Source of the DNA: Escherichia phage JMPW1
Sequence record: NC_041874.1
Length of the DNA stretch: 49,628 nucleotides
Strand: one strand, 5' to 3'
The notes beneath the pieces are model-generated. The model had not been told where the DNA came from, made no database searches, and saw only the letters and a program-made list of their open reading frames with translations. Numbering within the stretch: position 1 is the stretch's first letter; every line of letters starts with the position of its first letter. A program made the position numbers and the translations under genes. This document shows positions 1 to 49,628 of this stretch, piece by piece.

Positions 1-102
1 ATTGCATGGTTTGCAACAGTTGGTTGATTTGTTGCTTAGATTGCAATGATTGTGAGAGGGGGGGATCTAGTGTTGCCCGGTTCGCCTGGTAGTCATCTCC
101 AT

Positions 103-121
103 TTTTAGCAAAAAGTGCTAT
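103..121 (-). promoter_or_regulatory. Conserved box, minus orientation (reads ATAGCACTTTTTGCTAAAA on - strand), at left genome end
   Basis: Plus-strand TTTTAGCAAAAAGTGCTAT matches the box family found at about 25 gene boundaries. Confidence 0.4.
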
Positions 122-136
122 CGATTACACTTTACC

Positions 137-165
137 TTGTCACAGATGTAATATTTGTCTAGAAT
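137..165 (+). promoter_or_regulatory. Sigma70-type promoter TTGTCA-17 bp-TAGAAT
   Basis: -35 TTGTCA at 137-142, 17-nt spacer, -10 TAGAAT at 160-165, read directly. Confidence 0.5.
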
Positions 166-225
166 CGCACTTGTGACAAAATTACACACTGTGACGCCTC
201 TAAATATACATATAGATATATGTAT

Positions 226-242
226 CTATATAATATATATAG
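226..242. repeat. 17-bp AT-rich motif CTATATAATATATATAG, copy 1 (exact second copy at 30755-30771)
   Basis: Identical 17-mer read in both AT-rich control regions. Confidence 0.7.
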
Positions 243-524
243 TGTTTTCTTTATTTATATATATAGATAATTATATTGTAATAGTTGTGTATAGTTGTCT
301 TACATTGTCTAGCGTACTGTTGGCATATTTCTATCTGCATGTTTATATATACAGTACTTTTTTGAGAGCTATATATTTCTATAGTGACTCTAGACAGCTA
401 GACAAATGTTACACAGCTTAATATCGGCTCGCAGTCATTGACAGCTCTGTATCGCACTGTCACAATGTCAATTGTTGACACATTATGACGCCATTTACAC
501 ACGAATAGACAAAGAGGATATATT

Positions 525-1040
525 ATGAGCAATACCAATCAGGAATTAAAAATCACCGATATGATTCGACTAACCTGCGATGCAATGTATCGCGACAAAG
601 GCATGAATGAGTTCTCTTTCGTGGCTGATGATATGGCCCTCGAGGCCGCGCGATTCTACTTCCGTGACCAGGAGGTAAGTGATAGCGATCTTGAATCTGC
701 CGCTGCCGGATGGGTGGACCAGAACCAGGGTGAGGTGGAGAAGCGATTCAAGTCTGCTTTCATTACGCCAATCATTACCCGGCACTTTTGCAAGTATGGC
801 AAGGTGGCAAAGGTGAAGGTAGGCCGGAATGACGCTGCAATCACAATGATAACGGTTATCGTTACCGACGAAGAGATTCCCGTGAAGAAGCGCCGCAGTC
901 GGAAGAAAGTTAGCCTGGCCGATTGCCTGGATTCGTTTGTGGTTGATGTGGGTAAACTGGCTGATAGCGAATTGATGACTCGTGACGTAAACGAGATCGT
1001 TCGCCAGATGAAGGCGCATATCGAAAAGTGTGGACTGTAA
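525..1040 (+). CDS. hypothetical early protein (171 aa)
   Basis: ORF with RBS AAAGAGGA 9 nt upstream of ATG; first gene after left control region. Confidence 0.6.
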   Translation: MSNTNQELKITDMIRLTCDAMYRDKGMNEFSFVADDMALEAARFYFRDQEVSDSDLESAAAGWVDQNQGEVEKRFKSAFITPIITRHFCKYGKVAKVKVGRNDAAITMITVIVTDEEIPVKKRRSRKKVSLADCLDSFVVDVGKLADSELMTRDVNEIVRQMKAHIEKCGL

Positions 1041-1054
1041 GCACTGAGCGGTAA

Positions 1055-1104
1055 ATAGCACTTTTTGTTAAAACCGGATCGGGATAACGCGGTATAGTTA
1101 TCCC
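1055..1104 (+). promoter_or_regulatory. Early promoter cassette: box + inverted repeat GGGATAAC/GTTATCCC enclosing -10 TATAGT
   Basis: Box ATAGCACTTTTTGTTAAAAC at 1055-1074; IR 1081-1104; -10 at 1093-1098. Confidence 0.6.
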
Positions 1105-1129
1105 ATCAACAACGAATGAGAAAACGAAG

Positions 1130-1324
1130 ATGGAAACGCAAATTGACGTAGTGGTTGTTCAGCGAGACTCAACTCATGAAAAGGGTCTGTTTAAGAAGGG
1201 AACGGAAATCACGATCGACCTTGAGGATATGGTTGCTTATCACTCTGGACTTACCTGGAACGTGGTGCGCGTAGGCAGCGACTATAAACTCAAAGGCTTT
1301 AACACTTACTTTGCAGAGGCTTAA
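1130..1324 (+). CDS. hypothetical small protein (64 aa)
   Basis: ORF downstream of cassette with RBS GAGAAAACGAAG. Confidence 0.5.
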   Translation: METQIDVVVVQRDSTHEKGLFKKGTEITIDLEDMVAYHSGLTWNVVRVGSDYKLKGFNTYFAEA

Positions 1325-1326
1325 TC

Positions 1327-1797
1327 ATGACAACCATTACCGTATTTCTGGCTAAAGATGAGATTGATGGCGAAATGTCATTCTTCGCATTTGAGCACAA
1401 AACCGGATCGCACTGGCATATGTATAGCCGCTACACGGTTATCGATATCAACTCATACCGCGCAGGCTCACTTACTGAAAAGCTGGGTTGCTTCATTGGA
1501 GCTATCAAGGTGAACAATGGCTGCGAGTGGGCAGATGAGCACGAAGAGCGCCGCATGTGCAATATGATTAACCCGGTCTATCTTGAGTCGTTCGAGCTTG
1601 ATGCTGATGTGAACATTAAGGTGAGAAAGTCTGGTGAGTTATTGCCAGGGATGCGTGTGCTGACTGGTTACTCGGGCCGTAAGGTGTGGCGCACCGTATC
1701 GAAGATTCGCCAGCGTTCTGCAACATGCTACAGCGTATTCTTTGAAGATGGCTGGAATATGATGTCCGGTAGTGAGGTGAAGTATCTCACCAAATAG
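1327..1797 (+). CDS. hypothetical protein (156 aa)
   Basis: ORF; its TAG stop is the TAG of the next box. Confidence 0.55.
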   Translation: MTTITVFLAKDEIDGEMSFFAFEHKTGSHWHMYSRYTVIDINSYRAGSLTEKLGCFIGAIKVNNGCEWADEHEERRMCNMINPVYLESFELDADVNIKVRKSGELLPGMRVLTGYSGRKVWRTVSKIRQRSATCYSVFFEDGWNMMSGSEVKYLTK

Positions 1798-1843
1798 CAC
1801 GAATTGTTAAAACCGGATCGGGGTATCTTGCTATAGTTACCCC
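1794..1843 (+). promoter_or_regulatory. Early promoter cassette: box + IR GGGGTA/TACCCC enclosing -10 TATAGT
   Basis: Box ATAGCACGAATTGTTAAAAC 1794-1813; IR 1820-1843; CCAATCAGAGGA RBS follows. Confidence 0.6.
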
Positions 1844-1875
1844 ATCGAAACGAGATACCAATCAGAGGAATAACC

Positions 1876-2106
1876 ATGTCAATCGTCAAGAACCAGCAAG
1901 CAATCGATTAAACCAATAACAACCGCTTTGCTATTTTCATCACATCGATAGGTCGCCGATTTGCAGTCAAAGCCGTTCCGGGTGGATACAAAACCTACAT
2001 GGAAGATAAAGGAAAGTGGGTGTGGTGCGAAAACCTTGCAAACTTCCTAGTCTGGAATGCAGACCTCCAGGGCTTTGATGATATCAGCACCTTAATTGAG
2101 GAATAA
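1876..2106 (+). pseudogene. Small gene with in-frame TAA at codon 12 (1909-1911); frame continues open to 2106
   Basis: ATG 1876 sits behind a full cassette and RBS; same frame reopens after TAA and runs to TAA at 2104-2106. Confidence 0.3.
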
Positions 2107-2112
2107 ATAATT

Positions 2113-2340
2113 ATGCCACGTTACAATAAACAGACTAAACTCACCCGCGTAAACGGGCACATGATTCCGGCTGAATCCACTCACTACGCAATGGGCGCAA
2201 AGCACGGAGTCTATTTCAAGTGGCGCGGTCAATGGAACTTCACGGCGGTTAGTAATTTCTACATGCGCGTCCCAGGTATTGACCCGCAGACGGTCGTAGA
2301 GGACTCAATCGGCAACAACAAGATCGAGGTGCTAAAATGA
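2113..2340 (+). CDS. hypothetical protein (75 aa)
   Basis: ORF with RBS GAGGAATAAATAATTATG. Confidence 0.5.
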   Translation: MPRYNKQTKLTRVNGHMIPAESTHYAMGAKHGVYFKWRGQWNFTAVSNFYMRVPGIDPQTVVEDSIGNNKIEVLK

Positions 2341-2447
2341 ACTTCAATACAATTGCTTTATGGTCTGCCGTCTGGTTCTTCTGTATGGGTCATGTCATGG
2401 TTGGAATCGTAGTTATGCTGCTACTGTGTGCGGGAGCGTTCGAATGA
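2337..2447 (+). CDS. putative small hydrophobic membrane peptide (36 aa)
   Basis: ATG overlaps upstream stop (ATGA); translation MNFNTIALWSAVWFFCMGHVMVGIVVMLLLCAGAFE is one TM-like segment. Confidence 0.35.
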   Translation: MNFNTIALWSAVWFFCMGHVMVGIVVMLLLCAGAFE

Positions 2448-2617
2448 TGCGCATTCTGATTTGCATGATGGCGGCGGTCGCACTGGCTATCCTGGTAGTG
2501 TCCGGCTGCGGAGAGGCCAAAGAGCGATGCCATGAAACCGGAAACCAGGTTACTACTTTCGTGATGGTTGGCAACGTATTGCTACCAATCACATCAAATG
2601 AAATCACTTGCGAATAG
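2444..2617 (+). CDS. putative small lipoprotein (57 aa)
   Basis: Signal-peptide-like N-terminus ending in lipobox LVVSGC; start overlaps stop of preceding peptide. Confidence 0.4.
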   Translation: MMRILICMMAAVALAILVVSGCGEAKERCHETGNQVTTFVMVGNVLLPITSNEITCE

Positions 2618-2626
2618 GATGTTAAA

Positions 2627-2818
2627 ATGGCTGATTTTATGCACCAAATGATTGCAGTATTCAAAGGTAGTGATGACCAGGAGGTGAAAGAGTGCTTTAC
2701 TGTAGACAAGCCTTATAGCGCATCGCTAACCAGCTTCGGGAATATCTCATTGCTTGATGATAACGGCGACCCCTGGGTATTCGACGAAGACACTGATTGC
2801 TTCGAAATTAAAGAATAG
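2627..2818 (+). CDS. small highly acidic protein (63 aa)
   Basis: ORF rich in D/E; stop TAG shared with next box. Confidence 0.5.
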   Translation: MADFMHQMIAVFKGSDDQEVKECFTVDKPYSASLTSFGNISLLDDNGDPWVFDEDTDCFEIKE

Positions 2819-2864
2819 CACTTTTTGTTAAAACTCAATATCGGGGTTGCGCTATAGTAACCCC
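2815..2864 (+). promoter_or_regulatory. Early promoter cassette: box + IR GGGGTT/AACCCC enclosing -10 TATAGT
   Basis: Box 2815-2834; IR 2843-2864; -10 2853-2858. Confidence 0.6.
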
Positions 2865-2889
2865 ATCGACAACAAACGAGGACACTAAC

Positions 2890-3378
2890 ATGAAAATCAA
2901 ATTGCTTTGCACTGGCGGTTACAAGGGCTTTACTCGCGACCTGGAAGCGGATCCTATCGTGATTGATGCGGTGAAGTGTGATGATAGCCTCGGCGGCTAC
3001 CGCGTGAAGGTTGACGACCTGGTGAAAGCTGGCGTGTACGATCTGGGCTATGGACTTTCGGTTAGCCCGGTAGTTGGTCCGGCAGACTTCAACGAGAAGG
3101 ATGGAACGATGTTCTTCTTCGAATGGGAAGTCCAGGCAAATCCTAAGCCGCGCAAGGTTCGTCTTCTCAGTAATGGCGGCTACCCGATGCGTCCAGGTTA
3201 TGAGAATCGCACATTCCCGGTTATCGTTGACTTTGAAGAAATCACCGCACACTTAGCTTATATCAACGGTGAACAGCTTCATGCTGTTGGATTCGTGGGA
3301 TGTATGAATCAAGAGGCGCTATGCTTCTTCCATTGTAAAGCCGAGCCGTTCGATATTGAGTGCGAGTTAGTATACTAA
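2890..3378 (+). CDS. hypothetical protein (162 aa)
   Basis: ORF after cassette; stop TAA is first codon of next box (TAAGCAC). Confidence 0.55.
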   Translation: MKIKLLCTGGYKGFTRDLEADPIVIDAVKCDDSLGGYRVKVDDLVKAGVYDLGYGLSVSPVVGPADFNEKDGTMFFFEWEVQANPKPRKVRLLSNGGYPMRPGYENRTFPVIVDFEEITAHLAYINGEQLHAVGFVGCMNQEALCFFHCKAEPFDIECELVY

Positions 3379-3423
3379 GCACGAATTGTTAAAAGGGGAT
3401 TTGGCCTGACTGGTATAATCCCC
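3376..3423 (+). promoter_or_regulatory. Early promoter cassette: box + IR GGGGAT/ATCCCC enclosing -10 TATAAT
   Basis: Box TAAGCACGAATTGTTAAAA 3376-3394; IR 3395-3423; -10 3414-3419. Confidence 0.6.
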
Positions 3424-3449
3424 GCATAAACCACTAAGAGGAAAGCATC

Positions 3450-3956
3450 ATGTTAAAATTAGAAGACGTAAAATTCCCGATTAAATTTATCAGCCTAGGT
3501 TGCGGTGAAATTACATTCACCAGTGAAGATAAAGGCAAGTGGGACAATGATAAAATGTCTCAGCTTAAGTTGGATTGGTTTATCAATCGGCACAATGAAG
3601 TAAATCCTGAAAACTCAGCCAAGAAGGATTACCATTACATTATTAGTGGTAGTCAGGATGCGTACGAAAAGTATGATGGTTGGAAAATTGTTCGATCAAT
3701 CTTCCACCCCGCAAAGCCAGAAATTAAACCGATGTTACAATGCGCTCAGATCGAGAACATTCCATTGAGCGCGACGCTAAAAGGAGTGCAGCTTGATGAT
3801 AAATCCTGGCTTGAAATAACCGCCACGCCGAAAACTATTGAAGTGCACGACGATATCGTCACTCTTCTATTGCATTACGGCAGCTTTAAGCACAAAGCGG
3901 TATCAGGTGAAATCAGCATTAAGCGCGGAACACTTGTGCGCTATGAGGTGAAATAA
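3450..3956 (+). CDS. hypothetical protein (168 aa)
   Basis: ORF with RBS AAGAGGAAAG. Confidence 0.55.
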   Translation: MLKLEDVKFPIKFISLGCGEITFTSEDKGKWDNDKMSQLKLDWFINRHNEVNPENSAKKDYHYIISGSQDAYEKYDGWKIVRSIFHPAKPEIKPMLQCAQIENIPLSATLKGVQLDDKSWLEITATPKTIEVHDDIVTLLLHYGSFKHKAVSGEISIKRGTLVRYEVK

Positions 3957-4101
3957 TGGCTGCATGGGTTTTGATTATCTTAATGAGTACCGGGCCGGAT
4001 CACGTATACATGGAAAGTCAGCAATCATGAAACAAGGTACGGGAAGTAATTGCAGAGAATAAGCCGTTCGGATATGAAGTAAAAACGATGTGCGTTAAAC
4101 G

Positions 4102-4151
4102 ATAGCACGAATTGCTAAACCTTCCGCAAGGCCATTTGATATAGTGGCCTT
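4102..4151 (+). promoter_or_regulatory. Early promoter cassette: box + IR AAGGCCA/TGGCCTT enclosing extended -10 TGATATAGT
   Basis: Box 4102-4120; IR 4128-4151; -10 4140-4145 preceded by TG. Confidence 0.6.
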
Positions 4152-4185
4152 ATTGAAGCAAGGCAACCAATCAGAGGAATCAGCT

Positions 4186-4392
4186 ATGGCTACACGACTA
4201 ACTCAGTGGCAGATTTACGACAAGGCCTCACGCCTTCGTGAATCGCTTCGCGGACTGACGCCGAATGACCGAATGGAGATTATCGGGCACGCATTGCACG
4301 AACTAACATCTCAGGACGTAATCTATCATTCATGCGGCAATAAATTCTGGAACGTGACATTCGAGGTAAAGAAAGATGAGCAAAACTCATAA
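4186..4392 (+). CDS. hypothetical protein (68 aa)
   Basis: Start placed at ATG 4186 after CCAATCAGAGGA motif; the upstream ATG 4144 lies inside the promoter hairpin. Confidence 0.45.
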   Translation: MATRLTQWQIYDKASRLRESLRGLTPNDRMEIIGHALHELTSQDVIYHSCGNKFWNVTFEVKKDEQNS

Positions 4393-4663
4393 GTTAAAAA
4401 TCGCCCCGATACATTTCATTGGTGTAATGAACGGAACCAAAACGGCAGAGTTCCGCATCAATGACCGCAACTTCCAGGTTGGTGATATCCTTGAGCTACG
4501 CGAGTTCGATCGTGACGACTTTACCGGGTGGGAAGTTCACGCCAGGGTGTCCGATGTTACAGACGTGACGCCATACATCAATCGCGGTTATGACGAGCAA
4601 GAATGCGACTTCACGCAATACGTGATGTTATCAATCAAGCCTTACAGGAAGGTTAGACCATGA
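4376..4663 (+). CDS. ASCH/DUF3850-like (PUA-fold) small protein (95 aa)
   Basis: Motif GTKTAEFRINDRNFQVGD recalled as typical of DUF3850/ASCH proteins. Confidence 0.4.
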   Translation: MSKTHKLKIAPIHFIGVMNGTKTAEFRINDRNFQVGDILELREFDRDDFTGWEVHARVSDVTDVTPYINRGYDEQECDFTQYVMLSIKPYRKVRP

Positions 4664-5298
4664 AATTTGAGTGCGTATCAAGTAGCGGATCTGGTTTTAA
4701 GTGGGGAAAAACTTACAAAGGTGTTCGCGTAAATGATGACAGCTTCATCATTACTGATGAGAACGGTTGCAACGTGAACGTTGTACGGCGTCACGAATAT
4801 CAGGAAATTTTCCTGCCTTATGGCGGTAGCTCAAAATATATCTTCCATCGAATCGTGGATGGTGTTAAATTTAACGACGTAATCGAAGCAATCAACCAAC
4901 TGCATAATAAAGAGGTAAAATTTATGAAATTCGAATGTATCAGCGACAACACTAAAAAATTTACCGTTGGAAAAATTTACAACGTTCCTTCTGAGCACGC
5001 TAAGCACACTTTAGCGCTGACCGACGACACAGGCTGCCAACGCATTGCAACCGTGACGCACAATGGCGAAGGTCTTCGCTGGAACAGCGGCGGCACTAAG
5101 TTCGCAACTTTCGGTAAGAAGCGCAAGCGCAATTTCCGCGTCAACGGCAAGATCAACACCAGCAAGATTAGCAACGTCAAGCCTATTAATGTTGACCACA
5201 AGCCAGAGCTTGATCTTAAAGGCAAGGTGGATATTCCTGATATGGCTTTAGCGATCCTTATTCTTGTTGCTCTAATTTCTATCATGCTCATCATGTAA
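4660..5298 (+). CDS. tandem-domain protein with C-terminal TM anchor (212 aa)
   Basis: Two internal repeats both starting MKFEC..; hydrophobic C-terminus; member of dispersed paralog family. Confidence 0.55.
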   Translation: MKFECVSSSGSGFKWGKTYKGVRVNDDSFIITDENGCNVNVVRRHEYQEIFLPYGGSSKYIFHRIVDGVKFNDVIEAINQLHNKEVKFMKFECISDNTKKFTVGKIYNVPSEHAKHTLALTDDTGCQRIATVTHNGEGLRWNSGGTKFATFGKKRKRNFRVNGKINTSKISNVKPINVDHKPELDLKGKVDIPDMALAILILVALISIMLIM

Positions 5299-5305
5299 TT
5301 TTAAC

Positions 5306-5339
5306 GGGGAATTGGCTCTGAGCGGTTCCCCTTTCTTTT
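5306..5339 (+). terminator. putative intrinsic terminator
   Basis: Stem GGGGAA/TTCCCC followed by TTTCTTTT. Confidence 0.4.
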
Positions 5340-5446
5340 GGAGAAAACACTATGCCAGACTTTTCTAACTGGAATAACGAGCCGCCATCATTTCAGGAGT
5401 TGCTATTCTGCCTCCTGGTCCTGACATTATCTCTTAAGGGTGTTTT

Positions 5447-5665
5447 ATGGCTACTATCATAACAGCAGAAGATGCAGCACGCGACGCAGTGGAAGGAATG
5501 CGCCCAAATACCTCCAGAATAGCACACTACTACAAATCTGAGGTGTCGGCAGTGCAATTGGTCAACGAAATTTTAAGGCTACCACAAGTCGATTCAGCGC
5601 GCGTGGTGACGTGCTTAAAAAATTATTTTTGCATCGCTATTAAAACGAATAGCACGAATTGCTAA
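5447..5665 (+). CDS. hypothetical protein (72 aa)
   Basis: ORF; stop TAA lies inside next box. Confidence 0.3.
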   Translation: MATIITAEDAARDAVEGMRPNTSRIAHYYKSEVSAVQLVNEILRLPQVDSARVVTCLKNYFCIAIKTNSTNC

Positions 5666-5696
5666 AACCTATCAAGGGGAATGCGCTATGATTCCC
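5649..5696 (+). promoter_or_regulatory. Early promoter cassette: box + IR GGGAAT/ATTCCC enclosing -10 TATGAT
   Basis: Box 5649-5668; IR 5677-5696. Confidence 0.55.
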
Positions 5697-5722
5697 ATGC
5701 ACCAACAAACGAGGAAGCACTC

Positions 5723-6169
5723 ATGAAACACTTAATTTGCATTGAAACGCCTAACGACCAGTACACCCTGCACGGCATTGGAATGTTCAAAGGTCACTAC
5801 ATGACAGCAAGTATTCATGATTCGCGTTGCGTCAATGGCGATCTGATGATTACGTCAAAAGAAGTAACTCCGTACATTATGCAGAATCTTGGCAATAACG
5901 AATATATGGCCTACGGATGCAATGCGGTGTACAAGCATATCAAGATCAGAAAACGCGTTGTTCGCGCATTCAAGAAAATTGCAATGAAACAATGGAAGAT
6001 GAGCAAGAAAGATGCTGGACGCTGGGCGCGTAACGTTGCAGATTCATACTTCTACCGTAACGGTGAGTCCTGCCACTTCCTTATCGATGAACTTATGGAA
6101 AACTACGGCGGCGACTTCAGTCAGGGTGGCTTTGACGCTTGGGCTGACTACGAGGTCGATTACTGGTAA
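5723..6169 (+). CDS. hypothetical protein (148 aa)
   Basis: Start placed at ATG 5723 after RBS GAGGAAG; upstream ATG 5681 lies in promoter hairpin. Confidence 0.5.
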   Translation: MKHLICIETPNDQYTLHGIGMFKGHYMTASIHDSRCVNGDLMITSKEVTPYIMQNLGNNEYMAYGCNAVYKHIKIRKRVVRAFKKIAMKQWKMSKKDAGRWARNVADSYFYRNGESCHFLIDELMENYGGDFSQGGFDAWADYEVDYW

Positions 6170-6218
6170 TAGCACGAATTGCTAAAACTTGCTCAAGGGC
6201 ATTTGATAGAATGCCCTT
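6169..6218 (+). promoter_or_regulatory. Early promoter cassette: box + IR AAGGGCA/TGCCCTT enclosing extended -10 TGATAGAAT
   Basis: Box 6169-6188; IR 6195-6218; -10 6207-6212; CCAATCAGAGGA RBS follows. Confidence 0.6.
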
Positions 6219-6252
6219 CGTTGAGTTAAGCAACCAATCAGAGGAATAAATC

Positions 6253-6864
6253 ATGGATAAAATTACCATTTGGGGCCAGACAATCAACCTGTTTCTCGGC
6301 ACGCGCCGCGTAGCAATCTTTGACTTTGATGGAACACTTAGCGATGGATCTGGTCGACTTCACCTGCTACCTACAAAGGATTTGCACTTAACTGAAAGCT
6401 GGTCCGAGTTTAACCGCGCGGCAATATTTGACAACCCTATCCAAAGCACGATCGATGTGATGAACTCTATGTATGCCGCTGGTCATCATGTGATCATTTT
6501 AACCGGGCGAAGTGATGAGGTGCGTTACGCATCTGAGTTGTGGCTTAAGCATCACGGCGCTCGATATGATTACCTGATTATGCGACCATACACCGATAAC
6601 CGGAAAGACACAGTAATGAAAGAAGAGGCGGTGCGCGCGATCGGCATTGATAACATTCTGGCGGCCTGGGATGACTCACCGCAAATTATTCCATTATTCC
6701 GCTCACTTGGAATAACCACTTACGCTGTAGTTGACTATGGCGATAAAGTTCACGATCATTTAAAATCTCACGGGGTAGATGAGGTTTGCAATCATGAACC
6801 ATCTGAGCCGCTACCGCCATTTGGTGAGAAAATTTGCATTAAGTGCAAGGAGTTATTGAAGTGA
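6253..6864 (+). CDS. HAD-superfamily phosphatase (nucleotidase-like) with C-terminal CxxC
   Basis: HAD motif I FDFDGTL near N-terminus; later ILTGRSD and WDDS motifs. Confidence 0.6.
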   Translation: MDKITIWGQTINLFLGTRRVAIFDFDGTLSDGSGRLHLLPTKDLHLTESWSEFNRAAIFDNPIQSTIDVMNSMYAAGHHVIILTGRSDEVRYASELWLKHHGARYDYLIMRPYTDNRKDTVMKEEAVRAIGIDNILAAWDDSPQIIPLFRSLGITTYAVVDYGDKVHDHLKSHGVDEVCNHEPSEPLPPFGEKICIKCKELLK

Positions 6865-6972
6865 ACCTATACGAATTTATTGCAGCACATCCGGTACTAA
6901 CAGTTATCATTCTGTTAATCATAAACTCCACCATCATCAATGTGGCGAAATTATTTTTAGGGAGATACTGAC

Positions 6973-7545
6973 ATGAAAACAGCTATCATTTTAAACGGTG
7001 CGCCTGGCGCGGGAAAAGACACTATAGGGTGCATCCTGGCTGACACTTACGATCATGTAGCGCTACGCAGCTTTAAAGCTCCAATGTTTGAGATTGCCCG
7101 AGCAATCCTGGGTGAGACTAATTTTGAGTATTTCATGTTCTTGTATGAGGACCGTCGCTATAAAGAAGAGCCAGCATCAATCCTGAACGGTAAAAGCCCG
7201 CGCCAGTTTATGATCTGGATTAGCGAGGAGGTTATCAAGCCGCAGTTCGGAAATCGCTTCTTCGGTATGCGAGCGGAAAGCAAGGTGAAAGAGTCTCACT
7301 CCCTTTCGGTATTTACTGACGGTGGATTCAAAGACGAAATCTTGCAGATGATTGAAGGTGAAATCCAGGTCAAGCTATGTCGAATCCATCGCAACGGTTG
7401 CAACTTTGACAACGACAGTCGCGACTACATCTATCTTGACGATATGATCGGGGTCAACGGTTATCAGGAATGTGACTTCTTCTCTGTCGAAGGTCATCCA
7501 GAAATTACCGCTCAGCACATAGCCGCCACGTTCATCAACAAATAG
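6973..7545 (+). CDS. P-loop kinase, deoxynucleoside monophosphate kinase-like
   Basis: Walker A GAPGAGKDT and LNGKSP motif resembling phage T4 gp1 dNMP kinase (from memory). Confidence 0.55.
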   Translation: MKTAIILNGAPGAGKDTIGCILADTYDHVALRSFKAPMFEIARAILGETNFEYFMFLYEDRRYKEEPASILNGKSPRQFMIWISEEVIKPQFGNRFFGMRAESKVKESHSLSVFTDGGFKDEILQMIEGEIQVKLCRIHRNGCNFDNDSRDYIYLDDMIGVNGYQECDFFSVEGHPEITAQHIAATFINK

Positions 7546-7589
7546 CACGAATTGCTAAAACGTCGGTGGGGTGACTTGATATAGTTACC
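7542..7589 (+). promoter_or_regulatory. Early promoter cassette: box + imperfect IR enclosing extended -10 TGATATAGT
   Basis: Box 7542-7561; IR about 7568-7589; -10 7580-7585. Confidence 0.55.
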
Positions 7590-7617
7590 TCATCGACAAC
7601 GAAGAGAGAAAATCGAA

Positions 7618-7827
7618 ATGATGGTATCAACTGATAAGTTTTTCACTTGCACTAAAACTTCTGAAGTATTCGAACTGGTTCATACTGATAATGGTGACTT
7701 CATGCATGACGGTTGCGACGTTTTCATTGAAGTGAAAGAAAGCGACTATGACTATGGGGTTTATTATAACCCGGCAGTGAACACTCAGTTTTTTACACCG
7801 ATCGAAGAGGAAGGAGAAGAAGCATGA
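7618..7827 (+). CDS. small acidic protein (69 aa)
   Basis: ORF after cassette. Confidence 0.5.
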   Translation: MMVSTDKFFTCTKTSEVFELVHTDNGDFMHDGCDVFIEVKESDYDYGVYYNPAVNTQFFTPIEEEGEEA

Positions 7828-8168
7828 TCACGATTAACCTGTCAGATAAACAAGCGCGTGAAATCCTCGATACTATCGGCGAACAGCTTCACGTAAAAGT
7901 CGCTACCGCTGAGATTCTTAACCAGATCGAAAGACAGCTAACCCCGGTGTCGACGAATCAGGCTGAGTTCTCAATCTGGAAAAGCGAGCGAATCCTGCCA
8001 AATATCATCAAGGCATGGAAGCGCAAGAATAAAAAAGAAATCAATGTTGATGACTTATTTTCTGATGAATTAAGTCCTTCAAAGGTTGCTCAATATCAGT
8101 TGCGATACATGGAATCAGTTTGCAATCAGGTTTTAAATGTCAACTTTTCATTCGGGAGTGGTAAATAA
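7824..8168 (+). CDS. hypothetical protein (114 aa)
   Basis: ORF overlapping upstream stop (ATGA). Confidence 0.5.
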   Translation: MITINLSDKQAREILDTIGEQLHVKVATAEILNQIERQLTPVSTNQAEFSIWKSERILPNIIKAWKRKNKKEINVDDLFSDELSPSKVAQYQLRYMESVCNQVLNVNFSFGSGK

Positions 8169-8398
8169 TGTTTGGTTTAAGTGAAGCGGAATGGAACGTG
8201 GTAAAGCGCGCGGCGAAGGAATTGAATAAATTCGTTAGCGGAATGAAGAAAGAAGATCGCAAAAACGAAAAGATTATGATTGATGTGATCTCAACTCATC
8301 ACAAAAAGGTTGAGCTACTCATCGACCGCTACAAGTTTGTATGGACCGCCGGATATATTGCAGGGCGCGTAGGTAACAAAGAGGGTGATTACGAATAA
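8168..8398 (+). CDS. hypothetical protein (76 aa)
   Basis: ORF, translationally coupled (TAATG). Confidence 0.5.
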   Translation: MFGLSEAEWNVVKRAAKELNKFVSGMKKEDRKNEKIMIDVISTHHKKVELLIDRYKFVWTAGYIAGRVGNKEGDYE

Positions 8399-8601
8399 TG
8401 GCTAACTTACCGAAGAAAGGCGATCAGGTTCGATGTGTTACATCACGCAATGGTGATGCTTTCTCAGCGGGATGCTTGTATGACGTTGAAAAAGTAAGTA
8501 AAGCAAAGAGACTCGTATTTGTATACGGAGACGATGGAAATATTCATGAGATTGACTACCCGCAGGATATTACTAATGGCCAATTTGAAATTAATGATTG
8601 A
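8398..8601 (+). CDS. small paralog-family protein (67 aa)
   Basis: ORF; shares K..C..F.VG..Y.V...DDG pattern with other small genes. Confidence 0.5.
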   Translation: MANLPKKGDQVRCVTSRNGDAFSAGCLYDVEKVSKAKRLVFVYGDDGNIHEIDYPQDITNGQFEIND

Positions 8602-8765
8602 CCTGAATCTCTGAGCGGTGATAGTATTAATCCCGTAGACAGACGAGGCGCAAATAAGCGCAACGCGTGAGACGATTCTCACACTTCCAGCTAACAAGCT
8701 CGGTTGCATAGTGGTTAAGCAACGCCGCAGACCCGTAAGCGGCAACAATTCAAGAGGATTGCATA

Positions 8766-8927
8766 ATGCAAAAAACTAAAGACGAATCAGTCAAAATTGA
8801 AATTAAAGTAACTCGCAACGGTGAAACCACTAGTTATAAAAAACGATTAAATCCTGGCGAGGCTGTTATTGGTCGCATTGCTGGCGTTATGATTAAGGCG
8901 CAGGAAGATGAAGCGATTCAAAGTTAA
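8766..8927 (+). CDS. hypothetical small protein (53 aa)
   Basis: ATG 8766 preceded by AAGAGGA; below the 60-aa cutoff of the ORF track. Confidence 0.4.
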   Translation: MQKTKDESVKIEIKVTRNGETTSYKKRLNPGEAVIGRIAGVMIKAQEDEAIQS

Positions 8928-8943
8928 ATTAATTATTCGAAAG

Positions 8944-9093
8944 ATGGGAATGTTTTGCCAGTCGTGCAAGCAATCTTTCGAAACTGAATTATCAGCAACC
9001 AGTCAGGATGAAGCCATCACGAAAGCAAAAAAACTTTCCGGCGCTAACCTTGACACTCACAAAATAAATATTGAATTAATCAAGGAGATTTAA
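8944..9093 (+). CDS. hypothetical small protein (about 49 aa, start uncertain)
   Basis: ORF 8908-9093 trimmed to first ATG after upstream stop. Confidence 0.3.
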   Translation: MGMFCQSCKQSFETELSATSQDEAITKAKKLSGANLDTHKINIELIKEI

Positions 9094-9094
9094 C

Positions 9095-9322
9095 ATGACA
9101 ATTTTTTTATTGATTATCGCTGGTGTCATTATTTTTGGTGCTGGTTTGTTTGCTGGCTTCGCACTTGTGGCGGCAGCAATTGCGATGGACGCGAAGGATA
9201 AAACTGGTGTATGGCTGACCTACTCGCCTAAGAAGGATCAATGGGAAATGACTGGCGACCTTGCTCACTGCTACTCTAAAGCTCAGACCCACCCTAAAGG
9301 CATTAAACGACGATTATCGTGA
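9095..9322 (+). CDS. small membrane protein (75 aa)
   Basis: Strong RBS AAGGAG; N-terminal hydrophobic segment IFLLIIAGVIIFGAGLFAGFALVAAAIA. Confidence 0.55.
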   Translation: MTIFLLIIAGVIIFGAGLFAGFALVAAAIAMDAKDKTGVWLTYSPKKDQWEMTGDLAHCYSKAQTHPKGIKRRLS

Positions 9323-9330
9323 TAAATACT

Positions 9331-9354
9331 AACCCGCTTCGGCGGGTTTTTTTA
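9331..9354 (+). terminator. intrinsic terminator ending early-left operon
   Basis: ACCCGC-TTCG-GCGGGT stem-loop followed by T7. Confidence 0.7.
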
Positions 9355-9372
9355 TGCCTGCAATATGGTAAA

Positions 9373-9391
9373 ATAGCACTAAATGTTAAAC
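9373..9391 (+). promoter_or_regulatory. Box (late-type context: no hairpin, immediately upstream of RBS)
   Basis: ATAGCACTAAATGTTAAAC preceded by -10-like TAAAAT. Confidence 0.45.
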
Positions 9392-9406
9392 AAAGAGGAT
9401 GGATTT

Positions 9407-9931
9407 ATGAGTGAACCTAAGAACGCCCCCGTAGTCCAGGGAGGTAATTTCAAAGAGCTATACAAGAAAAAGTTCGGCACTGTTCTTGCTAAAAACCGGG
9501 CAATGACGCCTGAGCAACTATTCGATCTGTCAGTTAAGTATTTCGAATGGGCTGAGGACAACGCAATCAAGGCGTCAGAATCAGCCAGCTTTCAGGGTGG
9601 CGTTTATGAATCGCTAGTTCATAAGCCGCGAGTCTTCACCTGGACCGGATACCGACTATTCATCGGTGCAAGCGAGGCAGCAATCATTAAGTGGAAGCGA
9701 GAGGAAGAATACAGTGAGGTTATGGAGTTTGTGGAATCGGTAATCAACGAGCAAAAATTCCAGCTTGCCGCCAACGGTGTTATTAATGCCTCCTTTATCG
9801 GTAAGGATCTCGGAATCGATAAGCCAGCCTCAATCAATATCGAAAACTCGTCAGCTTCCGCATCGACAGTAGTCGCCACCACTGAGGATGCAATGAAAGA
9901 GGCAGTAAATAGCATTCTTGACATGCTTTAA
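9407..9931 (+). CDS. terminase small subunit (putative)
   Basis: Position directly upstream of large terminase; start at ATG 9407 after AAAGAGGA. Confidence 0.5.
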   Translation: MSEPKNAPVVQGGNFKELYKKKFGTVLAKNRAMTPEQLFDLSVKYFEWAEDNAIKASESASFQGGVYESLVHKPRVFTWTGYRLFIGASEAAIIKWKREEEYSEVMEFVESVINEQKFQLAANGVINASFIGKDLGIDKPASINIENSSASASTVVATTEDAMKEAVNSILDML

Positions 9932-9970
9932 CGTTACGGGCGCGCGAGCGCCCACATGGGAGACTTAATC

Positions 9971-11539
9971 ATGATTCAATGGGAAGACCTTAACGCAACG
10001 CAGAAGTTAGCGATCAAGAAAATGAGCGAGGCCAATTTCGAAAAAATGATTCGGATCTGGTTCCAGCTTATGCAGGCGCAGCAGTTCCAGCCTAACTGGC
10101 ATCACCTTTACCTATGTCACGAAGTGGAGGAAATAATTGCAGGCCGACGCGGCAACACTATCTTTAACGTCACGCCTGGTTCCGGTAAAACTGAAGTGTT
10201 CTCAATTCACCTTCCGGTATACGCAATGCTCAAGTGTAAAAAGGTGCGAAACCTTAACGTGTCGTTTGCCGACAGCTTGGTTAAGCGTAACAGTAAGCGT
10301 GTCCGTGAGATTATCAGCAGCAACGAATTTCAAGAGCTATGGCCTTGCAAGTTCGGCACATCGAAAGACGAGGAGATGCAGGTTCTTAACGAAGATGGAA
10401 AGGTTTGGTTTGAGTTGATATCCGCAGCGGCTGGAGGTCGTATTACAGGTTCGCGTGGTGGCTACATGACGCCGGGATTCTCCGGTATGGTAATGCTCGA
10501 CGATATCGACAAGCCTGATGATATGTTCTCAAAGGTTAAGCGTGAGCGTACGCATATGCTACTGAAGAACACCATTCGCTCGCGCCGTATGCACAACGAA
10601 ACGCCAATCATCGCAATTCAGCAGCGACTACACGCACAGGATTCAACATGGTTCATGATGAATGGCGGGATGGGGATCGAGTTTGATCAAATCTCAATTC
10701 CGGCACTGGTGACTGAAGAATACGGAAAGACGCTTCCTGACTGGTTACAACCATACTTCGAGCGCGACGTTTTGTCGTCTGAGTATGTAGAATTGGATGG
10801 AGTTAAGCATTACTCATTCTGGCCCAGCAAGGAAAGCGTTCACGACCTGTTAGCTCTTCGAGAAGCGGACCAGTATACCTTTGACTCTCAGTATCAGCAG
10901 AAGCCGATCGCGCTTGGTGGCTCCGTGTTCAATTCGGAGTGGTGGACTTATTACGGCAGCAGCCTTGACGCTGATGAGCCGGATCCTGGTAAATATGATT
11001 ACCGTTTTATCACCGCTGATACCGCTCAGAAGACAGGTGAGCTAAACGACTACACAGTCTTTTGTTTATGGGGTAAGAAAAACGATAAGGTTTACTTTAT
11101 CGACGGCATTCGCGGAAAGTGGGAAGCGCCGGATATGGAGAAGCAATTTACCGCTTTCGTCAACCAAGCATGGAGGCACAATAAATCAATGGGGGTGCTT
11201 CGTAAAATCTATGTGGAAGATAAGGCGAGTGGTACGGGCTTAATCCAGAATCTAAGGAAAAAGACTCCGATATCCATCACTCCATTGCAGCGTAACAAAG
11301 ACAAAGTTACCCGAGCTATGGATGCCCAGCCAGTTATTAAAGCCGGGCGCGTGGTTCTGCCAGAAGAGCACCCCATGCTTGCGGAAATTATCGCGGAACA
11401 TAGCGCGTTCACTTACGATGACACGCATCCGCACGACGATATTGTCGATAACTTCATGGACGCTGCAAACATTGAACTACTGACAATTGACGATCCTATC
11501 GAGAGAATGAAGCGACTCGCCGGGATGGTTAAGCGGTAA
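9971..11539 (+). CDS. terminase large subunit
   Basis: Walker A VTPGSGKTE, Walker B-like MVMLDDID, size about 520 aa, followed by portal. Confidence 0.8.
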   Translation: MIQWEDLNATQKLAIKKMSEANFEKMIRIWFQLMQAQQFQPNWHHLYLCHEVEEIIAGRRGNTIFNVTPGSGKTEVFSIHLPVYAMLKCKKVRNLNVSFADSLVKRNSKRVREIISSNEFQELWPCKFGTSKDEEMQVLNEDGKVWFELISAAAGGRITGSRGGYMTPGFSGMVMLDDIDKPDDMFSKVKRERTHMLLKNTIRSRRMHNETPIIAIQQRLHAQDSTWFMMNGGMGIEFDQISIPALVTEEYGKTLPDWLQPYFERDVLSSEYVELDGVKHYSFWPSKESVHDLLALREADQYTFDSQYQQKPIALGGSVFNSEWWTYYGSSLDADEPDPGKYDYRFITADTAQKTGELNDYTVFCLWGKKNDKVYFIDGIRGKWEAPDMEKQFTAFVNQAWRHNKSMGVLRKIYVEDKASGTGLIQNLRKKTPISITPLQRNKDKVTRAMDAQPVIKAGRVVLPEEHPMLAEIIAEHSAFTYDDTHPHDDIVDNFMDAANIELLTIDDPIERMKRLAGMVKR

Positions 11540-11555
11540 TAAATGAGATATAATC

Positions 11556-11584
11556 AGGGCTGTCAATTGACGGCCCTTTTTATT
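11556..11584 (+). terminator. hairpin + T-run between terminase and portal
   Basis: AGGGCTGTC...GACGGCCCT followed by TTTTTATT. Confidence 0.35.
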
Positions 11585-11593
11585 GGAGGAAAC

Positions 11594-12877
11594 ATGAAAA
11601 TTGTTAAGCATGATGGATATAACGATATTTTTAACGGCGGTGCAGACGGATCGCCTAAGCCATTCTTTATGTCTGATGCATCATATCACGTCGGTTCTTT
11701 CTACAACGACAACGCAACCGCGAAGCGAATTGTGGATGTTATCCCGGAAGAGATGGTGACGGCTGGTTTTAAAATGTCAGGCGTTAAGGATGAAAAAGAG
11801 TTCAAGTCTTTATGGGATAGCTACAAACTTGATTCAAGTCTGGTGGATCTTCTTTGTTGGGCGCGACTTTACGGTGGCGCGGCGATGGTGGCAATCATCA
11901 ACGACAACCGGATGTTAACCAGTCAGGCAAAGCCTGGAGCCAAACTTGAAGGCGTCCGAGTTTACGATCGATTTGCTATCACTGTTGAAAAGCGAGTCAC
12001 CAATGCAAGATCCCCTCGCTATGGTGAGCCTGAAATCTACAAGGTATCCCCTGGCGACAATATGCAGCCGTATCTGATTCATCACTCAAGAGTCTTTATT
12101 GCTGATGGTGAGCGAGTAACGCAACAGGCAAGAAAACAGAATCAAGGATGGGGAGCATCGGTATTGAACAAGTCACTGATTGATGCAATCTGTGACTATG
12201 ATTACTGTGAATCTCTGGCTACTCAGATCTTGAGACGTAAGCAACAGGCTGTATGGAAGGTCAAAGGTCTTGCCGAAATGTGTGATGATGATGATGCTCA
12301 GTACGCCGCGCGCCTGCGACTTGCTCAGGTTGATGATAACTCCGGCGTGGGCCGTGCGATCGGTATCGATGCTGAGACTGAGGAATATGACGTTCTCAAC
12401 TCTGATATCAGCGGAGTTCCTGAGTTCTTATCAAGCAAGATGGACCGCATCGTCTCCCTATCCGGGATCCATGAGATTATCATCAAGAATAAGAACGTAG
12501 GCGGCGTATCAGCGAGCCAAAACACAGCGCTTGAGACTTTCTATAAGCTAGTCGATCGCAAGCGCGAGGAAGATTACAGGCCGCTTCTTGAGTTCTTGTT
12601 GCCGTTCATTGTTGATGAGGAAGAGTGGTCGATCGAGTTTGAGCCTTTGTCTGTTCCGAGTAAGAAAGAGGAATCAGAGATCACGAAGAATAACGTTGAG
12701 TCAGTCACGAAGGCTATCACTGAGCAAATCATCGATCTGGAAGAAGCTCGCGACACGTTGCGATCCATTGCCCCTGAGTTCAAACTCAAGGATGGTAATA
12801 ACATCAACATTCGCGAACCGGAAGAAACAACCGAACCGGAGCCGGGATTAGGGGAGAAGTTAGAAGATGAAAATTAA
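11594..12877 (+). CDS. portal protein
   Basis: About 427 aa, directly after TerL, acidic C-terminus; start ATG 11594 after GGAGGA. Confidence 0.7.
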   Translation: MKIVKHDGYNDIFNGGADGSPKPFFMSDASYHVGSFYNDNATAKRIVDVIPEEMVTAGFKMSGVKDEKEFKSLWDSYKLDSSLVDLLCWARLYGGAAMVAIINDNRMLTSQAKPGAKLEGVRVYDRFAITVEKRVTNARSPRYGEPEIYKVSPGDNMQPYLIHHSRVFIADGERVTQQARKQNQGWGASVLNKSLIDAICDYDYCESLATQILRRKQQAVWKVKGLAEMCDDDDAQYAARLRLAQVDDNSGVGRAIGIDAETEEYDVLNSDISGVPEFLSSKMDRIVSLSGIHEIIIKNKNVGGVSASQNTALETFYKLVDRKREEDYRPLLEFLLPFIVDEEEWSIEFEPLSVPSKKEESEITKNNVESVTKAITEQIIDLEEARDTLRSIAPEFKLKDGNNINIREPEETTEPEPGLGEKLEDEN

Positions 12878-13628
12878 TGGCGTTGCAACACAGTGGCGCT
12901 ATCCTGAAATGAGCGAGCGCGCAATGTCGCGCTCCCTACAGGATGTTGCAGCCAAACTAACTGAAAAAATGCGTGACGAATTAAAGCCGATGAAATTTGA
13001 CGCTACTGACGAAGAGATAGATCAGACAGAAAGGTCATTGCTTGATTACGTCGAATCACTCATCGCTCCGATTATTGGTTCTCTATCATCCGTTGCGCTC
13101 GCGATCTATAAATTCAACTCTAAGCAGTGGCTGCGCATCGCTCGCAATGCTGGAGGTAAGAAGAATCAAGCCGTGATGCTACTAGCCCTGATTGGTCCTA
13201 CCGCTGCCGAAAGCTGGTACTCAGGACAATATAATCTGTGGCGATCGCAGGTGACTACTTCTATCAGGAAATTTGCCGCCAACATGGTTACTGATTTCAC
13301 TGATAAACTTCGTGCGGCATCCGGTCAGGGTAAAAGCAAGGATTTTGTTGTTGAACTTGCTAAGGAGCGATTTGGTATTTACCGTAGCTGGGCCAAAAAT
13401 AGAGCGTCGGGAATTGTCGGAACCTGGAACAGTAGACTGATGCGGCAGCGCATAAAAGACGCTGGTGTATCTTACTATTTCTGGCGCGGGGTGATGGATT
13501 TACGCGAACGTGAAAAACATGTAAGATGGGAAGGTAAGCGCATAGCGGTAGATTCCGATCACGTATTCCCGGGTGAAGAATACAACTGCCGCTGTTGGGC
13601 TGTTCCAGACTTTTCTACAGGAGATTAA
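12867..13628 (+). CDS. minor head / head morphogenesis protein (putative)
   Basis: Gene order portal then morphogenesis protein; 253 aa with C-terminal CRCW motif. Confidence 0.45.
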   Translation: MKINGVATQWRYPEMSERAMSRSLQDVAAKLTEKMRDELKPMKFDATDEEIDQTERSLLDYVESLIAPIIGSLSSVALAIYKFNSKQWLRIARNAGGKKNQAVMLLALIGPTAAESWYSGQYNLWRSQVTTSIRKFAANMVTDFTDKLRAASGQGKSKDFVVELAKERFGIYRSWAKNRASGIVGTWNSRLMRQRIKDAGVSYYFWRGVMDLREREKHVRWEGKRIAVDSDHVFPGEEYNCRCWAVPDFSTGD

Positions 13629-13630
13629 AA

Positions 13631-14743
13631 ATGAAGGCAAAGCAAAGATTCGATTCAGTAAAAATCAAGGCTCACTTTGATGATAACGGTTTTTTAGTTG
13701 ACCGCCCAATCGTGGCGCGAATCGGCGCTCAGGTTTACAAAACGCCGCACGGCGATCGAGTTGAGTTCCGTCCGGCGTCCGAAGTTTTCAAGCAAGATTC
13801 CTTGCAAAGTTTTGCAGGCAAGCCGATAACAGTCGGTCACGTAACGGTGACACCCCAAAATGCTAAGGACGTTGTTGTCGGATCGTGTGCTGGCGCTGGT
13901 ATTGCTTCAGGGGTTGGCGTTGAAGTTCCTTTGAGTATTTACAGCGACTACGCGATCAGCAAAGCTAAAGCGAAGGAGGCCGGGGAATTATCTGTAGGGT
14001 ATACGTCGGTAGATATTGATAAGCCCGGCTGGGGTTCAAATGAGACTGGAGAATATATCTTCGAAGAGGATATGAAACAGGACGAAGCGCCGCCTGAAGG
14101 TTGGGTGAAATTCGACGCGGTACAAACTAATATCAAGGTCAACCATATTGCCCTAGTTTTTAAAGGTCGTGCGGGAATTGCTAAATTAAATCTTGATGCC
14201 GAACAGGAGTTCCCGTATGATAATAACGTTCAATTAACTAACGAGGACAAGCAAATGAAAAAAATTAAGATCGACTCAGTTGATGTGGAAGTAACCGAAG
14301 ACGTTGCGAACCATATCGAAAAATTAACCGCGCAGATTGCCACCATTCAGGGGAAAGCTGATGGCTTCGAAGCTGAGCGCGATGCGCTGAAGGTTAAGGT
14401 TGACTCTCTGCCGGAACTTGTGAAGGCCGAGGTAGAGAAGCAAAAAGCCGATGCCGCCGCACGCGCAGAAGTTACCGCAGTAGCAGAAACCGCAGGCGTC
14501 AAACATGATGGTCTTGATATCAAAGACGTCAAGATTGCCGTAGTTAAAGCCATGCTTGATAAAGATGTTAGTGAAAAATCAGACGCATATATCGACGCTA
14601 TGTTTGATGTTGCTAAAGATTCTGATATCATGGCTATTCAGCGTAAAGCAGTAAAAGGCGACTCTATCGAAGGCGGTAAGCCGGAAGAGAAAAACGACGC
14701 CGCGCCTGTTACGCCAAATTCACGTTTAAGCAAAGTAATGTAA
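13631..14743 (+). CDS. putative scaffolding / prohead protein
   Basis: Position before capsid genes; coiled-coil-like E/K/A-rich segment. Confidence 0.4.
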   Translation: MKAKQRFDSVKIKAHFDDNGFLVDRPIVARIGAQVYKTPHGDRVEFRPASEVFKQDSLQSFAGKPITVGHVTVTPQNAKDVVVGSCAGAGIASGVGVEVPLSIYSDYAISKAKAKEAGELSVGYTSVDIDKPGWGSNETGEYIFEEDMKQDEAPPEGWVKFDAVQTNIKVNHIALVFKGRAGIAKLNLDAEQEFPYDNNVQLTNEDKQMKKIKIDSVDVEVTEDVANHIEKLTAQIATIQGKADGFEAERDALKVKVDSLPELVKAEVEKQKADAAARAEVTAVAETAGVKHDGLDIKDVKIAVVKAMLDKDVSEKSDAYIDAMFDVAKDSDIMAIQRKAVKGDSIEGGKPEEKNDAAPVTPNSRLSKVM

Positions 14744-14754
14744 GGGGAAATATC

Positions 14755-15231
14755 ATGGCACAAATTAATGCATCTTATCAGCGAGATATGGCGATTGCGC
14801 TTCCGGGTATGGTTGCGGATACTTCAAAGTACAATATTGACGGCGCTTGTGTCGTTAATGAAGGTGATGTTCTTGTTGGCGCTGCCGTACAAGTTGTTCA
14901 AGCTCAGGCGGTTGATGGTCATAAGTTGGTTAAGGCTCTTACTACCGGAACCACTCCTTACGGCGTGGCAATCCGATCTCACTGGCAGACTGTTAACGCT
15001 CAAAATCAGATGATTTACGAAGATGGCGGCGCTATCAACGTGATGACTTCAGGCCGAGTATGGATGCTTTCCAAATCCACCGAAGCACCAACTTTCGGCT
15101 CTGCCGTTAAACTTGATGTTGATGGTCAGGAAAAATCTGATGGCACGATCGAAACAACCTGGACCTACGCTGGCGGTTGGACTAAATACAAAGATATTCA
15201 GCTTGTTGAGGTTCAGTTGCATCAACTGTAA
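14755..15231 (+). CDS. putative head decoration-like protein (158 aa)
   Basis: Paralog of next gene (shared YNIDGACV..G....G.AVQVV motif). Confidence 0.4.
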   Translation: MAQINASYQRDMAIALPGMVADTSKYNIDGACVVNEGDVLVGAAVQVVQAQAVDGHKLVKALTTGTTPYGVAIRSHWQTVNAQNQMIYEDGGAINVMTSGRVWMLSKSTEAPTFGSAVKLDVDGQEKSDGTIETTWTYAGGWTKYKDIQLVEVQLHQL

Positions 15232-15247
15232 TTAGCGTTTAATATGG

Positions 15248-15279
15248 GGACTATCTTTTTTTTGGATAGTCCTTTTTTT
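15248..15279 (+). terminator. intrinsic terminator
   Basis: GGACTATC / GATAGTCC stem, T-rich loop and tail. Confidence 0.5.
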
Positions 15280-15293
15280 ATGGAGAAATCATT

Positions 15294-16061
15294 ATGGCTT
15301 ACGAAAATTTGTTCTTGCGCCCCGCGTGTCCGGGAAATATTTCTGATACTTCAACCTACAATATTGATGGAGCTTGTGTGGCTCAAGGTGACATTGGGTT
15401 CGGCTCAGCGGTTCAGGTTGTAGGCATCGTTGACGGTGTAAAAGTTGTGGCGGCGCTTCCTGATGGTGGAACTCCTTACGGTATCGCTTTCCGTTCCCAA
15501 TATGAACACCTGAGCGGTAAAATCCTTGACGGTGAAGTGTGCAACGTCGTTTCTCACGGTCGCGTATGGACTCTTACTTCTCTTGGTGAGGCTCCCAGCT
15601 TGTTCTCAAAGTTACAGTTTGGGTCTGGTGGAGTTGTTACTGGTGGATCTGGTTCCGCAGGTTGGACATTTGCGGGTGGCTTTGTTAAGCATGAAGATGG
15701 CTACATCATTGAGGTTCAGGTGAAACAAAATGCTTTCATCGCTCCACCGCCACCGCCCCCTGTCGTTCTTGTTGAATCTGCTACAATCGCCACTGACAAG
15801 GAAAGCCCTCAACCAAACAATGTTACGATCCAGTGTGTAGCTAATGCTCTTCCGGATAATGCAACCGATAAGACTGGTAAATGGTCAATCGACGCTACCA
15901 ATATCGCCACTGTCGATCCGGACTCAGGTCTTGTAACTCCTGTTGGTGGAGAGGTAGTCGGTGATTTCAATATTACCTGGACGGCTAACGATGCCAGCAA
16001 GACGACGGCAACTATTGCTTATCGCGTAGAAGCAGTGCCAACGCCAGAGGTTGATGCATAA
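15294..16061 (+). CDS. putative decoration protein with C-terminal Ig-like (Big_2-like) domain
   Basis: N-terminus paralogous to 14755 gene; poly-Pro linker APPPPPPVV then Ig-like region. Confidence 0.4.
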   Translation: MAYENLFLRPACPGNISDTSTYNIDGACVAQGDIGFGSAVQVVGIVDGVKVVAALPDGGTPYGIAFRSQYEHLSGKILDGEVCNVVSHGRVWTLTSLGEAPSLFSKLQFGSGGVVTGGSGSAGWTFAGGFVKHEDGYIIEVQVKQNAFIAPPPPPPVVLVESATIATDKESPQPNNVTIQCVANALPDNATDKTGKWSIDATNIATVDPDSGLVTPVGGEVVGDFNITWTANDASKTTATIAYRVEAVPTPEVDA

Positions 16062-16081
16062 CATAAAAACACTTTGACGCT

Positions 16082-16132
16082 TTAACAAAAAGTGCTATTA
16101 TTGAAGCCGTGAACATAATCACGGCTTTTTTA
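16082..16132 (+). promoter_or_regulatory. Reverse-orientation box + IR AGCCGTGA/TCACGGCT enclosing CATAAT, followed by T-run (promoter/terminator composite before capsid gene)
   Basis: TTAACAAAAAGTGCTAT 16082-16098; hairpin 16105-16126; T6 16126-16131. Confidence 0.5.
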
Positions 16133-16152
16133 TTAACTACGGAGAAGTAATC

Positions 16153-17112
16153 ATGACTACTAAAAAATTTGATGAAGCAGATAAAAGCAATGTTGAAATG
16201 TATCTGATCCAGGCTGGCGTAAAACAGGATGCAGCCGCAACGATGGGTATCTGGACCGCTCAGGAACTACACCGCATCAAGAGTCAGTCCTATGAAGAAG
16301 ACTACCCGGTCGGCTCCGCTCTACGAGTATTCCCGGTTACAACCGAACTCTCTCCGACCGACAAGACGTTTGAGTACATGACCTTTGATAAGGTTGGTAC
16401 TGCTCAGATTATCGCTGACTATACCGATGACCTGCCTCTGGTTGATGCACTTGGTACTTCTGAATTTGGTAAGGTGTTCCGTTTGGGTAACGCGTATCTG
16501 ATCTCAATCGACGAAATCAAAGCAGGTCAGGCAACTGGTCGCCCACTGTCAACCCGTAAGGCGAGCGCGTGCCAGTTGGCGCATGATCAGCTTGTTAACC
16601 GCCTGGTGTTCAAAGGTTCCGCACCGCACAAGATTGTGTCCGTGTTTAACCATCCGAACATCACTAAAATTACCTCCGGTAAGTGGATTGATGCATCTAC
16701 TATGAAGCCGGAAACTGCGGAAGCTGAGCTAACTCAAGCGATCGAAACCATCGAGACGATTACTCGGGGTCAGCACCGCGCAACCAACATCCTGATCCCG
16801 CCTTCCATGCGTAAGGTTTTGGCGATTCGTATGCCTGAGACAACCATGTCTTATCTGGACTATTTTAAGTCTCAGAACTCCGGTATCGAAATCGACTCTA
16901 TCGCAGAGCTTGAGGATATTGACGGCGCAGGCACCAAAGGCGTACTGGTGTACGAAAAGAATCCGATGAACATGTCCATCGAGATCCCGGAAGCATTTAA
17001 TATGCTGCCAGCACAACCGAAAGACTTGCACTTTAAAGTGCCTTGCACTTCTAAGTGTACTGGTCTTACAATTTATCGCCCGATGACTATTGTCTTAATC
17101 ACTGGCGTGTAA
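16153..17112 (+). CDS. major capsid protein (putative)
   Basis: 319 aa, flanked by terminators, strong RBS GGAGAAG, position after scaffold/decoration genes. Confidence 0.6.
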   Translation: MTTKKFDEADKSNVEMYLIQAGVKQDAAATMGIWTAQELHRIKSQSYEEDYPVGSALRVFPVTTELSPTDKTFEYMTFDKVGTAQIIADYTDDLPLVDALGTSEFGKVFRLGNAYLISIDEIKAGQATGRPLSTRKASACQLAHDQLVNRLVFKGSAPHKIVSVFNHPNITKITSGKWIDASTMKPETAEAELTQAIETIETITRGQHRATNILIPPSMRKVLAIRMPETTMSYLDYFKSQNSGIEIDSIAELEDIDGAGTKGVLVYEKNPMNMSIEIPEAFNMLPAQPKDLHFKVPCTSKCTGLTIYRPMTIVLITGV

Positions 17113-17118
17113 TATTAT

Positions 17119-17146
17119 AGGGGCTAACTTAGTTAGTCCCTTTTTT
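17119..17146 (+). terminator. intrinsic terminator after capsid gene
   Basis: GGGGCTAACT / AGTTAGTCCC stem then TTTTTT. Confidence 0.55.
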
Positions 17147-17161
17147 ATTGGAGAAATCAAA

Positions 17162-17449
17162 ATGGCTAAAGAAAAAACTGTTGTTATCGTAAACGTTGGT
17201 GTAGCTCTTCAGATGTTCCGTCTTGAAGATGGTTCCTTTGCTAAAGTTCTTCCAGATGAAGAGGTCACGCTTCCGGCGTCCGTTCTTGATTTGCCTGGCC
17301 TGCGTTGCTTAATTGCTCGCGAAGAAATCGAAGTTAAAGACGACAGTGCAACCAACCGCAAAATCCGCGCTGAAATGGCAAAGATCACTAAGCCAGATCC
17401 GTGGGATAGCAAAAGCGTTAAAGAGCTTGAGGACGGCGGCGAATATTAA
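17162..17449 (+). CDS. hypothetical head-associated protein (95 aa)
   Basis: ORF with RBS GGAGAAATCAAA. Confidence 0.45.
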   Translation: MAKEKTVVIVNVGVALQMFRLEDGSFAKVLPDEEVTLPASVLDLPGLRCLIAREEIEVKDDSATNRKIRAEMAKITKPDPWDSKSVKELEDGGEY

Positions 17450-17454
17450 TCATC

Positions 17455-17482
17455 AAGGCGCTCATGTAGCGCCTTTTTTTAT
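17455..17482 (+). terminator. intrinsic terminator
   Basis: AAGGCGCTCATGTAGCGCCTT then T7. Confidence 0.55.
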
Positions 17483-17492
17483 GGGGGTAATT

Positions 17493-17903
17493 ATGAATCA
17501 AGAAACTTTAATTGCAGCTGTTGAGCAAATGCGAAAGCTGGTTCCGGCACTTCGTAAGGTTCCAGACGAAACGCTTTATGCGTGGGTAGAAATGGCTGAG
17601 CTTTTTGTATGCCAGAAGACCTTTAAAGACGCATACGTCAAAGCGATCGCTCTTTATGCATTACACCTTGCTTTCCTTGATGGGGCGCTAAAAGGTGAAG
17701 ATGAGGATCTGGAATCGTACTCACGCCGCGTTACGTCATTCTCACTGAGCGGTGAATTTAGCCAGACTTTCGGAGAGGTTACGAAGAACCAGTCAGGGAA
17801 CATGATGCTTTCTACGCCGTGGGGTAAGATGTTCGAACAGCTTAAAGCGAGACGCCGTGGTAGATTCGCATTAATGACAGGACTCCGTGGAGGATGCCAC
17901 TAA
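17493..17903 (+). CDS. putative head-tail connector/adaptor
   Basis: Gene order; start trimmed to ATG after terminator. Confidence 0.35.
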   Translation: MNQETLIAAVEQMRKLVPALRKVPDETLYAWVEMAELFVCQKTFKDAYVKAIALYALHLAFLDGALKGEDEDLESYSRRVTSFSLSGEFSQTFGEVTKNQSGNMMLSTPWGKMFEQLKARRRGRFALMTGLRGGCH

Positions 17904-18274
17904 TGAACTACTCACAGATTGAAAGAATGGCTCGCAAAGGCGTGGCTTTCTTCACCGATCCGTCAAGACCTATGAACCTGATAAAACAAGGTGAATACGG
18001 ATATGATGAAAACGGATTCGAGATCCCACCGATGGAACAGGTTATTCCAATATCCGGCGCGACGAGAAGACCGAACGCGCGTGAGATTGACGGGGAAACT
18101 ATCCGCGCCTCAGATATTTTGGGGATCTTCAATAATGATCATGAAATAAACGAAGGTGACTATATAGAGATTGATGGCATTCGTCATGTTGTCGTTGATG
18201 CTCGCCCGGTTCAGGCGTCACTGGAACCAGTTGCCTATCGTCCAGTGTTGCGGAGGGTATCAGTCGGTGGCTAA
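17894..18274 (+). CDS. putative head-closure / neck protein
   Basis: Gene order in head-tail joining block. Confidence 0.3.
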   Translation: MPLMNYSQIERMARKGVAFFTDPSRPMNLIKQGEYGYDENGFEIPPMEQVIPISGATRRPNAREIDGETIRASDILGIFNNDHEINEGDYIEIDGIRHVVVDARPVQASLEPVAYRPVLRRVSVGG

Positions 18275-18710
18275 TTATCAGATTCGTAGATTTCAAGGCG
18301 AGATTGATGCGTGGATTAAGGCAGCTGAAAGCACGTTAGAACATGCCATTGAGATATTCGTAAGGGATGTTCACGACGCTCTTGTTAGCCGCTCCCCTGT
18401 TGATACAGGTCGATTCAAGGGTAACTGGCAGATAACTTTTAACGAAATCCCTAACCACGCATTAAACCGATACGATAAAACTGGCAGTGTCGTAAGAGGT
18501 GAGGAGCAGGCCAAAACTTATGGCATGTTCAGCCGTGGCGGCGCGATAACATCAGTTCACTTTTCAAACATGTTGATTTATGCAAACGCTCTTGAGTACG
18601 GTCATTCACAGCAAGCACCGAGCGGAGTTGTCGGTCTTGTGGCATTAAGGCTGAGATCATATATGGCTGACGCAATCAAGCAGGCAAGGAGACAGCAAAA
18701 TGCACTATGA
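18267..18710 (+). CDS. putative tail completion / neck protein (GTG start)
   Basis: Frame open from GTG 18267 preceded by GGAGGG. Confidence 0.3.
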   Translation: MANYQIRRFQGEIDAWIKAAESTLEHAIEIFVRDVHDALVSRSPVDTGRFKGNWQITFNEIPNHALNRYDKTGSVVRGEEQAKTYGMFSRGGAITSVHFSNMLIYANALEYGHSQQAPSGVVGLVALRLRSYMADAIKQARRQQNAL

Positions 18711-19098
18711 GTTATCAGCGGCGGCGCGAGCCGCTTTTCTATCAAAGTACAGAGACTTTCCTCACTACATGGAAAACAGAAATTTCACACCTCCTAAGGA
18801 TGGCGGCATGTGGCTGAGGTTCAACTACATTGAGGGGGATACGCTTTATCTATCCATTGACAGAAAGTGTAAATCTTACATCGCAATCGTTCAGATCGGC
18901 GTAGTGTTCCCTCCAGGCTCCGGCGTTGACGAAGCAAGATTGAAGGCAAAAGAGATTGCTGATTTTTTCAAAGATGGTAAAATGCTTAACGTTGGTTATA
19001 TTTTCGAGGGTGCAATCGTGCATCAAATTGTTAAACATGAAAGCGGGTGGATGATTCCGGTTCGCTTTACAGTACGAGTAGACACAAAGGAGACTTAA
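18700..19098 (+). CDS. putative tail terminator-like protein
   Basis: Gene order immediately upstream of major tail protein. Confidence 0.3.
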   Translation: MHYELSAAARAAFLSKYRDFPHYMENRNFTPPKDGGMWLRFNYIEGDTLYLSIDRKCKSYIAIVQIGVVFPPGSGVDEARLKAKEIADFFKDGKMLNVGYIFEGAIVHQIVKHESGWMIPVRFTVRVDTKET

Positions 19099-19099
19099 T

Positions 19100-19768
19100 A
19101 TGCACTTACCAAATGGCGCGCAAATTTTCGTGGAAACCTCTCGCGGAGAAGAGATAGAGGCGACCGCTGTCACTAACGAAAAAAATCCTGTTGCTACAGT
19201 TGCATCTAAAGGTGACTTAGTAAAAGGTGATTACGTTATTGTAACTCAGTCAACTTGGGCTAAGATGGTTAGTCGAGTACTAATTGTTACTGACGCTCAG
19301 GAAACAAGTATTACTCTTGCTGGAATTGACACTACTGATACTCTTGTTTTCCCGGCTGGCGGTACAATGAGCTTTGCAAAAGTTACTGGTTGGACTGAGA
19401 TCCCTTGCGTACAGGAGATTGGTCAGGACGGCGGCGAGCAGCAGTATTACACTTATCAGTGTTTGTCCGACGATAAAGAACAGCAGATCCCTACGTTTAA
19501 ATCTGCAATCTCGCTAACGTACACCTTCGCGCACGAATTTGATAACCCTATCTATCCTATTCTGCGTAAGCTGGATTCTTCTGGTCAGGTAACTGCGGTT
19601 CGGATGTATGTTCCAAAAGCGAACGAGATGCGCATGTGGGCTGGTATCTTGTCTTTTAACGACATTCCGTCTACGCAAGTAAACGAAATGGAAACGGTAC
19701 AACTAGCCGTATCCCTGAAAGGTGACTTTACTTTCATCTCATCCACTCTGGCATCGCCTGGTGCTTAA
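19100..19768 (+). CDS. major tail protein (putative)
   Basis: 222 aa, followed by terminator and chaperone pair with frameshift. Confidence 0.55.
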   Translation: MHLPNGAQIFVETSRGEEIEATAVTNEKNPVATVASKGDLVKGDYVIVTQSTWAKMVSRVLIVTDAQETSITLAGIDTTDTLVFPAGGTMSFAKVTGWTEIPCVQEIGQDGGEQQYYTYQCLSDDKEQQIPTFKSAISLTYTFAHEFDNPIYPILRKLDSSGQVTAVRMYVPKANEMRMWAGILSFNDIPSTQVNEMETVQLAVSLKGDFTFISSTLASPGA

Positions 19769-19780
19769 ATACCATCCATA

Positions 19781-19805
19781 GGGGGCTTGCGCCCCCTTAT
19801 TCATT
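19781..19805 (+). terminator. intrinsic terminator after major tail gene
   Basis: GGGGGC-TTGC-GCCCCC then TTATTCATTT. Confidence 0.55.
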
Positions 19806-19843
19806 TCTGTAAAATCATCCTATCAACTCTATTCACTTAACTT

Positions 19844-19860
19844 TTAACAAAAAGTGCTAT
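19844..19860 (+). promoter_or_regulatory. Reverse-orientation box in leader of tail chaperone gene
   Basis: TTAACAAAAAGTGCTAT, then CCAATCAGGAGA RBS. Confidence 0.45.
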
Positions 19861-19881
19861 CAACCAATCAGGAGAAACATC

Positions 19882-20199
19882 ATGGCTAAATTCAATTTCG
19901 TGTTGGGCCAGCTTCCAGACTTCAAACTTCCGGTGACGTTCACCATGCCAAACGGCGAGGATGCAACTATTATTTTTACAGTGCGCCACCTTTCCAGTAA
20001 AGAAGTGCAAGATATGTATGCGAAGCAGGGCGAAATGAATGATAGCGATTTCATCACTAAGATCGCGTCAGGCTGGAATCTGGAAGAAGAATTTAACGAA
20101 GAGAATACGCGTAAACTGGTACAGTATTATCCTTCCGCAGCGTACAACCTGACGGCAACTTACATCAAGGCGCTTGCCGGACACCGCGCAAAAAACTAA
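19882..20199 (+). CDS. tail assembly chaperone (G-like)
   Basis: Position between major tail and tape measure; ends at slippery site. Confidence 0.6.
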   Translation: MAKFNFVLGQLPDFKLPVTFTMPNGEDATIIFTVRHLSSKEVQDMYAKQGEMNDSDFITKIASGWNLEEEFNEENTRKLVQYYPSAAYNLTATYIKALAGHRAKN

Positions 20200-20516
20200 A
20201 AAGGGCGGTTTATCTGTTATATCAGAAACCGCCGACAGAAGAGCAATTACGATCGGTTGGCCTCAGTCTTTCTGACTATGAAGACGAGGAACCGGAAACG
20301 ATAATCGGCGATACTGAAATGGTGAAGGCGTGGAATGTTTTTACGTCAATGCTCACTCAGTGGAGAAGTTCAGGCGCTGGAGCTTATGGTCTTGACTATA
20401 ATGTTTTGCCTATGTTGTTCAAAATCTATAAAATAGAAGATGAAGAACTGGCATTGCAGGACGTTAGAATCATGGAAGCGAAAGCGCTTGAAATGGTTGC
20501 TAAGCAAAACAACTAA
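19882..20516 (+). CDS. tail assembly chaperone -1 frameshift fusion product (GT-like)
   Basis: Slippery heptamer A_AAA_AAC at 20190-20196 just before TAA; -1 frame open through 20516. Confidence 0.55.
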
Positions 20517-20538
20517 GCCGCCGTTTGGCGGTTTTTTC
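20517..20538 (+). terminator. hairpin + T-run upstream of tape measure gene
   Basis: CCGCC-GTTT-GGCGG then TTTTTT. Confidence 0.45.
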
Positions 20539-20554
20539 GTATATAGGGGGTTAT

Positions 20555-23428
20555 ATGGTTGATAAGGTAGCAGGTCTGTCGCTTGACGTTGATGTGTCAA
20601 CAGTGCAGCGCGCCGTCAAGTCACTGAAAGAGTTTTCAAAGGCCAACGACCAGGCCGCTGATTCTATGGGTTCTTTAATCAATGAGTCAGAGGTTGCAAA
20701 ACAGAAGGCCAAAGAACACGCTGAACAACTAAGGCGCCAGAGAAAAGAGTATGAGGCCGTGGAGAAGGCAATCGATCCTACAGTATCAAAAATGGAAAGG
20801 TTGAAGATTGCATCTCAGCAGCTTGATAAACTCTGGCAGCAGGGAGTCGTTCCAGATGAGACGTTTTTCCGTTTGGGTGAAATGCTGGATCTGCAAAACG
20901 CAAAACTTGCTCGCAGCCGGGCTATGCTTACGGAAGAAGGTCAGGCGGCATTGCAGGAAGCGAAAGCAAAAGAGCAGGCGGCAGCACGAAGCAAGGCGTT
21001 CATGGATGCCCTGAATGGTCAAGTTAACGCGATCGGCAAGACTCATGCTGAATTGATGGAACTGAAAGCGGCTGAGCTTGGTTTATCGAAAGAAGCAGCA
21101 CCACTAATCGCAAAACTTAAAGATCAAGGCCGAGCTATGAATGCAGCAGGTATTAGCGCCGGGGAATACAGGCAAGCAATGCGAATGCTTCCTGCACAGA
21201 TTACCGACGTCGTTACATCTCTTGCGTCCGGCATGCCAGTTTGGATGGTTGCCATCCAGCAAGGCGGTCAAATCAAGGACTCGTTCGGCGGGATTGGTAA
21301 TACGTTTAAAGTGTTGCTGAGTTATATTAATCCAGTCACAGCAGGTATTGGCGTTCTTGTTGGTTCGTTAGGTCTTCTGGCGAAAGCTGGTTATGACTCT
21401 TACAAGTCAATAACTGATATTCAGAATGCGCTTATTGAGACTGGCGGTTATGCAGGTGTTACGGCTGAAGATCTTGATTCAGTGTCTAAAAAGATCGCGC
21501 AGACAAGTAACTCAACCATTGGGAGTATTCGCGAGATTGTAACGGAGTTGGCAAGTTCTGGTAAGTACACCCGCGAGCAGATCCAGAACATCACTAAGGC
21601 TACCGCAGAGTGGTCAGCGTCAACAGGAAAATCAGCAAGTCAAATTATTTCTGAGTTCGACAAAATCGCAAGCGATCCGGTAAAAGGTCTGAAGAAGTTA
21701 AATGAGCAATATAATTTCCTTGAAAAAGGGCAGCTTACCTATATCGATACATTAAGCCGGACGAAAGGAGAAACTGAGGCAGTATCTGAAGCAACGAAAT
21801 TATTCGCCGACGTAATGGAAAAGCGAATGAAGTCAATAGCGGATAATGCTACCCCTCTGGAAAAAATGTGGAACGATATTAAACAATGGGCTTCGGACGC
21901 GTGGGGATGGGTGGGTGATCATACACTTGGGGCGCTAAACCTGATTATTGATGTGGTTCAGGGTACAGTGATTCAGGTAAAAATGATTCTTGCGAAAGGT
22001 GACGAATACATCTCAAACTTTATTGCCTCTGCGATTAAGGCTACACAGTCTCTTCCTGGTATGAGTGATTTCGGCGCTGATGTACTGAAGGAGCAGGAGA
22101 ATATTGTAAAAAGTTCTCGCGACAACTACGATCAGTTATCTTCAGAGCTTGACGCTATTAACGCTCGTGTAGAAAAAGGAGAGATGGGATACATTGAAGC
22201 AATGAGGCAGCGTCGCACTCTTGAAAAGCAGTACAGCGAGGAAACTAAGGAGGCAATAAGGAAAGAAGCAGAAGAGATCGAGAAGCGAAACCGAGAACGA
22301 AATAAGCAGTCGAAAATTGTACGCTCACCGACAGAGCAATTCGACAAGGAGTTAATTTCACTCAAGGCTCAACTTAAGGTATTGCAGGAGCACAAGGAGA
22401 TCGGGCAAAAACTTTCCGCACAGAGAAAGGCGTTGTTTACAACTGAGGCTACGATCGCTGTTCTTCGCGAAGCCAGCTCTAAGCGTCAGTTGTCTGCGGA
22501 AGAAAAAGCGTTGCTGGCAAGTCAGGAGAGAGTTATTGAGCTTGCAAAACAGAAGGCCGAGATTGGCGATCAGATTGTTAAGCAACAACAGTTGAATGAT
22601 CTTACCGATAAATCTCTGAAGTTTGTCAATGAGATGACGGCGGCGACAGAACAGCTTAACGCGTCACGCGGTCTTAGCACGCGCGAAATGGAACGACAAG
22701 CGGAACTGGCTAAAATAACCACTGATTACATCAACTCTGGAGGTAGTGAGGGAGACGAAAAACTCCAGAACATGATTAAGGCGCAAAATGATTACTACGC
22801 TGCGGAAGATGCCAAGCGTGCTGACTGGTTAGCTGGTGCTGAAAGTGCTTTTGCTGATTACGGTGATGCAGCAATGGATATGTACGGCAATGTTAACGAT
22901 ATCGCGTCAAGTGCACTTAACGGAATGTCAGATATGATGGTTCAATTTCTGACCACAGGAAAAGCGAACTTTGAGGACTTTGCGAAAAATATCATCGGCA
23001 TGATTATAAAGATGATTGCTCAGATGGTAATCTTCAATACGATCTCAGGCATGATGGGCGGTAAGACGTGGAGCTTTGCTGGAGGGGCGTCGTCTGGTGC
23101 TTCTGCGGCATCACAGGCAACCCCTACACCTGCCGCTTCTGTTTTTAGATCTGCATCATCCGGCGGGGCCGCTGTATCACTTGCTGCCGCAGCGGGTAGC
23201 GTGGCAACCTCTGGATTCAACGCATCAAACTCGGCGCCAAAGGCGATAAACCATTCAGGAGGTGGAACGGTAGTTGATGTTAGTGGAATGGAGGTGAGAG
23301 TTGACAACGGCTCAGATCCGAGGGGGATTTCTCAGGGTGTAGAAATGATGTTCAAAAAGATGATTCGCGAGTCTTGTTCGCAGGGCGGCGAGGTTTATAA
23401 TTACATTCAGGAAAAAACAGGAGGCTAA
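20555..23428 (+). CDS. tail tape measure protein
   Basis: About 957 aa, coiled-coil-rich, Gly/Ala/Met-rich hydrophobic segment, follows frameshift chaperones. Confidence 0.85.
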
Positions 23429-23430
23429 TA

Positions 23431-23784
23431 ATGGCTGCACTTGACACTTTCGGTTGGTGTACGCAGGTTCAAGGGGGCGGCGGCTCCCTTACCACTACCA
23501 ATAACGACCGCTCCATCCAGTTTGGTAACGGCTACATGCAGCTTGCATCGTCTGGATTTAACACCACTCGACGCGAGTATTCAGTCGTCTATGCCGGGGA
23601 AGATTTCATGGCTGTTTACGACTTCTGCAACTCTCACCGCATAAAGCCGTTCGCATGGACGCCGCCGGACGGGAAGATCGGAATATGGGTTGTAAAGCCT
23701 AACAGCTTGGGAGCTAAGCCAGTATCACGCGACGTGATGGAAATTAACGTAACGTTTATGGAGCAGTTTACATCTATGGAATAG
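23431..23784 (+). CDS. minor tail protein M-like
   Basis: Size and motifs FGNGY.Q and FAWTPP recalled from lambda gpM. Confidence 0.7.
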   Translation: MAALDTFGWCTQVQGGGGSLTTTNNDRSIQFGNGYMQLASSGFNTTRREYSVVYAGEDFMAVYDFCNSHRIKPFAWTPPDGKIGIWVVKPNSLGAKPVSRDVMEINVTFMEQFTSME

Positions 23785-23873
23785 CACCTCATGACAAAAG
23801 CCCGCCTTGCGCGGGTGGCGCTCAGGTTTACAGATTTCACGGAGAGAATATCCAGTACACTCCAGAAGAAATA

Positions 23874-24479
23874 ATGCAGGCCCAGCAAACCGGAACACTA
23901 CCGCCGAAAGAAATTACATTCCGTGGTGAGCAATACGGAGCGCGCCCGTTCGGTATATCCGGGATCTCGTTTGATAGTTCCGGCAAGGCAACAAAACCAC
24001 AATTAACAGTGGCAAATATTGATAGCAGAGTGTCGGCAATGATTCGCGCATATAACGGATTGATGCAGGCGAAGGTGACAATCTGGATCACTCAAAAGGA
24101 CTTAATTCAACCTGACGGCTCAATCGCTGATGGAGCTTACCGTAAACTGGTATACTATATCGAACGCCCGAGCTATGTCGATAAGAGTGTTGCGTGGTTC
24201 GATCTCACATCACCGTATGATATGGATGGCATCATGATCCCATCTCGACTCACACAAAGCGTATGCTATTGGGCGCAGCGTGGATGGTATAAAACCGGGA
24301 AGGGCTGCGGATATAACGGGCAAAACGGTTACTTTGATAAAGACAATAACCCGGTAGATGATCCTTCACTGGACTTTTGCCCAGGAACGGTAACGGCCTG
24401 CCGCCTGCGATTCGGCGCAAACAATGAATTGGATTTTGGCGGTTGCGCTGTCGCTTCACTACAGAGGAAAAATCAATGA
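23874..24479 (+). CDS. minor tail protein L-like
   Basis: Gene order M-L-K-I-J; RGEQYGARPFGISG and LTVANI resemble lambda gpL; start uncertain. Confidence 0.6.
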   Translation: MQAQQTGTLPPKEITFRGEQYGARPFGISGISFDSSGKATKPQLTVANIDSRVSAMIRAYNGLMQAKVTIWITQKDLIQPDGSIADGAYRKLVYYIERPSYVDKSVAWFDLTSPYDMDGIMIPSRLTQSVCYWAQRGWYKTGKGCGYNGQNGYFDKDNNPVDDPSLDFCPGTVTACRLRFGANNELDFGGCAVASLQRKNQ

Positions 24480-25210
24480 TTAGTGCAAAAATTAAACTTG
24501 AAATTATGACTCACGCTCAAGAAGAATACCCACGCGAATGCTGCGGGGTAGTCACCCAAAAGGGCCGATTGCAAAAATACCATCGCGTTGATAATGTACA
24601 TCGCGATCCTGAGAATCACTTCATGATGGACGCAGTGCAATACGCATGTATTGAGGACGACGCAGACTCAACCACGATCGCAATTGTCCACAGCCACACC
24701 GGTGACGGAGCTACAACTCTTCCCAGCGCTCACGATACGTGCATGTGTAATGAGATGGAAGTGACCTGGATTATTGTTAGCGTGCCGGAAGGAGATATGC
24801 GCTTTGTGAAGCCTGAGAAATTGCCCCTGATTGGTCGCCCGTGGTCGTTAGGCTCCTTTGATTGTTACGGCCTTGTGATGGCGTGGCATAAAGAGCATGG
24901 CGTAGAGTTGCGCGATCGCCGATTGAATTTTGAATGGTGGAAGCCTGAGCACGGACTTAATCTCTATCAGGATTATTACAAGCAAGATGGATTCGTAGAG
25001 ATTCCAGATCAGAATAACCCGTCATTCGGTGATATGGTAATCATGCAGATAGGGCAAAACGTTCCGGTATGGAACCATGCAGGGATTTACCTGGGAGATA
25101 ATCAGATCTTGCATCATGCCTTCGGCAAGCTATCTCGTCGTGATATTTATTCCGGATGGTATCAGGATCACACTGTTTTAATTGTTCGCCATAAGGATCT
25201 CAAATTATGA
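24476..25210 (+). CDS. tail assembly protein K-like (JAB/MPN + NlpC/P60-like)
   Basis: JAB-type HSHTGDGATTLPSAHD motif; overlapping start (ATGA). Confidence 0.65.
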   Translation: MISAKIKLEIMTHAQEEYPRECCGVVTQKGRLQKYHRVDNVHRDPENHFMMDAVQYACIEDDADSTTIAIVHSHTGDGATTLPSAHDTCMCNEMEVTWIIVSVPEGDMRFVKPEKLPLIGRPWSLGSFDCYGLVMAWHKEHGVELRDRRLNFEWWKPEHGLNLYQDYYKQDGFVEIPDQNNPSFGDMVIMQIGQNVPVWNHAGIYLGDNQILHHAFGKLSRRDIYSGWYQDHTVLIVRHKDLKL

Positions 25211-25806
25211 ATGATGTAAAAGTAATCAAATTATCAGGTTCACTTGGAAGGCGCTTTGGCGTCTTTCACCGATTTGCTGTTGACTCTTACCCGGAAGCTA
25301 TCCGGGCGCTATCTAGTCAGGTAGACGGATTTAAAGAATACATGCAAAGTGAGGTAGGTTCGCGTAGCAAGTTTGCAATATTTGTGGACGGCGTTAACGT
25401 AGGCCACCATGAAGAGGAGAAATTCAAGTGCGCAAAAGAGATAAGAATTGTGCCGATCCCAACTGGTTCTAAGTCCGGCGGTCTATTCCAGGTGGTATTG
25501 GGAGCGGCAATAATGGTTGCGGCATTCTATACTGGAGGCGCATCTCTGGCGTTAATGGGTACAATGTCCTCATCACTGTTTATGATGGGCGGCGCTATGG
25601 TGTTGGGTGGAGTGATGCAGATGATTTCACCGCAGCCGGGAGGCGCAAACTTTGAAGTTCAATCAAGCAAGAATAAACCTTCTTACGCGTTCGGCGGTGC
25701 TGTCAATACGACGGCGGCTGGATACCCTCTCCCGGTCCCGTATGGATATCGCGCCGGAGGTGGCGCAACTTTCTCAGCAGGTTCTTATGCCGAGGATATG
25801 AGTTAA
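25207..25806 (+). CDS. tail assembly protein I-like
   Basis: Position; C-terminal Gly/Ala/Met-rich hydrophobic region as in lambda gpI. Confidence 0.6.
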   Translation: MNDVKVIKLSGSLGRRFGVFHRFAVDSYPEAIRALSSQVDGFKEYMQSEVGSRSKFAIFVDGVNVGHHEEEKFKCAKEIRIVPIPTGSKSGGLFQVVLGAAIMVAAFYTGGASLALMGTMSSSLFMMGGAMVLGGVMQMISPQPGGANFEVQSSKNKPSYAFGGAVNTTAAGYPLPVPYGYRAGGGATFSAGSYAEDMS

Positions 25807-25810
25807 AATT

Positions 25811-25838
25811 AACCCGCCTTGCGCGGGTTTTTTTTCGC
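25811..25838 (+). terminator. intrinsic terminator
   Basis: AACCCGCC-TTGC-GCGGGTT then T8. Confidence 0.65.
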
Positions 25839-25861
25839 CTGTATAATGAGTCCACCGATAA

Positions 25862-25880
25862 ATAGCACAAAAAGGTAAAC
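25862..25880 (+). promoter_or_regulatory. Box variant in leader of central fibre gene (downstream of -10 TATAAT 25842-25847)
   Basis: ATAGCACAAAAAGGTAAAC directly before ATG 25884. Confidence 0.4.
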
Positions 25881-25883
25881 ATC

Positions 25884-28800
25884 ATGATTCAAAAAGTGAT
25901 AAGTGGATCTAAAGGCGGCTCGCCTAAGCCTCATAATCCAGTTGAGATGGAAGACAATCTAATCTCAATCAACAAAATCAAGATCCTGTTAGCTGTATCT
26001 GATGGTGAAATTGACGAAACATTCAGCCTGAAGCAGTTGATGTTTAACTCAGTCCCGGTGCAAAACGAGGATGGATCGTTCAACTTCGAAGGGGTAAAGG
26101 CTGAGTTCAGGCCGGGAACTCAGACGCAGGAATACATCAAGGGCATGGAGGATAGTTCCAGCGAGGTAACTGTAAATCGTGAGGTTACTACCGATAACCC
26201 ATACACGATCTCAGTGACCAATAAAACACTATCGGCAATACGCATCAAAATGTTCATGCCTCGCGGTGTACGAATTGAAAGTAACGGTGATAAAAATGGC
26301 GTAAGAGTTGAGTATGAGGTGCAACAAGCTGTTGATGGCGGTTCGTTTGAGACTGTTCTTACTGACGTAATTGAAGGCAAAACAATGTCAGGTTACGACA
26401 GAAGTCGACGTGTAAACCTGCCTAGCTTTAACAACCAGGTAATATTCAGAGTTGTTCGAAAGACTCCAGACTCTAACGACTCTAACGTTGTTGATGCGAT
26501 CCAGGTAAAGAGCTATGCCGAGGTGATTGATGCCAAATTCCGTTACCCTCTGACAGGTCTTCTTTTCGTCGAGTTCGACTCGAAGATGTTCCCAAACCAG
26601 TTACCTACGATCTCAATTCGTAAGCGCTGGAAGATTGTAAACGTTCCATCAAACTACGATCCGGAATCACGAACCTACAACGGCAATTGGGATGGGACTT
26701 TCAAGAAGGCGTGGACTAACAACCCGGCATGGGTTCTATACGATCTGATGATTAATCAGCGCTACGGTCTGGATCAGAAGGAGCTTGGAATCTCCGTCGA
26801 TAAATGGGCGCTCTACGAGGCCGCGCAATATTGCGATCAGATGGTTCCTGATGGGAAGGGCGGGACGGAGCCTAGATACCTTTGCGACGTGATAATTCAG
26901 TCACAGACTGATGCGTACAAGGTGATTCGAGATATTTGCTCAATATTCCGTGGCATGAGCTTCTGGAATGGTGAAAGCATCTCGGTAATCATCGACAGAC
27001 CGCGTGAGCCTGCGTACATCTTCACTAACGACAACGTTGTTAATGGTGACTTCTCCTATACGTTCGCAAGCGAAAAGAGTATGTACACGACGTGTAACGT
27101 GATGTTTGACGATGAACAAAACATGTATCAACAGGACGTTGAGCCAGTATTCGATCGCGAGGCGACTCTGCGGTTCGGTAATAACGTAACCAGCATTACA
27201 GCGATAGGTTGCACGCGTCGAAGCGAGGCTAACCGACGAGGGCGATGGATTCTGAAGACCAACCTTCGCAGCACTACGGTAAACTTCGCGACCGGACTGG
27301 AAGGGATGATCCCGACAATCGGAGATGTTGTGGCAATAGCTGATAACTTCTGGTCAAGTAACTTGACGATGAACCTATCAGGGCGCTTGCTCGAAGTGTC
27401 TGGAAGTCAGATTTTCTTGCCGTTCCGTGTGGATGCACGCGCGGGTGACTTTATTATCGTAAATAAGCCAGATGGCAAGCCCGTGAAGCGCACAATCTCA
27501 AGCGTTAGTGCGGATGGCAAGACTATAGAGATTAACATCGGCTTTGGCTTTCCTGTAAAGCCTAACACGGTATTCGCTATCGACAGAACCGACATTGCGT
27601 TACAGCAGTACGTCGTGACAAAAATCGATAAGGGCGATGATGACGAGGAATTTACCTACAAAATCACGGCGGTGGAGTACGATCCTAACAAGTACGATGA
27701 GATTGATTACGGAGTTAACATCGACGACAGGCCGACGAGCATCGTTGAACCAGATCAGATCCCTAGACCGGAAAACGTGCAAGTGTCCTCAGAGTCGAGA
27801 ATCGTCCAGGGGATGAGCGTAGAAACGATGATTGTTAGCTGGGATAAAGTGCCGTACGCAGTTTTCTATGACGTACAGTGGAGAAAGGATAACGGCAACT
27901 GGCAAAACGTTCCGCAGACAGCAAACAAAGAGGTTTATGTTGAAGGGATTTACGCTGGCAACTATCAGGTTCGCGTTCGCTCCGTAGCTGGTTCCGGTAC
28001 GACTTCAGGATGGTCAAATGTCGTAGCTGCGACGCTGACGGGCAAACAAGGTGAGCCGGGTGGACCGATTAACCTTACAGCTACGGATGATGTTGTTTTT
28101 GGTATCCGTACAAAATGGGGGTTCTCTGATGGTTCTGGAGATACGGCCTATACAGAGTTGCAACAGTCACCAGATGGAACAGTGGATAACGCAAGTTTGC
28201 TTTCTTTGATTCCGTACCCGCAGCATGAGTATTATCACTCACCGATGCCTGGAGGGAATATTGTTTGGTATCGTGTAAGGACGGTTGATAGGATCGGTAA
28301 CGTGTCTCAGTGGACTGATTTTGTCAGAGGTATGGCATCAACAAACGTTGACGATATCATTGGGGAGATTTCTGTCGATATCGAAAACTCGCCGGGTTAC
28401 GAGTGGCTTGTTGATAACGCAACCGACAACGCGGCGCAGAACGCAGCTAACGCAGAGGCAGCAATAGAAAACGCGCTCGCCAATGACAAAGACGCGATCT
28501 ACATGAAGAAGGAGAACGGAAAACGAAAAGCTGAGTACACGAAATCACTGAAACTTATTGCTGATGAGACGCAGGCGCGAGTGACGGCGATCGAGCAATT
28601 GAAGGCAAGTTTTGGCGATCAGATTAGCGCTAGCAACAGCGAATTGCGTGAAGTTATCGCAACTGAGACTGGAGCGCTATCGCGTGAAATTGACCAACTC
28701 AGGGCAGAGATTGGTGATGATATCCAGGCAAGTTTGACCGATATCAGAGAGGCTATAGCAAACGAGACTGAGGCGAGAACGCAAGCTGACTTGTCGTTAA

Positions 28801-29303
28801 GCGCGAGGCTTGGGAATAATGAGGCAGCACTTTCTCAAAAACTTGATTCGTGGAGCAATGCAGATTCGACTGGTGCAATGTACGGCGTCAAGCTCGGTCT
28901 GAAGTATAACGGCCAAGAATACAGTGCAGGCATGGCTATGTCTCTGATTGGTTCCGGAGCTGCGGTTAAGGCGCAGATTTTGTTTGAGGCATCACGATTT
29001 GCCATCATGAATGGAATGAATGGTCAGACTCAGTACCCATTCGTTGTTGAGAATGGCCAGGTTATTTTAAGTAGCGCGATTATCAAGAACGGATTCATCA
29101 CTAACGCAATGATTGGAAACTTCATCCAGTCGAATAACTATGTATTTAACCAGTCCGGATGGAGGCTTGACAAGGGTGGAACATTCGAAAACTACGGAAG
29201 TGACGGTGAGGGTGCAATGAAGCAAACTAATACCACAATATCTGTTAGGGATGCGAGTGGTCGCCTGAGGGTTCAGATTGGCAGGTTGACTGGTTCATGG
29301 TAA
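25884..29303 (+). CDS. central tail fibre / host specificity protein J-like
   Basis: 1139 aa, last gene of M-L-K-I-J order. Confidence 0.8.
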   Translation: MIQKVISGSKGGSPKPHNPVEMEDNLISINKIKILLAVSDGEIDETFSLKQLMFNSVPVQNEDGSFNFEGVKAEFRPGTQTQEYIKGMEDSSSEVTVNREVTTDNPYTISVTNKTLSAIRIKMFMPRGVRIESNGDKNGVRVEYEVQQAVDGGSFETVLTDVIEGKTMSGYDRSRRVNLPSFNNQVIFRVVRKTPDSNDSNVVDAIQVKSYAEVIDAKFRYPLTGLLFVEFDSKMFPNQLPTISIRKRWKIVNVPSNYDPESRTYNGNWDGTFKKAWTNNPAWVLYDLMINQRYGLDQKELGISVDKWALYEAAQYCDQMVPDGKGGTEPRYLCDVIIQSQTDAYKVIRDICSIFRGMSFWNGESISVIIDRPREPAYIFTNDNVVNGDFSYTFASEKSMYTTCNVMFDDEQNMYQQDVEPVFDREATLRFGNNVTSITAIGCTRRSEANRRGRWILKTNLRSTTVNFATGLEGMIPTIGDVVAIADNFWSSNLTMNLSGRLLEVSGSQIFLPFRVDARAGDFIIVNKPDGKPVKRTISSVSADGKTIEINIGFGFPVKPNTVFAIDRTDIALQQYVVTKIDKGDDDEEFTYKITAVEYDPNKYDEIDYGVNIDDRPTSIVEPDQIPRPENVQVSSESRIVQGMSVETMIVSWDKVPYAVFYDVQWRKDNGNWQNVPQTANKEVYVEGIYAGNYQVRVRSVAGSGTTSGWSNVVAATLTGKQGEPGGPINLTATDDVVFGIRTKWGFSDGSGDTAYTELQQSPDGTVDNASLLSLIPYPQHEYYHSPMPGGNIVWYRVRTVDRIGNVSQWTDFVRGMASTNVDDIIGEISVDIENSPGYEWLVDNATDNAAQNAANAEAAIENALANDKDAIYMKKENGKRKAEYTKSLKLIADETQARVTAIEQLKASFGDQISASNSELREVIATETGALSREIDQLRAEIGDDIQASLTDIREAIANETEARTQADLSLSARLGNNEAALSQKLDSWSNADSTGAMYGVKLGLKYNGQEYSAGMAMSLIGSGAAVKAQILFEASRFAIMNGMNGQTQYPFVVENGQVILSSAIIKNGFITNAMIGNFIQSNNYVFNQSGWRLDKGGTFENYGSDGEGAMKQTNTTISVRDASGRLRVQIGRLTGSW

Positions 29304-29310
29304 TATCAAG

Positions 29311-29336
29311 GGCATCGAGAGATGCCATTTTCTTTT
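29311..29336 (+). terminator. intrinsic terminator
   Basis: GGCATC-GAGA-GATGCC then ATTTTCTTTT. Confidence 0.5.
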
Positions 29337-29348
29337 GGAGGATTTATT

Positions 29349-29654
29349 ATGGCGTACGGTATATCAACTTGGGACGCAAATGGCGTTTATAATAACTATG
29401 GAATTAAGCCTGTTACGGTTGTTGGTTGGAACTTTTTGTCAGCAGGACAGAATTCAGCATCGTTCAGCTATCAAGTTCCTCCTGGTATGCATGTGAACTA
29501 CGTTATAAGCCTTGACGATGGCGCCATTAGTGGGCCTGGCAGGAAAATTATTGCTAGCGGTAATACGATAACAGTAACGCCAACAAACTCACCTGGGCCA
29601 AACGTGTACCCATCATCAAACTGTTACTTAATAGCATATCTGGAGAATGATTAA
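29349..29654 (+). CDS. hypothetical tail-associated protein (101 aa)
   Basis: ORF trimmed to ATG after GGAGGA. Confidence 0.4.
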   Translation: MAYGISTWDANGVYNNYGIKPVTVVGWNFLSAGQNSASFSYQVPPGMHVNYVISLDDGAISGPGRKIIASGNTITVTPTNSPGPNVYPSSNCYLIAYLEND

Positions 29655-30343
29655 TGTCATACGGTGCTTTTATAGATGTAAACGGAAACCCATTCATAAC
29701 CCCGTTATCCACGCCATTCGCCTTATATGAGAGAGGGGAAATTCAATCAGTAAATGTTAGTGGTTCACAGGTTGCGGAGAGATATGTTCGGATACCTACA
29801 GGTGTTCCGGTTATAGCTTTTTGCAAAACAACAAACACGCAGCAGGGGACCGCGCTTTCAGCCTTTACTTTCAGAAGCGGACCCAATGTTGGAACTGTTT
29901 ATATAAGGGGGACAAATCCAGCAAACCAATCATACACGCTAACATACTACATATTTGCCATATTTGAGCAGTCACTACCGAGCTGGGGTATGGCAATATG
30001 GGATTCGTCAGGAAAGCTAGTGCTGACAAATGAGACAAAAGTCCTTAGTGATTTGGTTACAATCGGCACTCCTGGATACGCTGGAGGTGGATTAAACATA
30101 GACACAACACTCAGCGGAAGCTACGCAGTTGTTCCAACTATACTTGGCAACTATCAAATTGTTATTGGCAGGCTGCCAACTGGGCAACCCATAATAGGAA
30201 ACTCAACAGCAGGCAGCTCATGCAGGTACAACGGGAGCGCAACTAGGATAAATGCAGCAGCAACCACAGCGGCAGGTCAGATAATGAACACCACGAATAA
30301 TGGAAATATCATAACAGCAATCAACACAGCAGCGTATGACTAA
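29654..30343 (+). CDS. hypothetical tail-associated protein (229 aa)
   Basis: ORF; T/N/G-rich composition. Confidence 0.4.
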   Translation: MSYGAFIDVNGNPFITPLSTPFALYERGEIQSVNVSGSQVAERYVRIPTGVPVIAFCKTTNTQQGTALSAFTFRSGPNVGTVYIRGTNPANQSYTLTYYIFAIFEQSLPSWGMAIWDSSGKLVLTNETKVLSDLVTIGTPGYAGGGLNIDTTLSGSYAVVPTILGNYQIVIGRLPTGQPIIGNSTAGSSCRYNGSATRINAAATTAAGQIMNTTNNGNIITAINTAAYD

Positions 30344-30366
30344 GCCCCTTGCGGGGCTTTTCTTTT
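30343..30366 (+). terminator. intrinsic terminator ending late operon
   Basis: AGCCCC-TTGC-GGGGCT then TTTCTTTT. Confidence 0.65.
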
Positions 30367-30592
30367 ATATCGAGCAATCGTGAGACTTGAAGTTTTTCTC
30401 TGATACGTAGTTGAATGAGAATGGGTATCCAGCACGCAATAGCATCTCCTCTCCGCGCATCTTAGATCCAAAAACGTAAACCGAGTACTCTGCGCCTCCT
30501 GATTCATAAATTGCCGTACAAGTGCGCTCAGGCATCGATGAGCAACCAGTCAGGATGAATGCCGCAGCGATAATGGTGATTAACTTTTTCAT
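30365..30592 (-). CDS. small lipoprotein, candidate superinfection-exclusion protein (Cor/Llp-like)
   Basis: Signal peptide ending in lipobox LTGC; lone reverse-strand gene downstream of tail genes; own sigma70 promoter. Confidence 0.45.
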   Translation of the reverse strand: MKKLITIIAAAFILTGCSSMPERTCTAIYESGGAEYSVYVFGSKMRGEEMLLRAGYPFSFNYVSEKNFKSHDCSI

Positions 30593-31116
30593 TTGTATGT
30601 CCTCGTCGTTAGTGTGATTGCATTGTATGTCGCATTTACTTTTATTGCAATAGCACTATTACAATTTTTTCGTGTAACAGGTGTCTATTTTTGTAACCGG
30701 AGCGGGTGTTACAAAATCCACCCCATCCGACCGCAGAGGGATATGATAAAAACTCTATATAATATATATAGATAGATAATATTTAATTTTAGCTTTATAT
30801 ATAATTATTGTTGTGTAACAGTTGTCTATTGTGTAACTGGTGATTTGATTGATTCGTCAAATTTCTATCATATATGTTCAAAATTTAATCAATATGGATT
30901 CTACTTGTAGCTATCTCTGTATTTCTAAGAAAAAGCGGTTACAAGTATTACACAGTAGACATCACATAAAAATAGACTTAAGCCATTGATTCCGTTAATG
31001 CTGGTTGTAACTTGAGCGATATAGACACGCTATTACACACCAATTACATGTATCCGATTGACTAAACGCTGTTAATGGCTATAATGGATTCATCGTAAAC
31101 GAAGGAGATAAACGCA
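30593..31116. promoter_or_regulatory. Divergent AT-rich control region with iteron-like repeats (candidate origin or early control region)
   Basis: No convincing ORF; direct repeats GTGTAACAG(G/T)TGTCTATT at 30672-30689 and 30813-30830; CTATATAATATATATAG at 30755-30771; several TTACACA motifs. Confidence 0.5.
31058..31085 (+). promoter_or_regulatory. Sigma70-type promoter TTGACT-16 bp-TATAAT for recombination operon
   Basis: -35 31058-31063, -10 31080-31085. Confidence 0.55.
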
Positions 31117-32181
31117 ATGTTCCAAGTATTCACATCAAGTCAGCTTTCTAATGACGAGTATCATAGCAACGAAGGTTGGGCGGCAGAGTATGTAAGCGGT
31201 TCGAGCCTTGCAGAAATTTATCAGACTTGCCCGGCTAACTGGCGATTCAAGAAGAACGAGACGACTAAAGCGCTGGAGTTTGGTACTCAGTCGCACACCA
31301 ACTTTGAGAGCCGAGATCTGTTTACTGCATCGTATGCGCGTTGTCCGGCTCCGGCAGAGTTTAAAGATCTCATTACTTCGCAGGCGGCGCTGGCAGCAAA
31401 ATTAAAATCTTTTGGCCTGAAAGGTACATCCGGTAAGCAGTACCCGGACCTCATCAAAATGATGGTTGATTGTGGCGAAGACCTTAACGTTCAATACCTG
31501 ATTGAACTGATCGCAGAGGCTGAGGCGCGCGCTGAAGGAAAGAAACTCGTCGACGCTGATAAATACGACGCCTGCATGAAGATGAGAGCTATACTTGAAC
31601 AGAACCCCGATCATGAAGCGTGCATCAACAGCGAAACAGCGCAGCGTGAAATCTCAATATTCGGTGAAATATCCGGCGTCAAGGTTAAGGTTCGACTAGA
31701 TCATCTTGACTACAAAGAGAATGTACCAGGTCGTGTACTGACTGGTTATGATGAGAATGGTGATCCGGTATTTGAAGACGTAATTTTCCCGGAAGCACTG
31801 ATTATCACAGATTTCAAAACTACGATGAGCGCCAACCCGTTAGAGTTCCCGAGACTGGCATACAATCACGGTTATTACCTGAAGATGGCATTGCAGCATG
31901 ACCTGCTACGTCGCGCAATCCAGGCTGGCGCTTTTGAAGGAAACTTCCCGGAAGATATTCCGATCGTAGTTCGATTGCTTGCGCAGGAGAAAAAAGAGCC
32001 TTATATCGCACTGGCTTACCGTATGACTATGGAGCAAATCAGGATCGGTCGTAACCAGTACATTAGCGTAGTCCACACTTACAAGGCTTGCTCTGAAATG
32101 GATGTTTGGCCTGGGTACGCTGGCGACGCAAGCGAGATCGAACTTGAAACGCCATCATGGGTGCGTTACCAAAATAAGTAA
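31117..32181 (+). CDS. putative recombination exonuclease
   Basis: First gene of exo-ERF-SSB module; D..D/E.K-like ITDFKT segment. Confidence 0.5.
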   Translation: MFQVFTSSQLSNDEYHSNEGWAAEYVSGSSLAEIYQTCPANWRFKKNETTKALEFGTQSHTNFESRDLFTASYARCPAPAEFKDLITSQAALAAKLKSFGLKGTSGKQYPDLIKMMVDCGEDLNVQYLIELIAEAEARAEGKKLVDADKYDACMKMRAILEQNPDHEACINSETAQREISIFGEISGVKVKVRLDHLDYKENVPGRVLTGYDENGDPVFEDVIFPEALIITDFKTTMSANPLEFPRLAYNHGYYLKMALQHDLLRRAIQAGAFEGNFPEDIPIVVRLLAQEKKEPYIALAYRMTMEQIRIGRNQYISVVHTYKACSEMDVWPGYAGDASEIELETPSWVRYQNK

Positions 32182-32255
32182 ACGGCACAAATAGCTAAAC
32201 AAATAATTAATGAGGTGTTATAATGCACCTCATACACCAATCAGGAGAAGTTAAG

Positions 32256-32903
32256 ATGCAATTATCACCAGAAACAAACGAAATCCTTCCTGCACTGTTC
32301 AATGCTCGCAACAAATTCGCGAAAGCAAAGAAGGACGCTAAAAACAATCACCTGAAAAACTCATACGCAACTCTTGATGCAATGATGGCGGCAGTAAGCC
32401 CAGCACTAACCGATAACGATATTATGATCCTGCAATCAATGCTGGATACCAGCACTGAAACAACTTTCCATCTTGAAACTATGCTTATTCACAAATCCGG
32501 GCAGTGGGCCAAATTCTTCATGATGATGCCGATTGCAAAGCGCGATCCGCAAGGCGTAGGTTCCGCAATGACGTATGCTCGACGTTACTCATTAGCCGCA
32601 GCGCTGGGGATTAGCCAGAGTGATGACGATGCTCAGCTTGCAGTGAAATCTGTCAAGGACTGGAAAAAAGAACTTGATGCGTGTGAAGATATCGAATCAC
32701 TGAAAGAGGCATGGGCTAACGCTTACCGCCAGACGGACACGGCAAGCAAGTCAATCATTCAGGATCACTACAACGCACTTAAGGCTAAGTTTGAGATCGG
32801 TAAAGCTCGTGGCATTCGCCCGGCGCAACCGGAACAGAAAAAACAGGTTGAAGCAACGAGCGCGAAGCCTGTACAATCTCAATCAATCACCAACTTCGAA
32901 TAA
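32256..32903 (+). CDS. erf: ERF-family single-strand annealing protein
   Basis: Motif GVGSAMTYARRYSLAAALGI; adjacent to SSB and exonuclease; start at ATG 32256 after CAGGAGA. Confidence 0.65.
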   Translation: MQLSPETNEILPALFNARNKFAKAKKDAKNNHLKNSYATLDAMMAAVSPALTDNDIMILQSMLDTSTETTFHLETMLIHKSGQWAKFFMMMPIAKRDPQGVGSAMTYARRYSLAAALGISQSDDDAQLAVKSVKDWKKELDACEDIESLKEAWANAYRQTDTASKSIIQDHYNALKAKFEIGKARGIRPAQPEQKKQVEATSAKPVQSQSITNFE

Positions 32904-32948
32904 CCATCAGGGCGGCTTCGGTCGCCCATAAATTTTAGGAGAGAAATA

Positions 32949-33365
32949 ATGCATATTATCACTGGCGAGATCCGCAAAGAACCTAAGATTCTTGAACGTA
33001 ACGGCGGCAATACTTATATCATCGAACTGGCAGAAAGCTATAAGCCTCGCGATGGCGATCGTGAATACACCAACTACACATTCTTTTTTAGCGATGGTGG
33101 AAAGCCTGGCCTTGCTGACTGGTATCGTGAAGCGTTCCAGGTTGGTCGCGTAGTATCAGTGTCGTGCGAAACTCTGAAAATCTCATCCCGTGAGCACAAC
33201 GGAACTGTTTACAATTCATTGCAGGCCGCTGATTTTCCTAAGCTGGTATTCAGTCAGCGAGGACAAAGCAATCAACAACAGCGATCGCCTCAGCAACAAC
33301 AGCGAACTCAACAACAACCACAACCGAACCATCAGTCAACATTTGACGATGATATCCCATTCTAA
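32949..33365 (+). CDS. ssb: single-stranded DNA-binding protein
   Basis: Gln/Pro-rich linker and acidic C-terminal tail DDDIPF. Confidence 0.8.
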   Translation: MHIITGEIRKEPKILERNGGNTYIIELAESYKPRDGDREYTNYTFFFSDGGKPGLADWYREAFQVGRVVSVSCETLKISSREHNGTVYNSLQAADFPKLVFSQRGQSNQQQRSPQQQQRTQQQPQPNHQSTFDDDIPF

Positions 33366-33368
33366 TAA

Positions 33369-33397
33369 GAAAGCCCCGCATTGCGGGGCTTTTCTTT
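33369..33397. terminator. bidirectional intrinsic terminator
   Basis: Palindrome AGCCCCGCA/TGCGGGGCT flanked by A-run and T-run. Confidence 0.65.
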
Positions 33398-35243
33398 ATG
33401 ATTGTTTAAGTGATTTTATTTCTTCTTTTAGAGAAGATACTTGCTTTGAAAGCTCCTGTATCGCAGCTATAGCGTCAAGCAAAAGAACGTTCTCATCCAG
33501 TGATAGCGTGTAATCTTCTCCATTCATATTTCCGTACTTTCTAACGTACTGACTATCTATGCTCATAAGTTGTTGAGCTATGAACCCTCTCCTTACAGTT
33601 TTCTCCTTGTCATAATTGTATGTGAATGATCGGTATTTCATTTTCATCAAATTATCAAGCGCCAATCTTGTTTCAATATCATTTATGTCGCTTTTAAGTC
33701 TCTCATCTGACACTGGAGACTTTGAAAATATATAGTTGACAGTACCTGAGTTATTCCCAAACGTTATGTCGTAACTCTCAGCGTTGAACGATGTATTCCT
33801 TACAATGTTACCGTTTGGCTGATTACCTGAAGCTATATCATAATCGTACACCTGAGATATTACCGCGTGGGGGTGAGAACCATTTGGAAAAATAAGCGAA
33901 CCAAGAGAGATAAAATTCCTCCAACCGCCGTTGGATACACCAACGCCGCCACCAACTAAACCAATATAACCGCTGTACTGAGAACTCATCCATGTGTTAG
34001 CCAATGTCAAATAGGTATTACCTGGAGCATATCCAGTTCCATTTGGTACTAGACCCTTGTTAAAAATCAACTTTCCGTCCAGTTTGAAATCCCACGTTGC
34101 CGCGCCCTGCTTATATCTGTCATTGATTGTTGTTATCCTTGTCCATATATCTATTTCATTACCTCCCTGCAATTCGAAAGAGGATCTGTACTTATCAACT
34201 TCACCAACCTTGAATTTTGAATCAATCCTGCCGCCTGAAGAATCGGAACCGCTTGGCGGCTCAGAGTCTACATTTTTATAAATAGACCAGTCGTTTACTT
34301 TTAGGCCTTTCTCAACCCAACCCTTAGTAGTTGCGTCCATATTGCCTTCAGGATCTTTAAGTAACTCTAATGGGGCGTCTGGCCTCAAGTTTTTCCATGA
34401 TTCTAATTTATCCTCAAGACCAGCTAAATTACCGTCCTTAGTTAAAAGATTGTCAGCATTAACGCTATTTGCTGCGTCTTTCGCTTCCTGAGCACTTACT
34501 GCCGCCGCGTCTTTTGAACTAACCGCATCATCACGCGCCGATTGAGCATCGTTCTTTGCAGAGGTTGCAGTTTGTGCTGCCGTTTGAGCGTCATTAACGT
34601 AACCTGATAAATCACCTTTCGCCTCATTAATGGCCTGAATCGCTGCCGCCTCTTCAGTGTCAATGTGAGTGATGACAGATGATTCCTTAGATCCGATATC
34701 AGTAATAGCCTGTTCCTTTGCTGCATTAATACTACCTACAGCACCGTCAACAATTTGTTGAGTCTGGTTCTTGATTGAGTTAGTTTCATCGCGTGCAGCG
34801 TTGGCTGCGTCACGCGCTAATTCAGCCTGATTTTGCGCAGCTTGAGAATCAGGTTTCGCCTTATTCACCTCAGTAACTATTTGCTCAAGTTTATCCATAT
34901 CAAGCTGATTGATGATATCAAGAGCCGCAGCAATCTCAGTTTCTTTGCTCTGGTAGTATCGCAGCGTTTCAGCAACGTTTTGAGCTAAGCCGTTTACAGT
35001 CAGTGAATCGTTAAGCAGGATCACATACTTACCGTCAGCGGCAGTCTGACCATCCGTAGAGATAGCCTTTAACTCAGTGTCGCTCACGATATCGCTGATT
35101 ACAGCCAGCTTAATTGGTTGCTCCAGGAATACGATAGTTGCACCTACTCGAATCAGAGCAAGCTGATCCTTCCATTTTGTATCGGTTCCGCGAACCGTTC
35201 CATCTGCATCCATTGATGCTGTACCGCGTCTATATAAAGCCAT
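33396..35243 (-). CDS. tail fibre with C-terminal intramolecular chaperone (peptidase S74-like) domain
   Basis: 615 aa; coiled-coil A/Q/D-rich shaft; C-terminal SDERLKSDINDIETRLALDNL segment. Confidence 0.7.
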   Translation of the reverse strand: MALYRRGTASMDADGTVRGTDTKWKDQLALIRVGATIVFLEQPIKLAVISDIVSDTELKAISTDGQTAADGKYVILLNDSLTVNGLAQNVAETLRYYQSKETEIAAALDIINQLDMDKLEQIVTEVNKAKPDSQAAQNQAELARDAANAARDETNSIKNQTQQIVDGAVGSINAAKEQAITDIGSKESSVITHIDTEEAAAIQAINEAKGDLSGYVNDAQTAAQTATSAKNDAQSARDDAVSSKDAAAVSAQEAKDAANSVNADNLLTKDGNLAGLEDKLESWKNLRPDAPLELLKDPEGNMDATTKGWVEKGLKVNDWSIYKNVDSEPPSGSDSSGGRIDSKFKVGEVDKYRSSFELQGGNEIDIWTRITTINDRYKQGAATWDFKLDGKLIFNKGLVPNGTGYAPGNTYLTLANTWMSSQYSGYIGLVGGGVGVSNGGWRNFISLGSLIFPNGSHPHAVISQVYDYDIASGNQPNGNIVRNTSFNAESYDITFGNNSGTVNYIFSKSPVSDERLKSDINDIETRLALDNLMKMKYRSFTYNYDKEKTVRRGFIAQQLMSIDSQYVRKYGNMNGEDYTLSLDENVLLLDAIAAIQELSKQVSSLKEEIKSLKQS

Positions 35244-35263
35244 AGTATAAACTCCTTAAGTAA

Positions 35264-35301
35264 ATAGCACTAATTGCTAAACGCTGATTTTATCATTGTG
35301 C
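35264..35301 (-). promoter_or_regulatory. Box in leader of tail fibre gene
   Basis: ATAGCACTAATTGCTAAAC 35264-35282 plus GTGCTAT at 35295-35301; minus-strand -10-like GATAAAAT. Confidence 0.45.
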
Positions 35302-35317
35302 TATCCGACTTGCAATG

Positions 35318-35343
35318 GACAATAAAAAACCGCCAGAAGGCGG
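35318..35343 (-). terminator. intrinsic terminator after primase gene
   Basis: CCGCC-TTCTG-GCGG hairpin followed by T-run on minus strand. Confidence 0.5.
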
Positions 35344-36279
35344 TCAGAGTAGGTCACTTGCTGAGAATAACTTGGCTTGCATTCCTGAGCGGTATCCTCC
35401 AGGATTTGGGATGATTATTTTTAATTGTCGGTCGTCTGCCATGTATAAAGTCTCCTTGTCTGAAGGTTCGCACGCAACCCTTACTTCTCGATCCCCTTTA
35501 TATCTGTATGCAACCATTTCCAGATTCTCAGGAGTGAAGCAGGCCCATACCTCTTGCTTTGTGTGAAATGCAATATGCTGAGCATCAATCCAATTAAGGC
35601 ATAAGTAGATCGCTTTTTCTGTTTTACCAGTCACGGCAACCGAGCAACTTGTGTATTTCTTAGCGTAAAATGACTCCCTACCCTCCTCATCAATAATCAA
35701 AATATTACAAAACTCATCATCAAGACCGTCCTCGTGTACAAGTTGACATGGTATGGTGTGAAATACGCTCTCGCCGCCATCCTCGCGACGTTTTACGCCA
35801 ACGTCGAATGATTCAGTAGGTAGAGATTCAAACATGCTTAGAGGTGTGTTTACGCGCTTCTCTGTGCGCTCCATGACTTTCATCACCGCTTCATGATCTG
35901 CCATCATGACATTGACACCAGATACCGGAGTTCGGCGCGCTTTCTTGTTTGCCTTGACGATGTATTCCTGCGGAACTTTTCCGAGAAATCTTCCCAGGAT
36001 ATTTATGCATTCGCTATACGGCATACCAGTTAATTTCATTAGCCACCCGATCCCGGAGTCGTTACCGCATGAGTTGCAGATCGCACCTCCGTCGCCCGGA
36101 GTGTTCAGGTTATCAGTCCAGCGAAAGCGGTCTTTACCTCCGCAGTTAGGGCAAGGTTGGTGCTTCTTATTAAAAACATCATTCGGCAATCCGCAGATTG
36201 ATTGGAAAGCCTCGCGCCATAACCCCTTCATGTACGGCAAAACGTCCTCTTTCTGAAACATCATAAATTCTTCGTTCAC
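35344..36279 (-). CDS. putative DNA primase (zinc-binding)
   Basis: CPNCGGKDRFRW and CNSCGND cysteine motifs; divergent from helicase. Confidence 0.45.
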   Translation of the reverse strand: MNEEFMMFQKEDVLPYMKGLWREAFQSICGLPNDVFNKKHQPCPNCGGKDRFRWTDNLNTPGDGGAICNSCGNDSGIGWLMKLTGMPYSECINILGRFLGKVPQEYIVKANKKARRTPVSGVNVMMADHEAVMKVMERTEKRVNTPLSMFESLPTESFDVGVKRREDGGESVFHTIPCQLVHEDGLDDEFCNILIIDEEGRESFYAKKYTSCSVAVTGKTEKAIYLCLNWIDAQHIAFHTKQEVWACFTPENLEMVAYRYKGDREVRVACEPSDKETLYMADDRQLKIIIPNPGGYRSGMQAKLFSASDLL

Positions 36280-36340
36280 TTCCAGATCTCCAAAATAAAA
36301 AACGCGTAGAAGGATGTTAACCCGCTACGCGTCGTTTGTT

Positions 36341-36793
36341 TTAACTAAAAATGCTATTGGTCGTTCCGATATCTTCCTTCTTCACGACGCGCATAAATTT
36401 CTTGTTCTTGCATCGCTTCTCAAGGCACTTGCCGTTACCGTCAAACTTCAGGTCGAATCGCAACCATGCGGCACGAAATCCTTTGCACCCCTGTCGGCGG
36501 TAAGCGCGATGCGCAGCTTCAGCGCCTTGCCATGAAATCATATTTCGATCTTTCCAGCCTTGCACCGTCTGATTGCTAACTTTTAGAGCCTTTGCGCAGG
36601 CCGCAGGGCCGCCGTAATATTCGATAAGAGCATCAAGTCGCGCTCGCAGTCCGGCGCGTGTTTCTTCTTTATGAATATAGAACCCGCAACGCTGTCGAGG
36701 CTTTTTATCTTTACCGCGCCGTGTTCCGTTGTTACCATTGATGTGACGTTTATCGATTTTACCAGTTGATTCTGCGATACGTTGAATACTCAT
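36341..36793 (-). CDS. putative helix-turn-helix DNA-binding regulator
   Basis: HTH-like AACAKALKVSNQTVQGWKD; basic protein in divergent replication control region. Confidence 0.4.
   Translation of the reverse strand: MSIQRIAESTGKIDKRHINGNNGTRRGKDKKPRQRCGFYIHKEETRAGLRARLDALIEYYGGPAACAKALKVSNQTVQGWKDRNMISWQGAEAAHRAYRRQGCKGFRAAWLRFDLKFDGNGKCLEKRCKNKKFMRVVKKEDIGTTNSIFS
36342..36358 (-). promoter_or_regulatory. Box, minus orientation, upstream of primase
   Basis: Plus-strand TTAACTAAAAATGCTAT; overlaps stop of regulator gene. Confidence 0.4.
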
Positions 36794-36805
36794 CTTGATT
36801 CTCCT

Positions 36806-36861
36806 ATAGCACTTTTTGCTAAAAACGTTTACTTTATGCCGTGTATTATAGCGTAAACGTT
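36806..36861 (+). promoter_or_regulatory. Promoter cassette for helicase operon: box + IR AACGTTTAC/GTAAACGTT
   Basis: Box 36806-36825; IR arms 36824-36832 and 36853-36861 enclosing TATTAT. Confidence 0.55.
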
Positions 36862-36886
36862 ACAACGATTCAAAGGATTAATAGCC

Positions 36887-38905
36887 GTGACAATGAACAT
36901 TAAAAAACAGATTGCGTTACTTGGAGAGGACTACATAAAGCGAACTCAGGAGCGATTCACTGTAGGTGAGGTAGTTCCTTATCCGTATCAGGTTGTTGCT
37001 TACGCCGAGATCGCGAAGCGCTTGTCAAATTATGAGCACCCATTCTTCGTTAAAGCGTCTGTATCCGCAGGCAAGACAATTATTTTCGCTATGGTGGCAA
37101 AGCAGTGTCAGAAAATGGGCTTAAAAATGCTTGTCCTGGCTCGACAGGGTGAGATTGTCGATCAGGATAGCGAAGAGATCGACAACTTCGGGGTAACGAA
37201 CTCCATCTTCTCAGCATCGCTTGGAATCAAGTCCTGCTACTTCCCGATCGTGGTTGGCTCTGAGGGTACGGTTGCAAATGGCCTCGACAATGAGTTGGCT
37301 GATTTTGTCCCGCATGTAATTGGGATCGACGAATGTCACCAGGTGGATTGGGAAGACCTTGCGCAAGCCATCGAGGGTAAGGAAACAATGGAACAGATGA
37401 GGGGCGAGAAAGGGAAAATTATCATGGACGGAGATATTCCCCTGATTGGTAATGATGGAAAACCTTTGCTTGGAACTAAGCGTAGTCAGTACACGATCGT
37501 AATCATGGAAATGATGCGGCGCTGTAAAAAGGTTCACGGGCACGATCTTAGAATATTCGGCATGACGGGATCTGAATTTCGTGGCGTAGTTCCTATTCTG
37601 GTAGAGAATCCGAAAGCATTGGGATTCTGGCGTGAGCGAGTAACTGATATCGACACAAACTATCTGATTGAGTTCGGCTCTGTCGTTCCGACTATATTCG
37701 GATCAACAGACGGAGTTCATTACGATCTGGATAAGTTCAAGGCGTCTAGCGAGGACGGAGTGCAGGACTTTACAGAGAAAGACATGAAGGCTATGGAAGA
37801 TGAGATCCTTCATGATAAATCTCTGACTCAGCGAATCATGCAAATGGTCGCCAAAAAGGCAGAAGAACGCAATGCGGTCTTGATTACATGTGCTGGTGTG
37901 CGCCACTGCAAAGAGGCAGCGGCAGCACTTCCTCCGGGAAGCACCTATGCAATTATTACTGGCGACACAGACAACAAATCGCGCAAGAAGATTCTGGACG
38001 ATGTAAGGGCTGGGAAAATTAAATACACCTTTCAGGTTATGGCGCTCACTACTGGCGTTAACGTTCCAAATTGGGATTTCAGTGTCATACTCCGCAAGAT
38101 AGGGTCGCTCACACTATTGATTCAACTTTTGGGTAGGGGTATGCGTCTGCTTAAATCCTGGCAGGTTGCTGAGGGAATGGTTAAGCAGGACCATCTGGTA
38201 TGGGATTTCGCAGGTACGATGGATGAGTTGGGTCAGCTTTATTTCGATCCGATACTTGAGCAGGCGCAATTCCAAAATCGTTTTGAAAACGGCAAAGATC
38301 CGAAAACATGTCCGAAATGCGGTTGCGTAAATAGCTTCTATGCTCGACGATGCGTTAATGTCATTGATGGTGAACGTTGCGATCATTTCTGGACTTCTCA
38401 AATTTGTGAGGACCAGGTTGACGAGCGCACCGGAAAAATCCTTGTTAAAGGATGCGGTGCAGAGAATGACGTTGTGGCCCGAGTCTGTCGCTGTTGCGAT
38501 GTTTCTCTTGTTGATCCTAACCTTAAGTTATCCGGTAAGGCGTACACTAAGAATGACTGGTACGAGGTCAAGAATTTTGAAGTTACGTTAACCAAAAACC
38601 AAAAGGGTGTGATATACAAATACACACTTATTAATGATGAGGGTGACGAGTTCAAGGCGTATGAAAAATTCTTCCCTGAGTCAGACTCTAAGATTTGCGG
38701 TACGCTATGGAAAACGAAAGGAGTATTACCTCACGTATCAGATCCTAAAATGCGCCGCTACTTTATCGGAATGAAGAACGCCATCAAGATCGTGCAGTAC
38801 GCACATCATATTGCTCACCCGGTGCGCGTAACTCATCGTCGCAACCAGAAGAAAGAAGATATTATCTCACGCAAAGACTTCGGTATGGAGGATATCCCGG
38901 AATGA
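36887..38905 (+). CDS. SF2 DNA helicase (DEAD/DEAH-box type) with C-terminal Cys-rich zinc-binding region
   Basis: Walker A-like SAGKT, DECH box IGIDECHQ, multiple CxxC pairs. Confidence 0.75.
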   Translation: MTMNIKKQIALLGEDYIKRTQERFTVGEVVPYPYQVVAYAEIAKRLSNYEHPFFVKASVSAGKTIIFAMVAKQCQKMGLKMLVLARQGEIVDQDSEEIDNFGVTNSIFSASLGIKSCYFPIVVGSEGTVANGLDNELADFVPHVIGIDECHQVDWEDLAQAIEGKETMEQMRGEKGKIIMDGDIPLIGNDGKPLLGTKRSQYTIVIMEMMRRCKKVHGHDLRIFGMTGSEFRGVVPILVENPKALGFWRERVTDIDTNYLIEFGSVVPTIFGSTDGVHYDLDKFKASSEDGVQDFTEKDMKAMEDEILHDKSLTQRIMQMVAKKAEERNAVLITCAGVRHCKEAAAALPPGSTYAIITGDTDNKSRKKILDDVRAGKIKYTFQVMALTTGVNVPNWDFSVILRKIGSLTLLIQLLGRGMRLLKSWQVAEGMVKQDHLVWDFAGTMDELGQLYFDPILEQAQFQNRFENGKDPKTCPKCGCVNSFYARRCVNVIDGERCDHFWTSQICEDQVDERTGKILVKGCGAENDVVARVCRCCDVSLVDPNLKLSGKAYTKNDWYEVKNFEVTLTKNQKGVIYKYTLINDEGDEFKAYEKFFPESDSKICGTLWKTKGVLPHVSDPKMRRYFIGMKNAIKIVQYAHHIAHPVRVTHRRNQKKEDIISRKDFGMEDIPE

Positions 38906-39318
38906 TTACAGACAAAGGTGATTATTTAGAGTTTTACGAGCGAGATCCCAGCGACACTCGAAAGGAGGACGCTCATCAGGTGGATTGTGTGTCCTGGCTG
39001 AAATACAATTTCCCTCACCTTCTATTTTGGCACACTGTCAATGAAGGTGAAAAAACAATCACATCAGCGCTCAGGGATGAGCAGGCCGGATTACTTAAAG
39101 GAGTGTCGGACTTCGTTATCCTGATTGGTGTTAACTCAAGATACCCGTTTGCAGCAATCGAACTTAAGCGGGTTAATAAGTCAGGCAAAGGAAAGGCGTC
39201 ACCAGTCAGCGACAAGCAAAGGGAATTTCTCAGAAAGGTCATGGAGCGTGGCGGCTTCTCTGCCGTCGCATACGGATTTGAGCAATTCAAGATCGCAATT
39301 TACGAAATGATGAAATAG
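38902..39318 (+). CDS. VRR-NUC domain nuclease
   Basis: D...ELK signature VSDFVILIGVN...AIELK. Confidence 0.55.
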   Translation: MITDKGDYLEFYERDPSDTRKEDAHQVDCVSWLKYNFPHLLFWHTVNEGEKTITSALRDEQAGLLKGVSDFVILIGVNSRYPFAAIELKRVNKSGKGKASPVSDKQREFLRKVMERGGFSAVAYGFEQFKIAIYEMMK

Positions 39319-39370
39319 CACTTTTTGTTAAAACTGCCGGAATGGAATCTGGCATTATTATCTCACCAAC
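39315..39370 (+). promoter_or_regulatory. Promoter cassette: box + IR
   Basis: Box ATAGCACTTTTTGTTAAAAC 39315-39334; IR about 39335-39354; TAG stop of VRR-NUC gene inside box. Confidence 0.5.
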
Positions 39371-39385
39371 ACTAGAGGACTAAAA

Positions 39386-40099
39386 ATGAAAGACTTTAAT
39401 GATATCGAAACTATCGACTTTGCTGAAACTGGTTGCTCATTCACTCGCGAAGCAATAGCGTTTGGCGGTTATTATCAGGCACTAAAAACTCCAACATGCA
39501 AAGAGATTTCAGGCCGTCGATATAAGGGAACCAATACGCCGGATGTTGTTCGTGATTTATGGTCAACCCCGCGCGAGGTTATTGCGTACCTTGAGGGGCG
39601 TTATGGAAAATACGATCTCGACGCTGCGGCAAGCGAAGAAAATAAAGTTTGCGAGAAGTTTTATTCTCAGGAAACAAACTGCTTAAAACGTTGGTGGGGT
39701 AAAAACAAGCATGTATGGTTAAACCCTCCTTATAGTCGACCTGATATATTCGTCAAGAAGGCGATCGAGCAAATGGAGCACAATAATCAGATTGATATTC
39801 TGTTGCCTGCCGATAATTCTACAGCGTGGTTTACTGAGGCGCGACAGCACGCGGCTGAAATCATCTGGATTGAAGCTGACTTGACTGAGGATATTGACGG
39901 CAACAAGTATGCTCGATCCGGACGACTGGCGTTTATATCCGGTGAAACCGGAAAGGCCGTAGATGGTAATAACAAAGGTTCGGTAATTTTTATCATGCGC
40001 GAACTTAAAGATGGTGAGACGCAGCAAACTCACTATATCCCAATCACAAGCATTTTCCCTTCGGTGAAAAACAAGCGCGCAAAAGTGAGGAAAGTATGA
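39386..40099 (+). CDS. dam: DNA N6-adenine methyltransferase (Dam-like)
   Basis: Catalytic NPPY motif (WLNPPYSRPD); size 237 aa. Confidence 0.75.
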   Translation: MKDFNDIETIDFAETGCSFTREAIAFGGYYQALKTPTCKEISGRRYKGTNTPDVVRDLWSTPREVIAYLEGRYGKYDLDAAASEENKVCEKFYSQETNCLKRWWGKNKHVWLNPPYSRPDIFVKKAIEQMEHNNQIDILLPADNSTAWFTEARQHAAEIIWIEADLTEDIDGNKYARSGRLAFISGETGKAVDGNNKGSVIFIMRELKDGETQQTHYIPITSIFPSVKNKRAKVRKV

Positions 40100-40347
40100 T
40101 GAACGAGAAAATGATTCCGGTTAAGTTAACTGATCAAGGTTTATGGCTGCTTTATCGAGCTACCTGCTGCGAAATTATGGAGCGAAACGGATTGACTCAG
40201 GATGTTATTGGTTGCGATCTGTGGGAGTTCACTAGTTCTCTTGATATGTCTTTCGATGAGATAAAAAATGAATACATAGAGAATTGGCCTTCAATCATAC
40301 AGAAAGACGTGGAAGAACTTAAAGCTGATACAATCGTACAGCACTAA
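40096..40347 (+). CDS. hypothetical protein (83 aa)
   Basis: Overlapping start; stop TAA embedded in next box. Confidence 0.5.
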   Translation: MMNEKMIPVKLTDQGLWLLYRATCCEIMERNGLTQDVIGCDLWEFTSSLDMSFDEIKNEYIENWPSIIQKDVEELKADTIVQH

Positions 40348-40381
40348 TTGCTAAAAATACCCGACGAAAGTCGGGTATAGT
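40338..40381 (+). promoter_or_regulatory. Promoter cassette: box + perfect hairpin ACCCGAC-GAAA-GTCGGGT + -10 TATAGT
   Basis: Box 40338-40357; IR 40359-40376; -10 40376-40381. Confidence 0.6.
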
Positions 40382-40413
40382 TATTTCATAGAAACGAAAT
40401 GAGGAATCAGAAG

Positions 40414-40623
40414 ATGGCACGCATTAATGCAAACTTTTTCAATATCGCTCAACAGTCCGCAAAAATGGCTGTTCATATCACTGACAAGAAAGGCGGCAAC
40501 TTTGATTGGGATATTGCTATGAACTTCCTAAAAATGGCTTATTACCTCTGCTCAGTCAAAGAGGTTGAGTGTTTTATTGAAAGCGTGGAGAAACTAACTA
40601 ATGCTGATAAAAAAACAAGGTAA
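40414..40623 (+). CDS. hypothetical protein (69 aa)
   Basis: Start at ATG after RBS GAGGAATCAGAAG. Confidence 0.5.
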   Translation: MARINANFFNIAQQSAKMAVHITDKKGGNFDWDIAMNFLKMAYYLCSVKEVECFIESVEKLTNADKKTR

Positions 40624-40873
40624 ACGCGAGGTTTGGGAACACGCGAAGGAATGTGGGATCTCAGACGATATAGCGCTAATAGCGAAATATTTCGATATAA
40701 AGGATGTTAGCATTATCTCAAACGGCAAGATTTCATTTATGGAAGATATGCCGAGAAAAATGCATAGAGTTCCAGCAACTCCATCACTTGAGTTTTACCG
40801 CGAAGAGGGAAAGAGAATTGAGCGAGAAAGAAAATCCACAAAAAACGGCAAGTCTTCCCGGCTTAAATATTAA
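40601..40873 (+). CDS. hypothetical protein (90 aa)
   Basis: ORF; overlaps next ORF in another frame. Confidence 0.4.
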   Translation: MLIKKQGKREVWEHAKECGISDDIALIAKYFDIKDVSIISNGKISFMEDMPRKMHRVPATPSLEFYREEGKRIERERKSTKNGKSSRLKY

Positions 40874-41105
40874 TGCGGACGAATACCAGGCAATATGGAT
40901 CGGTAAAAAGCAGGTTAAGCAAATTCATTTCTCTGACTGGTTGCCACCTGACTTTGTTAACGTGCTTTGCACTATCGGTATTGAGCAGGAGTTGCATATA
41001 GGTTACTACTCACCTGGCCGAAACAGTATGATGCTTGAGGTTGACGGAAAACTCGTTGAGTTTAAATCTTCAGATCTAGGATTCTGGTTGAAGGCTGTGG
41101 CATGA
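40704..41105 (+). CDS. hypothetical protein (start uncertain; alternative TTG 40818 after RBS AGAGGGA)
   Basis: Long ORF overlapping previous; ATG 40704 or TTG 40818 both possible. Confidence 0.35.
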   Translation: MLALSQTARFHLWKICREKCIEFQQLHHLSFTAKRERELSEKENPQKTASLPGLNINADEYQAIWIGKKQVKQIHFSDWLPPDFVNVLCTIGIEQELHIGYYSPGRNSMMLEVDGKLVEFKSSDLGFWLKAVA

Positions 41106-41183
41106 AACTTTATTTTGCTGTAGTATTAACACCGCTAATTTCATTTTCAGTAATGTATTTCATTATCATGTAAGGATTAAAAT

Positions 41184-42335
41184 ATGTCACAAGCTAAAAT
41201 CACTACCGAGCAACTTGTCGAAGAGCGCATGAACGGCCTTACACTTCGCGAGATCGCGGAAAAGTACGGTATGCATATTCGAACTGTTGAGGCTCGACAC
41301 GCAAAATTGGCAAAAGAAGGCCACTTTCACGGCAATGAGCATGTTGCTAAAAACGTTCCTGAAGGCTTCATGGTAAAAGGCACATCAACAATGATTCGCG
41401 GTGATGGGACTGAGGTCGTGCGATGGGTTAAGACCGATCAGGACCGTGAGAAGATTGCAGCTATGATGGAAGCTGCACGCATTGCATTTTGTGAAGACTT
41501 GCCGCGAGCAAAGCCAACTGAGCTGCTCACATCGCAAGGTCTTACAACCTCTATTGGAAAGCTGGCACTATACCCGGTGTTCGATCTTCACATTGGCGCG
41601 CTTGCTCATAAGCATGAATGTGGAGAGAACTACTCTACCGACGTAGCGGAAAAAGTGCTTAGCGACTTCTTTAATTACGCGATCGATATTGCTCCGAACG
41701 CAGAGAAGGCCGTTCTTTTAATCGGCGGTGACTTCCTTCACTCGGACGGTCTTGATGCTGTTACCCCGGCAAGTGGTCACGTTCTGGATCAGGATTCACG
41801 ATATGCAAAATTGGTGCATGTAGCTATTAGATCTGTTCGTCGCGCTATCGACAAAATGCTACTGAAACACAAAGAAGTCGAGGTCCAGGTTATCGAAGGG
41901 AACCACGATCAGTCTGGGATGATTTGGCTGCGCGCTGCAATGTCGGCATATTATGAAGACGAGCCGCGAGTATTCGTTGACGTTAGTCCTATGATTCTGC
42001 ATAAGACTCGTTGGGGAAATACCTTGTTGGGATACACTCACGGGCACACTATGAAAAAGGCAGAGACTCGACTCGCAGCTATGGCAGCAGATTTCCGCGC
42101 AGATTTTGGTGAAAGCAAATACGTGTACACGCATAGCGGTCACTGGCATCACCAGACAATCACTGAGCACTCACTCGGTATTGATGAGGTTCACGGCCAG
42201 TTAGGCGCGAAAGACGCATACGCAGCACGAGGAGGGTGGCGCTCGTATCGCCAGGCGGCTGTAATTGTTTACGATAAGCAATTTGGGGAAATCGGTCGTT
42301 TCATCTATCGTCCAGAAATGACAGGATCGCACTAA
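41184..42335 (+). CDS. HTH-fused calcineurin-like metallophosphoesterase
   Basis: N-terminal HTH-like LTLREIAEKYGMHIRTVEARH; phosphoesterase motifs FDLH, GGDFLHSD, GNHD, GHWHH. Confidence 0.65.
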   Translation: MSQAKITTEQLVEERMNGLTLREIAEKYGMHIRTVEARHAKLAKEGHFHGNEHVAKNVPEGFMVKGTSTMIRGDGTEVVRWVKTDQDREKIAAMMEAARIAFCEDLPRAKPTELLTSQGLTTSIGKLALYPVFDLHIGALAHKHECGENYSTDVAEKVLSDFFNYAIDIAPNAEKAVLLIGGDFLHSDGLDAVTPASGHVLDQDSRYAKLVHVAIRSVRRAIDKMLLKHKEVEVQVIEGNHDQSGMIWLRAAMSAYYEDEPRVFVDVSPMILHKTRWGNTLLGYTHGHTMKKAETRLAAMAADFRADFGESKYVYTHSGHWHHQTITEHSLGIDEVHGQLGAKDAYAARGGWRSYRQAAVIVYDKQFGEIGRFIYRPEMTGSH

Positions 42336-42369
42336 TTGATAAAAACTCCCGAAGGGATTCGGGCATAGT
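42326..42369 (+). promoter_or_regulatory. Promoter cassette: box variant + IR CCCGAA/TTCGGG + -10 CATAGT
   Basis: Stop TAA of upstream gene inside box; IR 42348-42363. Confidence 0.5.
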
Positions 42370-42398
42370 AACCACATCGAAAACAAAGAGGCTATATC

Positions 42399-42575
42399 AT
42401 GAAGCTAGTTAAGTGCATCCGAAATGATTCCAAAACGCTTCCATTCCGCGTAAATCAGATCTATAGTGTTGGTTATGATTTCGGTGGTGGATTATTTGAG
42501 GTTTACGACGGGAGAGGCTCGGCAATCCATGTTCCTCTGAACGGTCACTACCTGGAATTTATTGAGATAGATTAA
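42399..42575 (+). CDS. small paralog-family protein (58 aa)
   Basis: ATG 42399 after RBS AAGAGG; MKLVKCIRND...VGYDFGGG...VYDGRG matches dispersed family. Confidence 0.5.
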   Translation: MKLVKCIRNDSKTLPFRVNQIYSVGYDFGGGLFEVYDGRGSAIHVPLNGHYLEFIEID

Positions 42576-42693
42576 CAATAGCATTCATCACCTTACAGGC
42601 TGGCATGATTTAGATGCTGGCCTTTTTGCGTTGTGTCAAATAAATTTGAAGGTTAAAATCAACTCACTTGTTCAAAAAATATATGGTGAGATT

Positions 42694-42909
42694 ATGAAAG
42701 AATTTTTAACCGCAGCTACGTCTAGCACGGGCGGGGCTTCATTAGTGGGGGCGGCGACCGGGCAGCTTTATATTGCTGGCGCTACATTCATTTGCTTTCT
42801 GCTTTTTGGTGCTTGGGGCGCATACTGGAAGTATCGTGATAGCAAGGCGATTCAGGAAGCGTTAAACGATGGCGATCTAAATAAGGCACTTAAGATCAGG
42901 GGGAGATAA
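42694..42909 (+). CDS. holin (pinholin-like, two TMDs)
   Basis: 71 aa; Gly/Ala-rich TMD1, hydrophobic TMD2, charged C-terminus; directly upstream of endolysin. Confidence 0.55.
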
Positions 42910-43397
42910 TGAGCTTAAAAAATAACGTTATAGGCGCATCGATCGGGGCTGCTTTGACGTTGACGCCTACCCTGCTGGAACGAATCGAAGGGATAGAATA
43001 CGAGGTGTATTACGATATAGCCGGAGTCCCTACCGTATGCAGCGGAATAACCGGGCCGGACGTCATACCTGGTAAGAAATACACTAAGCGAGAATGCGAT
43101 GCATTGCTGATAAAACATATCGGCGTCGCTCAGCGATACGTTGACAAAAAGGTGAATGTTGATATTCCGGTAACGATGCGCGCGTCACTGTACAGCTTCA
43201 CTTTCAACGTCGGTACTGGCGCGTTCGGATCTTCTACAATGCTTAAGCTAATAAATCAGAGTAAGCACAAGGAAGCGTGCAATCAGTTATGGCGATGGGT
43301 ATACTACTACAACCCAAAAACCAAAAAGCGCGAAGTGTCTAGAGGACTAAAGAACCGACGCGCTGAAGAATACGCGTATTGCGTTAAGGAATTATGA
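42909..43397 (+). CDS. endolysin, lysozyme with N-terminal SAR-like signal-anchor
   Basis: [19 protein letters not shown] and VDIP...RASLYSF.FNVGTG.F resemble phage P21 R lysozyme (from memory); hydrophobic Gly/Ala-rich N-terminus. Confidence 0.8.
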
Positions 43398-43798
43398 TGA
43401 AACTGAAGAAAACGTGCATTGCGATTGCAGTGGCTGTTGGCGTTATTTCCCTATCCGGTTGTTCGACGGCATCTGCCCTGAGCGGTTTAATCGGATCTAA
43501 ACCGGAAGTTACAGCACAAATCGGAGAGGAGAACACAAAGCAATTAGCAGGAGTAACCGCAAAATCCGAAGATAAGCGAGATGTTAAAGTTGAGAAGTCC
43601 AATGTAGGAAAGATTGACTCTTCCTTGAAGAAGTCAATTGAAGTGTCAACCATTAAGGCTAACACGGTTAACGCTGAAAGCATCACAGTAACAAAACCGG
43701 AAAACTGGTACGATGCTATCGTTGGCTGGATTCTCGTTTTTATCGGTCTATTGCTGGTTTATTTTTCACTTCGTAAGGACGAAAAAAAGGAGGCTTAG
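43394..43798 (+). CDS. unimolecular spanin (u-spanin)
   Basis: N-terminal lipoprotein signal with lipobox LSGC plus C-terminal TM segment; overlaps endolysin stop. Confidence 0.6.
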
Positions 43799-43812
43799 CC
43801 TCCTTTGTTATT
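43783..43812. terminator. bidirectional intrinsic terminator between convergent blocks
   Basis: GGAGGCT-T-AGCCTCC stem flanked by A7 and T-rich tracts. Confidence 0.6.
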
Positions 43813-43919
43813 TGTACCTTTTTACGTTAAGTAGTAACTCCCCATCCTGGTCGCAAAGATTATGCTCGCTTTCGTTACTGGCCCTCATTGAAGTGAGCAA
43901 CAGACTCAACAACCCTTGC

Positions 43920-44327
43920 TCAAATTCTTCTTTCGTAAGCTGGAGCCTTGCGCACAATTCGACGTTCCGATCTATCAATGTTTCTACGTTCTCCAAACAA
44001 ATCCTCATCACTCATCTCTCCAATGTGCATCATTTCCCACGTATACCGATTGTTGTAGCCATCAATACACATCAGCTTCATCATTACCGGGCGCTTAATC
44101 TTTCCCTTGCACCAGTAAAACCCATCCCTGCAATCAAGATAACCCTCAGTTACACAGCGTGAGCAAAACTCCTTAGATAGCGCGCTTGTAAATTCACGGC
44201 GAGTCATTCCTGCGGCCTTAGCAAATCGCTCACTTTCCTTGTGGGCGTATATAAATTTCGCTATGTGCTGTCGAGTGTATTTGTCGTAACCTTCGCAGAA
44301 CCTGAACAGATCTAAAAGAAGAAGCAT
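43920..44327 (-). CDS. Cys-rich hypothetical protein (135 aa), possibly zinc-binding
   Basis: Multiple Cys (CEGY, CSRC, C..C); last gene of minus-strand operon. Confidence 0.45.
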   Translation of the reverse strand: MLLLLDLFRFCEGYDKYTRQHIAKFIYAHKESERFAKAAGMTRREFTSALSKEFCSRCVTEGYLDCRDGFYWCKGKIKRPVMMKLMCIDGYNNRYTWEMMHIGEMSDEDLFGERRNIDRSERRIVRKAPAYERRI

Positions 44328-44331
44328 ATTA

Positions 44332-45900
44332 TTAACCCATCAGTCGAGGGTTGATGAAAACAATATCATCAATCCGGCAAGTGTAGTTCATCTCTTCGAG
44401 CGTGATCAGCAGGCTGTCGATTCGCTCAGATACTTTCTGTTGACCGTTGAACGGCGTAACGTTCCGGCACTTTGCAACGATGCTATGAATAGGTGCGCGG
44501 CCTTTGTTCTTCTTCGCGATCTCAGTGATAACATCAATCAGCTTACGAGATTCAGCCTCATCACCTGCATACCCGGCAGCGCTGGCAGATGACAGGTAAG
44601 TCCTGGAAAGCTCATTGAAGATCATGATCGCTTCCTGCATTGTTTCAAGGTCAATCTCACGATTAGATCGGTTCGGTGATTCACCCTCCCAATTCTTGAT
44701 CGTGTGAAGAACTGAAGCAATGCGCAAAGCGTGCTTATCGAACTTACCGAGATGACCGCGTAGCATTGAGTGAGAGTATTTGCCCCCGGCGGCGAAATCA
44801 GGCTCCATCGCCTGGCGAGCAAGGTTTAATTCACGCATAGCGTTACGGCTTACAGAGAGAACGACGTTGTCCTCCTTCATAATGTTGTGCACGAGTCTGT
44901 AATATTTGCTAACCAGTCCGCGATCTACTTCCTTATACAGCGCATCACCATTTTCATCGCAAAGAATACGAGTACCTAAAAGCGGTTCCTCTCGAACCAG
45001 GAGGAAACGCTCAGATACACCGATACCGCGCTGGCCTGCGTCCATGATACCCTTGATTGTTTCATCCTGCGCAATGACGCAGATCGAACCGACCGGGCAA
45101 AGAGATAAGTTGTTGTCCTGATTTGAACGCGCGACCTCCATATGGTTTTTATCCCACGCCTTAAGAATAAGCTCGCTGTTTGATTTCTTATCAGAACCGC
45201 CATAAGTCAGACCAAGCAATGTATTGATTGCCGTTGCTTCATCAGATATTACGGAAAAGTGGCCTTGAACAGCCGCAACTTTCGCAAGACCTTCAGGTGT
45301 AGGATCTGATACCGCGAAAACAATATCAGCCATCTTCTTGATCTTTTCTTCCAGTTTTTCCTTGTCTTCGTACAGAGCCGCCGTCGTGTTACCCTTTGGA
45401 TCGTTTTTTATTTCTTTCTCGACCTGACGTAGCTGACTGGTTAAACGTATGCGCTCCTTTTTGCGCTCTTCATTCAGTCGCTGAATCTCCGCACGCATAG
45501 GTGTAATCGCCGCTGAGTTAATAGCGGACTTACCTGTTGATGGTGGCTGGCTGATTACCATGTAAAGCGCGGTCGGCTGTTCTTCGCCGTGATATTGCAC
45601 CCAAAACTTCCCGAGCATAGCGGCTGAGATGCACCCAATGAAATGAGCGTACGCAGACGAAACAGGGAACTGTACAGACTCAGCCTTTGCCTTTGCATAT
45701 TCGAATACCAGGTTATCGCCACCTAACGAAATCAGCGGGAACTTATCGTTTCCACTGTTGATATCGATCGGATCTTGCCAAAACGAAACTGAATCCCCAT
45801 AGCTGTTTTCACGAATTGCGATCGACACCGGATTAACTCCAGTGCTATTTGCGATCTCAATAATCTGTTGGTAATTCAATTTTGGCTTAATATTAAACAT
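44332..45900 (-). CDS. large hypothetical protein with Walker A-like PPSTGKS motif (about 522 aa)
   Basis: Start moved to ATG 45900 (RBS AAGGAG); ORF-track start 45963 lies inside the box. Confidence 0.5.
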   Translation of the reverse strand: MFNIKPKLNYQQIIEIANSTGVNPVSIAIRENSYGDSVSFWQDPIDINSGNDKFPLISLGGDNLVFEYAKAKAESVQFPVSSAYAHFIGCISAAMLGKFWVQYHGEEQPTALYMVISQPPSTGKSAINSAAITPMRAEIQRLNEERKKERIRLTSQLRQVEKEIKNDPKGNTTAALYEDKEKLEEKIKKMADIVFAVSDPTPEGLAKVAAVQGHFSVISDEATAINTLLGLTYGGSDKKSNSELILKAWDKNHMEVARSNQDNNLSLCPVGSICVIAQDETIKGIMDAGQRGIGVSERFLLVREEPLLGTRILCDENGDALYKEVDRGLVSKYYRLVHNIMKEDNVVLSVSRNAMRELNLARQAMEPDFAAGGKYSHSMLRGHLGKFDKHALRIASVLHTIKNWEGESPNRSNREIDLETMQEAIMIFNELSRTYLSSASAAGYAGDEAESRKLIDVITEIAKKNKGRAPIHSIVAKCRNVTPFNGQQKVSERIDSLLITLEEMNYTCRIDDIVFINPRLMG

Positions 45901-45920
45901 CACAATAAACTCCTTAGTTG

Positions 45921-45974
45921 ACGGTGTGAATGATACACCGCCAATGGTACACGCGTTTTGCAAAAAGTGCTATT
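45921..45974 (-). promoter_or_regulatory. Promoter cassette, minus strand: box + IR CGGTGT/ACACCG
   Basis: Minus-strand box ATAGCACTTTTTGCAAAA (plus 45957-45974); hairpin plus 45921-45945. Confidence 0.5.
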
Positions 45975-45976
45975 GG

Positions 45977-46393
45977 TTATAAGTATTTGGCCTCAAAGGT
46001 TGTGCCATCTGCGATACTAAAACCGATCTCTTCGCGAAATAATGTCCAACGGCATCCGTCCTCATCAAAGATGTAACCAGCTACGCCGCCGAGAGCGCGA
46101 CCGCTTTCTACCTGGTAACGCTTTCCAACTTTGAATGATTTTTTCATCGGGTTGCGATGGTCAAGTCCGGTGCACTTTAGCGTCTTTGTTTTCAACTCGG
46201 TGAATTTCGCGAAGAAGATTTCATCAGTTCCGTGAATCTGTAATTCATCATGCTTTTCAAGTTTTAAATACTTCCCGCATTTTAGTTTTACTTCGCGAGT
46301 ACCATCATAGCGCTCACGACCTTTATACAAATTGTTTACTTCGAATCCTGTGATCTTGTCTGCGGAAGTGCATTTCAGTTTGATGGATTTCAT
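45977..46393 (-). CDS. paralog-family protein, two tandem small domains (138 aa)
   Basis: Repeats containing KCT...F.VG.RY and DEDGC; RBS CCAATCAGGAG. Confidence 0.5.
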   Translation of the reverse strand: MKSIKLKCTSADKITGFEVNNLYKGRERYDGTREVKLKCGKYLKLEKHDELQIHGTDEIFFAKFTELKTKTLKCTGLDHRNPMKKSFKVGKRYQVESGRALGGVAGYIFDEDGCRWTLFREEIGFSIADGTTFEAKYL

Positions 46394-46409
46394 GGCGCTA
46401 GCTCCTGAT

Positions 46410-46473
46410 TGGTTATCTTGAATAAGGCCACTTTATCAAATGACCTTACGGCAATATTAACAAATCGTGCTAT
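46410..46473 (-). promoter_or_regulatory. Promoter cassette, minus strand: box + IR
   Basis: Minus-strand ATAGCACGATTTGTTAA (plus 46455-46473); IR AAGGTCA/TGGCCTT. Confidence 0.5.
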
Positions 46474-46686
46474 TTACCAGGGAATATAATTGTCGTCGTC
46501 CTCATCAATATCATCACCAGGTAACTCGAAGTCTGGATTATATTCGCTTTCTGCGTCCATATCCATATTCCCTAGAGCGTCATCAAGCGTAATTTCTTTA
46601 TACGCAACCTTTATACACCATTCCGCACTAAGCCCAGCATCAAGAGCGGCAAAATAACGAGTCCAGAAATTATCCTGCTCCATCAA
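46474..46686 (-). CDS. small acidic protein with SSB-tail-like C-terminus (70 aa)
   Basis: C-terminus DIDEDDDNYIPW resembles SSB acidic tip (DDDIPF). Confidence 0.45.
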   Translation of the reverse strand: MMEQDNFWTRYFAALDAGLSAEWCIKVAYKEITLDDALGNMDMDAESEYNPDFELPGDDIDEDDDNYIPW

Positions 46687-46911
46687 TCAACCCCATGAAT
46701 TAATGTAAATTGAGTTAGCCTCAAGCGTAGCGCGCACATCCGCATCTGTTGCATTTACTAAGCGCGAGCCTGGCGTGCTGCCGATAACGTTATTACCGTT
46801 ACGAGCCTTAGTTACCGTCATTGAAATAAAACCGGAAGACTTATCCATTTTGATAACTACACGGCCTTTAGCGTTCAGGTGCGTGATGATATTCTCAACT
46901 TTAATGCTCAT
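46687..46911 (-). CDS. hypothetical protein (74 aa)
   Basis: ORF downstream of minus-strand box. Confidence 0.45.
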   Translation of the reverse strand: MSIKVENIITHLNAKGRVVIKMDKSSGFISMTVTKARNGNNVIGSTPGSRLVNATDADVRATLEANSIYINSWG

Positions 46912-46972
46912 TTTTAATTCCTTTGTTTCGTTTGGTGTGGGAGTAATATACCTTACCCCCTATTGTATGTCT

Positions 46973-46990
46973 TTAGCAATTCGTGCTATC
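46973..46990 (-). promoter_or_regulatory. Box, minus orientation
   Basis: Plus-strand TTTAGCAATTCGTGCTAT is reverse complement of ATAGCACGAATTGCTAAA. Confidence 0.5.
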
Positions 46991-47128
46991 AGTACTCAGA
47001 AATTACTTTGCACTCTTTGATTGTTCCACCCAAAACTACTTTCTGCATCATTGCTTTTTGTTGGCTATCGTAAACGCGAACATTTTTTACTCTGTTAAAT
47101 TTGCCAGTATAGAAGGTGTGAATATAAA

Positions 47129-47452
47129 TCATTTTTTACCGTCCCACGTTTGATATGCCGTAACCAGGTTAATGCTGTGGTCGAACTCGTCAACGCTAAG
47201 CGATCCGATTCTAACAAGCTCTTTGTCGTGCTTAATATCAATCATCCGGCTATATGGATGGCCTGGCACATACTTGAACAGTCGTTTGCTGTCGGCAATG
47301 TCTGCGTTGATTCCGTAGAATCGGCCTACCGCCGCCTTAACGCGCTCCATGATGTTTTTTTCGTGGATTGCCGCCGCGTTATTTAGTGCCGCAACCGTGC
47401 TTCCGTTAATCTTCGGTGACTTCGTTGTGATTTTGTAAGTGTGGTTCATCAT
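47129..47452 (-). CDS. hypothetical protein (107 aa)
   Basis: Start trimmed to ATG 47452 after RBS AGGGGGA. Confidence 0.45.
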   Translation of the reverse strand: MMNHTYKITTKSPKINGSTVAALNNAAAIHEKNIMERVKAAVGRFYGINADIADSKRLFKYVPGHPYSRMIDIKHDKELVRIGSLSVDEFDHSINLVTAYQTWDGKK

Positions 47453-47465
47453 TCCCCCTAACCAG

Positions 47466-47666
47466 TCAGGATAGCTTTCGCGCTTCATCAATGATAACAG
47501 GCTCAAGGCGTTCAAGTCGAACGCGGAACGAGTTCATAAATCCTTCGTTGTTCTTCAGTAGTTCGAATGCGTCTGTAGCTTCAATGGCGCTATTCCCCAT
47601 GTAGGCAATTACTTTTTTCTGAGTCTTACGTGAGATCGCCACTACGCGGTAAATATTATCACTCAT
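47466..47666 (-). CDS. hypothetical protein (66 aa)
   Basis: Start trimmed to ATG downstream of upstream gene stop. Confidence 0.4.
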   Translation of the reverse strand: MSDNIYRVVAISRKTQKKVIAYMGNSAIEATDAFELLKNNEGFMNSFRVRLERLEPVIIDEARKLS

Positions 47667-48030
47667 ACAATGCCTCTTTAACACGATCCGCTACACATGA
47701 GTTAACGGTGATTGAATAGTTAGCCACGCCCCATAATGCAATATTGCCAAGCTCGGTACGCATTGATGGATTGTTTAGCTGAATGATTGTCTCGCCAGTA
47801 TCTTTATCGACGAAGCGAGACACGCCAGAATGGTCCACCACGCGCGTTACTCGGTTCACGCACTCCATTGCATCACTTACACCATAATAGGCGGTTAGGG
47901 CGGCTCTCACGGCCTTCTCTTGCTTGTTGTAAATCTTGCGAGCGATGTTCTCGATCGCTACGCTTTCTTTCTCGTCAGTCTGGATTGCCGTGCTGGCTGA
48001 GAAGTCCAGATCTGTGAACTGCTTAAACAT
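47659..48030 (-). CDS. hypothetical protein (123 aa)
   Basis: Start ATG 48030 after RBS GAGGAAATAATC. Confidence 0.45.
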   Translation of the reverse strand: MFKQFTDLDFSASTAIQTDEKESVAIENIARKIYNKQEKAVRAALTAYYGVSDAMECVNRVTRVVDHSGVSRFVDKDTGETIIQLNNPSMRTELGNIALWGVANYSITVNSCVADRVKEALYE

Positions 48031-48055
48031 GATTATTTCCTCGTTTGCTGCTGAT

Positions 48056-48105
48056 GGGATGACTATACCAGCCATCCCGGATGCGCGTTTAGCAAAAAGT
48101 GCTAT
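48056..48105 (-). promoter_or_regulatory. Promoter cassette, minus strand: box + IR GGGATG/CATCCC enclosing extended -10 TGGTATAGT
   Basis: Plus-strand TTAGCAAAAAGTGCTAT 48089-48105; hairpin 48056-48078. Confidence 0.6.
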
Positions 48106-48291
48106 TTAGAATTTTACTTCCTCAACAAGCTCAACCATTTTATAACCCAGGCGATATGAGTCGCCGAACAACAACAGACCCATAAATTCATCGTTGGTTA
48201 TCGACTCCTTACCAACAGTTTTAAGTTCTCCGTTGTGAATCACAGTATCGCCGATCTTGATTTCTGATTTATGCACTAATTTCGTTTTCAT
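48106..48291 (-). CDS. small protein (61 aa), distant paralog-family member
   Basis: ORF; weak similarity to small beta-rich family. Confidence 0.4.
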   Translation of the reverse strand: MKTKLVHKSEIKIGDTVIHNGELKTVGKESITNDEFMGLLLFGDSYRLGYKMVELVEEVKF

Positions 48292-48306
48292 TTGTTAGCC
48301 TGTTAA

Positions 48307-48492
48307 TTAAAAGAACGCTACATAGTTTGCAATACCTTTTGCATCGTCGTTAGGCATCGCCTTGACAGCCAGGTCATAACCAGCCTCTACCTTCTGCTTT
48401 GCTGATTCTTCGTTGTATCCCCAAATAACCAGGATTTTAACTACGTTTTCTTTGTTCAGAACTTTAAGGTATTTAGTGATGCGACGTGCCAT
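48307..48492 (-). CDS. hypothetical small basic protein (61 aa)
   Basis: Start trimmed to ATG after RBS GAGGAAAAACAAA. Confidence 0.4.
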   Translation of the reverse strand: MARRITKYLKVLNKENVVKILVIWGYNEESAKQKVEAGYDLAVKAMPNDDAKGIANYVAFF

Positions 48493-48509
48493 TTTGTTTT
48501 TCCTCAATC

Positions 48510-48570
48510 TCGTTTCGATGAGGTAATTATGCCAAATCGCACCGATCGAGTTTTAACAAAAAGTGCTATT
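48510..48570 (-). promoter_or_regulatory. Promoter cassette, minus strand
   Basis: Plus-strand TTAACAAAAAGTGCTAT 48554-48570; minus-strand -10-like CATAAT downstream. Confidence 0.45.
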
Positions 48571-49257
48571 TGCGATCGCTTTGAAAAATCCACGAGGAGA
48601 TAAGGAACGTATCAGCTTCGTTTTGGCAGACTTGCCGCCCAGCTTGTTTTGCTGTGCAGAGTACCCGTCATGCAGGTTTACAGGCTTCCTTTCTGGCATG
48701 ACAAAGTCGTCCGAAGTCCAAAGACAAGTTTTCTTCGGGTAAGCATCGCGCGGCGCAATATACATCGGGAACCAGGGGTGTGCGTCATTCTCAGGAAGAT
48801 AGCCGCCATACTCCCAGGGATTGAAAGTGTGGTCAGCCTTTCGCCAGGCTGATGACAGGACGCTAACCGGATTCTCAATGATGTAAGTCACACCCAGGCT
48901 ATCACCGATGTTCGCGGCAATCCGGGCGGTGGCAACAGCTTTCTCCTGGAATAGCGGATCACGTTTACGCTTGCTGGCAAAGTGTCGAGCACCACTAACG
49001 GCCAGGTCAGTGCACGGCGGGAAGGCCATAATGAAATCCGGCTTGCCATACACACCCGCGATCGCATCACGTTCGAACGTTTCATCAATGAACACGTTCA
49101 CATACTCAATGTTGGGATGCTCTACCCGGGCATTGTACTTTGCATAATCTCCGTGATCGGCTCCGTCAAAGTTGAAGCACATCACTTTATGACCTTGCTT
49201 TGCCAGTTCATGACCAGCCAGGCCCGAGCCGTCGAATAGTGACCAGATTAATTTCAT
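48553..49257 (-). CDS. compact DNA (cytosine-5)-methyltransferase-like protein (234 aa)
   Basis: Motif I-like LFDGSGLAG, PC motif FPPCTD, ENV-like IIENPV in canonical order; short for a C5-MTase. Confidence 0.5.
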   Translation of the reverse strand: MKLIWSLFDGSGLAGHELAKQGHKVMCFNFDGADHGDYAKYNARVEHPNIEYVNVFIDETFERDAIAGVYGKPDFIMAFPPCTDLAVSGARHFASKRKRDPLFQEKAVATARIAANIGDSLGVTYIIENPVSVLSSAWRKADHTFNPWEYGGYLPENDAHPWFPMYIAPRDAYPKKTCLWTSDDFVMPERKPVNLHDGYSAQQNKLGGKSAKTKLIRSLSPRGFFKAIANSTFC

Positions 49258-49466
49258 TTCGTTACCTCCTGGAAAACAGTTTGTCCGCTATTGGTCAGGA
49301 AGCGCCCGATCTTATTCATTGACCGGAACACGCCGATCTGATTCTGATGATTGTCAGTCGCGAAGTAACCGCCATCAATAAGGTAGATTTCATACACTGA
49401 TTGATTCGTGAAGCTGTCAGTGCTGACGCTAACACATCGTACGGTACATTCAAATTCTGGTTCCAT
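49254..49466 (-). CDS. hypothetical protein (70 aa)
   Basis: ORF with CCAATCAGAGGA RBS, first gene of right-hand minus-strand block. Confidence 0.5.
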   Translation of the reverse strand: MEPEFECTVRCVSVSTDSFTNQSVYEIYLIDGGYFATDNHQNQIGVFRSMNKIGRFLTNSGQTVFQEVTK

Positions 49467-49524
49467 TGCCTGAGTCCTCTGATTGGTTGATGTGATGAAT
49501 CATACCCTGCCGACCTGGCTGAGT

Positions 49525-49543
49525 CGTTAGCAAAAAATGCTAT
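49525..49543 (-). promoter_or_regulatory. Box, minus orientation, upstream of right-hand minus-strand block
   Basis: Plus-strand TTAGCAAAAAATGCTAT. Confidence 0.5.
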
Positions 49544-49589
49544 TCCAATAATTGCTCATTATTCCATCAATAGCGGAATAGGTGGAATA
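49541..49589. repeat. Cluster of four GGAATA/TATTCC hexamers near right genome end
   Basis: TATTCC at 49541 and 49560, GGAATA at 49575 and 49584. Confidence 0.5.
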
Positions 49590-49628
49590 ATTCTGATTGC
49601 GATTGATTGCAAATGATGAAACGTGATT

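Follow-up and report, generated by a model that had tools for sequence, protein, structure and literature searches.

What does the non-coding DNA at the left end of the genome of Escherichia phage JMPW1 do, and why do an exact 17-mer and a family of short motifs from this region recur in a second, distant region of the same genome? The window, which is the whole stretch of 49,628 nucleotides analysed here, is a T1-like (Tunavirus) genome opened at the T1 genome end; its base 1 aligns with base 1 of the T1 record, where a 2.8-kb terminal repeat is annotated. T1 is one of Delbruck's seven T phages. According to the 2024 re-annotation of phage TLS by specialists in this group of phages, a search of the whole TLS genome found no iteron-like repeats (PMC11447400), and no origin was found in a 2020 study of phage SU57 (PMC7718038). 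Recent papers report no origin in T1-like phages, and a competing candidate is thus lacking; an older description of the two regions is possible. Our results suggest that the two regions are two copies of one cis-acting module, most likely replication origin(s), and as candidates for the start site of T1 replication these paired modules are precise, with coordinates, a repeat consensus and candidate binders.

A composite region at the genome end

The first-pass annotation saw no credible gene in positions 1-524, and the relatives agree: the first CDS of T1 begins at 539, and nearly all of the 58 related phage records carry no annotation here, a few predicted promoters and hypothetical proteins excepted. 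The open reading frame at 155-421 had been regarded as a low-complexity translation of TATATA repeats, and it is indeed not preserved, since the T1 sequence differs there and phage FCWL1 carries a 146-bp deletion, which is not a multiple of three. Sequence of the (TA)n type is rich in stop codons. No Rfam match reached gathering scores across the window, and none was found at E <= 1 in 1-700 or 30300-31300.

The region is a composite, in which bases 1-122 are a different element from bases 123-524. The features around the genome end are as follows:

1-122: genome-end part, with GATTGC/TTGCA repeats and one copy of the 21-nt ATAGCAC element
123-524: module A, about 400 bp, paralogous to 30593-31117
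49590..49628 (+): left part of the GATTGC/TTGCA cluster across the genome end; candidate site of pac or of small-terminase recognition
1..64 (+): right part of the same cluster, then a G-run at 58-64
49522..49544 (-): 21-nt element aaATAGCACnnnTTGnTAAAA (repeat family D6), conserved in T1
100..122 (-): another 21-nt ATAGCAC element (families D6 and I17/I22/I23), bordering module A on the left

Bases 1-64 and the final 40 bases of the window make up a separate repeat cluster, which is probably the pac site. Six copies of GATTGC/GCAATC lie between -50 and +60, where 0.25 are expected (P about 3e-7), and all GATTG copies around the genome end share one orientation. Bases 1-64 are about 90% conserved relative to T1, whereas the adjoining repeat arms have diverged. 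Related records begin at window positions 1-90, and GATTG-type repeats are present at the equivalent place in TLS, KLPN1 and DTL; the GATTGC repeats were not found in module B.

The 21-nt element has been described as an intergenic element of function unknown in phage TLS (PMC11447400). It is a separate genome-wide element of T1-like phages, of which there are about 20 copies, every one lying upstream of a gene and pointing along transcription, and it is not part of the module of AT core and repeats. The two copies inside or beside the region serve as leftward borders: the copy at 49522-49544, upstream of the leftward early genes (first ORF 49466-49254), bounds on the left the divergent intergenic region, which continues across the genome end, and the copy at 100-122 is identical in T1 and nearly invariant in nine relatives.

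Module A and its paralogue

Module A consists of repeat arms on both sides of two AT-rich blocks, followed by the first gene:

123..204: left repeat arm, with ATTACA (124), TGTCACA (138), TGTGACA (172), ATTACACA (181) and TGTGACGCC (190-198)
147-161 (-): composite repeat TAGACAAATATTACA of the left arm
205..282: AT core 1, holding the 17-mer CTATATAATATATATAG (226-242); proposed DNA-unwinding element
283..339: inner G+T-rich segment with TTGT-type repeats (TTGTGTA, TTGTCTTACA, TTGTCTAG), oriented opposite to the right arm
340..384: AT block 2, with GTTTATATATAC (341-352) and CTATATATTTCTATAG (369-384)
391..417 (+): first cluster of the right arm, TAGACA-GC-TAGACAAATGTTACACA, with a composite repeat at 399-413 (+)
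458..514 (+): second cluster of the right arm, with TGTCACA (458), TTGTTGACAC, ATGACGCC (485), TTACACA (495) and TAGACA (506)
525..1040 (+): first gene, gp1, 171 aa, with its ATG at 525

The second cluster of the right arm lies within the leader of gp1 and is followed by the ribosome-binding site GAGG (514-517). Between the two TA blocks there is a keto skew of +0.2 to +0.3, and the same polar profile is seen in all ten modules examined. In phages of the T1 type the left arm is replaced by ATTACG/GATTAC repeats and the first cluster of the right arm, which is nearly invariant in nine relatives, by three copies of CGATTAACA, while AT core 1 is about 97% identical between the window and T1 though both of its flanks differ; this core is almost invariant in the nine relatives, and positions 339-362 of AT block 2 are likewise conserved in T1. 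The allele of gp1 co-varies with the repeat type of region A, both arms being switched around the conserved core. In FCWL1, whose record is PP558327, positions 377-522 are cleanly deleted, which removes the whole right arm; provided that the FCWL1 assembly is correct, this arm appears dispensable, and because FCWL1 was apparently viable when isolated, no more than one module, or half of one, can be essential.

The second region has the same parts:

30593..31117: module B, paralogue of module A
30658-30713: left repeats, with a composite repeat at 30673-30687 (-)
30741-30810: AT core, holding the 17-mer at 30755-30771
30814-30828 (-): composite repeat
30938-31048: right repeats, with a composite repeat at 31022-31037 (+)

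The exact recurrence of the 17-mer is confirmed, and the genome holds no third copy even when two mismatches are allowed; two copies were obtained in none of 100 dinucleotide shuffles. The motifs reported for the first region are similarly concentrated. Apart from the copies of TGTCACA/TGTGACA at 138, 172 (minus strand) and 458, the genome contains a single one, at 41185, and seven of the nine genomic copies of TTACACA fall within the 927 bp of the two regions. TAGACA is present nine times in the two regions and six times in the remaining 48.4 kb. The repeat common to both variants of region A and to region B is the hexamer RTTACR, with 16 copies in A and B together (5 and 11, respectively) where 1.8 are expected (P = 1e-10); the corresponding count in T1 is 18 against 1.9. 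All five genomic copies of the composite TAGACA-N2-5-TTACA are located in A or B, a number reached in none of 100 shuffles; relative to the outer AT blocks, those on the left are on the minus strand and those on the right on the plus strand. RTTACR takes both orientations on either side of the core, and repeat orientation in general is mixed on both sides. A simple dyad or strict mirror symmetry was dropped, because inverted and direct 6-mers shared between the arms both exceed the shuffles, and the left-right test with inverted k-mers is not clean.

Helix instability and conservation

The two cores rank first and second in instability among the 80-bp windows of the genome (core A, starting at 203, z = 6.1; core B, z = 5.3), and the third-ranked site has a z of 3.3. 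The same holds for all five genomes compared (the window, T1, TLS, KLPN1 and DTL), in which the two cores have z = 5.0-6.3 and the next site never exceeds z = 3.6. Local alignment of A with B gives z = 9 over dinucleotide shuffles in the window and z = 14-28 in the four other genomes. Alignment scores of A with B within one genome are 53-90, as against 23-49, apart from one value of 62, for positional orthologues from different subfamilies, and such sequence comparison indicates that the two copies of one genome evolve in concert.

Two modules each are present in five Drexlerviridae genomes from four lineages, and the repeats that they carry change from lineage to lineage: GTTACA and TAGACA in Tunavirus, GTGAACA and GGAACA in the TLS-like phages, ten copies of GGTAAGAT in Webervirus, GTTACGC and GTATAC in Braunvirinae, and eight copies of TTGCGGAGGAT at one further locus (L115). 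Lineage-specific repeats within a conserved layout fit a co-evolving binder encoded by the phage. Taken together, the paralogy, the least stable cores and the two-module layout in four lineages support the first-pass proposal of two related control or origin regions with a common motif family.

Module B appears to be under purifying selection. Among 14 Tunavirus genomes 21% of its columns vary, compared with 19% in the exonuclease CDS and 57% in the cor CDS, so that by this measure it is conserved like the adjoining exonuclease CDS, with an almost invariant core. The 17-mer of the second region is exact in 13 of 14 close relatives within Tunavirus; at the first region it is exact or one base off in window-type relatives and slightly more diverged in T1-type phages, and its CTATATAATA part is also found in both TLS modules. 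The condition under which the first-pass annotation would have been refuted, a 17-mer without conservation in related phages, is not borne out. In Webervirus, the two genes that flank module B run in the same direction; the module stands at the primase 3' end, upstream of the exonuclease gene, and keeps its full architecture with both arms. The recE-erf-ssb block is inverted in this genus, and module B moved along with it, its polarity towards the exonuclease gene unchanged. Outside the family, the exonuclease gene of Saltrevirus has no non-coding region of this kind beside it. Copies of module B were also sought in E. coli genomes, where satellites or prophages might hijack the origin, and no match was found.

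Promoters

Four sigma70-like sequences are relevant to the modules:

137..165 (+): TTGTCA (137-142)-17-TAGAAT (160-165), a 10/12 match made from two repeats, reading into the AT core
438..466 (+): TTGACA-17-(TG)CACAAT, a 10/12 match, predicted first-gene promoter about 60 nt upstream of the gp1 ATG
31058-31085: TTGACT-16-TATAAT, predicted exonuclease promoter, conserved across subfamilies
30650-30622: predicted leftward cor promoter

The near-consensus promoter that had been pointed out at 137-165 is a real match, but it is not a conserved feature of the module, being kept solely in window-type relatives and missing from T1-type region A and from module B. Six consensus promoter matches occur in the AT-rich positions 1-524, compared with 3.3 +/- 2.0 in shuffles, which is no significant enrichment. 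At transcription-primed origins, such as the primary origin of T7 and the oriF/oriG type of T4, a promoter reads into a downstream AT-rich unwinding element; here 137-165 reads into core A, and neither module B nor T1-type region A has an equivalent. The sequence at 438-466, whose hexamers barely vary among nine relatives while its spacer does, is the better-supported of the two and is the probable promoter of the first rightward gene.

Candidate binding proteins

The first-pass annotation left open whether the repeats bind a phage or a host factor. A host factor is unlikely, and the lineage-varying repeats point to a phage-encoded binder. An oriC-like or host-factor reading was rejected on the following grounds: a perfect DnaA box (TTWTNCACA) is present in none of ten modules, IHF and Fis consensus sites show no consistent enrichment in the ten modules, and GATC is nearly missing, with no copy in eight of the ten against about 2.4 expected per 500 bp. 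DnaA boxes with one mismatch show marginal enrichment at most, and in the window's own modules alone (P = 0.04 and 0.09), not in other lineages. Two phage proteins are the main candidates:

44335..45903 (-): DUF3987 helicase, 522 aa (Pfam DUF3987, E = 3e-42), proposed trans-acting partner
36341..36793 (-): Cro-like HTH protein, 150 aa, with a weak P22_Cro match and assigned to phrog_2856 ("transcriptional regulator")

DUF3987 proteins have been described as MCM-like phage replicative helicases with a C-terminal wHTH (PMC4889955). The AlphaFold2 model of the JMPW1 protein (pLDDT 89.6, pTM 0.87) has MCM2-7 and archaeal MCM as its best solved folds (E = 1.9e-5, probability 1.0), and its residues ~448-520 take up a helix-strand-helix-helix-hairpin topology; as modelled, the protein is MCM-like with a C-terminal winged helix. 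Its gene is about 4 kb from module A and about 13 kb from module B. The Cro-like HTH protein, encoded between the primase gene (35344-36279) and the gene for an SNF2-type helicase, is an alternative candidate for the repeat binder. Over about 60 loci the HTH protein's recognition-helix class varies with the repeat family, as does the winged helix of the helicase, both relations being confounded by phylogeny. Moreover, the type-specific repeats of region A differ between the window and T1 while the helicase and HTH proteins are 98-99% identical, and therefore not all repeats can be sites of these proteins.

The product of gp1 is a weak candidate for a DNA binder. Its role as an iteron-specific initiator was demoted on account of FCWL1, which lacks the gp1 promoter and ribosome-binding site, and of RTTACR, which both types of region A share. 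A scan of ten replication-region proteins, among them the primase, the DUF3987 and SNF2 helicases and the Cro-like HTH protein, gave no match to a lambda O or P family.

Alternative explanations

The strongest alternative is that the modules are transcription-control hubs between divergent early promoters, with the repeats as operators for a phage regulator, for example the Cro-like HTH protein, which would time or shut off early transcription, while the AT core would provide an UP-element, curved DNA or internal promoters. In most lineages both modules do lie between divergent early genes with outward promoters at their borders. RTTACR copies precede the -35 hexamer of the exonuclease promoter by 15-26 bp, and TGTCACA overlaps the -10 hexamer of 438-466. 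The 17-mer contains a perfect TATAAT, and the CTATATAATA box is conserved out to TLS; the tracking of the repeat family by the recognition helix, and the fact that module B accompanied the inverted block of Webervirus with its polarity to the exonuclease gene kept, also suit a regulatory role. On the other hand, about 400 bp with 11-16 repeats and a core conserved like coding DNA are far beyond the known needs of phage operators. By inspection of the sequence, a -35 partner for the TATAAT of the 17-mer is missing both from module B and from TLS, and promoter-like matches are not enriched relative to shuffles. The Webervirus module stands at a non-divergent junction and yet retains both arms, and FCWL1 appears to tolerate the loss of the 438-466 promoter together with the gp1 ribosome-binding site. 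We consider control of transcription rather less likely than replication, and this reading is compatible with an origin function.

It is improbable that the modules are structural or packaging DNA, neither origins nor operators, acting as platforms for H-NS, IHF or Fis or as accessory sites, for packaging (pac enhancers, for instance) or for recombination (for instance sites that the RecE/Erf pathway prefers for invasion). The positions would be suitable, since some 120 bp separate module A from the genome end with its candidate pac repeats, and module B is directly upstream of the recE-erf-ssb recombination genes; extremely AT-rich DNA is, in addition, a typical target of H-NS. But sites for IHF and Fis are not consistently enriched, and binding driven by composition needs neither concerted evolution nor lineage-specific repeats that contain GC (TTGCGGAGGAT, GGTAAGAT). 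Module B, furthermore, has no genome end alongside and lacks the GATTGC repeats. Least probable are small non-coding RNA or micro-protein genes hidden in the AT-rich DNA, for although module B is highly conserved and promoter-like matches read into the core, Rfam gives no match even at E <= 1, (TA)n is full of stops, the frame at 155-421 is lost in relatives, and the conserved units are short repeats in both orientations instead of one structured transcript.

The modules as proposed replication origins

We estimate at about one half the probability that modules A and B act as a pair of replication origins, or as one origin with a helper site, as judged from sequence comparison. This reading is favoured by the instability of the cores, the enrichment of repeats, paralogy with concerted evolution, the lineage specificity of the repeats, purifying selection, the presence of a matching helicase and the lack of a competing candidate. 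The layout of module B in Webervirus additionally suggests that the architecture is independent of divergent promoters. Several observations count against it: the modules are not adjacent to the helicase gene, whereas SaPI origins are directly downstream of rep; repeat orientation is mixed; the repeats abut the flanking promoters, as operators would; the Cro-like regulator follows the repeat family just as the winged helix of the helicase does; the right arm of module A is deleted in FCWL1; and the type-specific repeats of region A differ from those of T1 despite nearly identical helicase and HTH proteins. The replication of T1 could also be largely recombination-driven.

Protein binding, melting and origin activity at the modules are proposed in the following form. 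A phage-encoded protein would bind the RTTACR hexamers and the TAGACA-N2-5-TTACA composites, which flank the (TA)n core on either side in opposed orientations. The favoured candidate for this binder is the MCM-like DUF3987 helicase, whose C-terminal winged helix would make the contact, and the alternative is the Cro-like HTH protein encoded beside the primase. The most easily melted core would then open and the helicase would be loaded on each side, after which the DnaG-type primase of the phage may prime synthesis and host DNA polymerase III extend it. Outward-facing sigma70 promoters would bound each module and drive the flanking early genes; these would be, in module A, the rightward 438-466 and the leftward 21-nt element (100-122), and in module B 31058-31085 and 30650-30622.

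A wider scheme for the Drexlerviridae can be outlined, though we regard it as tentative and more doubtful than the origin reading itself. The genomes would possess two concertedly evolving origins, on which the MCM-like DUF3987 helicase self-loads at lineage-specific hexamer iterons around an AT core. The copies beside pac and beside the recombination genes would cooperate by looping or handcuffing, in the manner of ori and crr of P4, and would thus couple initiation to recombination and packaging.

The candidates apply to the whole family, including many phages isolated on Klebsiella, Escherichia and Shigella. If origin function is confirmed, MCM-like DUF3987 helicases of phages use origins built like those of SaPIs, and the modules become useful parts for the engineering of T1-like phages. 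If they prove to be operator hubs instead, they still define the main early regulatory regions of these phages.

Comparison with known systems

The closest parallel in architecture is provided by the SaPIs, the pathogenicity islands of Staphylococcus aureus, whose Rep helicases self-load at origins with 6-12 penta- or hexanucleotide iterons in opposite directions, split by a central AT-rich region (PMC9371898). The modules resemble these origins in several respects. The iterons are short and similar in number (5-11 RTTACR per module), they are split by a central AT-rich region and run in opposite orientations (mixed here and not strictly mirrored), and their sequence is specific to each element. 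The helicase is in both cases an MCM-like AAA+ protein with a C-terminal winged helix and a separate or fused primase, the binding of helicase to repeats being putative here. The differences are that the SaPI origin is directly downstream of rep and the modules are not, and that JMPW1 is a virulent coliphage, not a satellite, with two copies per genome, each with two AT blocks, an inner G+T-rich segment and longer composites.

In satellite phage P4, ori and crr are distant cis regions with a common short repeat, and the replicative helicase, the gp-alpha primase-helicase, binds this repeat through its C-terminal winged-helix domain; crr acts as an enhancer. The presence of two distant cis regions with a common short repeat in one replicon is shared with JMPW1, and the TGTTCAC repeats of the TLS-like phages resemble the P4 octamer TGTTCACC. 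Alpha, however, is a fused primase, helicase and binding protein, whereas here the primase is separate from the MCM-like DUF3987 helicase. Bacillus phage SPP1, a virulent siphophage of the pac type, has two separate origins, oriL and oriR, in which repeated binding boxes adjoin an AT-rich stretch, as in the modules. Its initiator G38P is a dedicated origin-binding protein that recruits a DnaB-type helicase via a loader, oriL lies inside the initiator gene, and the SPP1 proteins are not homologous to those of JMPW1.

In the lambda origin an AT-rich region accompanies four 19-bp iterons that lie inside the O gene. Iterons that adjoin an AT-rich unwinding region are a shared feature, those of lambda being bound by a phage-encoded protein, but the modules described here are intergenic, their repeats are hexamers and 15-mers instead of 19-mers, and the ten proteins scanned include no homologue of O or P. 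A lambda-type origin was the model sought by the authors of the TLS study (PMC11447400).

The remaining parallel concerns archaeal origins. There, inverted ORB elements, bound by Orc1/Cdc6, flank an AT-rich unwinding element at which MCM is loaded. Oppositely oriented repeats around an AT-rich element, a helicase of the MCM fold and the possibility of several origins per replicon are common to both, while an Orc1/Cdc6 homologue is missing here and the repeat lengths differ. If true, the scheme of two origins served by a DUF3987 helicase would represent initiation of the SaPI or archaeal style in a classical virulent coliphage.

Two related modules in the genome

The AT-rich region at 1-524 is composite: repeats of the genome end and a 21-nt element are followed by a separate module from 123 to ~520 (module A, 123-524). 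Its paralogue, module B (30593-31117), is flanked by the genes for the cor lipoprotein and the RecE-like exonuclease, and G+C is ~32% in both modules compared with 46% in the remaining genome. Both present the same elements in the same order, namely outer repeats, a (TA)n core starting with a common CTATATAATA box, an inner G+T-rich segment with TTGT-type repeats, a second TA block, A+C-rich repeats and a sigma70 promoter toward the downstream gene. The first-pass annotation had related two distant regions through a 17-mer and a motif family, and these observations hold. Perfect copies of the 17-mer lie at 226-242 and 30755-30771, with no further copy at up to two mismatches and two copies in 0/100 shuffles; seven of the nine genome copies of TTACACA lie inside the two regions (927 bp); and TGTCACA/TGTGACA, present at 138, 172 and 458, has just one other copy genome-wide. 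TAGACA occurs nine times in the same 927 bp and six times elsewhere, and the RTTACR hexamer reaches 16 copies in the two modules, where 1.8 are expected (P = 1e-10). All five genome copies of the composite repeat TAGACA-N2-5-TTACA lie within A or B, and five copies were seen in 0/100 shuffles:

147-161, minus strand, composite repeat
30673-30687, minus strand, composite repeat
30814-30828, minus strand, composite repeat
399-413, plus strand, composite repeat
31022-31037, plus strand, composite repeat

A simple test for strict mirror symmetry of the repeat arms was not clean, because both orientations are present on either side; the keto-skew profile is polar, with the same shape in 10/10 modules examined. 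When stability was computed from nearest-neighbour stacking energies, the cores ranked first and second for instability among all 80-bp windows of the genome (z = 6.1 at 203, z = 5.3 at 30741), with the third site at z = 3.3. The same two outliers are found in T1, TLS (Tempevirinae), KLPN1 (Webervirus) and DTL (Braunvirinae), and of 80 loci sampled around the HTH gene, the majority of those reaching far enough to cover the region have one extreme unstable site where module B is expected.

As had been proposed, 1-524 holds no credible gene: the first CDS of T1 starts at 539, nearly all 58 related records are unannotated there, and the ORF at 155-421 is broken in T1-type relatives and also by a 146-bp deletion in phage FCWL1. 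The near-consensus promoter claimed at 137-165 (TTGTCA-17-TAGAAT) is present in the window; T1 and the paralogous region lack it, and promoter matches in general show no enrichment in so AT-rich a region (6 versus 3.3 +/- 2.0 in shuffles). There is better support for the promoter at 438-466, whose hexamers are nearly constant in nine relatives while its spacer varies.

Genome end and the 21-nt element

The first 3 kb match vB_EcoS_IME167 at 100% identity and many Tunavirus genomes (T1-like siphophages) at 87-92%. In alignment, the window and the T1 reference record start at the same base. That record annotates 1-2800 as terminal repeat and therefore opens at the pac-proximal genome end; the window is therefore a whole genome. 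Right-end genes run leftward (first start 49466) and left-end genes rightward from 525, and thus the region belongs to a divergent intergenic region of ~685 bp that wraps the genome end. GATTGC/TTGCA repeats cluster at 49590-49628 and 1-64 (6 observed, 0.25 expected); the GATTG copies all point the same way, and a G-run follows. Comparable repeats occupy the equivalent position in TLS, KLPN1 and DTL, and several GenBank records start within positions 1-90; the cluster is a candidate pac region.

The 21-nt element aaATAGCACnnnTTGnTAAAA is already known, having been reported for TLS without an assigned function (PMC11447400). Its copies include the following:

49522-49544 and 100-122, minus strand, 21-nt element
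1050-1115, 1789-1854, 2810-2875, 3371-3436, 4097-4162, 5644-5709, 6164-6229, 7537-7602, 39310-39375 and 42321-42386, plus strand, 21-nt element with hairpin
46413-46478 and 48512-48577, minus strand, 21-nt element with hairpin

The 6-bp hairpin begins ~8 nt past the element, and its stem varies in sequence among copies while complementarity is kept, with both-side changes in 5/6 pairs and 73.6% of cells paired versus 60% in shuffles, a level reached by 1/500 shuffles. A -10-like TATAGT lies in the loop and 3' arm, and a TTGnTA hexamer 22 nt from it is too distant for a -35 role. The hairpins are annotated as terminators in some relatives, though they have no T tail, and the TLS description of the repeat does not mention them (PMC11447400).

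Conservation of layout and divergence of repeats

Two modules are present in each of five complete genomes from four lineages. The layout is conserved across lineages and the repeats are particular to each.

Main repeats by lineage or related phage locus
Tunavirus: GTTACA, TAGACA
TLS-like phages: GTGAACA, GGAACA, AGAACA
Webervirus: GGTAAGAT, ten copies; CCACAAA in its module A
Braunvirinae: GTTACGC, GTTACAC, GTATAC
Locus L025: GATTACA
Locus L115: TTGCGGAGGAT, eight copies

Similarity between A and B is significant in all five genomes (z = 9-28 against dinucleotide shuffles), with within-genome scores of 53-90 compared with 23-49 for positional orthologues of different subfamilies (one exception, 62). 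Judged by these scores, the two copies in each genome evolve in concert, which is the expectation if one trans-acting factor serves both. Among 14 Tunavirus genomes, variable columns make up 21% of module B, 19% of the exonuclease CDS and 57% of the cor CDS, and 30741-30895 is almost invariant, a pattern of variation that shows strong constraint on module B. The cor gene (30365-30592, minus strand), which encodes a superinfection-exclusion lipoprotein, is far more variable than the adjoining non-coding module.

In Webervirus the recE-erf-ssb block is inverted, and module B, lying between the primase 3' end and the exonuclease gene, which are co-directional, retains both arms despite the inversion; therefore it is not just a by-product of divergent promoters. 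In Klebsiella phage KLPN1 (L060, 31392-34147) the ssb-erf-exonuclease block and module B are inverted as one, placing the module directly after the primase gene; region A of this phage carries mainly CCACAAA (eight copies) and region B GGTAAGAT (ten copies).

A GC-containing element, CCGGCGTAAAT or a close variant, occurs two to three times per module in the same orientation, in TLS (L059) modules A and B and also upstream of the exonuclease gene in loci L026, L047 and L115. It is common to Tempevirinae-like lineages and L115 despite their differing main repeats, has a relative in Webervirus (CGTAAATTTCGCGC) and has no observed copy in Tunavirus; a second, more conserved factor may bind there.

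Candidate binding factors

A perfect DnaA box is found in 0/10 modules. GATC is absent from eight of the ten and occurs once in each of the other two; 123-524 and 30593-31117 have none, where the genome average predicts ~2.4 per 500 bp, although the phage encodes a Dam-like methylase (39386-40099). Repeats that differ by lineage suggest that the phage itself encodes the binder. Among the non-structural genes are those for a DnaG-type primase with a zinc ribbon, a Cro-like HTH protein, a SNF2-type helicase and a DUF3987 helicase. The last of these is modelled with confidence (pLDDT 89.6, pTM 0.87); among solved structures the model is closest to MCM2-7 and archaeal MCM (Foldseek E = 1.9e-5, probability 1.0), and a winged-helix domain forms its C-terminal end. 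The fold is in line with the classification by Kazlauskas et al., in which DUF3987 proteins are MCM-like replicative helicases of phages that carry a C-terminal wHTH (PMC4889955). In DTL (L061, NC_047893) the second gene right of region A, ORF17 (8671-9093), is a 'headless' paralogue of this helicase, in which the N-terminal domain (residues 1-73, 56% identity) is joined to the C-terminal winged helix (448-525, 63%) without the ATPase. This protein might act at the module as a regulator or competitor; no counterpart is encoded in the window.

The HTH recognition helix and the helicase winged helix both track the repeat family over ~60 loci, a correlation confounded by phylogeny. Region A of Tunavirus comes in two types, that of the window (TAGACA, TTACACA, GTCACA) and that of T1 (CGATTAACA three times plus ATTACGCC), which differ in both arms while the intervening core is ~97% identical. 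Which type a phage has goes with its allele of gp1, the gene downstream (525-1040), and the window phage and T1 share 98-99% identity in their helicase and HTH proteins. RTTACR, common to both A types and to B, could be the site of a shared protein, and the type-specific repeats may belong to another. As a binder, gp1 is a weak candidate. Its model has a three-helix plus hairpin topology and no significant fold match. Among 17 homologues gp1 is a mosaic of N-terminal, middle and C-terminal 30-residue parts in different combinations, the N-terminal part with or without a 22-residue insert; most retain a KKRRSRKK patch and a C-terminal VRQMKAHIEKCGL, and some weakly match DUF7174.

The FCWL1 deletion (L064, PP558327, 368-385) is clean, and corresponds to window 377-522 between ATATAT microhomologies. 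It leaves the gp1 ORF whole but removes its ribosome-binding site, the promoter at 438-466 and the right repeat arm of module A; the deletion reflects either a viable natural mutant or a fault of the assembly. In Shigella phage vB_SsoS_008 (L008) a hybrid region A precedes gp1, with a T1-type leader and ribosome-binding site remnant (gttaatcatggtgtatattgaaactaaggagaaagct) just upstream of a window-type leader (catttacacaccaatagacaaagagg), an arrangement that marks a recombination junction within the right arm.

Possible function of the modules

What do these paired modules do? We give a probability of about one half to the reading that both serve as replication origins, or that one is an origin and the other a helper site. 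In this scheme the repeats would be recognised by a phage protein that would open the AT core and bring in the MCM-like helicase, after which the phage primase would prime and the host polymerase elongate. This reading rests on anatomy, physical instability, constraint, concerted evolution and the matching helicase type, and also on there being no other origin candidate in the accessible literature. The main rival, in which early genes are controlled from the modules as hubs of operators and promoters, is appreciably less probable and is compatible with an origin; it draws on the repeats adjoining promoters and on a Cro-like regulator that co-varies with them. Nucleoid-protein binding (IHF and Fis sites show no consistent enrichment across the ten modules), hidden RNA genes (Rfam gives no match) and a packaging or recombination role are less likely.

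The paired modules are undescribed in the literature searched, though an earlier mention may exist elsewhere, and the authors of one paper state that they detected no iteron-like repeats in any part of the TLS genome (PMC11447400). For the origin reading, the closest known architecture is the SaPI origin, where iterons flank a central AT-rich region on both sides in opposite directions (PMC9371898). SaPI Rep proteins are self-loading helicases whose winged helix recognises 6-12 penta- or hexanucleotide iterons (PMC9371898), and they are of the same kind as the DUF3987 helicase, MCM-like with a C-terminal wHTH.

Follow-up and report, generated by a model that had tools for sequence, protein, structure and literature searches.

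Early gene-boundary cassettes of Escherichia phage JMPW1 combine a marbox-like box, a predicted class II promoter layout and an inverted repeat with retained pairing

The early genes of Escherichia phage JMPW1 are separated by a recurrent unit in which a conserved box precedes a -10 element and an inverted repeat, and the question is which protein reads this box and why the repeat is retained. The window analyzed is the whole stretch NC_041874.1 (49,628 nucleotides). It is the complete genome of a T1-like phage (Drexlerviridae) with 99.9% identity to vB_EcoS_IME167, which bears out the assignment to a T1-like siphovirus made in an earlier note from the sequence alone. In the literature this box is the "21-nt direct repeat" described for TLS, T1 and Rtp, a correspondence that the earlier note did not mention, and its function is given as an open question in that publication (PMC11447400). 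The repeat itself being already published, what is new here is the match between box and marbox in sequence, direction and spacing. The named hosts of these phages are all Enterobacterales. A search of the literature found no binding, start-site or expression data for any T1-like phage.

About 25 copies of the box are present in the window, against ~1 expected by chance. There are 10 matches to the core TAGCA-N5-TGCTA (0.05 expected) and 33 to a looser pattern (8.8 expected). The positions listed previously are all found, on the + strand at 1055, 1794, 2815, 3376, 4102, 5649, 6169, 7542, 36806, 39315, 40338 and 42326, and on the - strand with ends at ~45954, 46454, 46970, 48086, 48550, 49524 and 103. 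Additional boxes were detected on the + strand (9373, 25862, 32182 and 35264) and on the - strand (16079-16098, 19841-19860 and 36338-36357). Upstream ORFs terminate inside many copies or at their edge, as had been claimed (stops at 1797, 2818, 3378, 5665, 6169, 7545 and 48553), and the search for the box in related phages, set as a test beforehand, found it there. The description as a promoter-bearing cassette at gene boundaries is supported. The cassettes of the left early region are the following:

1055..1129, + strand: cassette; marbox-like box 1055-1074 (ATAGCACTTTTTGTTAAAAC), -10 TATAGT 1093-1098, predicted start A 1105, hairpin 1077-1107 (dG -14.5, z -3.7), then 5' UTR with Shine-Dalgarno site; ATG 1130
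1794..1875, + strand: cassette; box 1794-1813, TGc-TATAGT 1832-1837, predicted start ~1844, hairpin 1816-1846; the TAG in the box (1797) is the stop of the upstream ORF
2815..2889, + strand: cassette; box 2815-2834, -10 TATAGT 2853-2858, predicted start ~2865, hairpin 2843-2864; T1 homology begins here (left edge); in phi2457T and Shfl1 an extra gene is inserted at the cassette 3' end
3376..3449, + strand: cassette; box 3376-3395 degenerate, differing from the marbox consensus at 3 positions (TAAGCAC...), TGg-TATAAT 3414-3419, hairpin 3395-3423 immediately next to the box
4102..4185, + strand: cassette; box 4102-4121 without mismatch to the marbox consensus, TGa-TATAGT 4140-4145, hairpin 4121-4158; T1 lacks a 742-bp module on its right, with the breakpoint within the cassette
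5649..5722, + strand: cassette; box 5649-5668, -10 TATGAT 5687-5692, weak hairpin 5677-5696 (dG -8.4, z -1.2)
6169..6252, + strand: cassette; box 6169-6188, TGa-TAGAAT 6207-6212, hairpin 6191-6226; in SA30RD, Shfl1 and L039 a ~200-bp gene is inserted between cassette and pnk
7542..7617, + strand: cassette; box 7542-7561, TGa-TATAGT 7580-7585, predicted start ~7592, 15-pair hairpin 7562-7597 (dG -24.7, z -8.0)

The replication and right regions contain the following features:

32182..32255, + strand: cassette 5' of an Erf-like gene; box 32182-32201 (ACGGCAC..., no mismatch to the marbox consensus), TATAAT 32219-32224 (gap 17 bp), hairpin 32210-32233
36280..36357, - strand: box unit; the regulator gene has its stop codon within box 36357-36338; hairpin 36333-36301 with a T-run is a true intrinsic terminator; primase gene next
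36341..36793, - strand: Cro-fold regulator gene (T1 gp23 family, phrog_2856), conserved
36806..36886, + strand: cassette 5' of a helicase gene; its box lies at ~+13..+30 downstream of a canonical - strand promoter, TTGAAT-17-TATAAT, read directly from the sequence and directed into the Cro-like regulator gene
39315..39385, + strand: cassette; spacer-only hairpin 39335-39354, -10 CATTAT 39353-39358
40338..40413, + strand: cassette; spacer-only hairpin ACCCGAC-GAAA-GTCGGGT 40357-40378, ending at -10 TATAGT. The T1 counterpart of this hairpin carries a rho-independent terminator annotation
42326..42398, + strand: cassette; spacer-only hairpin, -10 CATAGT; in T1 an HNH endonuclease gene is inserted here
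45904..45973, - strand: cassette 5' of a helicase gene; box 45973-45954, -10 TATCAT 45935-45930; in T1 an HNH gene is inserted at the cassette edge
46394..46473, - strand: cassette; box 46473-46454 (2 mismatches), TGa-TAAAGT, hairpin 46454-46418
46912..46989, - strand: cassette; box 46989-46970, -10 TATATT (gap 19 bp), hairpin 46960-46939
48031..48105, - strand: cassette; box 48105-48086 without mismatch to the marbox consensus, TGg-TATAGT 48067-48062, hairpin 48084-48050; forms one end of the 445-bp (absent from L104) and 1380-bp (absent from T1) modules
48493..48569, - strand: cassette; box and -10 CATAAT, no convincing hairpin in this genome, present in the orthologues of L033 and L049; other end of the 445-bp module, crossover inside the box
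49467..49543, - strand: cassette; box degenerate, with 3 mismatches (ATAGCAT...), -10 TATGAT; second end of the 1380-bp module, crossover near the start site

The marbox/soxbox consensus of E. coli is AYNGCACNNWNNRYYAAAYN (PMC2064960, PMC3709825), and the phage box agrees with it at 13-14 of the 14 specified positions. A scan of the window with AYNGCACNNWNNRYYAAAYN, allowing at most one mismatch, recovers 21 sites where 1.19 are expected; five are perfect and all of them are boxes. The consensus positions that were left free in the search pattern are also obeyed (W10 in 218/218 cassettes, Y14 in 216/218). Position 19 is an A in 76% of the boxes where the consensus wants Y, and micF likewise has an A. 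The phage box ATAGCACTTTTTGCTAAAAC is similar to the E. coli micF box ACAGCACTGAATGTCAAAAC and to the mar box ATGCCACGTTTTGCTAAATC. The box was previously described as palindromic and phage-specific. The first description holds only in part, asymmetric being the better term, since the right part reads TTGCTA in 60% and TTGTTA in 39% of the cassette set; as to the second, the box is direction-dependent, its orientation being that of transcription, and matches the marbox consensus of the host in a class II geometry. A MarA homologue was sought in the phage and none was found (best E 1.7). The residues A3, T11 and T12 are invariant in the phage box, tighter than the marbox consensus, an extra constraint that may reflect recognition by a second factor.

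The promoter geometry was deduced from 218 unique cassettes taken from T1-like contigs. The gap between box and -10 hexamer is exactly 18 bp in 193 of them, which places a -10-like hexamer at a constant 22 bp past TTGyTA; a -35 element was looked for 17 bp from the -10 and none was seen. Position -14 is G in 88% of cassettes and position -15 is T in 47%, so that of the extended -10 proposed earlier (TGnTATAGT) the fixed distance stands, whereas the full TGn motif occurs in only about half. The predicted start (1105, 1844, 2865, 3426, 4152 and 7592 in the left region) is an A in 87% of cassettes, preceded by C in 72%. Class II sites lie near -41 in forward orientation, without a -35 element and with sigma region 4 displaced (PMC10268841, PMC12052159, PMC9638938). 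The centre of the phage box is at ~-40.5, and E. coli micF and inaA show the same 18-bp gap and box orientation, inaA also having the -10 TATAGT. To judge from the sequence, the phage cassettes have the layout of class II MarA/SoxS/Rob promoters; they agree with class II marbox promoters, micF among them, in distance, orientation and the missing -35. Six or seven boxes have no usable -10 after them, hence class II activation is not the only role of the box. Boxes outside standard cassettes are:

103..121, - strand: box, no -10 at 18 bp; edge of a large AT-rich non-coding region; conserved in T1
9373..9392, + strand: box, no -10 at 18 bp; overlaps TGgTAAAAT (9367-9375), just 3' of the terminator 9331-9355 and just 5' of terS; conserved in T1
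16079..16098, - strand: box in the late region, antisense to capsid genes, adjoining a terminator; conserved in T1
19841..19860, - strand: box in the late region, antisense to tail genes; TGa-TAGGAT at 18 bp, no hairpin
25862..25881, + strand: box, no -10 at 18 bp; preceded by a terminator and TGTATAAT, the ATG of a 1139-aa tail gene 3 nt on; conserved in T1
35264..35283, + strand: box, no -10 at 18 bp; read on the - strand, it sits between TGaTAAAAT, close by on its upstream side, and the tail-fibre start (35243); conserved in T1

The inverted repeat is located in the unconstrained parts of the promoter, namely spacer and discriminator. Folding energies of the eight copies in 1055-7589 range from -8.4 to -24.7 kcal/mol; against 200 dinucleotide shuffles per copy, z is at most -2.3 in six of the eight and five are equalled by 0/200 shuffles. 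Cognate arms pair at -9.7 kcal/mol versus -5.2 kcal/mol for arms swapped between copies (0/20000 permutations, p<5e-5), an advantage seen again on 83 dissimilar cassettes, and 75% of 194 cassettes reach -10 kcal/mol or lower versus 5% of shuffles. Orthologous cassettes display one-sided, compensatory and whole-arm replacements with pairing retained. The proposal that arm sequences change while complementarity is kept is supported by these results. The repeat is real, although the arms do not "always" pair: the hairpin is weak or absent at 48569, 49543 and 19860 on the - strand, and in 35/194 cassettes family-wide (~18%). Nor does the repeat enclose the -10 in every copy, being spacer-only at 39315, 40338 and 42326; about a quarter of the folding cassettes have the hairpin wholly within the spacer. 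Stem length and position vary, as does the loop (4-13 nt). The main hairpin class has a mean of 1.0 T within 8 nt 3' of the stem; with no U-tract, termination is not predicted and these are not canonical terminators.

A comparison of early regions among relatives yields 13 clean indels, each with a breakpoint in a cassette. The 1380-bp four-gene module has two flanking cassettes in the window and one chimeric cassette in T1, and the 445-bp module, likewise flanked by two cassettes in the window, is replaced in L104 by one chimeric cassette, with the crossover inside the box. The genes of the modules between cassettes encode products of unknown function. A role in gene shuffling, as suggested before, agrees with indels that break at cassettes and with two modules each replaced by one chimeric cassette. 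The suggested likeness to the PeSLs of T4-type phages also holds, as the layout agrees with their published anatomy (a stem-loop between -35 and -10 or over the -10, Shine-Dalgarno site and ATG at the 3' end), and the replacement of two cassettes by one occurs as with T4 PeSLs. Breakpoints at gene boundaries are to some degree expected in any modular exchange.

Several other readers of the box can be considered. It may be the operator of the phage Cro-fold regulator, bound as a dimer on the half-palindrome TAGCA-N5-TGCTA at all cassettes to turn the early regulon off or on, in which case the marbox likeness would be fortuitous or the regulator and the activator would compete for one site; we regard this as unlikely. 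This protein is the sole annotated transcription regulator of the phage, its gene is a core gene (823 Drexlerviridae records), and its HTH has a Cro fold (best structural matches Xfaso-1 Cro and N15 Cro, target TM ~0.72). The divergent control region of this gene contains a box too, downstream of the canonical promoter into the gene, and the invariant A3 and T12 complete the palindrome without being demanded by the marbox consensus. However, binding of a dimer to a palindrome demands no fixed direction and no exact 18-bp distance to the -10, and both are kept; the right half is TGTTA, not TGCTA, in 39% of copies, conservation runs asymmetrically into TAAAAc, and a 13-14/14 marbox match with class II geometry would have to arise by chance. 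The repeat TGTAAyA-N-TTGTCTA over canonical promoters in large non-coding regions is an operator candidate at least as good. A host Lrp site has very little probability: YAGHAWATTWTDCTR, the consensus quoted in PMC5554404, agrees with TAGCA-N5-TGCTA at the outer ten positions, but the centre matches poorly, the invariant C7, the TAAAAc tail and the direction dependence are left unexplained, and the marbox match is far better. Somewhat less remote, yet very unlikely, is a box acting without any transcription factor, as an UP-type element for alpha C-terminal domains only (among the ideas of the TLS paper's authors) or as an atypical -35. The A/T-rich centre with the TAAAA tail at -44 to -32 and the similarity of TTGnTA to TTGACA speak for it; TTGnTA, however, is 22 bp from the -10, beyond the reach of sigma region 4, and neither the exact marbox match nor the promoterless boxes are explained. 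The invariant GCAC and G13 also clash with the UP-element consensus.

Concerning the inverted repeat, a role at the DNA level appears improbable, in which supercoiled or single-stranded DNA would form a hairpin or cruciform and thereby serve strand exchange between cassettes or tune promoter opening. Crossovers fall inside cassettes, the loop is the AT-rich -10, which would favour extrusion, and the main class without U-tract would be a poor terminator. Against this, neither of the two resolved crossovers falls in the loop (one is in the box, the other near the start site), and with arms that change in sequence from cassette to cassette the hairpin itself gives no homology. Extrusion is poor for stems of 6-10 bp with loops of 6-10 nt, and the evidence is also compatible with an RNA role. 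The analogy drawn earlier with hairpin promoters of the N4 virion RNA polymerase is rejected as contradicted by gene content: the inverted repeat does overlap the promoter, but no RNA polymerase or sigma gene was found in T1-like genomes, a sigma-70 type -10 stands at a fixed position, stem, loop and position vary, and some cassettes are hairpin-free. Hairpin promoters read by a phage-specific polymerase are extremely unlikely.

The reading that we favour, and consider fairly probable, is that the early and replication genes are driven by host RNA polymerase through a host stress activator at the marbox-like box, in cassettes that also provide a hairpin and portable homology. The cassette is a gene-boundary unit of ~75-95 bp in T1-like phages, comprising in order the upstream stop codon, the 20-bp box, an unconstrained stretch of exactly 18 bp, a -10 hexamer that in many copies is TGn-extended, a C-rich discriminator, a predicted A start and a short conserved leader with a Shine-Dalgarno site. 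The box, as a near-consensus forward marbox, is a candidate site of the AraC-family activators MarA, SoxS and Rob, or of RamA in Klebsiella and Salmonella. At promoters of the micF type one activator monomer at ~-41 substitutes for the contact between sigma-70 region 4 and a -35 element; a marbox with this geometry implies that the phage most likely recruits host RNA polymerase through a stress activator. Among the candidates Rob is the one that is abundant and constitutive, and the extended -10 would supply basal activity without activator. Unstressed laboratory cells contain little MarA and SoxS and their Rob is mostly inactive, T1 grows very well in such cells, and we know of no rob, marA or soxS phenotype for T1; strict dependence is therefore doubtful.

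Selection keeps the inverted repeat pairing within the stretches left free by the promoter. The hairpin most likely acts as RNA in transcripts arriving from upstream, where it may protect 3' ends or attenuate transcription and so insulate neighbouring cassettes. Because there are ~20 near-identical copies per genome, the cassettes double as portable homology, at which genes are inserted, deleted or exchanged with promoter and ribosome site supplied.

The first 8 kb of the window display 99.9% identity with Enterobacteria phage vB_EcoS_IME167 and 88-92% identity with many Escherichia and Shigella Tunavirus genomes, so the window of 49.6 kb is a complete T1-like genome (Drexlerviridae). The assignment to the T1-like siphoviruses made in the earlier note is in agreement with this family and with the gene order, which is that of T1:

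525-9300, + strand, small early genes without known function
middle of the window, structural genes
31000-42000, recombination and replication genes
44000-49500, - strand, small early genes without known function

All the positions at which that note had placed the box, the conserved 20-bp element found at gene boundaries, contain it, and seven additional copies were detected. The strict core TAGCA-N5-TGCTA has 10 matches in the window against 0.05 expected. The core is half-palindromic; the entire box, which had been described as palindromic, is so only in part and is an asymmetric element, with a right half TGTTA in 39% of cases. The box is also present in related T1-like phages: after scanning of IMG/VR, 218 unique cassettes (box, spacer, -10, hairpin and leader) were kept, from T1-like contigs including TLS, Rtp and Shfl1. 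All the IMG/VR matches with a correctly spaced -10 come from fragments of T1-like contigs, so that no second phage group with the cassette was found in this databank. The isolated box matches beyond the T1-like contigs are due to chance.

The box is already known, and unexplained. An intergenic direct repeat of 21 nt with the consensus aaATAGCACnnnTTGnTAAAA was described in phage TLS and stated to be shared by T1, Rtp and Rogue1 (PMC11447400, 2024). The box of the window has this consensus and is likewise intergenic and co-directional with the genes. Both are the same element, with ~18-21 copies located ~76 nt before the start codons and the three subtypes TTT, GAA and AAA/TAA, the conservation being highest, according to the authors, at ATAGCAC and TAAAA (PMC11447400). 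In that paper, the function of the repeat is an open question, for which stoperators, enhancer sites and UP elements are proposed as guesses, and only three sigma-70 promoters are reported in TLS; the sections consulted contain no fixed -10, no covarying hairpin and no link with marboxes or gene shuffling. In the open-access literature, we found neither transcriptome, transcript-mapping or start-site data for T1-like phages, nor papers tying the marbox, MarA or SoxS to them. The composite architecture, the class II marbox identity and the shuffling resembling that of the PeSLs (promoter-early stem-loops of T4-type phages) appear to be new.

In an alignment anchored on the box, nearly all copies have a -10-like hexamer (TATAGT, TATAAT, TAGAAT, CATAAT and similar) that starts exactly 22 bp past TTGyTA. 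This distance, which corresponds to a gap of 18 bp from the box end, is observed in 193 of the 218 unique cassettes, and every other distance in 28 at most. G is found at -14 in 88% of the cassettes and T at -15 in 47%; the base 7 nt past the hexamer is A in 87% and is preceded by C in 72%. No -35 hexamer was seen at 16-18 bp from the -10, the cassette consensus at -36 to -30 being TAAAAc, and a standard sigma-70 scan skips the cassettes. The use of TTGyTA as a -35 through cruciform shortening of the 22-bp spacer is geometrically impossible.

The marbox/soxbox, with the consensus AYNGCACNNWNNRYYAAAYN and the recognition elements GCAC and YAAA, is the site of E. coli MarA, SoxS and Rob (PMC2064960, PMC3709825). 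A search of the window with AYNGCACNNWNNRYYAAAYN, allowing at most one mismatch, recovered 21 sites against 1.19 expected; five are perfect and all are boxes. Among the consensus positions left free by our collection pattern, W10 is conserved in 218 and Y14 in 216 of the 218 cassettes. The single regular departure from the consensus, an A at box position 19, is found in the micF box too. Read from E. coli K-12, the micF box is ACAGCACTGAATGTCAAAAC and the mar box ATGCCACGTTTTGCTAAATC; the phage box ATAGCACTTTTTGCTAAAAC is nearer to the consensus than either. In all 19 promoter-type cassettes the box is directed toward the downstream gene. No MarA-like protein was detected in the phage (best E-value 1.7), hence any factor binding the marbox would be that of the host. 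The named hosts of phages carrying this region are all Enterobacterales, which possess MarA/SoxS/Rob regulators. By its fit to the consensus, the box would be a marbox-type site for host MarA, SoxS or Rob.

In class II marbox promoters, a forward box covers the -35 position and is centred near -41/-41.5, and no -35 is recognisable because the activator contacts and displaces region 4 of sigma (PMC10268841, PMC12052159, PMC9638938). The cassette box is also forward; it ends at -31 and is centred at ~-40.5, the hexamer starting at -12. The distance from box end to -10 is 18 bp in the forward promoters micF (-10 TAGAAT) and inaA (weaker box, -10 TATAGT). The cassettes thus have in common with E. 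coli class II promoters such as micF and inaA (fumC is another member of the class) a forward, asymmetric box of 20 bp with GCAC and YAAA, 18 bp to the -10, a centre near -41 and the absence of a usable -35; the -10 TATAGT of inaA is itself found in phage cassettes. In box match, orientation, position and missing -35, the cassettes display every defining feature that can be read from the sequence of a class II marbox promoter. Contrary to the host promoters, they have boxes nearer to the consensus, are present in ~20 copies in 50 kb, bear a hairpin over the spacer and the discriminator, and are fused to the upstream stop codon and to a standard downstream leader. Binding of host factors at the phage boxes is a prediction. 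At fumC of E. coli, the marbox is a perfect consensus match located, in the fumA-fumC intergenic region, directly after the fumA terminator; there the terminator precedes the box, whereas the phage hairpin follows it.

T1 thrives without host stress, a condition under which little MarA and SoxS is present and Rob is mostly inactive, so the boxes may boost expression rather than gate it. The extended -10 would be the source of basal expression and the box its booster. Some ORFs called from the first ATG begin inside the promoter or the box (32223 vs 32256; 48075 vs 48030; 9383 vs 9407), as does the Erf-like gene in the T1 annotation. The conserved leader and SD point to true start codons located later than the first-ATG calls, i.e. 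at 32256, 48030 and 9407.

Other known sites were compared with the box. The sigma-54 site TGGCAC-N5-TTGC has a different spacing and requires GG; OxyR, Nac, IHF, Fis, the lambda cII repeat and the T4 MotA box, compared by eye, fit neither in sequence nor in position; an Lrp site fits only the outer positions. A parallel had been drawn with the hairpin promoters of phage N4, which resemble the cassettes in that an early phage promoter carries an inverted repeat. The N4 promoter is used by the phage's own virion RNA polymerase and has a hairpin of fixed size, sequence and position with a 3-nt loop. This parallel is not retained: no polymerase gene is annotated in T1-like genomes, and the loops and arm positions vary. 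The UP-element, Lrp and N4-type readings fit worse than the marbox.

A protein of the phage itself could also bind the half-palindromic box, with or without competition from the host factor. The only annotated regulator, a core gene product (36341-36793, - strand), has a predicted Cro-type fold (pLDDT 82; best matches Xfaso-1 Cro and N15 Cro). The divergent control region of its gene contains a box, situated downstream from a canonical TTGAAT-17-TATAAT promoter that reads into the gene, and the invariant A3 and T12 of the box, not demanded by a marbox, would fit its binding; a dimer operator leaves unexplained the fixed direction, the exact 18 bp and the asymmetric conservation. At 36794-36890, face-to-face promoters use the same bases, with TATTAT on the + strand (helicase cassette) and a perfect TATAAT on the - strand. 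The latter promoter is directed across the box toward the regulator gene; this layout resembles a small genetic switch. A second repeat, TGTAAyA-N-TTGTCTA(G), was detected in both large AT-rich non-coding regions (100-520 and 30600-31110):

137-165, copy of the second repeat
147-162, copy of the second repeat
398-413, copy of the second repeat
30667-30689, copy of the second repeat
30808-30842, copy of the second repeat

One copy overlaps a canonical TTGTCA-17-TAGAAT promoter, and the family overlaps canonical promoters in both regions. The repeat may serve the Cro-fold regulator as operator, or belong to an origin. The same regions contain near-identical TATA-rich stretches (TATATAGATA... and TATATAATATATATAG) at 180-300 and 30750-30810.

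Besides the promoter-type cassettes with their marbox-type sites, six to seven boxes without a -10 at 18 bp are conserved in T1, which indicates a second use of the box. They include:

9373-9392, box without -10 at 18 bp, kept in T1
25862-25881, box without -10 at 18 bp, kept in T1
35264-35283, box without -10 at 18 bp, kept in T1
16079-16098, box without -10 at 18 bp, kept in T1
103-121, box without -10 at 18 bp, kept in T1

Three of them come immediately after intrinsic terminators and either cover a TGn-type -10 element or lie a little past it, a location at which binding of a factor would be expected to cause repression, not activation:

9367-9375, TGgTAAAAT, before terS
~25838-25845, TGTATAAT, before the 1139-aa tail gene
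~35297-35289, - strand, TGaTAAAAT, before the tail-fibre gene

Concerning the hairpin, the eight copies in 1055-7589 have folding energies of -8.4 to -24.7 kcal/mol, six of them with z values of -2.3 to -8.0. Since the arm registers differ between copies (pair sums -25, -23, or spacer-only), an arm-swap permutation replaced the fixed-column covariance model. In the window copies, the cognate arms give -9.7 kcal/mol against -5.2 kcal/mol for swapped arms (0 of 20000 permutations as good), and the advantage of cognate arms was found again in 83 mutually dissimilar cassettes from many phages. Family-wide, 75% of the cassettes reach -10 kcal/mol or lower, against 5% of the shuffles. Orthologous cassettes with the same downstream gene display one-sided G-C to G-U changes, a true compensatory change from G-C to T-A in LeonhardEuler (cassette 2815, named like the others by the position where its box begins) and, in cassette 1055, the replacement of both arms with pairing kept (GGGATAAC/GTTATCCC vs GATGCGC/GCGCATC). 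The permutation and the compensatory changes agree with the claim that the arms remain complementary while their sequence changes. Selection for pairing is supported by the swap test; that the arms always pair is not, ~18% of the cassettes (48569 and 49543 in the window) having no good hairpin. Similarly, the hairpin encloses the -10, as had been described, in ~3/4 of the folding cassettes, with the 3' arm at -9 to -1 of the discriminator, sometimes reaching +5; in the other ~1/4 (39315, 40338 and 42326 in the window) it lies wholly in the spacer and ends at -12.

Some GenBank records annotate these hairpins as rho-independent terminators; a terminator scan of the window did not call them. The 8 nt past the stem contain on average 1.0 T in the main class, with at least five T in 1%. 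The spacer-only class, followed by the T-rich -10, has at least five T in 24% and is more terminator-like. Judged from its sequence, the cassette hairpin without a U-tract is not a canonical intrinsic terminator; one exception, the hairpin 36333-36301, is a genuine one. Sequence-specific contacts in a complex of class II would be limited to the box and the -10; the stretches -30 to -13 (spacer) and -6 to -1 (discriminator) would be largely free. The arms occupy exactly the spacer and the discriminator, which suggests a structure laid over the promoter without disturbing it. As local transcripts would not begin upstream of the 3' arm, the hairpin could form only in RNA read in from upstream, or in DNA. 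We would guess that it acts as RNA, by attenuation or 3'-end protection, and thereby insulates adjacent cassettes, the main alternative being that the hairpin acts as DNA in recombination. An attenuating or 3'-end-protecting role was shown experimentally for one PeSL stem-loop in RB49.

The window was compared with T1, LeonhardEuler, phi2457T, SA30RD, Shfl1 and IMG/VR contigs. The early regions, whose gene content differs among relatives and where nine of ten proteins belong to PHROG families without known function, contain 13 clean insertions or deletions, each with a breakpoint inside a cassette; by a rough count, cassettes represent ~10% of these regions and ~1/3 of the gene junctions. New genes are located between a cassette and the gene it formerly served (2889, 6250) or between the upstream stop and the box (1041/1053). 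The HNH (homing-endonuclease) genes ST15 and ST8 of T1 are absent from the window, and their insertion points are the cassettes 42326 (+) and 45973 (-):

T1 42028-42510, HNH insertion, corresponding to window 42320-42362
T1 46085-46624, HNH insertion, corresponding to window 45974-45979

A module of 1380 bp (48106-49486), comprising four genes including a Dcm-like methylase, is located between cassettes 48105 and 49543; T1 has in its place one chimeric cassette, with a crossover near the start site. Likewise, the 445-bp module 48107-48552, between cassettes 48105 and 48569, is replaced in the T1-like contig L104 by one chimeric cassette with a crossover inside ATAGCACTTTTTG, and LeonhardEuler and another T1-like contig (L085) have other DNA in this slot between the same two flanking cassettes. 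The 212-aa gene (4660-5298) appears to have a double start, ATGAAATTTGAGTGCGTATCAAG at 4660 and ATGAAATTCGAATGTATCAGCG at 4924, which suggests a tandem duplication; a T1 deletion breakpoint (4912) is located at the junction of these repeated starts.

The 13 indels with cassette breakpoints and the chimeric cassettes of T1 and L104 support the PeSL-like shuffling that had been proposed, and the observation reported in the earlier note is confirmed. Like the PeSLs (PMC2839356, PMC4122927), the cassettes are small repeats at the boundaries of small genes of unknown function in variable regions. They carry an early promoter for the host polymerase, whose -10 is either covered by a G-run/C-run stem-loop or preceded by one placed between it and the -35 position, and they end with SD and ATG. 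Close relatives differ by indels and swaps bounded by these repeats, with a single chimeric element at deletion sites. They differ by their unrelated sequence and phage lineage (Drexlerviridae vs T4-type myoviruses) and by the box, which has no PeSL counterpart: upstream, PeSLs have an AT-rich tract and a real -35, whereas the cassettes have a G/C-containing marbox-like box and, at 17 bp, no -35. Termination at the stem-loop and mini-circles formed by recombination between cassettes have been demonstrated for PeSLs (PMC2839356, PMC4122927). Another comparable system is that of the lambdoid morons, also genes carried with their own promoter and terminator. The flanks of morons have no sequence in common, and illegitimate recombination is the presumed route of their movement; the flanks of the cassettes are, in contrast, a repeated element.

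A broader scheme, in which the early and replication programme would be wired to Mar/Sox/Rob together with late-gene repression, a titration timer and a decoy, is improbable when all its parts are taken jointly. According to this scheme, ~20 consensus class II marboxes would drive almost the whole early and replication programme, and the boxes over or downstream of the late TGn -10 elements (terS, tail, tail-fibre) would keep the late genes off. Replication would multiply the sites by hundreds and titrate a limited host activator, turning early promoters down and late promoters on, as a copy-number timer; the Cro-fold regulator might compete at the half-palindromic box, and the phage genome would be a decoy disarming the host's own stress response.

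Taken as a class II marbox with a -10 placed 18 bp away, the repeat gives ~19 promoters at once where the TLS/T1 authors found almost none, and this reading is testable with existing reagents. If it is true, common virulent coliphages and Klebsiella phages would couple their early expression to host regulators of stress and antibiotic response, with relevance to phage-antibiotic combinations and to growth in the bile-rich gut, and would represent a rare case of lytic phages borrowing a host activator regulon instead of bringing their own factor. Independently of the marbox, PeSL-type shuffling is extended from T4-type myoviruses to an unrelated siphovirus family, which speaks for repeated promoter cassettes as a general means of modular gene exchange.

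Follow-up and report, generated by a model that had tools for sequence, protein, structure and literature searches.

Small SH3-like beta-barrel proteins of a T1-like coliphage form a dispersed family that probably includes a Gp54 homologue

Described relatives and the family in this genome

Direct sensing by a bacterial immunity protein is known for few phage proteins, and Gp54 is one of them. Gp54(Bas11) binds CapRel(SJ46) directly, in the sub-micromolar range, through a hybrid beta-sheet, and the substitution G24D eliminates activation of CapRel and weakens the interaction by a factor of 20 or more (PMC11578894). The protein is non-essential, and its authors regard its barrel topology as very rare and suggest that it may inhibit another defence system; its homologues from SECphi27, Bas5, and Bas8 showed no triggering of CapRel (PMC11578894). 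Genomes with Gp54 also carry related small barrels, including a DUF7244 protein recently assigned to lysis. An endolysin-assisting SH3 role was proposed for DUF7244 in phage KanT1, and of 522 Drexlerviridae, 188 carry the gene (PMC13164509). Because its text contains none of the terms "paralog", "Gp54", "CapRel", and "promoter", that study appears to treat DUF7244 as a single lysis-linked gene, whereas the phage described here carries at least six related genes, of which DUF7244 is one and the rest lie in accessory arms.

The window, by which we mean the whole 49,628-nucleotide stretch of Escherichia phage JMPW1 that was analysed (NC_041874.1), is a nearly complete T1-like coliphage genome, and vB_EcoS_IME167 is 100% identical to it. 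An initial annotation had described six ORFs (A-D, G, and H in Table 1) as a dispersed paralogous family of small beta-rich domains, and all six are present, with an annotated CDS at each position in the related record PQ362312.1. The motif on which that grouping was based, read literally as K..C, 6-9 residues, F.VG..Y.V, and then V.D[DE].G, was found once each in B and C and twice each in A and D. Of the two ORFs that had been added more loosely, H can probably be placed in the family, by structure and with no clear sequence signal, and G was unrelated by all tests. Two genes absent from the initial annotation, E and F, join the family, and the tail of A, which had been read as a TM segment, is present as a hydrophobic C-terminus. 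Every member but C lies in one of two divergent accessory arms. Their placement in "both arms" is largely an effect of the point at which the sequence was opened, the arms being contiguous in records opened elsewhere, such as OR861627.1.

Table 1. Coordinates of family members, their domains, and adjacent elements in the window
Feature	Position (nt)	Strand	Description
Box (example)	1055-1072	+	ATAGCAC-N4-TGNTAAA; palindromic core TAGCA-N5-TG(C/T)TA
H	1130-1324	+	64 aa; Gp54 homologue; first gene after box at 1055
F	2627-2818	+	63 aa; inside unit behind box at 1794
DUF3850/ASCH gene	4376-4663		stop overlapped by start of A
A	4660-5298	+	212 aa; two tandem barrels, basic linker, C-terminal hydrophobic tail; gene 3 after box at 4102
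A1	4660-4857		first barrel of A, residues 1-66
A2	4924-5124		second barrel of A, residues 89-155
A, hydrophobic tail	5242-5295		residues 195-212
Hairpin after A	5306-5331		terminator-like
B	8398-8601	+	67 aa; one barrel; gene 4 after box at 7542
Box of C	42326-42343		directly 5' of C
C	42399-42575	+	58 aa; DUF7244 (PF23896)
Hairpin after C	42597-42623		terminator-like; directly 3' of C
D	45977-46393	-	138 aa; two tandem barrels
D2	45980-46189		residues 69-138; strongly conserved
D1	46190-46393		residues 1-68; hypervariable
Box of D	46456-46473	-	directly 5' of D
G	48106-48291	-	61 aa; rejected as member
E	49254-49466	-	70 aa; first gene after its box
Box of E	49526-49543	-	

Sequence evidence for one family

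When the ORFs were compared pairwise and with all 485 window ORFs by BLASTP, no match below E=0.1 was obtained. Pairwise similarity, which the initial annotation had named as the deciding test, does not recover the family by BLASTP, whereas profile methods do. The hhalign comparisons connected A1, A2, B, C, D1, D2, E, and F at P values of 4e-8 to 2e-4. The strongest links were A1-A2 (4e-8), F-D2 (5.3e-7 over 44 columns, null minimum 0.027), and E-A1 (2.8e-6 over 55 columns, null minimum 0.021), followed by C-D1 (1.6e-5), A2-D1 (2e-5), A2-D2 (4e-5), C-A2 (1.3e-4), F-D1 (1.5e-4), and F-B (1-2e-4). In total, ten independent profile pairs reached P<=2e-4, with alignments in register over 40-60 columns, and the lowest P among approximately 360 reversed or column-shuffled controls was 5.6e-4. 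When HMMs were trained with one family left out and used to rank the 485 window ORFs, the omitted family came first in the case of A (E 3.7e-5), C, D, and E, and B and F were in the top three every time. At least six genes, with eight domains of 58-70 residues, thus encode tiny SH3-like beta-barrel proteins that form a real family, and the description as dispersed, paralogous, and beta-rich is supported by significant profile-level homology and by two high-confidence all-beta AlphaFold models.

The opposite reading, that there is no family and that the pattern reflects chance or a general grammar of small beta-hairpin proteins, agrees with the lack of any significant BLASTP pair and with several single links that were no stronger than the top shuffled controls (P for core profile-B, 0.0013; A2-B, 0.003; H-D2, 0.0013). 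It does not account for ten profile pairs below every control, for alignments that stay in register, or for omitted members that top the ranking of the window ORFs; it is already largely refuted, and we consider it extremely improbable. The B profile used in these comparisons was deepened with divergent homologues from phage records, the homologue search itself having given 16 close relatives only. An exhaustive HMM search with the D family returned 27 clusters, all of D type, with no bridge to other families.

Curated models captured little of this relationship. No member had a match in NCBIfam, and in Pfam the only scores above threshold were those of C, of H, and of the DUF3850 gene beside A. 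Against PF23896, a family of the SH3 clan (cut-off 27 bits), C scored 97.5 bits, A 17, and D 16.3, and nothing was returned for B, E, or F; DUF7244 was the most frequent weak Pfam match among D-family members (8 of 55). Because their matches to PF23896 are below threshold or absent, A, B, D, E, and F are best classified by sequence as relatives outside the curated DUF7244, not as DUF7244 members. No sequence-level relationship of the members to SH3, KOW, Tudor, or FeoA was detected.

G was rejected as a member: its hhalign P was at least 0.05 to all members and its rank in the leave-one-out search was 43. Its own family, which is distinct and widespread in phages, is marked by an invariant FGDSYRLG motif and was detected in 37 viral contigs; profile searches with G gave no relative in Pfam or PDB.

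The members occur patchily among T1-like phages. Homologues were found in 822 phage records for D, 213 for H, 101 for B, 66 for A, 62 for F, and 23 for E, and IME347 carries a set of members other than that of this phage. Domain content varies as well: the T1 homologue of A consists of A2 and the tail only, with no A1. Mean identity within D is 41% for D1 versus 85% for D2. The conservation of D2 across more than 800 phages fits a housekeeping role better than an arms race.

Fold and the relationship to Gp54

AlphaFold models of two members, D (pLDDT 93.1) and B (pLDDT 91.7), were all-beta, and both modelled members are five- or six-stranded barrels that superpose on SH3, KOW, or Tudor domains. 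Gp54 was the best PDB match of the D model, which superposed clearly better on 9axb, a small barrel of six strands whose beta1-beta2 loop is prominent, than on an ordinary SH3 domain; the D-type barrels resemble Gp54 in having an additional strand and in the length of this loop. The B model, in contrast, did not superpose clearly better on 9axb than on ordinary SH3 domains and resembles a five-stranded SH3/KOW barrel of canonical type. Further differences from Gp54 are the two-domain architecture of A and D and the membrane tail of A. That such multi-copy domains are unusual, as had been proposed, is overstated, since the small SH3-like barrel is a very common fold of small phage proteins (the B model alone had 1422 BFVD matches at E<=10). 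When these BFVD matches were checked for links to other member families, the match in IME347, which probably corresponds to the gene in the position of B there, gave no cross-family evidence.

H matched PF25180 (Gp54; threshold 27 bits) with 122.7 bits and PDB 9axb/9erv with E 1.2e-13, and no other member matched PF25180 at E<=1. In profile comparisons, H aligned with D2 over 46 columns at P=0.0013, a borderline sequence likeness (none of 61 nulls had P<=0.058); it gave no signal to the other members and ranked 18 in the leave-one-out search. In the H-D2 alignment, G24 of Gp54 falls on the nearly invariant G90 in the FKVG of D2. The structural comparison indicates that H is probably a divergent family member, with D2 as its nearest relative.

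Gene units and possible functions

The box was present in 26 copies on both strands of the window, compared with 1.4 expected by chance; repeat families, labelled D1-D8 and distinct from the barrels of D, are further evidence for it. A TATAGT-like hexamer lies approximately 22 nt 3' of the box and is often preceded by TGn. A standard sigma-70 -35/-10 scan did not call the box sites because the TTGnTA-TATAGT spacing is approximately 22 nt; since the scan does not call them, we can only infer that the box is the general promoter/operator-like element of this phage. It precedes most transcription units of the non-structural arms, regardless of their content. Hence, the view that most members stand behind a box cassette, each with its own, could not be upheld: among the eight beta-barrel genes considered, four come first after a box and the rest second to fourth, so that members are as often internal as first in box-led units. 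Spread of the members by a cassette mechanism was likewise rejected, because members show no enrichment immediately after boxes, and the loci they occupy share no similarity past the box. No relevant map of T1-type promoters or transcripts was found in the literature. From their position and the promoter-like boxes, we infer that the members are expressed early.

The translations of the members contain no signal peptide and no catalytic motif. The best explanation, to which we give about an even chance, is that the SH3-like barrels are cytoplasmic protein-binding effectors of host takeover or counter-defence. The initial reading of the family as host-takeover or anti-defence binders is reasonable in this respect, and it is strengthened by the structural link to Gp54, a direct binder of CapRel(SJ46) (PMC11578894). 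Under this explanation, the members would be non-enzymatic modules produced during infection, each of which would contact a different host (or phage) partner through edge-strand beta-sheet pairing, following the example of Gp54(Bas11), which clamps the CapRel(SJ46) sensor domain. Because they would act as effectors in host takeover or counter-defence, they would also be potential triggers of host immunity. The repertoire may change by gene duplication, by gain or loss of domains, and by rapid divergence of one barrel; in the present genome, A combines a tandem duplicate with a tail tether, and in D a hypervariable barrel stands next to a conserved one.

Nucleic acids and peptidoglycan are further known ligands of SH3-like barrels, and the fold alone therefore does not imply protein binding. 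The members may instead be nucleic-acid-binding small barrels of the KOW, Tudor, or Sm type that influence transcription, translation, or RNA metabolism of the host or the phage, for instance through NusG/Spt5 KOW mimicry or RNA binding; we regard this as unlikely. A role in lysis, in which C would be a cell-wall-binding SH3 domain aiding the endolysin and the other members would be functionally unrelated to it, has the gene order in its favour: C is a full-length match to the "standalone SH3" described from the lysis module in Drexlerviridae and lies here too between the DNA repair exonuclease and holin genes, a position that is constant wherever the gene occurs (188 of 522 Drexlerviridae; PMC13164509), whereas the other members lie elsewhere. 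However, C has neither a signal peptide nor a membrane segment, although the host peptidoglycan is periplasmic; it has its own box and is separated from the holin gene by a terminator-like hairpin, and its nearest relatives in the same genome (D1 and A1/A2) are encoded in the accessory arms, well away from the genes for lysis. The published proposal was based on gene position and fold class only (PMC13164509), and taken together these observations make the lysis reading rather improbable.

A function as virion or assembly components would be consistent with the match of A2 to phrog_14592 ("virion structural protein") at E 5e-9 and with a weak match of D2. This PHROG label is, however, an unverified annotation; every member lies outside the structural block (approximately 9.4-35 kb), and the membrane-type tail of A does not suggest a virion context, so that we consider such a function very improbable.

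A wider reading can also be proposed, which we regard as speculative and doubtful. T1-like phages would maintain a diversifying repertoire of one barrel scaffold, with each copy adapted to its own target among the immunity or housekeeping proteins of the host; D1-like barrels would serve as specificity modules and D2-like barrels as the constant part, and Gp54/CapRel would be merely the first observed case of host sensors that have evolved to recognise the scaffold. If this were true, the "lysis SH3" and the "CapRel trigger" would be two faces of one counter-defence family.

The family provides a shortlist of likely host-binding accessory proteins and does not represent a new kind of system. 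Membership of C in this family is a reason to revisit the assignment of DUF7244 to lysis. The natural series of variants, with one- and two-domain forms and with hypervariable and conserved barrels, may be useful for studying the evolution of binders, and the members are candidate triggers or inhibitors of further defence systems, a question for which T1 and the BASEL phages are well suited.

Family membership, fold and distribution

The initial annotation had proposed a dispersed family of paralogous domains, and its motif was confirmed in the translations, occurring twice in A (A1 and A2), once each in B and C, and twice in D (D1 and D2); A also carried a hydrophobic tail at its C-terminal end. 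Pairwise BLASTP among the ORFs of that annotation gave no significant match, so that single-sequence comparison alone would have led to rejection of the family. Profiles built from the homologue alignments of each family were compared by hhalign, and low P values were obtained for A1-A2 (4e-8), C-D1 (1.6e-5), A2-D1 (2.4e-5), A2-D2 (4e-5), A2-C (1.3e-4), and A1-D1 (1.5e-4), the lowest value among 120 reversed or column-shuffled control profiles being 0.0024. Domain HMMs searched against all 485 window ORFs brought up two unlisted ORFs, E and F. After the profiles had been deepened with a small number of divergent homologues, drawn from phage records and an exhaustive search, P values were 2.8e-6 for E-A1, 5.3e-7 for F-D2, 1.5e-4 for F-D1, and 1-2e-4 for B-F (matched nulls, 0.0015 to 0.035). 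In leave-one-family-out searches, A, C, D, and E each came first among all window ORFs when left out of training (E values of 4e-5, 2e-5, 6e-6, and 3e-3, respectively), and F and B were among the top three every time. The full-family HMM retrieved no additional member from the window ORFs, the next-best having an E value of 0.47. The hhalign scores and leave-one-out ranks thus uphold a paralogous family despite the null BLASTP result. As defined by sequence, it comprises six ORFs with eight domains; it is very probably real, and chance similarity is essentially excluded.

Features of the JMPW1 window
Feature	Coordinates	Strand	Description	Gene after box	Phage records
A	4660-5298	+	barrels A1 and A2, tail	third	66
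B	8398-8601	+	single domain	fourth	101
C	42399-42575	+	DUF7244	first	
D	45977-46393	-	barrels D1 and D2	first	822 (D2 half alone in many)
E	49254-49466	-	member	first	23
F	2627-2818	+	member	fourth	62
H	1130-1324	+	Gp54 homologue	first	213
G	48106-48291	-	non-member	second	
Small ORF	7618-7827	+	F.xG..Y ... DDxG pattern		
Box sites	1055, 1794, 2815, 3376, 4102, 5649, 6169, 7542, 9373, 23781, 25862, 35264, 36806, 39315, 40338, 42326	+			
Box sites	104, 16081, 19843, 36340, 45956, 46456, 46972, 48088, 48552, 49526	-			
Hairpins	1075-1106, 1814-1845, 2838-2866, 4120-4153, 6190-6220, 42348-42363		also at other box copies		
Shared leader	4155-4192, 6222-6259	+			
Shared leader	46398-46425, 49470-49500	-			
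Shared 56-nt stretch	14797-14852, 15324-15379		head-gene block		
Left accessory arm	1-9.3 kb	+	many small genes without assigned function		
Structural genes	about 9.4-35 kb				
Right accessory arm	about 44-49.6 kb	-	many small genes without assigned function		

Small ORFs with the F.xG..Y ... DDxG pattern were also seen in phage IME347 (7719-7928, 7442-7645, 49207-49437, and 1853-2053). The last of these matched the family HMM (E = 2.8e-6); the other three and the window ORF were not significant. The family may exceed the eight domains counted.

AlphaFold2 models made with the family alignments were confidently all-beta for both proteins modeled, in line with the beta-rich character originally proposed. 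D (pLDDT 93.1) formed two barrels, each of six strands with a long beta1-beta2 loop, and B (pLDDT 91.7) formed five strands. C has been published as an SH3 clan member (PMC13164509). On the combined evidence, the family covers canonical and Gp54-type forms of a small SH3-like barrel.

Prevalence was determined by tblastn against 50,697 phage records; C has been reported in 188 of 522 Drexlerviridae (PMC13164509). At 50% identity, the D family formed just 27 clusters among 1.84 billion proteins, indicating that it is confined to these phages; across it, identity to the window copy averaged 41% for D1 and 85% for D2. The T1 homologue of A consists of the A2 barrel and tail only, implying that A1 is a lineage-specific tandem addition. 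IME347, from another genus, carried D, C, a one-domain A-like gene, a gene at the position of B, a member absent from the window, and several weaker candidates. Family membership thus shifts between related phages. A D2-type barrel (about 44% identity) was also found in 21 records named as Campylobacter phages, such as MG065670.1 (A121, 47.7 kb), which is unexpected, since the family is otherwise restricted to enterobacterial phages; these could be mislabelled or contaminant T1-like genomes.

The two loosely matching ORFs

Two further ORFs, H and G, had been listed as looser members, and the inclusion of H stood only in part. H is a clear Gp54 homologue (Pfam PF25180, 122.7 bits; PDB 9axb/9erv, E 1e-13). 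Its profile gave no signal against most members, but a slightly deeper one aligned with D2 over 46 columns (P = 0.0013), with none of 61 controls at or below 0.058. The alignment places the FKKG of Gp54 on the FKVG of D2, whose glycine is nearly invariant, and G24 of Gp54 lies in this motif. According to the Gp54 study, Gp54 of phage Bas11 directly activates the defence protein CapRel(SJ46), and the escape mutation G24D abolishes this activation (PMC11578894). Based on a borderline profile score and one model, the preferred reading is that Gp54 is a highly diverged relative of D2-type barrels, a relationship that we moderately favor.

For G, the relationship was absent in every test, and it was ruled out as a member. 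This 61-aa protein is part of a different family, marked by an invariant FGDSYRLG motif; homologues 45-64% identical to it were present in many viral contigs that are unrelated to one another, two of them 105 kb and 461 kb long. Pfam, NCBIfam, and PDB yielded no relative, and the G family is a widespread orphan phage family.

Box element and gene neighborhoods

Over its first 20 kb, the 49,628-base window matched Enterobacteria phage vB_EcoS_IME167 at 100% identity and Escherichia phage vB_Henu5_2 (Drexlerviridae, Tunavirus) at 99%. Because its length agrees with those whole genomes (49.5-49.8 kb), the window is in essence a whole T1-like genome. The two accessory arms are contiguous in records opened elsewhere, such as OR861627.1. 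At every ORF position discussed, the related record PQ362312.1 has a CDS, always labelled "hypothetical protein".

The box, ATAGCAC-N4-TGNTAAA, occurred 26 times in the window versus 1.4 expected, ahead of most transcription units in both accessory arms and of several others. Its palindromic core, TAGCA-N5-TG(C/T)TA, resembles an operator bound by a dimeric protein. A TATAGT-like hexamer, in many cases with TGn before it, follows about 22 nt downstream, too far away for the two to form a -35/-10 pair. The centre of the palindrome sits roughly 42 nt ahead of the inferred transcription start, about where class II activators bind. Members had been said to lie mostly behind a box cassette; their positions ranged from first to fourth, indicating no specific association between box and family. 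Similarity between member loci was not detected past the box itself, and spread by a cassette mechanism thus found no support.

Each box copy has its own short hairpin between box and hexamer, with the 3' arm overlapping or following the hexamer. The arms vary yet remain complementary (e.g., GGGGTA..TACCCC, AAGGCC..GGCCTT, CCCGAA..TTCGGG), and this retained pairing suggests that the hairpin has a role either in the DNA or in read-through RNA. A conserved leader, ..AACCAATCAG(A)GGA.., sits right before the start codon in several box-driven units; regions 4102-4192 and 6169-6259 were 79% identical over 91 nt, with unrelated genes downstream.

C has a box of its own on one side and, on the other, a terminator-like hairpin that precedes the holin gene; another such hairpin lies 3' of A. 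The start of A overlaps the stop of 4376-4663(+), suggesting translational coupling with this gene for a small DUF3850/ASCH-type (PUA-like) protein, called "RNA-binding protein" in related records. Elsewhere, the adjacent head-block genes 14755-15231 and 15294-16061 share a 56-nt stretch (79% identity) near their 5' ends, suggesting local duplication.

Putative function and novelty

The members are probably not enzymes, being too small and having too few conserved polar motifs, and none has a signal peptide. Gp54, the only relative so far characterised, binds a host protein directly, its strands joining the partner's sheet (PMC11578894). These points favor cytoplasmic binding modules. The members would bind host, possibly phage, proteins in the service of host takeover or counter-defence, with A tethered at the inner membrane and D pairing one constant and one variable barrel. 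By analogy with Gp54, we propose this function tentatively. A rival reading, in which the members bind nucleic acids as KOW or Tudor domains do, is suggested by the structural neighbors of B and by the ASCH gene adjoining A. Another, that they are virion components, has one PHROG label as its sole support. The published lysis-accessory role of C is weakened by its missing export signal, its separate putative promoter and terminator, and its paralogues at other genome sites.

Two of the genes fall into curated, described families, H in Gp54 (PF25180; Nature 2024, PMC11578894) and C in DUF7244, a "standalone SH3" (IJMS 2026, PMC13164509); Pfam and NCBIfam gave no assignment for the other four. 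A term search of PMC13164509 found no "paralog", "Gp54", or "CapRel", and the available text of the Gp54 paper treats orthologues of related phages, not within-genome relatives (PMC11578894). What is new is that the genes make up one multi-copy family, that it has two-domain and membrane-tailed forms, and that the Gp54 fold, as modeled, recurs within it. These proteins are additional members and architectures of a known protein kind, not a novel type of system. The main yield is testable candidates, together with a ground for re-examining the lysis assignment of DUF7244.

Follow-up and report, generated by a model that had tools for sequence, protein, structure and literature searches.

A sharply defined nine-base word is kept by purifying selection in T1-like phages, at some 25-30 places per genome and on both strands. 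Its enrichment extends over leaders, the remaining intergenic slots and the interior of genes, in either orientation. We tentatively take the word for a family-specific recognition site, read on the DNA by a putative sequence-specific trans-acting factor, and such a site is more likely than a ribosome-binding enhancer. The window analysed here (49,628 nucleotides, NC_041874.1) is the complete genome of the virulent Escherichia phage JMPW1, a T1-like coliphage of the Drexlerviridae with 99.9% identity to IME167.

The word and its copies

The octamer CCAATCAG occurs 13 times on both strands of the window, against 1.56 ± 1.02 expected and a maximum of 4 in 100 dinucleotide shuffles. It is the most frequent spelling of the 9-mer ACCA[A/G]TCAG (position 4 is rarely T), which the window contains 27 times (12 plus-strand and 15 minus-strand copies); CCAGTCAG, one base off, supplies 14 additional copies. 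Longer forms are the 13-mer ACCAATCAGAGGA, with four exact occurrences (plus strand 1857, 4166 and 6233; minus strand 49487), and CCAATCAGGAG, with three (plus strand 19864 and 32237; minus strand 46412). Across 12 divergent genomes or loci, CCAATCAG was observed 88 times for 10.2 expected and CCAGTCAG 47 times for 6.9, CCATTCAG was weakly enriched (29 for 10.4), and the remaining 22 single-base variants stayed at background (about 0.1-1.7x). The base 5' of the word is A in 78-90% of site groups.

About 18 of the 27 copies are intragenic, 13 antisense and 5-6 sense. Six CCAATCAG copies fall outside the seven leaders treated below, one of them sense in the ORF starting at 525 and five antisense within plus-strand genes (13195, 24834, 28951, 37449 and 39128). 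The copies inside genes and promoter spacers are listed here, with relatives counted as non-independent samples.

535-542, plus: CCAATCAG, sense, codons 4-6 of ORF 525-1040
1660-1667, minus: CCAGTCAG, antisense within ORF 1327-1797; intact in 10/10 relatives
3406-3413, minus: CCAGTCAG, antisense, spacer of promoter 3376; plus strand reads CTGACTGG-TATAAT
8999-9006, plus: CCAGTCAG, sense within ORF 8908-9093
10737-10744, minus: CCAGTCAG, antisense, large terminase gene
11919-11926, plus: CCAGTCAG, sense, portal gene
13188-13195, minus: CCAATCAG, antisense, head morphogenesis gene; intact in 14/14 relatives
17789-17796, plus: CCAGTCAG, sense, virion gene
22821-22828, minus: CCAGTCAG, antisense, tape measure gene
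24827-24834, minus: CCAATCAG, antisense, minor tail gene
28944-28951, minus: CCAATCAG, antisense, tail protein gene; the sole site not intact in T1
30546-30553, plus: CCAGTCAG, antisense, cor gene
31738-31745, minus: CCAGTCAG, antisense, exonuclease VIII gene
33115-33122, minus: CCAGTCAG, antisense, SSB-like gene
37442-37449, minus: CCAATCAG, antisense, SNF2-type helicase gene
39121-39128, minus: CCAATCAG, antisense, VRR-NUC gene
39202-39209, plus: CCAGTCAG, sense, VRR-NUC gene
40933-40940, minus: CCAGTCAG, antisense, ORF 40704-41105
45433-45440, minus: CCAGTCAG, sense, DUF3987 helicase gene
47462-47469, plus: CCAGTCAG, antisense, minus-strand ORF 47129-47515; intact in 8/8 relatives

Synonymous-codon shuffles of the genes never reached the observed counts (0/1000 in either orientation), with 13 antisense copies against 2.9 ± 1.5 and 8 sense copies against 2.8. 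In the distant Klebsiella phage KLPN1, which holds 25 copies for about 3 expected, the same test gave 13 against 4.4 antisense and 6 against 2.0 sense. Among 15 relatives, which are non-independent samples, the seven fixed positions of the word are 97.8% conserved and the flanks 91.9% (bootstrap P<1e-4), while position 4 alternates between A and G. The 3406 site, intact in 14/14 relatives, swaps A and G at position 4 among its orthologs (79% conserved), and the site orthologous to 10737 carries A, G or T there in 38 loci across the Drexlerviridae. T1 itself keeps 25 of its 26 alignable sites intact, against a null of 64% (P=1.7e-4).

Throughout the Drexlerviridae, 71 loci totalling 1.23 Mb contain 450 copies where a uniform base model expects about 38. 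These collapse into 155 orthologous site groups which, on crude ORF calls, comprise 50 antisense-coding, 37 sense-coding, 38 leader and 30 other intergenic groups. Gap analysis of the window and KLPN1 revealed no clustering; the copies are more even than chance. Random placement gives a gap CV of about 0.95, whereas the window has 0.68 (P=0.019) and KLPN1 0.66 (P=0.018), an evenness that stands at P ~0.02 in each of two genomes.

Leaders and promoter cassettes

Seven copies precede start codons, each in the sense orientation.

1857-1865, plus: ACCAATCAG, its AG opening the SD AGAGGA; ATG 1876, ORF cut to 11 codons by TCA->TAA relative to T1 and SA30RD
4166-4174, plus: ACCAATCAG + AGGA; ATG 4186, start of a 68-aa protein whose gene leads an operon that includes a DUF3850 protein
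6233-6241, plus: ACCAATCAG + AGGA; ATG 6253, polynucleotide kinase/phosphatase
19863-19871, plus: ACCAATCAG + GAG; ATG 19882, tail assembly chaperone; directly adjoins the minus-strand marbox 19841-19860
32236-32244, plus: ACCAATCAG + GAG; ATG 32256, Erf-like annealing protein
46405-46413, minus: ACCAATCAG + GAG; ATG 46393, 138-aa protein upstream of the DUF3987 helicase
49479-49487, minus: ACCAATCAG + AGGA; ATG 49466, 70-aa protein upstream of a DNA methyltransferase

A sequence-only reading had placed a 12-mer, conserved beyond the Shine-Dalgarno (SD) core, before these starts and had assigned it to early genes. All seven starts (plus strand 1876, 4186, 6253, 19882 and 32256; minus strand 46393 and 49466) do lie 10-12 nt 3' of the motif, and both its excess over chance and its conservation 5' of the SD core were borne out by the counts above. 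The length needs correction, since ACCAATCAGAGGA counts 13 nt, and the restriction to early genes fails at 19882, as the tail assembly chaperone is a late gene.

Of 53 sense site groups, 28 begin 17-20 nt before the ATG (a peak at -20 to -17) and a second set lies in promoter spacers at -57 to -54; antisense copies are flat relative to the ATG, with no peak. Within leaders the word is three times as frequent in sense as in antisense, and position 4 reads A, G and T in 31, 2 and 6 cases, compared with roughly 70 : 40 : 21 elsewhere. Given this sense bias and preference for A, a leader-specific role at the RNA or translational level may exist. The leaders, unstructured 5'UTRs, fold worse than shuffles (z +0.5 to +1.6). 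No complement to the word occurs in the RNAs of the rrnH operon (16S, 23S, 5S, tRNA-Ile, tRNA-Ala and tRNA-Asp), and an Rfam search matched no family.

Upstream of six of these leaders is a cassette that, to judge from its sequence, is a consensus class II MarA/SoxS/Rob marbox promoter with a stem-loop. The window has 19 perfect marboxes for 0.06 expected, and the layout runs from the marbox through an 18-bp spacer with stem-loop and a -10 to a leader of roughly 17-33 nt.

1794-1837, plus: predicted promoter of the 1858 leader; marbox ATAGCACGAATTGTTAAAAC 1794-1813, 18-bp spacer, TGcTATAGT -10 (1832-1837); stem-loop GGGGTA/TACCCC overlaps the -10
4102-4145, plus: predicted promoter of the 4167 leader; marbox 4102-4121, 18-bp spacer, TGaTATAGT -10 (4140-4145); stem-loop AAGGCCA/TGGCCTT
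6169-6212, plus: predicted promoter of the 6234 leader; marbox 6169-6188, 18-bp spacer, TGaTAGAAT -10 (6207-6212); stem-loop AAGGGCA/TGCCCTT
32182-32224, plus: predicted promoter of the 32237 leader; marbox ACGGCACAAATAGCTAAACA 32182-32201, 17-bp spacer, TATAAT 32219-32224; stem-loop ATGAGGTG/CACCTCAT surrounds the -10
46430-46473, minus: predicted promoter of the 46412 leader; marbox 46454-46473, 18-bp spacer, TGaTAAAGT -10 (46430-46435); stem-loop includes a G-T pair
49499-49543, minus: predicted promoter of the 49486 leader; degenerate marbox ATAGCATTTTTTGCTAACGA 49524-49543, 19-bp spacer, TATGAT -10 (49499-49504)

The idea that the motif travels with this cassette does not hold, as just 6 of about 20 cassettes carry the word and no sense cassette was found upstream of the 19864 copy. 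In the literature searched, we found neither a link between T1-like phages and the marbox nor a precedent for more than 20 marbox promoters in one 50-kb virulent phage.

What may read the word

The putative factor would read the word on double- or single-stranded DNA, and the seven leader copies would be the subset of a genome-wide word that lands in 5' untranslated leaders. Because the promoter cassette almost fills the intergenic DNA, the word fits solely in the leader or the promoter spacer. In leaders it would be set in sense orientation with its terminal AG starting the SD (CAG-GAG or CAG-AGGA), and this overlap would set the distance to the ATG at 17-20 nt. A factor on the leader, or the word in the mRNA, would adjoin the ribosome-binding site and early transcribed region, and could conceivably gate the expression of those genes as well. 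Candidate readers are a Cro-like HTH protein (36341-36793, minus strand), a T7-type zinc-ribbon primase (35344-36279, minus strand) or a host factor.

It is unlikely that the ribosome is the reader, with an A/C-rich word 5' of the SD boosting initiation via S1 or the 30S platform and the copies outside leaders stemming from some unrelated cause. The fixed sense position adjoining the SD, the short, A/C-rich and weakly folded leaders, their avoidance of G at position 4 and the CA-rich character of wordless leaders (e.g., CATCGACAACAAACGAGGA) would all suit such an enhancer; yet 16S and 23S rRNA offer no complement, and the word occurs in just 6 of about 20 promoter-proximal leaders. Moreover, the identical word is conserved inside genes, where sense and antisense copies alike exceed synonymous shuffles 3-4.5x; a ribosome-read enhancer cannot account for these copies, and they are hardly coincidental. 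An operator in the mRNA is distinctly improbable: a phage RNA-binding regulator that bound ACCAAUCAG by the SD and repressed or cleaved a set of messages, in the manner of T4 RegA/RegB, would agree with the sense-only peak, the unpaired context, the mixed functions of the gene subset and the DUF3850/ASCH-like putative RNA-binding protein encoded in the operon headed by the 4167 copy, but about half of all site groups sit on the antisense strand of genes or in promoter spacers, which are not transcribed.

Priming of replication seems quite unlikely, although it would embrace both strands. The word would then be what the phage's T7-type zinc-ribbon primase recognizes or starts from on a single-stranded template (3'-TGGTYAGTC-5', primer pppACCA...), with leader sites overlapping the SD by happenstance. 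Sites on both strands, one per ~1.8 kb and with gaps more even than random in the two distant genomes, an initial AC, an ACCA that matches a T7 primase primer, and the gp4-type zinc ribbon (PF08273) all speak for it. Against it, known primases read 3-5 nt rather than 9; the would-be 'cryptic' template base is weakly conserved outside leaders (A in 39/110), no strand switch occurs near the ori-like region at 30.6-31.1 kb, and the word is absent from phages whose primase is 31-33% identical, though so are marboxes. Highly improbable, finally, is a motif of no function, shared through recombination-spread paralogous promoter-leader cassettes or through codon or amino-acid bias. The cassettes at 4102-4192 and 6169-6259 do share 79% identity over 91 nt, and cassette-only matches recur at non-orthologous places in distant phages, but the word also occurs without a sense cassette (19864) and within genes, is conserved above its flanks and tolerates change at position 4 alone. 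We rejected this explanation, which the variant counts, the synonymous shuffles (window and KLPN1) and the conservation in relatives and T1 contradict.

The sequence-only interpretation holds in part. "Further recognition element" is a fair description, given the fixed place and orientation of leader copies, and the sequence 5' of the SD core is under selection; what falls away is the ribosome-binding specificity, as the identical word with the same degenerate position is enriched and conserved intragenically in both orientations, together with the early-gene and cassette-bound aspects.

Comparison with known systems

T7 primase sites are 5'-TGGTC-3', giving pppACCA, and those of T4 are 5'-GTT-3', giving pppAC... 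Like them, the word begins AC/ACCA and occupies both strands, in a phage whose primase has a gp4-type zinc ribbon; unlike them, it has 9 fixed nt, whereas known primase sites span 3-5 nt and are not known to be kept by selection. T7 gene 10 epsilon acts through 16S complementarity, and T4 RegA/RegB targets are restricted to mRNA leaders. Both resemble the word as conserved sequences that adjoin the SD of some phage messages, whereas the word has no 16S complement and is also found outside leaders.

The promoter-early stem-loops (PeSLs) of the T4-type phages RB49 and phi1 are small intergenic cassettes that separate short genes of unknown function; starting at the upstream stop codon, each comprises a host-type promoter and a GC-rich stem-loop and ends with the SD and start codon (PMC2839356). 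Their stem-loop, G-T pairs included, is placed either across the -10 or between it and the upstream element (PMC2839356). T1-type cassettes show the same layout, known here from sequence, but a consensus marbox serves as their upstream promoter element in place of the -35 hexamer and AT-rich region, and PeSLs have no reported conserved word by the SD (PMC2839356).

As in class II MarA/SoxS/Rob (RamA) promoters, e.g., micF, a forward 20-bp asymmetric box (AYnGCACnnWnnRYYAAAYn) lies over the -35, with GCAC at -47 to -44 as in the Rob-micF complex, a poor -35 and frequently an extended -10 (PMC9178005, PMC12052159, PMC10268841). The phage boxes GCACTTTTTGTTAAA and GCACGAATTGCTAAA, predicted sites, come near the best ChIP-seq sites (PMC9178005, PMC12052159, PMC10268841). 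This likeness is a feature of the cassette and not of the CCAATCAG word.

The stoperators of mycobacteriophage L5 are aligned with transcription and serve a lysogenic repressor. One account describes stoperators as inhibitory transcriptional elements between genes, in the direction of transcription (PMC11447400). JMPW1, unlike L5, is virulent, and its word follows no orientation rule within genes; like the L5 stoperators and other dispersed asymmetric operators, it is a short asymmetric word in tens of copies throughout the genome, both intergenic and coding.

The nine-base word and its copies

The window is the whole 49,628-base genome of a T1-like siphophage (Drexlerviridae, Tunavirus), sharing 99.9% identity with Enterobacteria phage vB_EcoS_IME167 and with Escherichia phage vB_Henu5_2 and 88–92% with T1, pSf-2, Shfl1, and others, and its gene map was transferred from the records of those related phages. 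T1 is a classical phage whose relatives are abundant on E. coli, Klebsiella, Shigella, and Salmonella, and gene regulation in the group is largely uncharted.

Gene map of the window, from related records
0.5–9.3 kb, plus strand: small early genes
9.4–30.3 kb, plus strand: packaging, head, and tail genes
31–44 kb, mixed strands: recombination, replication, and lysis genes
44–49.5 kb: leftward early block

A 64-aa protein at 1130–1324 matches Pfam family PF25180, "phage antiviral trigger protein Gp54" (E = 5e-36). The two strands differ sharply in their number of EcoP15I sites (CAGCAG), with 21 on the plus and 3 on the minus strand (23 and 3 in T1), a pattern that escapes type III restriction. 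In addition, a non-coding stretch of ~500 bp at 30600–31100, between cor and the exonuclease gene, holds repeats of GTGTAAC(A/T)G(G/T)TG(TCTATT) in both orientations together with an AT-rich TATATATA block, and it looks like a replication origin or control region.

An unbiased survey of 8-mers ranked ACCAGTCA and CCAGTCAG (17 and 14 copies, with ~2 expected) beside CCAATCAG, the commonest spelling of a nine-base word, ACCA(A/G)TCAG, that can be written ACCAATCAG or ACCAGTCAG; only the words of a known direct repeat stood slightly above them. Further over-represented 8-mers in the window were AGGCCAAA, GAGATCCC, AGATCCGA, GAAGACCT, and TCAAGACC, with 6–7 copies each against ~1 expected. When all single-base variants of CCAATCAG were scored across 12 divergent genomes or loci, enrichment was found at the degenerate position 4 (A, 88 observed against 10.2 expected; G, 47 against 6.9; T, weakly, 29 against 10.4), and the remaining 22 variants lay at background level. 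The base preceding the word is A in 78–90% of site groups, and T is rare at the two following bases. From the variant scores and the preference for a preceding A, the unit is therefore A-CCA-(A/G>T)-TCAG.

With A or G at position 4, the word occurs 27 times in the window (27–30 across counts), 12 times on the plus strand and 15 on the minus strand, with the two strands interleaved. Leaders hold seven of the copies, a promoter spacer holds one in antisense, and codons 4–6 of a gene hold another; the remaining copies (~18 of 27) are intragenic, 13 antisense and 5 sense. The density is ~1 per 1.8 kb on both strands, a spacing resembling that of Okazaki fragments. Copies are never clustered, and the gaps are more even than random both in the window (CV 0.68, P=0.019) and in Klebsiella phage KLPN1 (CV 0.66, P=0.018), as compared with ~0.95, each of these tests reaching only P ~0.02.

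The sequence-only reading had described an extended ribosome-binding motif shared by many early genes and suggested that it was an enhancer or a further recognition element travelling with a cassette. Its observation was borne out: CCAATCAG occurs 13 times on both strands against 1.56 +/- 1.02 in dinucleotide shuffles, and each of the seven start codons that it named (1876, 4186, 6253, 19882, and 32256 on the plus strand; 46393 and 49466 on the minus strand) lies 10–12 nt downstream of a copy. The extended motif is also real, with four exact copies of ACCAATCAGAGGA and three of CCAATCAGGAG, although ACCAATCAGAGGA is 13 nt long rather than 12. The seven listed copies are correct but the list was incomplete, as six more copies of CCAATCAG exist, five of them antisense within plus-strand genes. 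The label "early genes" does not hold for 19882, which starts the tail assembly chaperone, a late gene, and travel with the cassette is contradicted by the presence of the word in only 6 of ~20 cassettes.

The genes behind the leader copies are mixed, and include polynucleotide kinase, an Erf-like annealing protein, the tail chaperone, and small proteins without assigned function. The ORF at 1876 has only 11 codons, owing to a TCA-to-TAA change at codon 12 (1909–1911) relative to T1 and the T1-like phage SA30RD; this gene (1876–1911) is the homologue of T1 ST75 and SA30RD_57, and despite the nonsense change its promoter is intact and its leader fully conserved. Compared with sister leaders, the word resembles an 8-nt insertion ahead of the Shine-Dalgarno sequence (SD): the leader at 1794 reads CATCGAAACGAGAT-ACCAATCA-GAGGAA, and that at 48569 reads CATCGAAACGAGAT-TGAGGAA. 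The 9-mer is thus a module independent of the cassette.

Selection and conservation across the family

The word is maintained by selection and not by chance. For coding copies, the null was obtained by shuffling synonymous codons within each gene 1000 times, and none of the 1000 shuffles reached the observed count for either the antisense copies (13 against 2.9 +/- 1.5) or the sense copies (8 against 2.8 +/- 1.4, the 8 taking in two or three leader copies engulfed by over-long ORF calls). Among 15 near relatives of 82–95% identity, the seven fixed positions are conserved at 97.8%, versus 91.9% for the 40 bases on their flanks and 90.8% over the genome as a whole (bootstrap P<1e-4), and A and G toggle at position 4 at several sites. 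In T1, 25 of 26 alignable sites are intact versus a null of 64% (P=1.7e-4). These conservation statistics cover related genomes, which are phylogenetically dependent.

Klebsiella phage KLPN1, of the genus Webervirus, is an independent replicate of the enrichment. It carries 16 A-form and 9 G-form copies (1.3 and 1.7 expected) and zero copies with C or T at position 4; seven copies are in leaders, and coding copies reach ~3x the synonymous shuffles in both orientations (13 versus 4.4 and 6 versus 2.0).

A wider survey covered 71 loci around the polynucleotide kinase gene, spanning 54–98% protein identity, in which CCAATCAG occurs 450 times against ~38 expected under a uniform base model. With A, G, or T at position 4, the word forms 155 orthologous site groups in these loci, which by simple ORF calls are antisense-coding (50), sense-coding (37), leader (38), or otherwise intergenic (30). 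Most groups are restricted to a single subfamily, and sites therefore turn over while copy number is kept. Near gene starts, 28 of 53 sense site groups lie 17–20 nt upstream of the ATG (the family-wide peak), and a second, small sense group lies at −57 to −54, within promoter spacers; antisense copies show a flat distribution with no peak. Leader groups are nearly all of the A form (31 A, 2 G, and 6 T), and position −2 is A in 33 of 39 of them versus only 39 of 110 others.

Farther afield, an IMG/VR scan for the 14-mer ACCAATCAGAGGAA returned matches that were mostly chance, and the viral contigs outside the T1 group that contained it had no real enrichment and no preceding A. Both the word and the promoter repeat are absent from remote relatives that share the replication module (primase identity 31–33%), and because these distant-primase loci lack the word and the marboxes alike, a phylogenetic profile cannot single out the word's reader, the putative factor that recognizes it.

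The marbox promoter cassette

Six of the seven leaders are preceded by a repeated unit of ~75 nt, the upstream part of which is the 21-nt direct repeat aaATAGCACnnnTTGnTAAAA. The function of this repeat in TLS, T1, Rtp, and Rogue1 was given as unknown, with a stoperator, an enhancer site, or an UP element suggested (PMC11447400). The published marbox consensus is an asymmetric 20-bp string, AYnGCACnnWnnRYYAAAYn (PMC2064960), and the window holds 19 perfect matches to its positions 1–18, with 0.06 expected.

Marbox consensus matches (examples among the 19)
1055–1072, plus strand: marbox match
1794–1811, plus strand: marbox match
4102–4119, plus strand: marbox match
6169–6186, plus strand: marbox match
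7542–7559, plus strand: marbox match
36806–36823, plus strand: marbox match
39315–39332, plus strand: marbox match
46972–46989, minus strand: marbox match
48088–48105, minus strand: marbox match
48552–48569, minus strand: marbox match

Judged by sequence and spacing, the T1/TLS direct repeat is a consensus class-II MarA/SoxS/Rob marbox in the correct register. In ~20 cassettes, the end of the 20-mer lies 18 bp (17–21) upstream of a TATAGT-like (TAnnnT) hexamer, frequently with an extended TGn, and with transcription starts predicted from these −10 hexamers the 18-bp distance therefore places GCAC at −47 to −44. When Rob activates micF, it touches −47G and −45A in the complex and takes the place of the contact between sigma region 4 and the −35 element (PMC9178005). 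The register in the window is that of the Rob-micF complex, and the orientation is forward, overlapping the −35 position; forward orientation is the defining trait of class II (PMC12052159). An alternative reading of the repeat as a sigma-54 promoter (TGGCAC-N5-TTGCW) was rejected, as the spacing is wrong and AG stands in place of GG. No AraC-family protein was detected among ~40 phage ORFs, so host MarA, SoxS, or Rob are the candidate activators, and the cassette promoters may depend on them. Literature searches returned no paper linking T1-like phages to these regulators.

Between the marbox and the −10, or over the −10, lies a GC-rich stem-loop whose arms vary by copy yet remain complementary, with some G-T pairs; folding z-scores range from −2.2 to −5.3 in ~16 of the ~20 cassettes. 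No U tract follows the cassette hairpins; the SA30RD record annotates its hairpins as terminators, by prediction only.

Stem-loops (examples)
1820–1843: cassette stem-loop
4128–4151: cassette stem-loop
6195–6218: cassette stem-loop
7564–7595: cassette stem-loop
40359–40377: cassette stem-loop
48063–48084, minus strand: cassette stem-loop

T4-type phages have promoter-early stem-loop (PeSL) cassettes, whose stem-loops end transcription arriving from upstream and which mediate gene shuffling (PMC2839356). The unit in the window shares their layout: it combines a promoter, a stem-loop, and an SD between small ORFs, with the predicted stem-loop in the spacer or over the −10. Similarity confined to the cassette is seen at non-orthologous places, which hints at shuffling of cassettes here as well. 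Two marboxes also occur on the minus strand within the late region.

Minus-strand marboxes in the late region
16079–16098, minus strand: marbox
19841–19860, minus strand: marbox with TGaTAGGAT 18 bp downstream

Transcription from these boxes would run against the head and major tail genes, with antisense RNAs predicted from 16098 and 19860 on the minus strand, and could exert early antisense control of late genes.

Candidate readers and known systems

The leading account, favored tentatively and at somewhat less than even odds, is that the word serves as a DNA recognition site for a putative sequence-specific factor. A candidate for this role is the Cro-like protein encoded at 36341–36793. Selection acts on one word with one tolerant position in leaders, within promoter spacers, and, in either orientation, inside genes, and the copies are evenly spread. 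A translational enhancer read by the ribosome would agree with the leader copies, which are sense and sit in the 5′ UTR directly 5′ of the SD, but it is insufficient because those are the only copies it covers; the word is not confined to initiation regions, and the intragenic copies that make up ~18 of 27 are enriched over synonymous shuffles. Moreover, CTGATTGGT has no match within one mismatch in 16S, 23S, or 5S rRNA or the rrnH tRNAs (the closest has two mismatches), and the best word-rRNA duplexes, of 6–7 bp, fall at internal sites. An enhancer is accordingly unlikely, and an mRNA operator for a phage RNA-binding regulator is distinctly unlikely. Conserved RNA structure was rejected as well: the folds of the seven leaders in the window are each weaker than those of their shuffled controls (z +0.5 to +1.6) and leave the word unpaired, and copies across the genome tend, if at all, to lie in slightly less structured sequence than random positions do (P ~0.05). 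Pairing with a nucleic-acid guide is hinted at by the order of enrichment at position 4 (A > G > T >> C), which follows how strongly each base pairs with U, but no partner RNA was found; the window holds no Rfam family and no tRNA.

A priming signal for the phage T7-type zinc-ribbon primase, encoded at 35344–36279, would account for a word that begins with ACCA and recurs on the two strands at even, Okazaki-like intervals. This reading, which is quite unlikely, is weakened by the nine fixed nucleotides, where the cores of known primase sites are short (3–5 nt), by the weak "cryptic" base outside leaders (the A at position −2), and by the lack of a strand switch at the origin-like region. A joint reading is again improbable to a marked degree: class-II marboxes would drive >20 promoters via host MarA/SoxS/Rob (RamA in Klebsiella), and the zinc-ribbon primase would recognize the 9-mer on single-stranded DNA, which would give it nine-base specificity, with priming sites co-evolved with the genome and some of them also extending ribosome-binding sites on the 5′ side. 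Neutral paralogy of the cassettes, or codon bias, is scarcely credible, being already contradicted by the data.

Other candidates were set aside. If the reverse complement were a −35 of internal promoters, a −10 signal should follow, but the positions where it would lie carry no information content, and on sequence inspection an IHF site (WATCAR-N4-TTR) fails because TTR is absent and the G variant misfits. Origin iterons do not apply to an unclustered word, and the origin-like region at 30.6–31.1 kb has other repeats; a polar guide word of the Chi or KOPS kind would require strand polarity, which the interleaved copies lack, and canonical Chi (GCTGGTGG) has zero sites in the window. Pairing of leader copies with complementary copies in mRNAs would mostly involve an A-C mismatch, and nearby opposite pairs number 2, no more than the ~1.5 estimated for random placement. 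The E. coli tRNA-Asn 3′ end, TCCAGTCAGAGGAGCCA (sequence confirmed), holds the G form followed by AGGAG; this likeness was judged a coincidence, as a post hoc match of which ~0.2 are expected for the core word. The tRNA-Asn 3′ end serves several genomic islands as an attachment core. Per-lineage 7-mer "dialects" were too noisy, and literature searches for the word found nothing relevant.

If the word is read on DNA, its placement in leaders is probably a matter of space. The marbox, the stem-loop in the spacer, the −10, and the SD occupy nearly all intergenic bases, and the word therefore fits only in the short leader or the spacer. In the sense orientation, its final AG can start the SD (CAG-GAG, CAG-AGGA), and the distance to the ATG is fixed for that reason. 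Occupancy at leader copies would cover the early transcribed region and the ribosome-binding site, and could add gene-specific control. The definition, enrichment, selection, distribution, and geometry of the word are established, and its reader is putative.

A genuine recognition word would imply a sequence-specific reader acting across the whole genome, possibly a regulator, a replication factor, or a host protein, and the word itself is a ready handle for finding it. Annotators should avoid marking the leader copies as a generic strong ribosome-binding module. Of greater consequence, probably, is the side result that the direct repeat reads as a marbox. Its correct register makes dependence on host MarA/SoxS/Rob directly testable, and such dependence, if true, would connect the expression of phage genes with bile salts, antibiotics, and oxidative stress.

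Among known systems, these findings suggest a dispersed phage-genome recognition word that overlaps ribosome sites and has a putative reader, of which no description was found in the literature searched. Like the stoperators of phage L5, the word is a short, asymmetric site dispersed in many copies (27–30 in the window and 25 in KLPN1); unlike them, its orientation is not tied to transcription, with 13 antisense to 5–6 sense copies in window genes and both orientations at ~3x the null in KLPN1. It differs from translational enhancers in having no rRNA complementarity and in not being restricted to leaders. Finally, the cassette that accompanies some of its copies is PeSL-like by layout and, by sequence and register, a class-II marbox promoter.

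Follow-up and report, generated by a model that had tools for sequence, protein, structure and literature searches.

The closest described counterpart of the locus analyzed here is ORF75 of phage T1 (CPTT1_003/ST75; AAP49925.1, YP_003869.1), which encodes a 76-amino-acid (aa) hypothetical protein in the left-end gene block of T1-like phages. Annotated genes for 76-aa hypothetical proteins of the same family are found in SH2, ISF002, Chapo, and Shfl1. Warwickvirus phages possess a 75-aa variant of the ORF75 homolog, and variants of 86 to 87 aa, alike at their N and C termini, occur in Webervirus and other Tunavirus phages. A second system relevant to the fate of this gene is gp54 of phage Bas11, a small non-essential protein that directly activates the defense protein CapRelSJ46 and that is knocked out by a W43* stop, promoter mutations, or deletions under CapRelSJ46 selection (PMC11578894).

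The window (i.e., the whole stretch of 49,628 nucleotides that was analyzed) belongs to a T1-like siphophage of the JMPW1 group (Drexlerviridae, Tunavirinae, Tunavirus). It is about 100% identical to vB_EcoS_IME167 and phi2013 over 25 kb and 98% identical to vB_Henu5_2. Positions 1876 to 2106 on the plus strand correspond to T1 ORF75 in position and length (231 nt), with a nucleotide identity of 87.5%. They differ from it in that codon 12 is TAA, not TCA, and the 76-aa protein is not encodable. The 231-nt stretch aligns at full length and without gaps with the annotated genes of T1, SH2, ISF002, Chapo, and Shfl1, and nucleotide identities to family members range from 82 to 98% across all 231 nt. 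With codon 12 repaired, the protein matched phrog_11449 from residue 1 to residue 76 of 76 (E = 4.8e-50); no Pfam family was found for the repaired protein. A search of a large protein collection returned 44 clusters, all on phage-sized or short contigs. Cluster lengths were 76 to 78 aa in 42 of the 44 (exactly 76 aa in 40), and query coverage was at least 99% in 43. The locus thus shares with the T1 ORF75 family its full-length similarity and its place after a cassette and before the ORF74/DUF7274 gene, but an unbroken frame of about 76 codons is absent. Because of the TAA at codon 12, we filed it as a pseudogene of the T1 ORF75 family (phrog_11449) and not as a functional member. On the basis of the comparison with relatives described below, positions 1876 to 2106 very probably represent a young pseudogene, i.e., a loss-of-function allele of a dispensable accessory gene that arose through a recent change of Ser12 from TCA to TAA.

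Reading from the ATG at 1876 to 1878, the codons of the window are ATG TCA ATC GTC AAG AAC CAG CAA GCA ATC GAT, followed by TAA at 1909 to 1911. Beyond this ochre codon, direct reading of the sequence gives 64 open sense codons that close at the TAA at 2104 to 2106, and the translation of the whole stretch is MSIVKNQQAID, a stop, TNNNRFAIFITSIGRRFAVKAVPGGYKTYMEDKGKWVWCENLANFLVWNADLQGFDDISTLIEE, and a second stop. The initial annotation had described a start codon behind a complete cassette and a ribosome-binding site, an ochre codon at codon 12, and 64 further codons in the same frame, and all of these features were recovered. A copy of a 50-nt repeat lies at 1796 to 1845, and a Shine-Dalgarno (SD) motif, AGAGGA (1864 to 1869, plus strand), is located 6 nt before the ATG. 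The duplex of this motif with the anti-SD sequence amounts to -6.0 kcal/mol, its spacing is the same as that at neighboring genes, and an equivalent ribosome-binding site is annotated in T1. Among intact homologs, the first 11 codons showed a pN of 0 and a pS of 0.23, which indicates that the ATG at 1876 is the true start. The description of the locus as an early gene would follow from its position and the promoter-like cassette. The next gene downstream (2113 to 2340, plus strand) is intact; it is the counterpart of T1 ORF74, carries DUF7274, and has its own SD motif (GAGGA, 2098 to 2102).

Judged from the alignments, the open frame after the TAA at 1909 to 1911 is the rest of a conserved 76-codon gene and no chance feature. 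Intact homologs are under purifying selection, with a pooled pN/pS of 0.145 among 13 distinct sequences, and the family comprises the 44 clusters described above. An AlphaFold2 model based on 43 homologs (pLDDT, 90.7; pTM, 0.79) consists of one compact domain with helices at residues 3 to 11 and 55 to 61 and strands at residues 17 to 23, 28 to 34, 37 to 44, 47 to 51, and 62 to 68. According to this model, neither the 11-mer nor a fragment from Met42 onward would hold a folding unit. The residual 11-codon open reading frame (ORF) with its stop (MSIVKNQQAID; 1876 to 1911, plus strand) would contain little beyond the N-terminal helix. The only amino acid change downstream of the stop, N45K, is also seen in an intact homolog (P0018) and is therefore no proof of relaxed constraint in this part. 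As a separate observation, the homolog of Shigella phage vB_SflS-ISF001 (P0032), which is of intact length, carries T13R, M42K, W48S, V59D, and F67K at otherwise conserved positions; these odd substitutions may be due to relaxed constraint or to errors in the sequence of that genome.

To survey codon 12, the homologous stretch was pulled from every fetched locus. The codon was TCA (Ser) in 13 of 13 distinct intact homologous sequences, and Ser12 was present in 42 of 43 protein clusters. Apart from the window, TAA at this codon occurred in only five loci of four phages, namely, IME167, phi2013, Henu5_2, and JMPW2 (the last represented twice). The stop is thus derived: all intact relatives have TCA, and TAA is confined to one near-clonal lineage. 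A protein accession, ALT58208.1, which is a second record of a 35-aa remnant of the gene and apparently derives from JMPW1, suggests that JMPW1 carries the codon 12 TAA too. The alignment and the codon survey together point to a single C-to-A transversion at 1910, which is inherited and has become fixed in one lineage. The initial annotation had listed a recent nonsense mutation among its readings and had called for a comparison with related phages; that comparison bears the reading out, with relatives in which codon 12 is TCA and the 76-codon gene is continuous. When collections of metagenome, genome, and viral contigs were scanned by pattern for further alleles, the copies recovered either were intact with TCA or came from genomes already included in the comparison. 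Two further matches of these scans (L025 and L031) were apparently unrelated.

The TAA allele is both recent and of one origin. JMPW2 has other genes than the window immediately upstream and diverges from it by about 2% further downstream, yet the TAA is common to both, and the two sequences differ at one position over 1903 to 3687. This single difference indicates that the allele has one origin and was passed on by descent or recombination. Besides the nonsense change, the window differs from ISF002, its nearest intact relative, by three synonymous changes and one nonsynonymous change; so few further differences indicate that the mutation is recent and that no further decay has yet taken place. 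At position 1902, the window has A where all five TAA-bearing database sequences have C (GCC to GCA, synonymous, Ala9), and it thus matches none of these sequences exactly at this locus.

The distribution of the allele also bears on the reading that the stop is a sequencing or assembly error and that the true phage has TCA. The TAA carriers were deposited by different groups, and their isolation hosts were BL21(DE3), DH5a, BW25113, and JM110. The A at 1910 occurs in at least four other deposited genomes from different groups, including that of JMPW2 with its different upstream gene set. Annotators left the region empty or called a 35-aa ORF, which implies that the stop was present in their assemblies. 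Ion Torrent errors are mainly homopolymer indels and not C-to-A substitutions, and the change in question is a substitution without a homopolymer indel. In favor of an error, only one base is at stake, and Ion Torrent sequencing was used for JMPW1 and JMPW2 (PMC4919409). Since the identical TAA recurs across independent laboratories and hosts (IME167, phi2013, Henu5_2, and JMPW2), the base is real, and the probability that it is an error is close to nil. The carriers are, however, close relatives that share one origin of the allele, and their number attests to the base itself and not to long evolutionary testing of the allele.

The 64 codons downstream of the stop are still open, which is in keeping with a recent event but would likewise be seen if they were still in use. 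One form of such use would be continued synthesis of the full-length 76-aa protein, with the stop read through in a programmed manner or suppressed by an ochre suppressor of the host. This option, raised in the initial annotation, was not substantiated, and we consider it highly improbable. Some of the isolation hosts do carry suppressors (DH5a and JM110, which we take to be glnV44/supE44), but the supE44 (glnV44) suppressor decodes UAG and not UAA, and we know of no ochre suppressor in BL21(DE3) or BW25113. UAA is recognized by both release factors, and of the stop codons it is the one least read through naturally in E. coli. None of the relatives outside the JMPW1/JMPW2 group, the more distant ones included, has the stop, which hence does not mark a conserved recoding site. 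Neither a stimulatory RNA element nor a dedicated suppressor tRNA was detected: ARAGORN found no tRNA or suppressor tRNA gene in the window, the now-untranslated stretch had no Rfam match at an E value of ≤1, and its predicted fold was not unusual relative to shuffled controls (z = -0.29).

A second form of continued use would be a gene that has been shortened and is not dead, with a functional 35-aa protein made from the ATG at 1999 by de novo initiation or reinitiation. The corresponding internal 35-codon ORF (MEDKGKW...; 1999 to 2106, plus strand) belongs to phrog_30837, a PHROG of 35-aa fragments whose existence speaks for such a protein. The ATG at 1999 is the first in-frame start past the stop, none being present in between, and the upstream GGTGG can pair with the anti-SD sequence (-7.0 kcal/mol). 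In addition, no part of the family is conserved more widely across Drexlerviridae than the C-terminal stretch of about 22 residues (FLVWN..QGFDDISTLIEE). Nevertheless, we regard a functional 35-aa product as very unlikely. The GGTGG motif (1981 to 1985) lies about 13 nt from the ATG, compared with 6 to 8 nt at real starts nearby. It consists of the conserved Gly36-Gly37 codons, which are present in every relative and are not new, and it is predicted to pair with 1995 to 1998 in a 9-bp hairpin, within which the UG of the AUG is also located. The start lies 88 nt past the stop, too far for efficient coupling. Nor is the start conserved, with Met42 replaced by I, K, or R in 7 of 43 clusters and by I, L, or R in wider homologs. 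In the structural model, residue 42 falls within the strand of residues 37 to 44, and a fragment beginning there would lack three of the five strands and would not be an autonomous folding unit.

Database records of this remnant exist as JMPW2_003 (ALT58125.1), ALT58208.1, and XHV15743.1 of Henu5_2. All three are 35 aa long and identical to the translation of window positions 1999 to 2106, and both JMPW2 and Henu5_2 have TAA at codon 12. These entries treat the C-terminal remnant as a gene, whereas the evidence given above points to a gene-caller artifact. The 35-aa cluster consists solely of the fragment from TAA-carrying phages plus an unrelated 340-aa protein. In the protein collection, the 35-aa sequence was recorded on only two contigs, a scarcity that is probably explained by the rarity with which gene callers report such short ORFs. 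The 35-aa coding sequences in JMPW2, Henu5_2, and apparently JMPW1, together with phrog_30837, are thus probably annotation artifacts of an interrupted ORF75. Two further suggestions of the initial annotation can be judged from these results. Reinitiation finds no support in the poor context and variable conservation of the ATG at 1999. The proposed 11-aa peptide does correspond to a short ORF that is present, but this ORF is a by-product of truncation. None of the relatives was seen to carry an equivalent independent short gene with its own start, a pattern that would have spoken against a broken gene, and the pseudogene reading stands.

We therefore favor the following course of events for the pseudogene. 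The C-to-A change at 1910 would have arisen once and recently in a lineage of laboratory-associated T1-like phages now represented by the window, IME167, phi2013, Henu5_2, and JMPW2. Since the promoter-like cassette and the ribosome-binding site are untouched, the mRNA is presumably still made, and initiation at the ATG at 1876 presumably continues. Ribosomes would start there and release an 11-residue peptide at the TAA, the sole product expected to be efficiently translated. The remaining 64 codons would stay essentially untranslated, with loss of function as the result, and we infer that no functional product is made from 1876 to 2106. The 201 nt left untranslated lie before the gene at 2113 to 2340, and polarity on this ORF74/DUF7274 gene is conceivable; the C/G ratio of the 201 nt is unremarkable (0.54 to 1.31), without a clear Rho-utilization signal. 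The phage would tolerate the loss, the gene being dispensable for plaque growth on laboratory E. coli. Indeed, TAA carriers plaque on several laboratory strains, which indicates that ORF75 is dispensable there, and its loss was presumably neutral or mildly advantageous. As such, the locus is a textbook young pseudogene, with no new kind of system or mechanism. The TAA allele is already present in several GenBank genomes, though it is not described there as a pseudogene. For annotation, the region is best labeled a T1 ORF75-family pseudogene. The TAA phages offer a natural knockout for studying a conserved small protein of Drexlerviridae.

A second case of ORF75 inactivation was found in Shigella phage vB_SsoS_008 (MK335533.1, 3815 to 4045, unannotated), where the remnant is interrupted by TGA at codon 12 and by TAA at codon 41. 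The same gene has thus been inactivated at the same codon as in the window. However, the TGA is independent and the inactivation is much older. The remnant has the second stop and a nucleotide identity of 72.8%, and the neighboring ORF74 homolog is without a start. In the surrounding region (MK335533.1, 3515 to 4345), the ORF74 homolog lacks both its start and its N terminus, and divergence is seen in the 3' half of the cassette upstream. This joint decay hints that ORF75 and ORF74 form one dispensable functional unit. The coincidence at codon 12 is suggestive at most. TCA is one of the few codons that can become a stop by either of two single-base changes, and ORF75 contains 25 codons that are one step from a stop, with 33 paths in total. 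If two nonsense hits fell at random, they would coincide in one codon with a probability of about 0.045; allowing for both stops of vB_SsoS_008 raises this to about 0.09.

The independent hit at codon 12 (TCA to TGA) is nonetheless one of the points in favor of an adaptive loss, in which the ORF75 protein is sensed by, or costly under, a host defense or physiology and the nonsense allele is a selected escape in laboratory E. coli phages. Additionally, all TAA carriers with a stated host were isolated on laboratory strains, and JMPW1 and JMPW2 came from contaminated experiments (PMC4919409). The gene two positions upstream of the pseudogene belongs to the Gp54 family, of which Bas11 Gp54 triggers CapRelSJ46 and is lost by a premature stop under selection. 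This upstream gene (1130 to 1324, plus strand) encodes 64 aa and matches the Pfam family PF25180, "Phage antiviral trigger protein Gp54" (E = 5e-36). In the Bas11 W43* allele, as in the one described here, a change of one nucleotide introduces a premature stop into a small accessory protein; the protein belongs to the same gene block in a related phage, which stays viable (PMC11578894). The Bas11 allele differs in having a known selective agent and in having been selected in laboratory experiments; moreover, the gp54 and ORF75 proteins are unrelated. Adaptive loss is a proposal about the cause of fixation and does not conflict with the pseudogene reading, but we consider it a minor possibility. 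The more specific proposal that ORF75 inactivation was selected with the protein acting as a trigger of, or a liability to, a host immunity function met by laboratory T1-like phages is, in our estimation, improbable. If true, it would explain both the nonsense allele in a laboratory-contaminant lineage and the independent stop at the same codon in a Shigella phage, and the ORF75/ORF74 pair would constitute a new trigger or antidefense module of Drexlerviridae.

The cassette in front of the pseudogene is one of four copies of a 50-nt sequence in the first 3.5 kb of the window (1057 to 1106, 1796 to 1845, 2817 to 2866, and 3378 to 3427). Copy 2 (1796 to 1845, plus strand) ends 30 nt before the ATG at 1876 and is promoter-like, with TATAGT inside an inverted repeat. 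It is identical in the TAA carriers and SH2 and differs by one base in ISF002, and both SH2 and ISF002 have the intact gene. A simple sigma-70 scan did not call the cassette a promoter because TTGTTA lies 22 nt from TATAGT. By analogy, the cassette may nevertheless act as a promoter. Across the copies, the inverted repeat encloses a -10-like TATAGT or TATAAT, and the conserved TTGTTA 22 nt upstream is too far away for a standard -35 element. The arms of the repeat vary yet stay complementary (GGGATAAC/GTTATCCC, GGGGTA/TACCCC, GGGGTT/AACCCC, and GGGGATT/AATCCCC), a pattern of compensation that suggests selection for a hairpin. Such a hairpin might serve as an operator or a processing site, or it might represent an unusual promoter architecture.

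The cassettes also coincide with a change of gene content among relatives. JMPW2 (KU194205.1, position 1447) is collinear with the window only from 1793, the start of cassette copy 2, and this makes the cassettes look like module-exchange joints between T1-like phages. Upstream of the joint, JMPW2 has a T1 ORF76-like gene in place of the window genes at 1130 to 1797, and neither JMPW2 nor T1 has a PF25180 gene at the position of window 1130 to 1324. In the T1 genome (NC_005833), a 2.8-kb terminal repeat is annotated (repeat_region 1..2800), and it takes in the corresponding left-end block with ORF75. If positions 1 to 2800 of the window are likewise a terminal repeat, the pseudogene would be present twice in virion DNA. 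Positions 190 to 400 of the window, which precede the first ORF (525), are very AT rich, with TATA/ATAT-type repeats and no plausible gene, and may represent a packaging or replication-related region.
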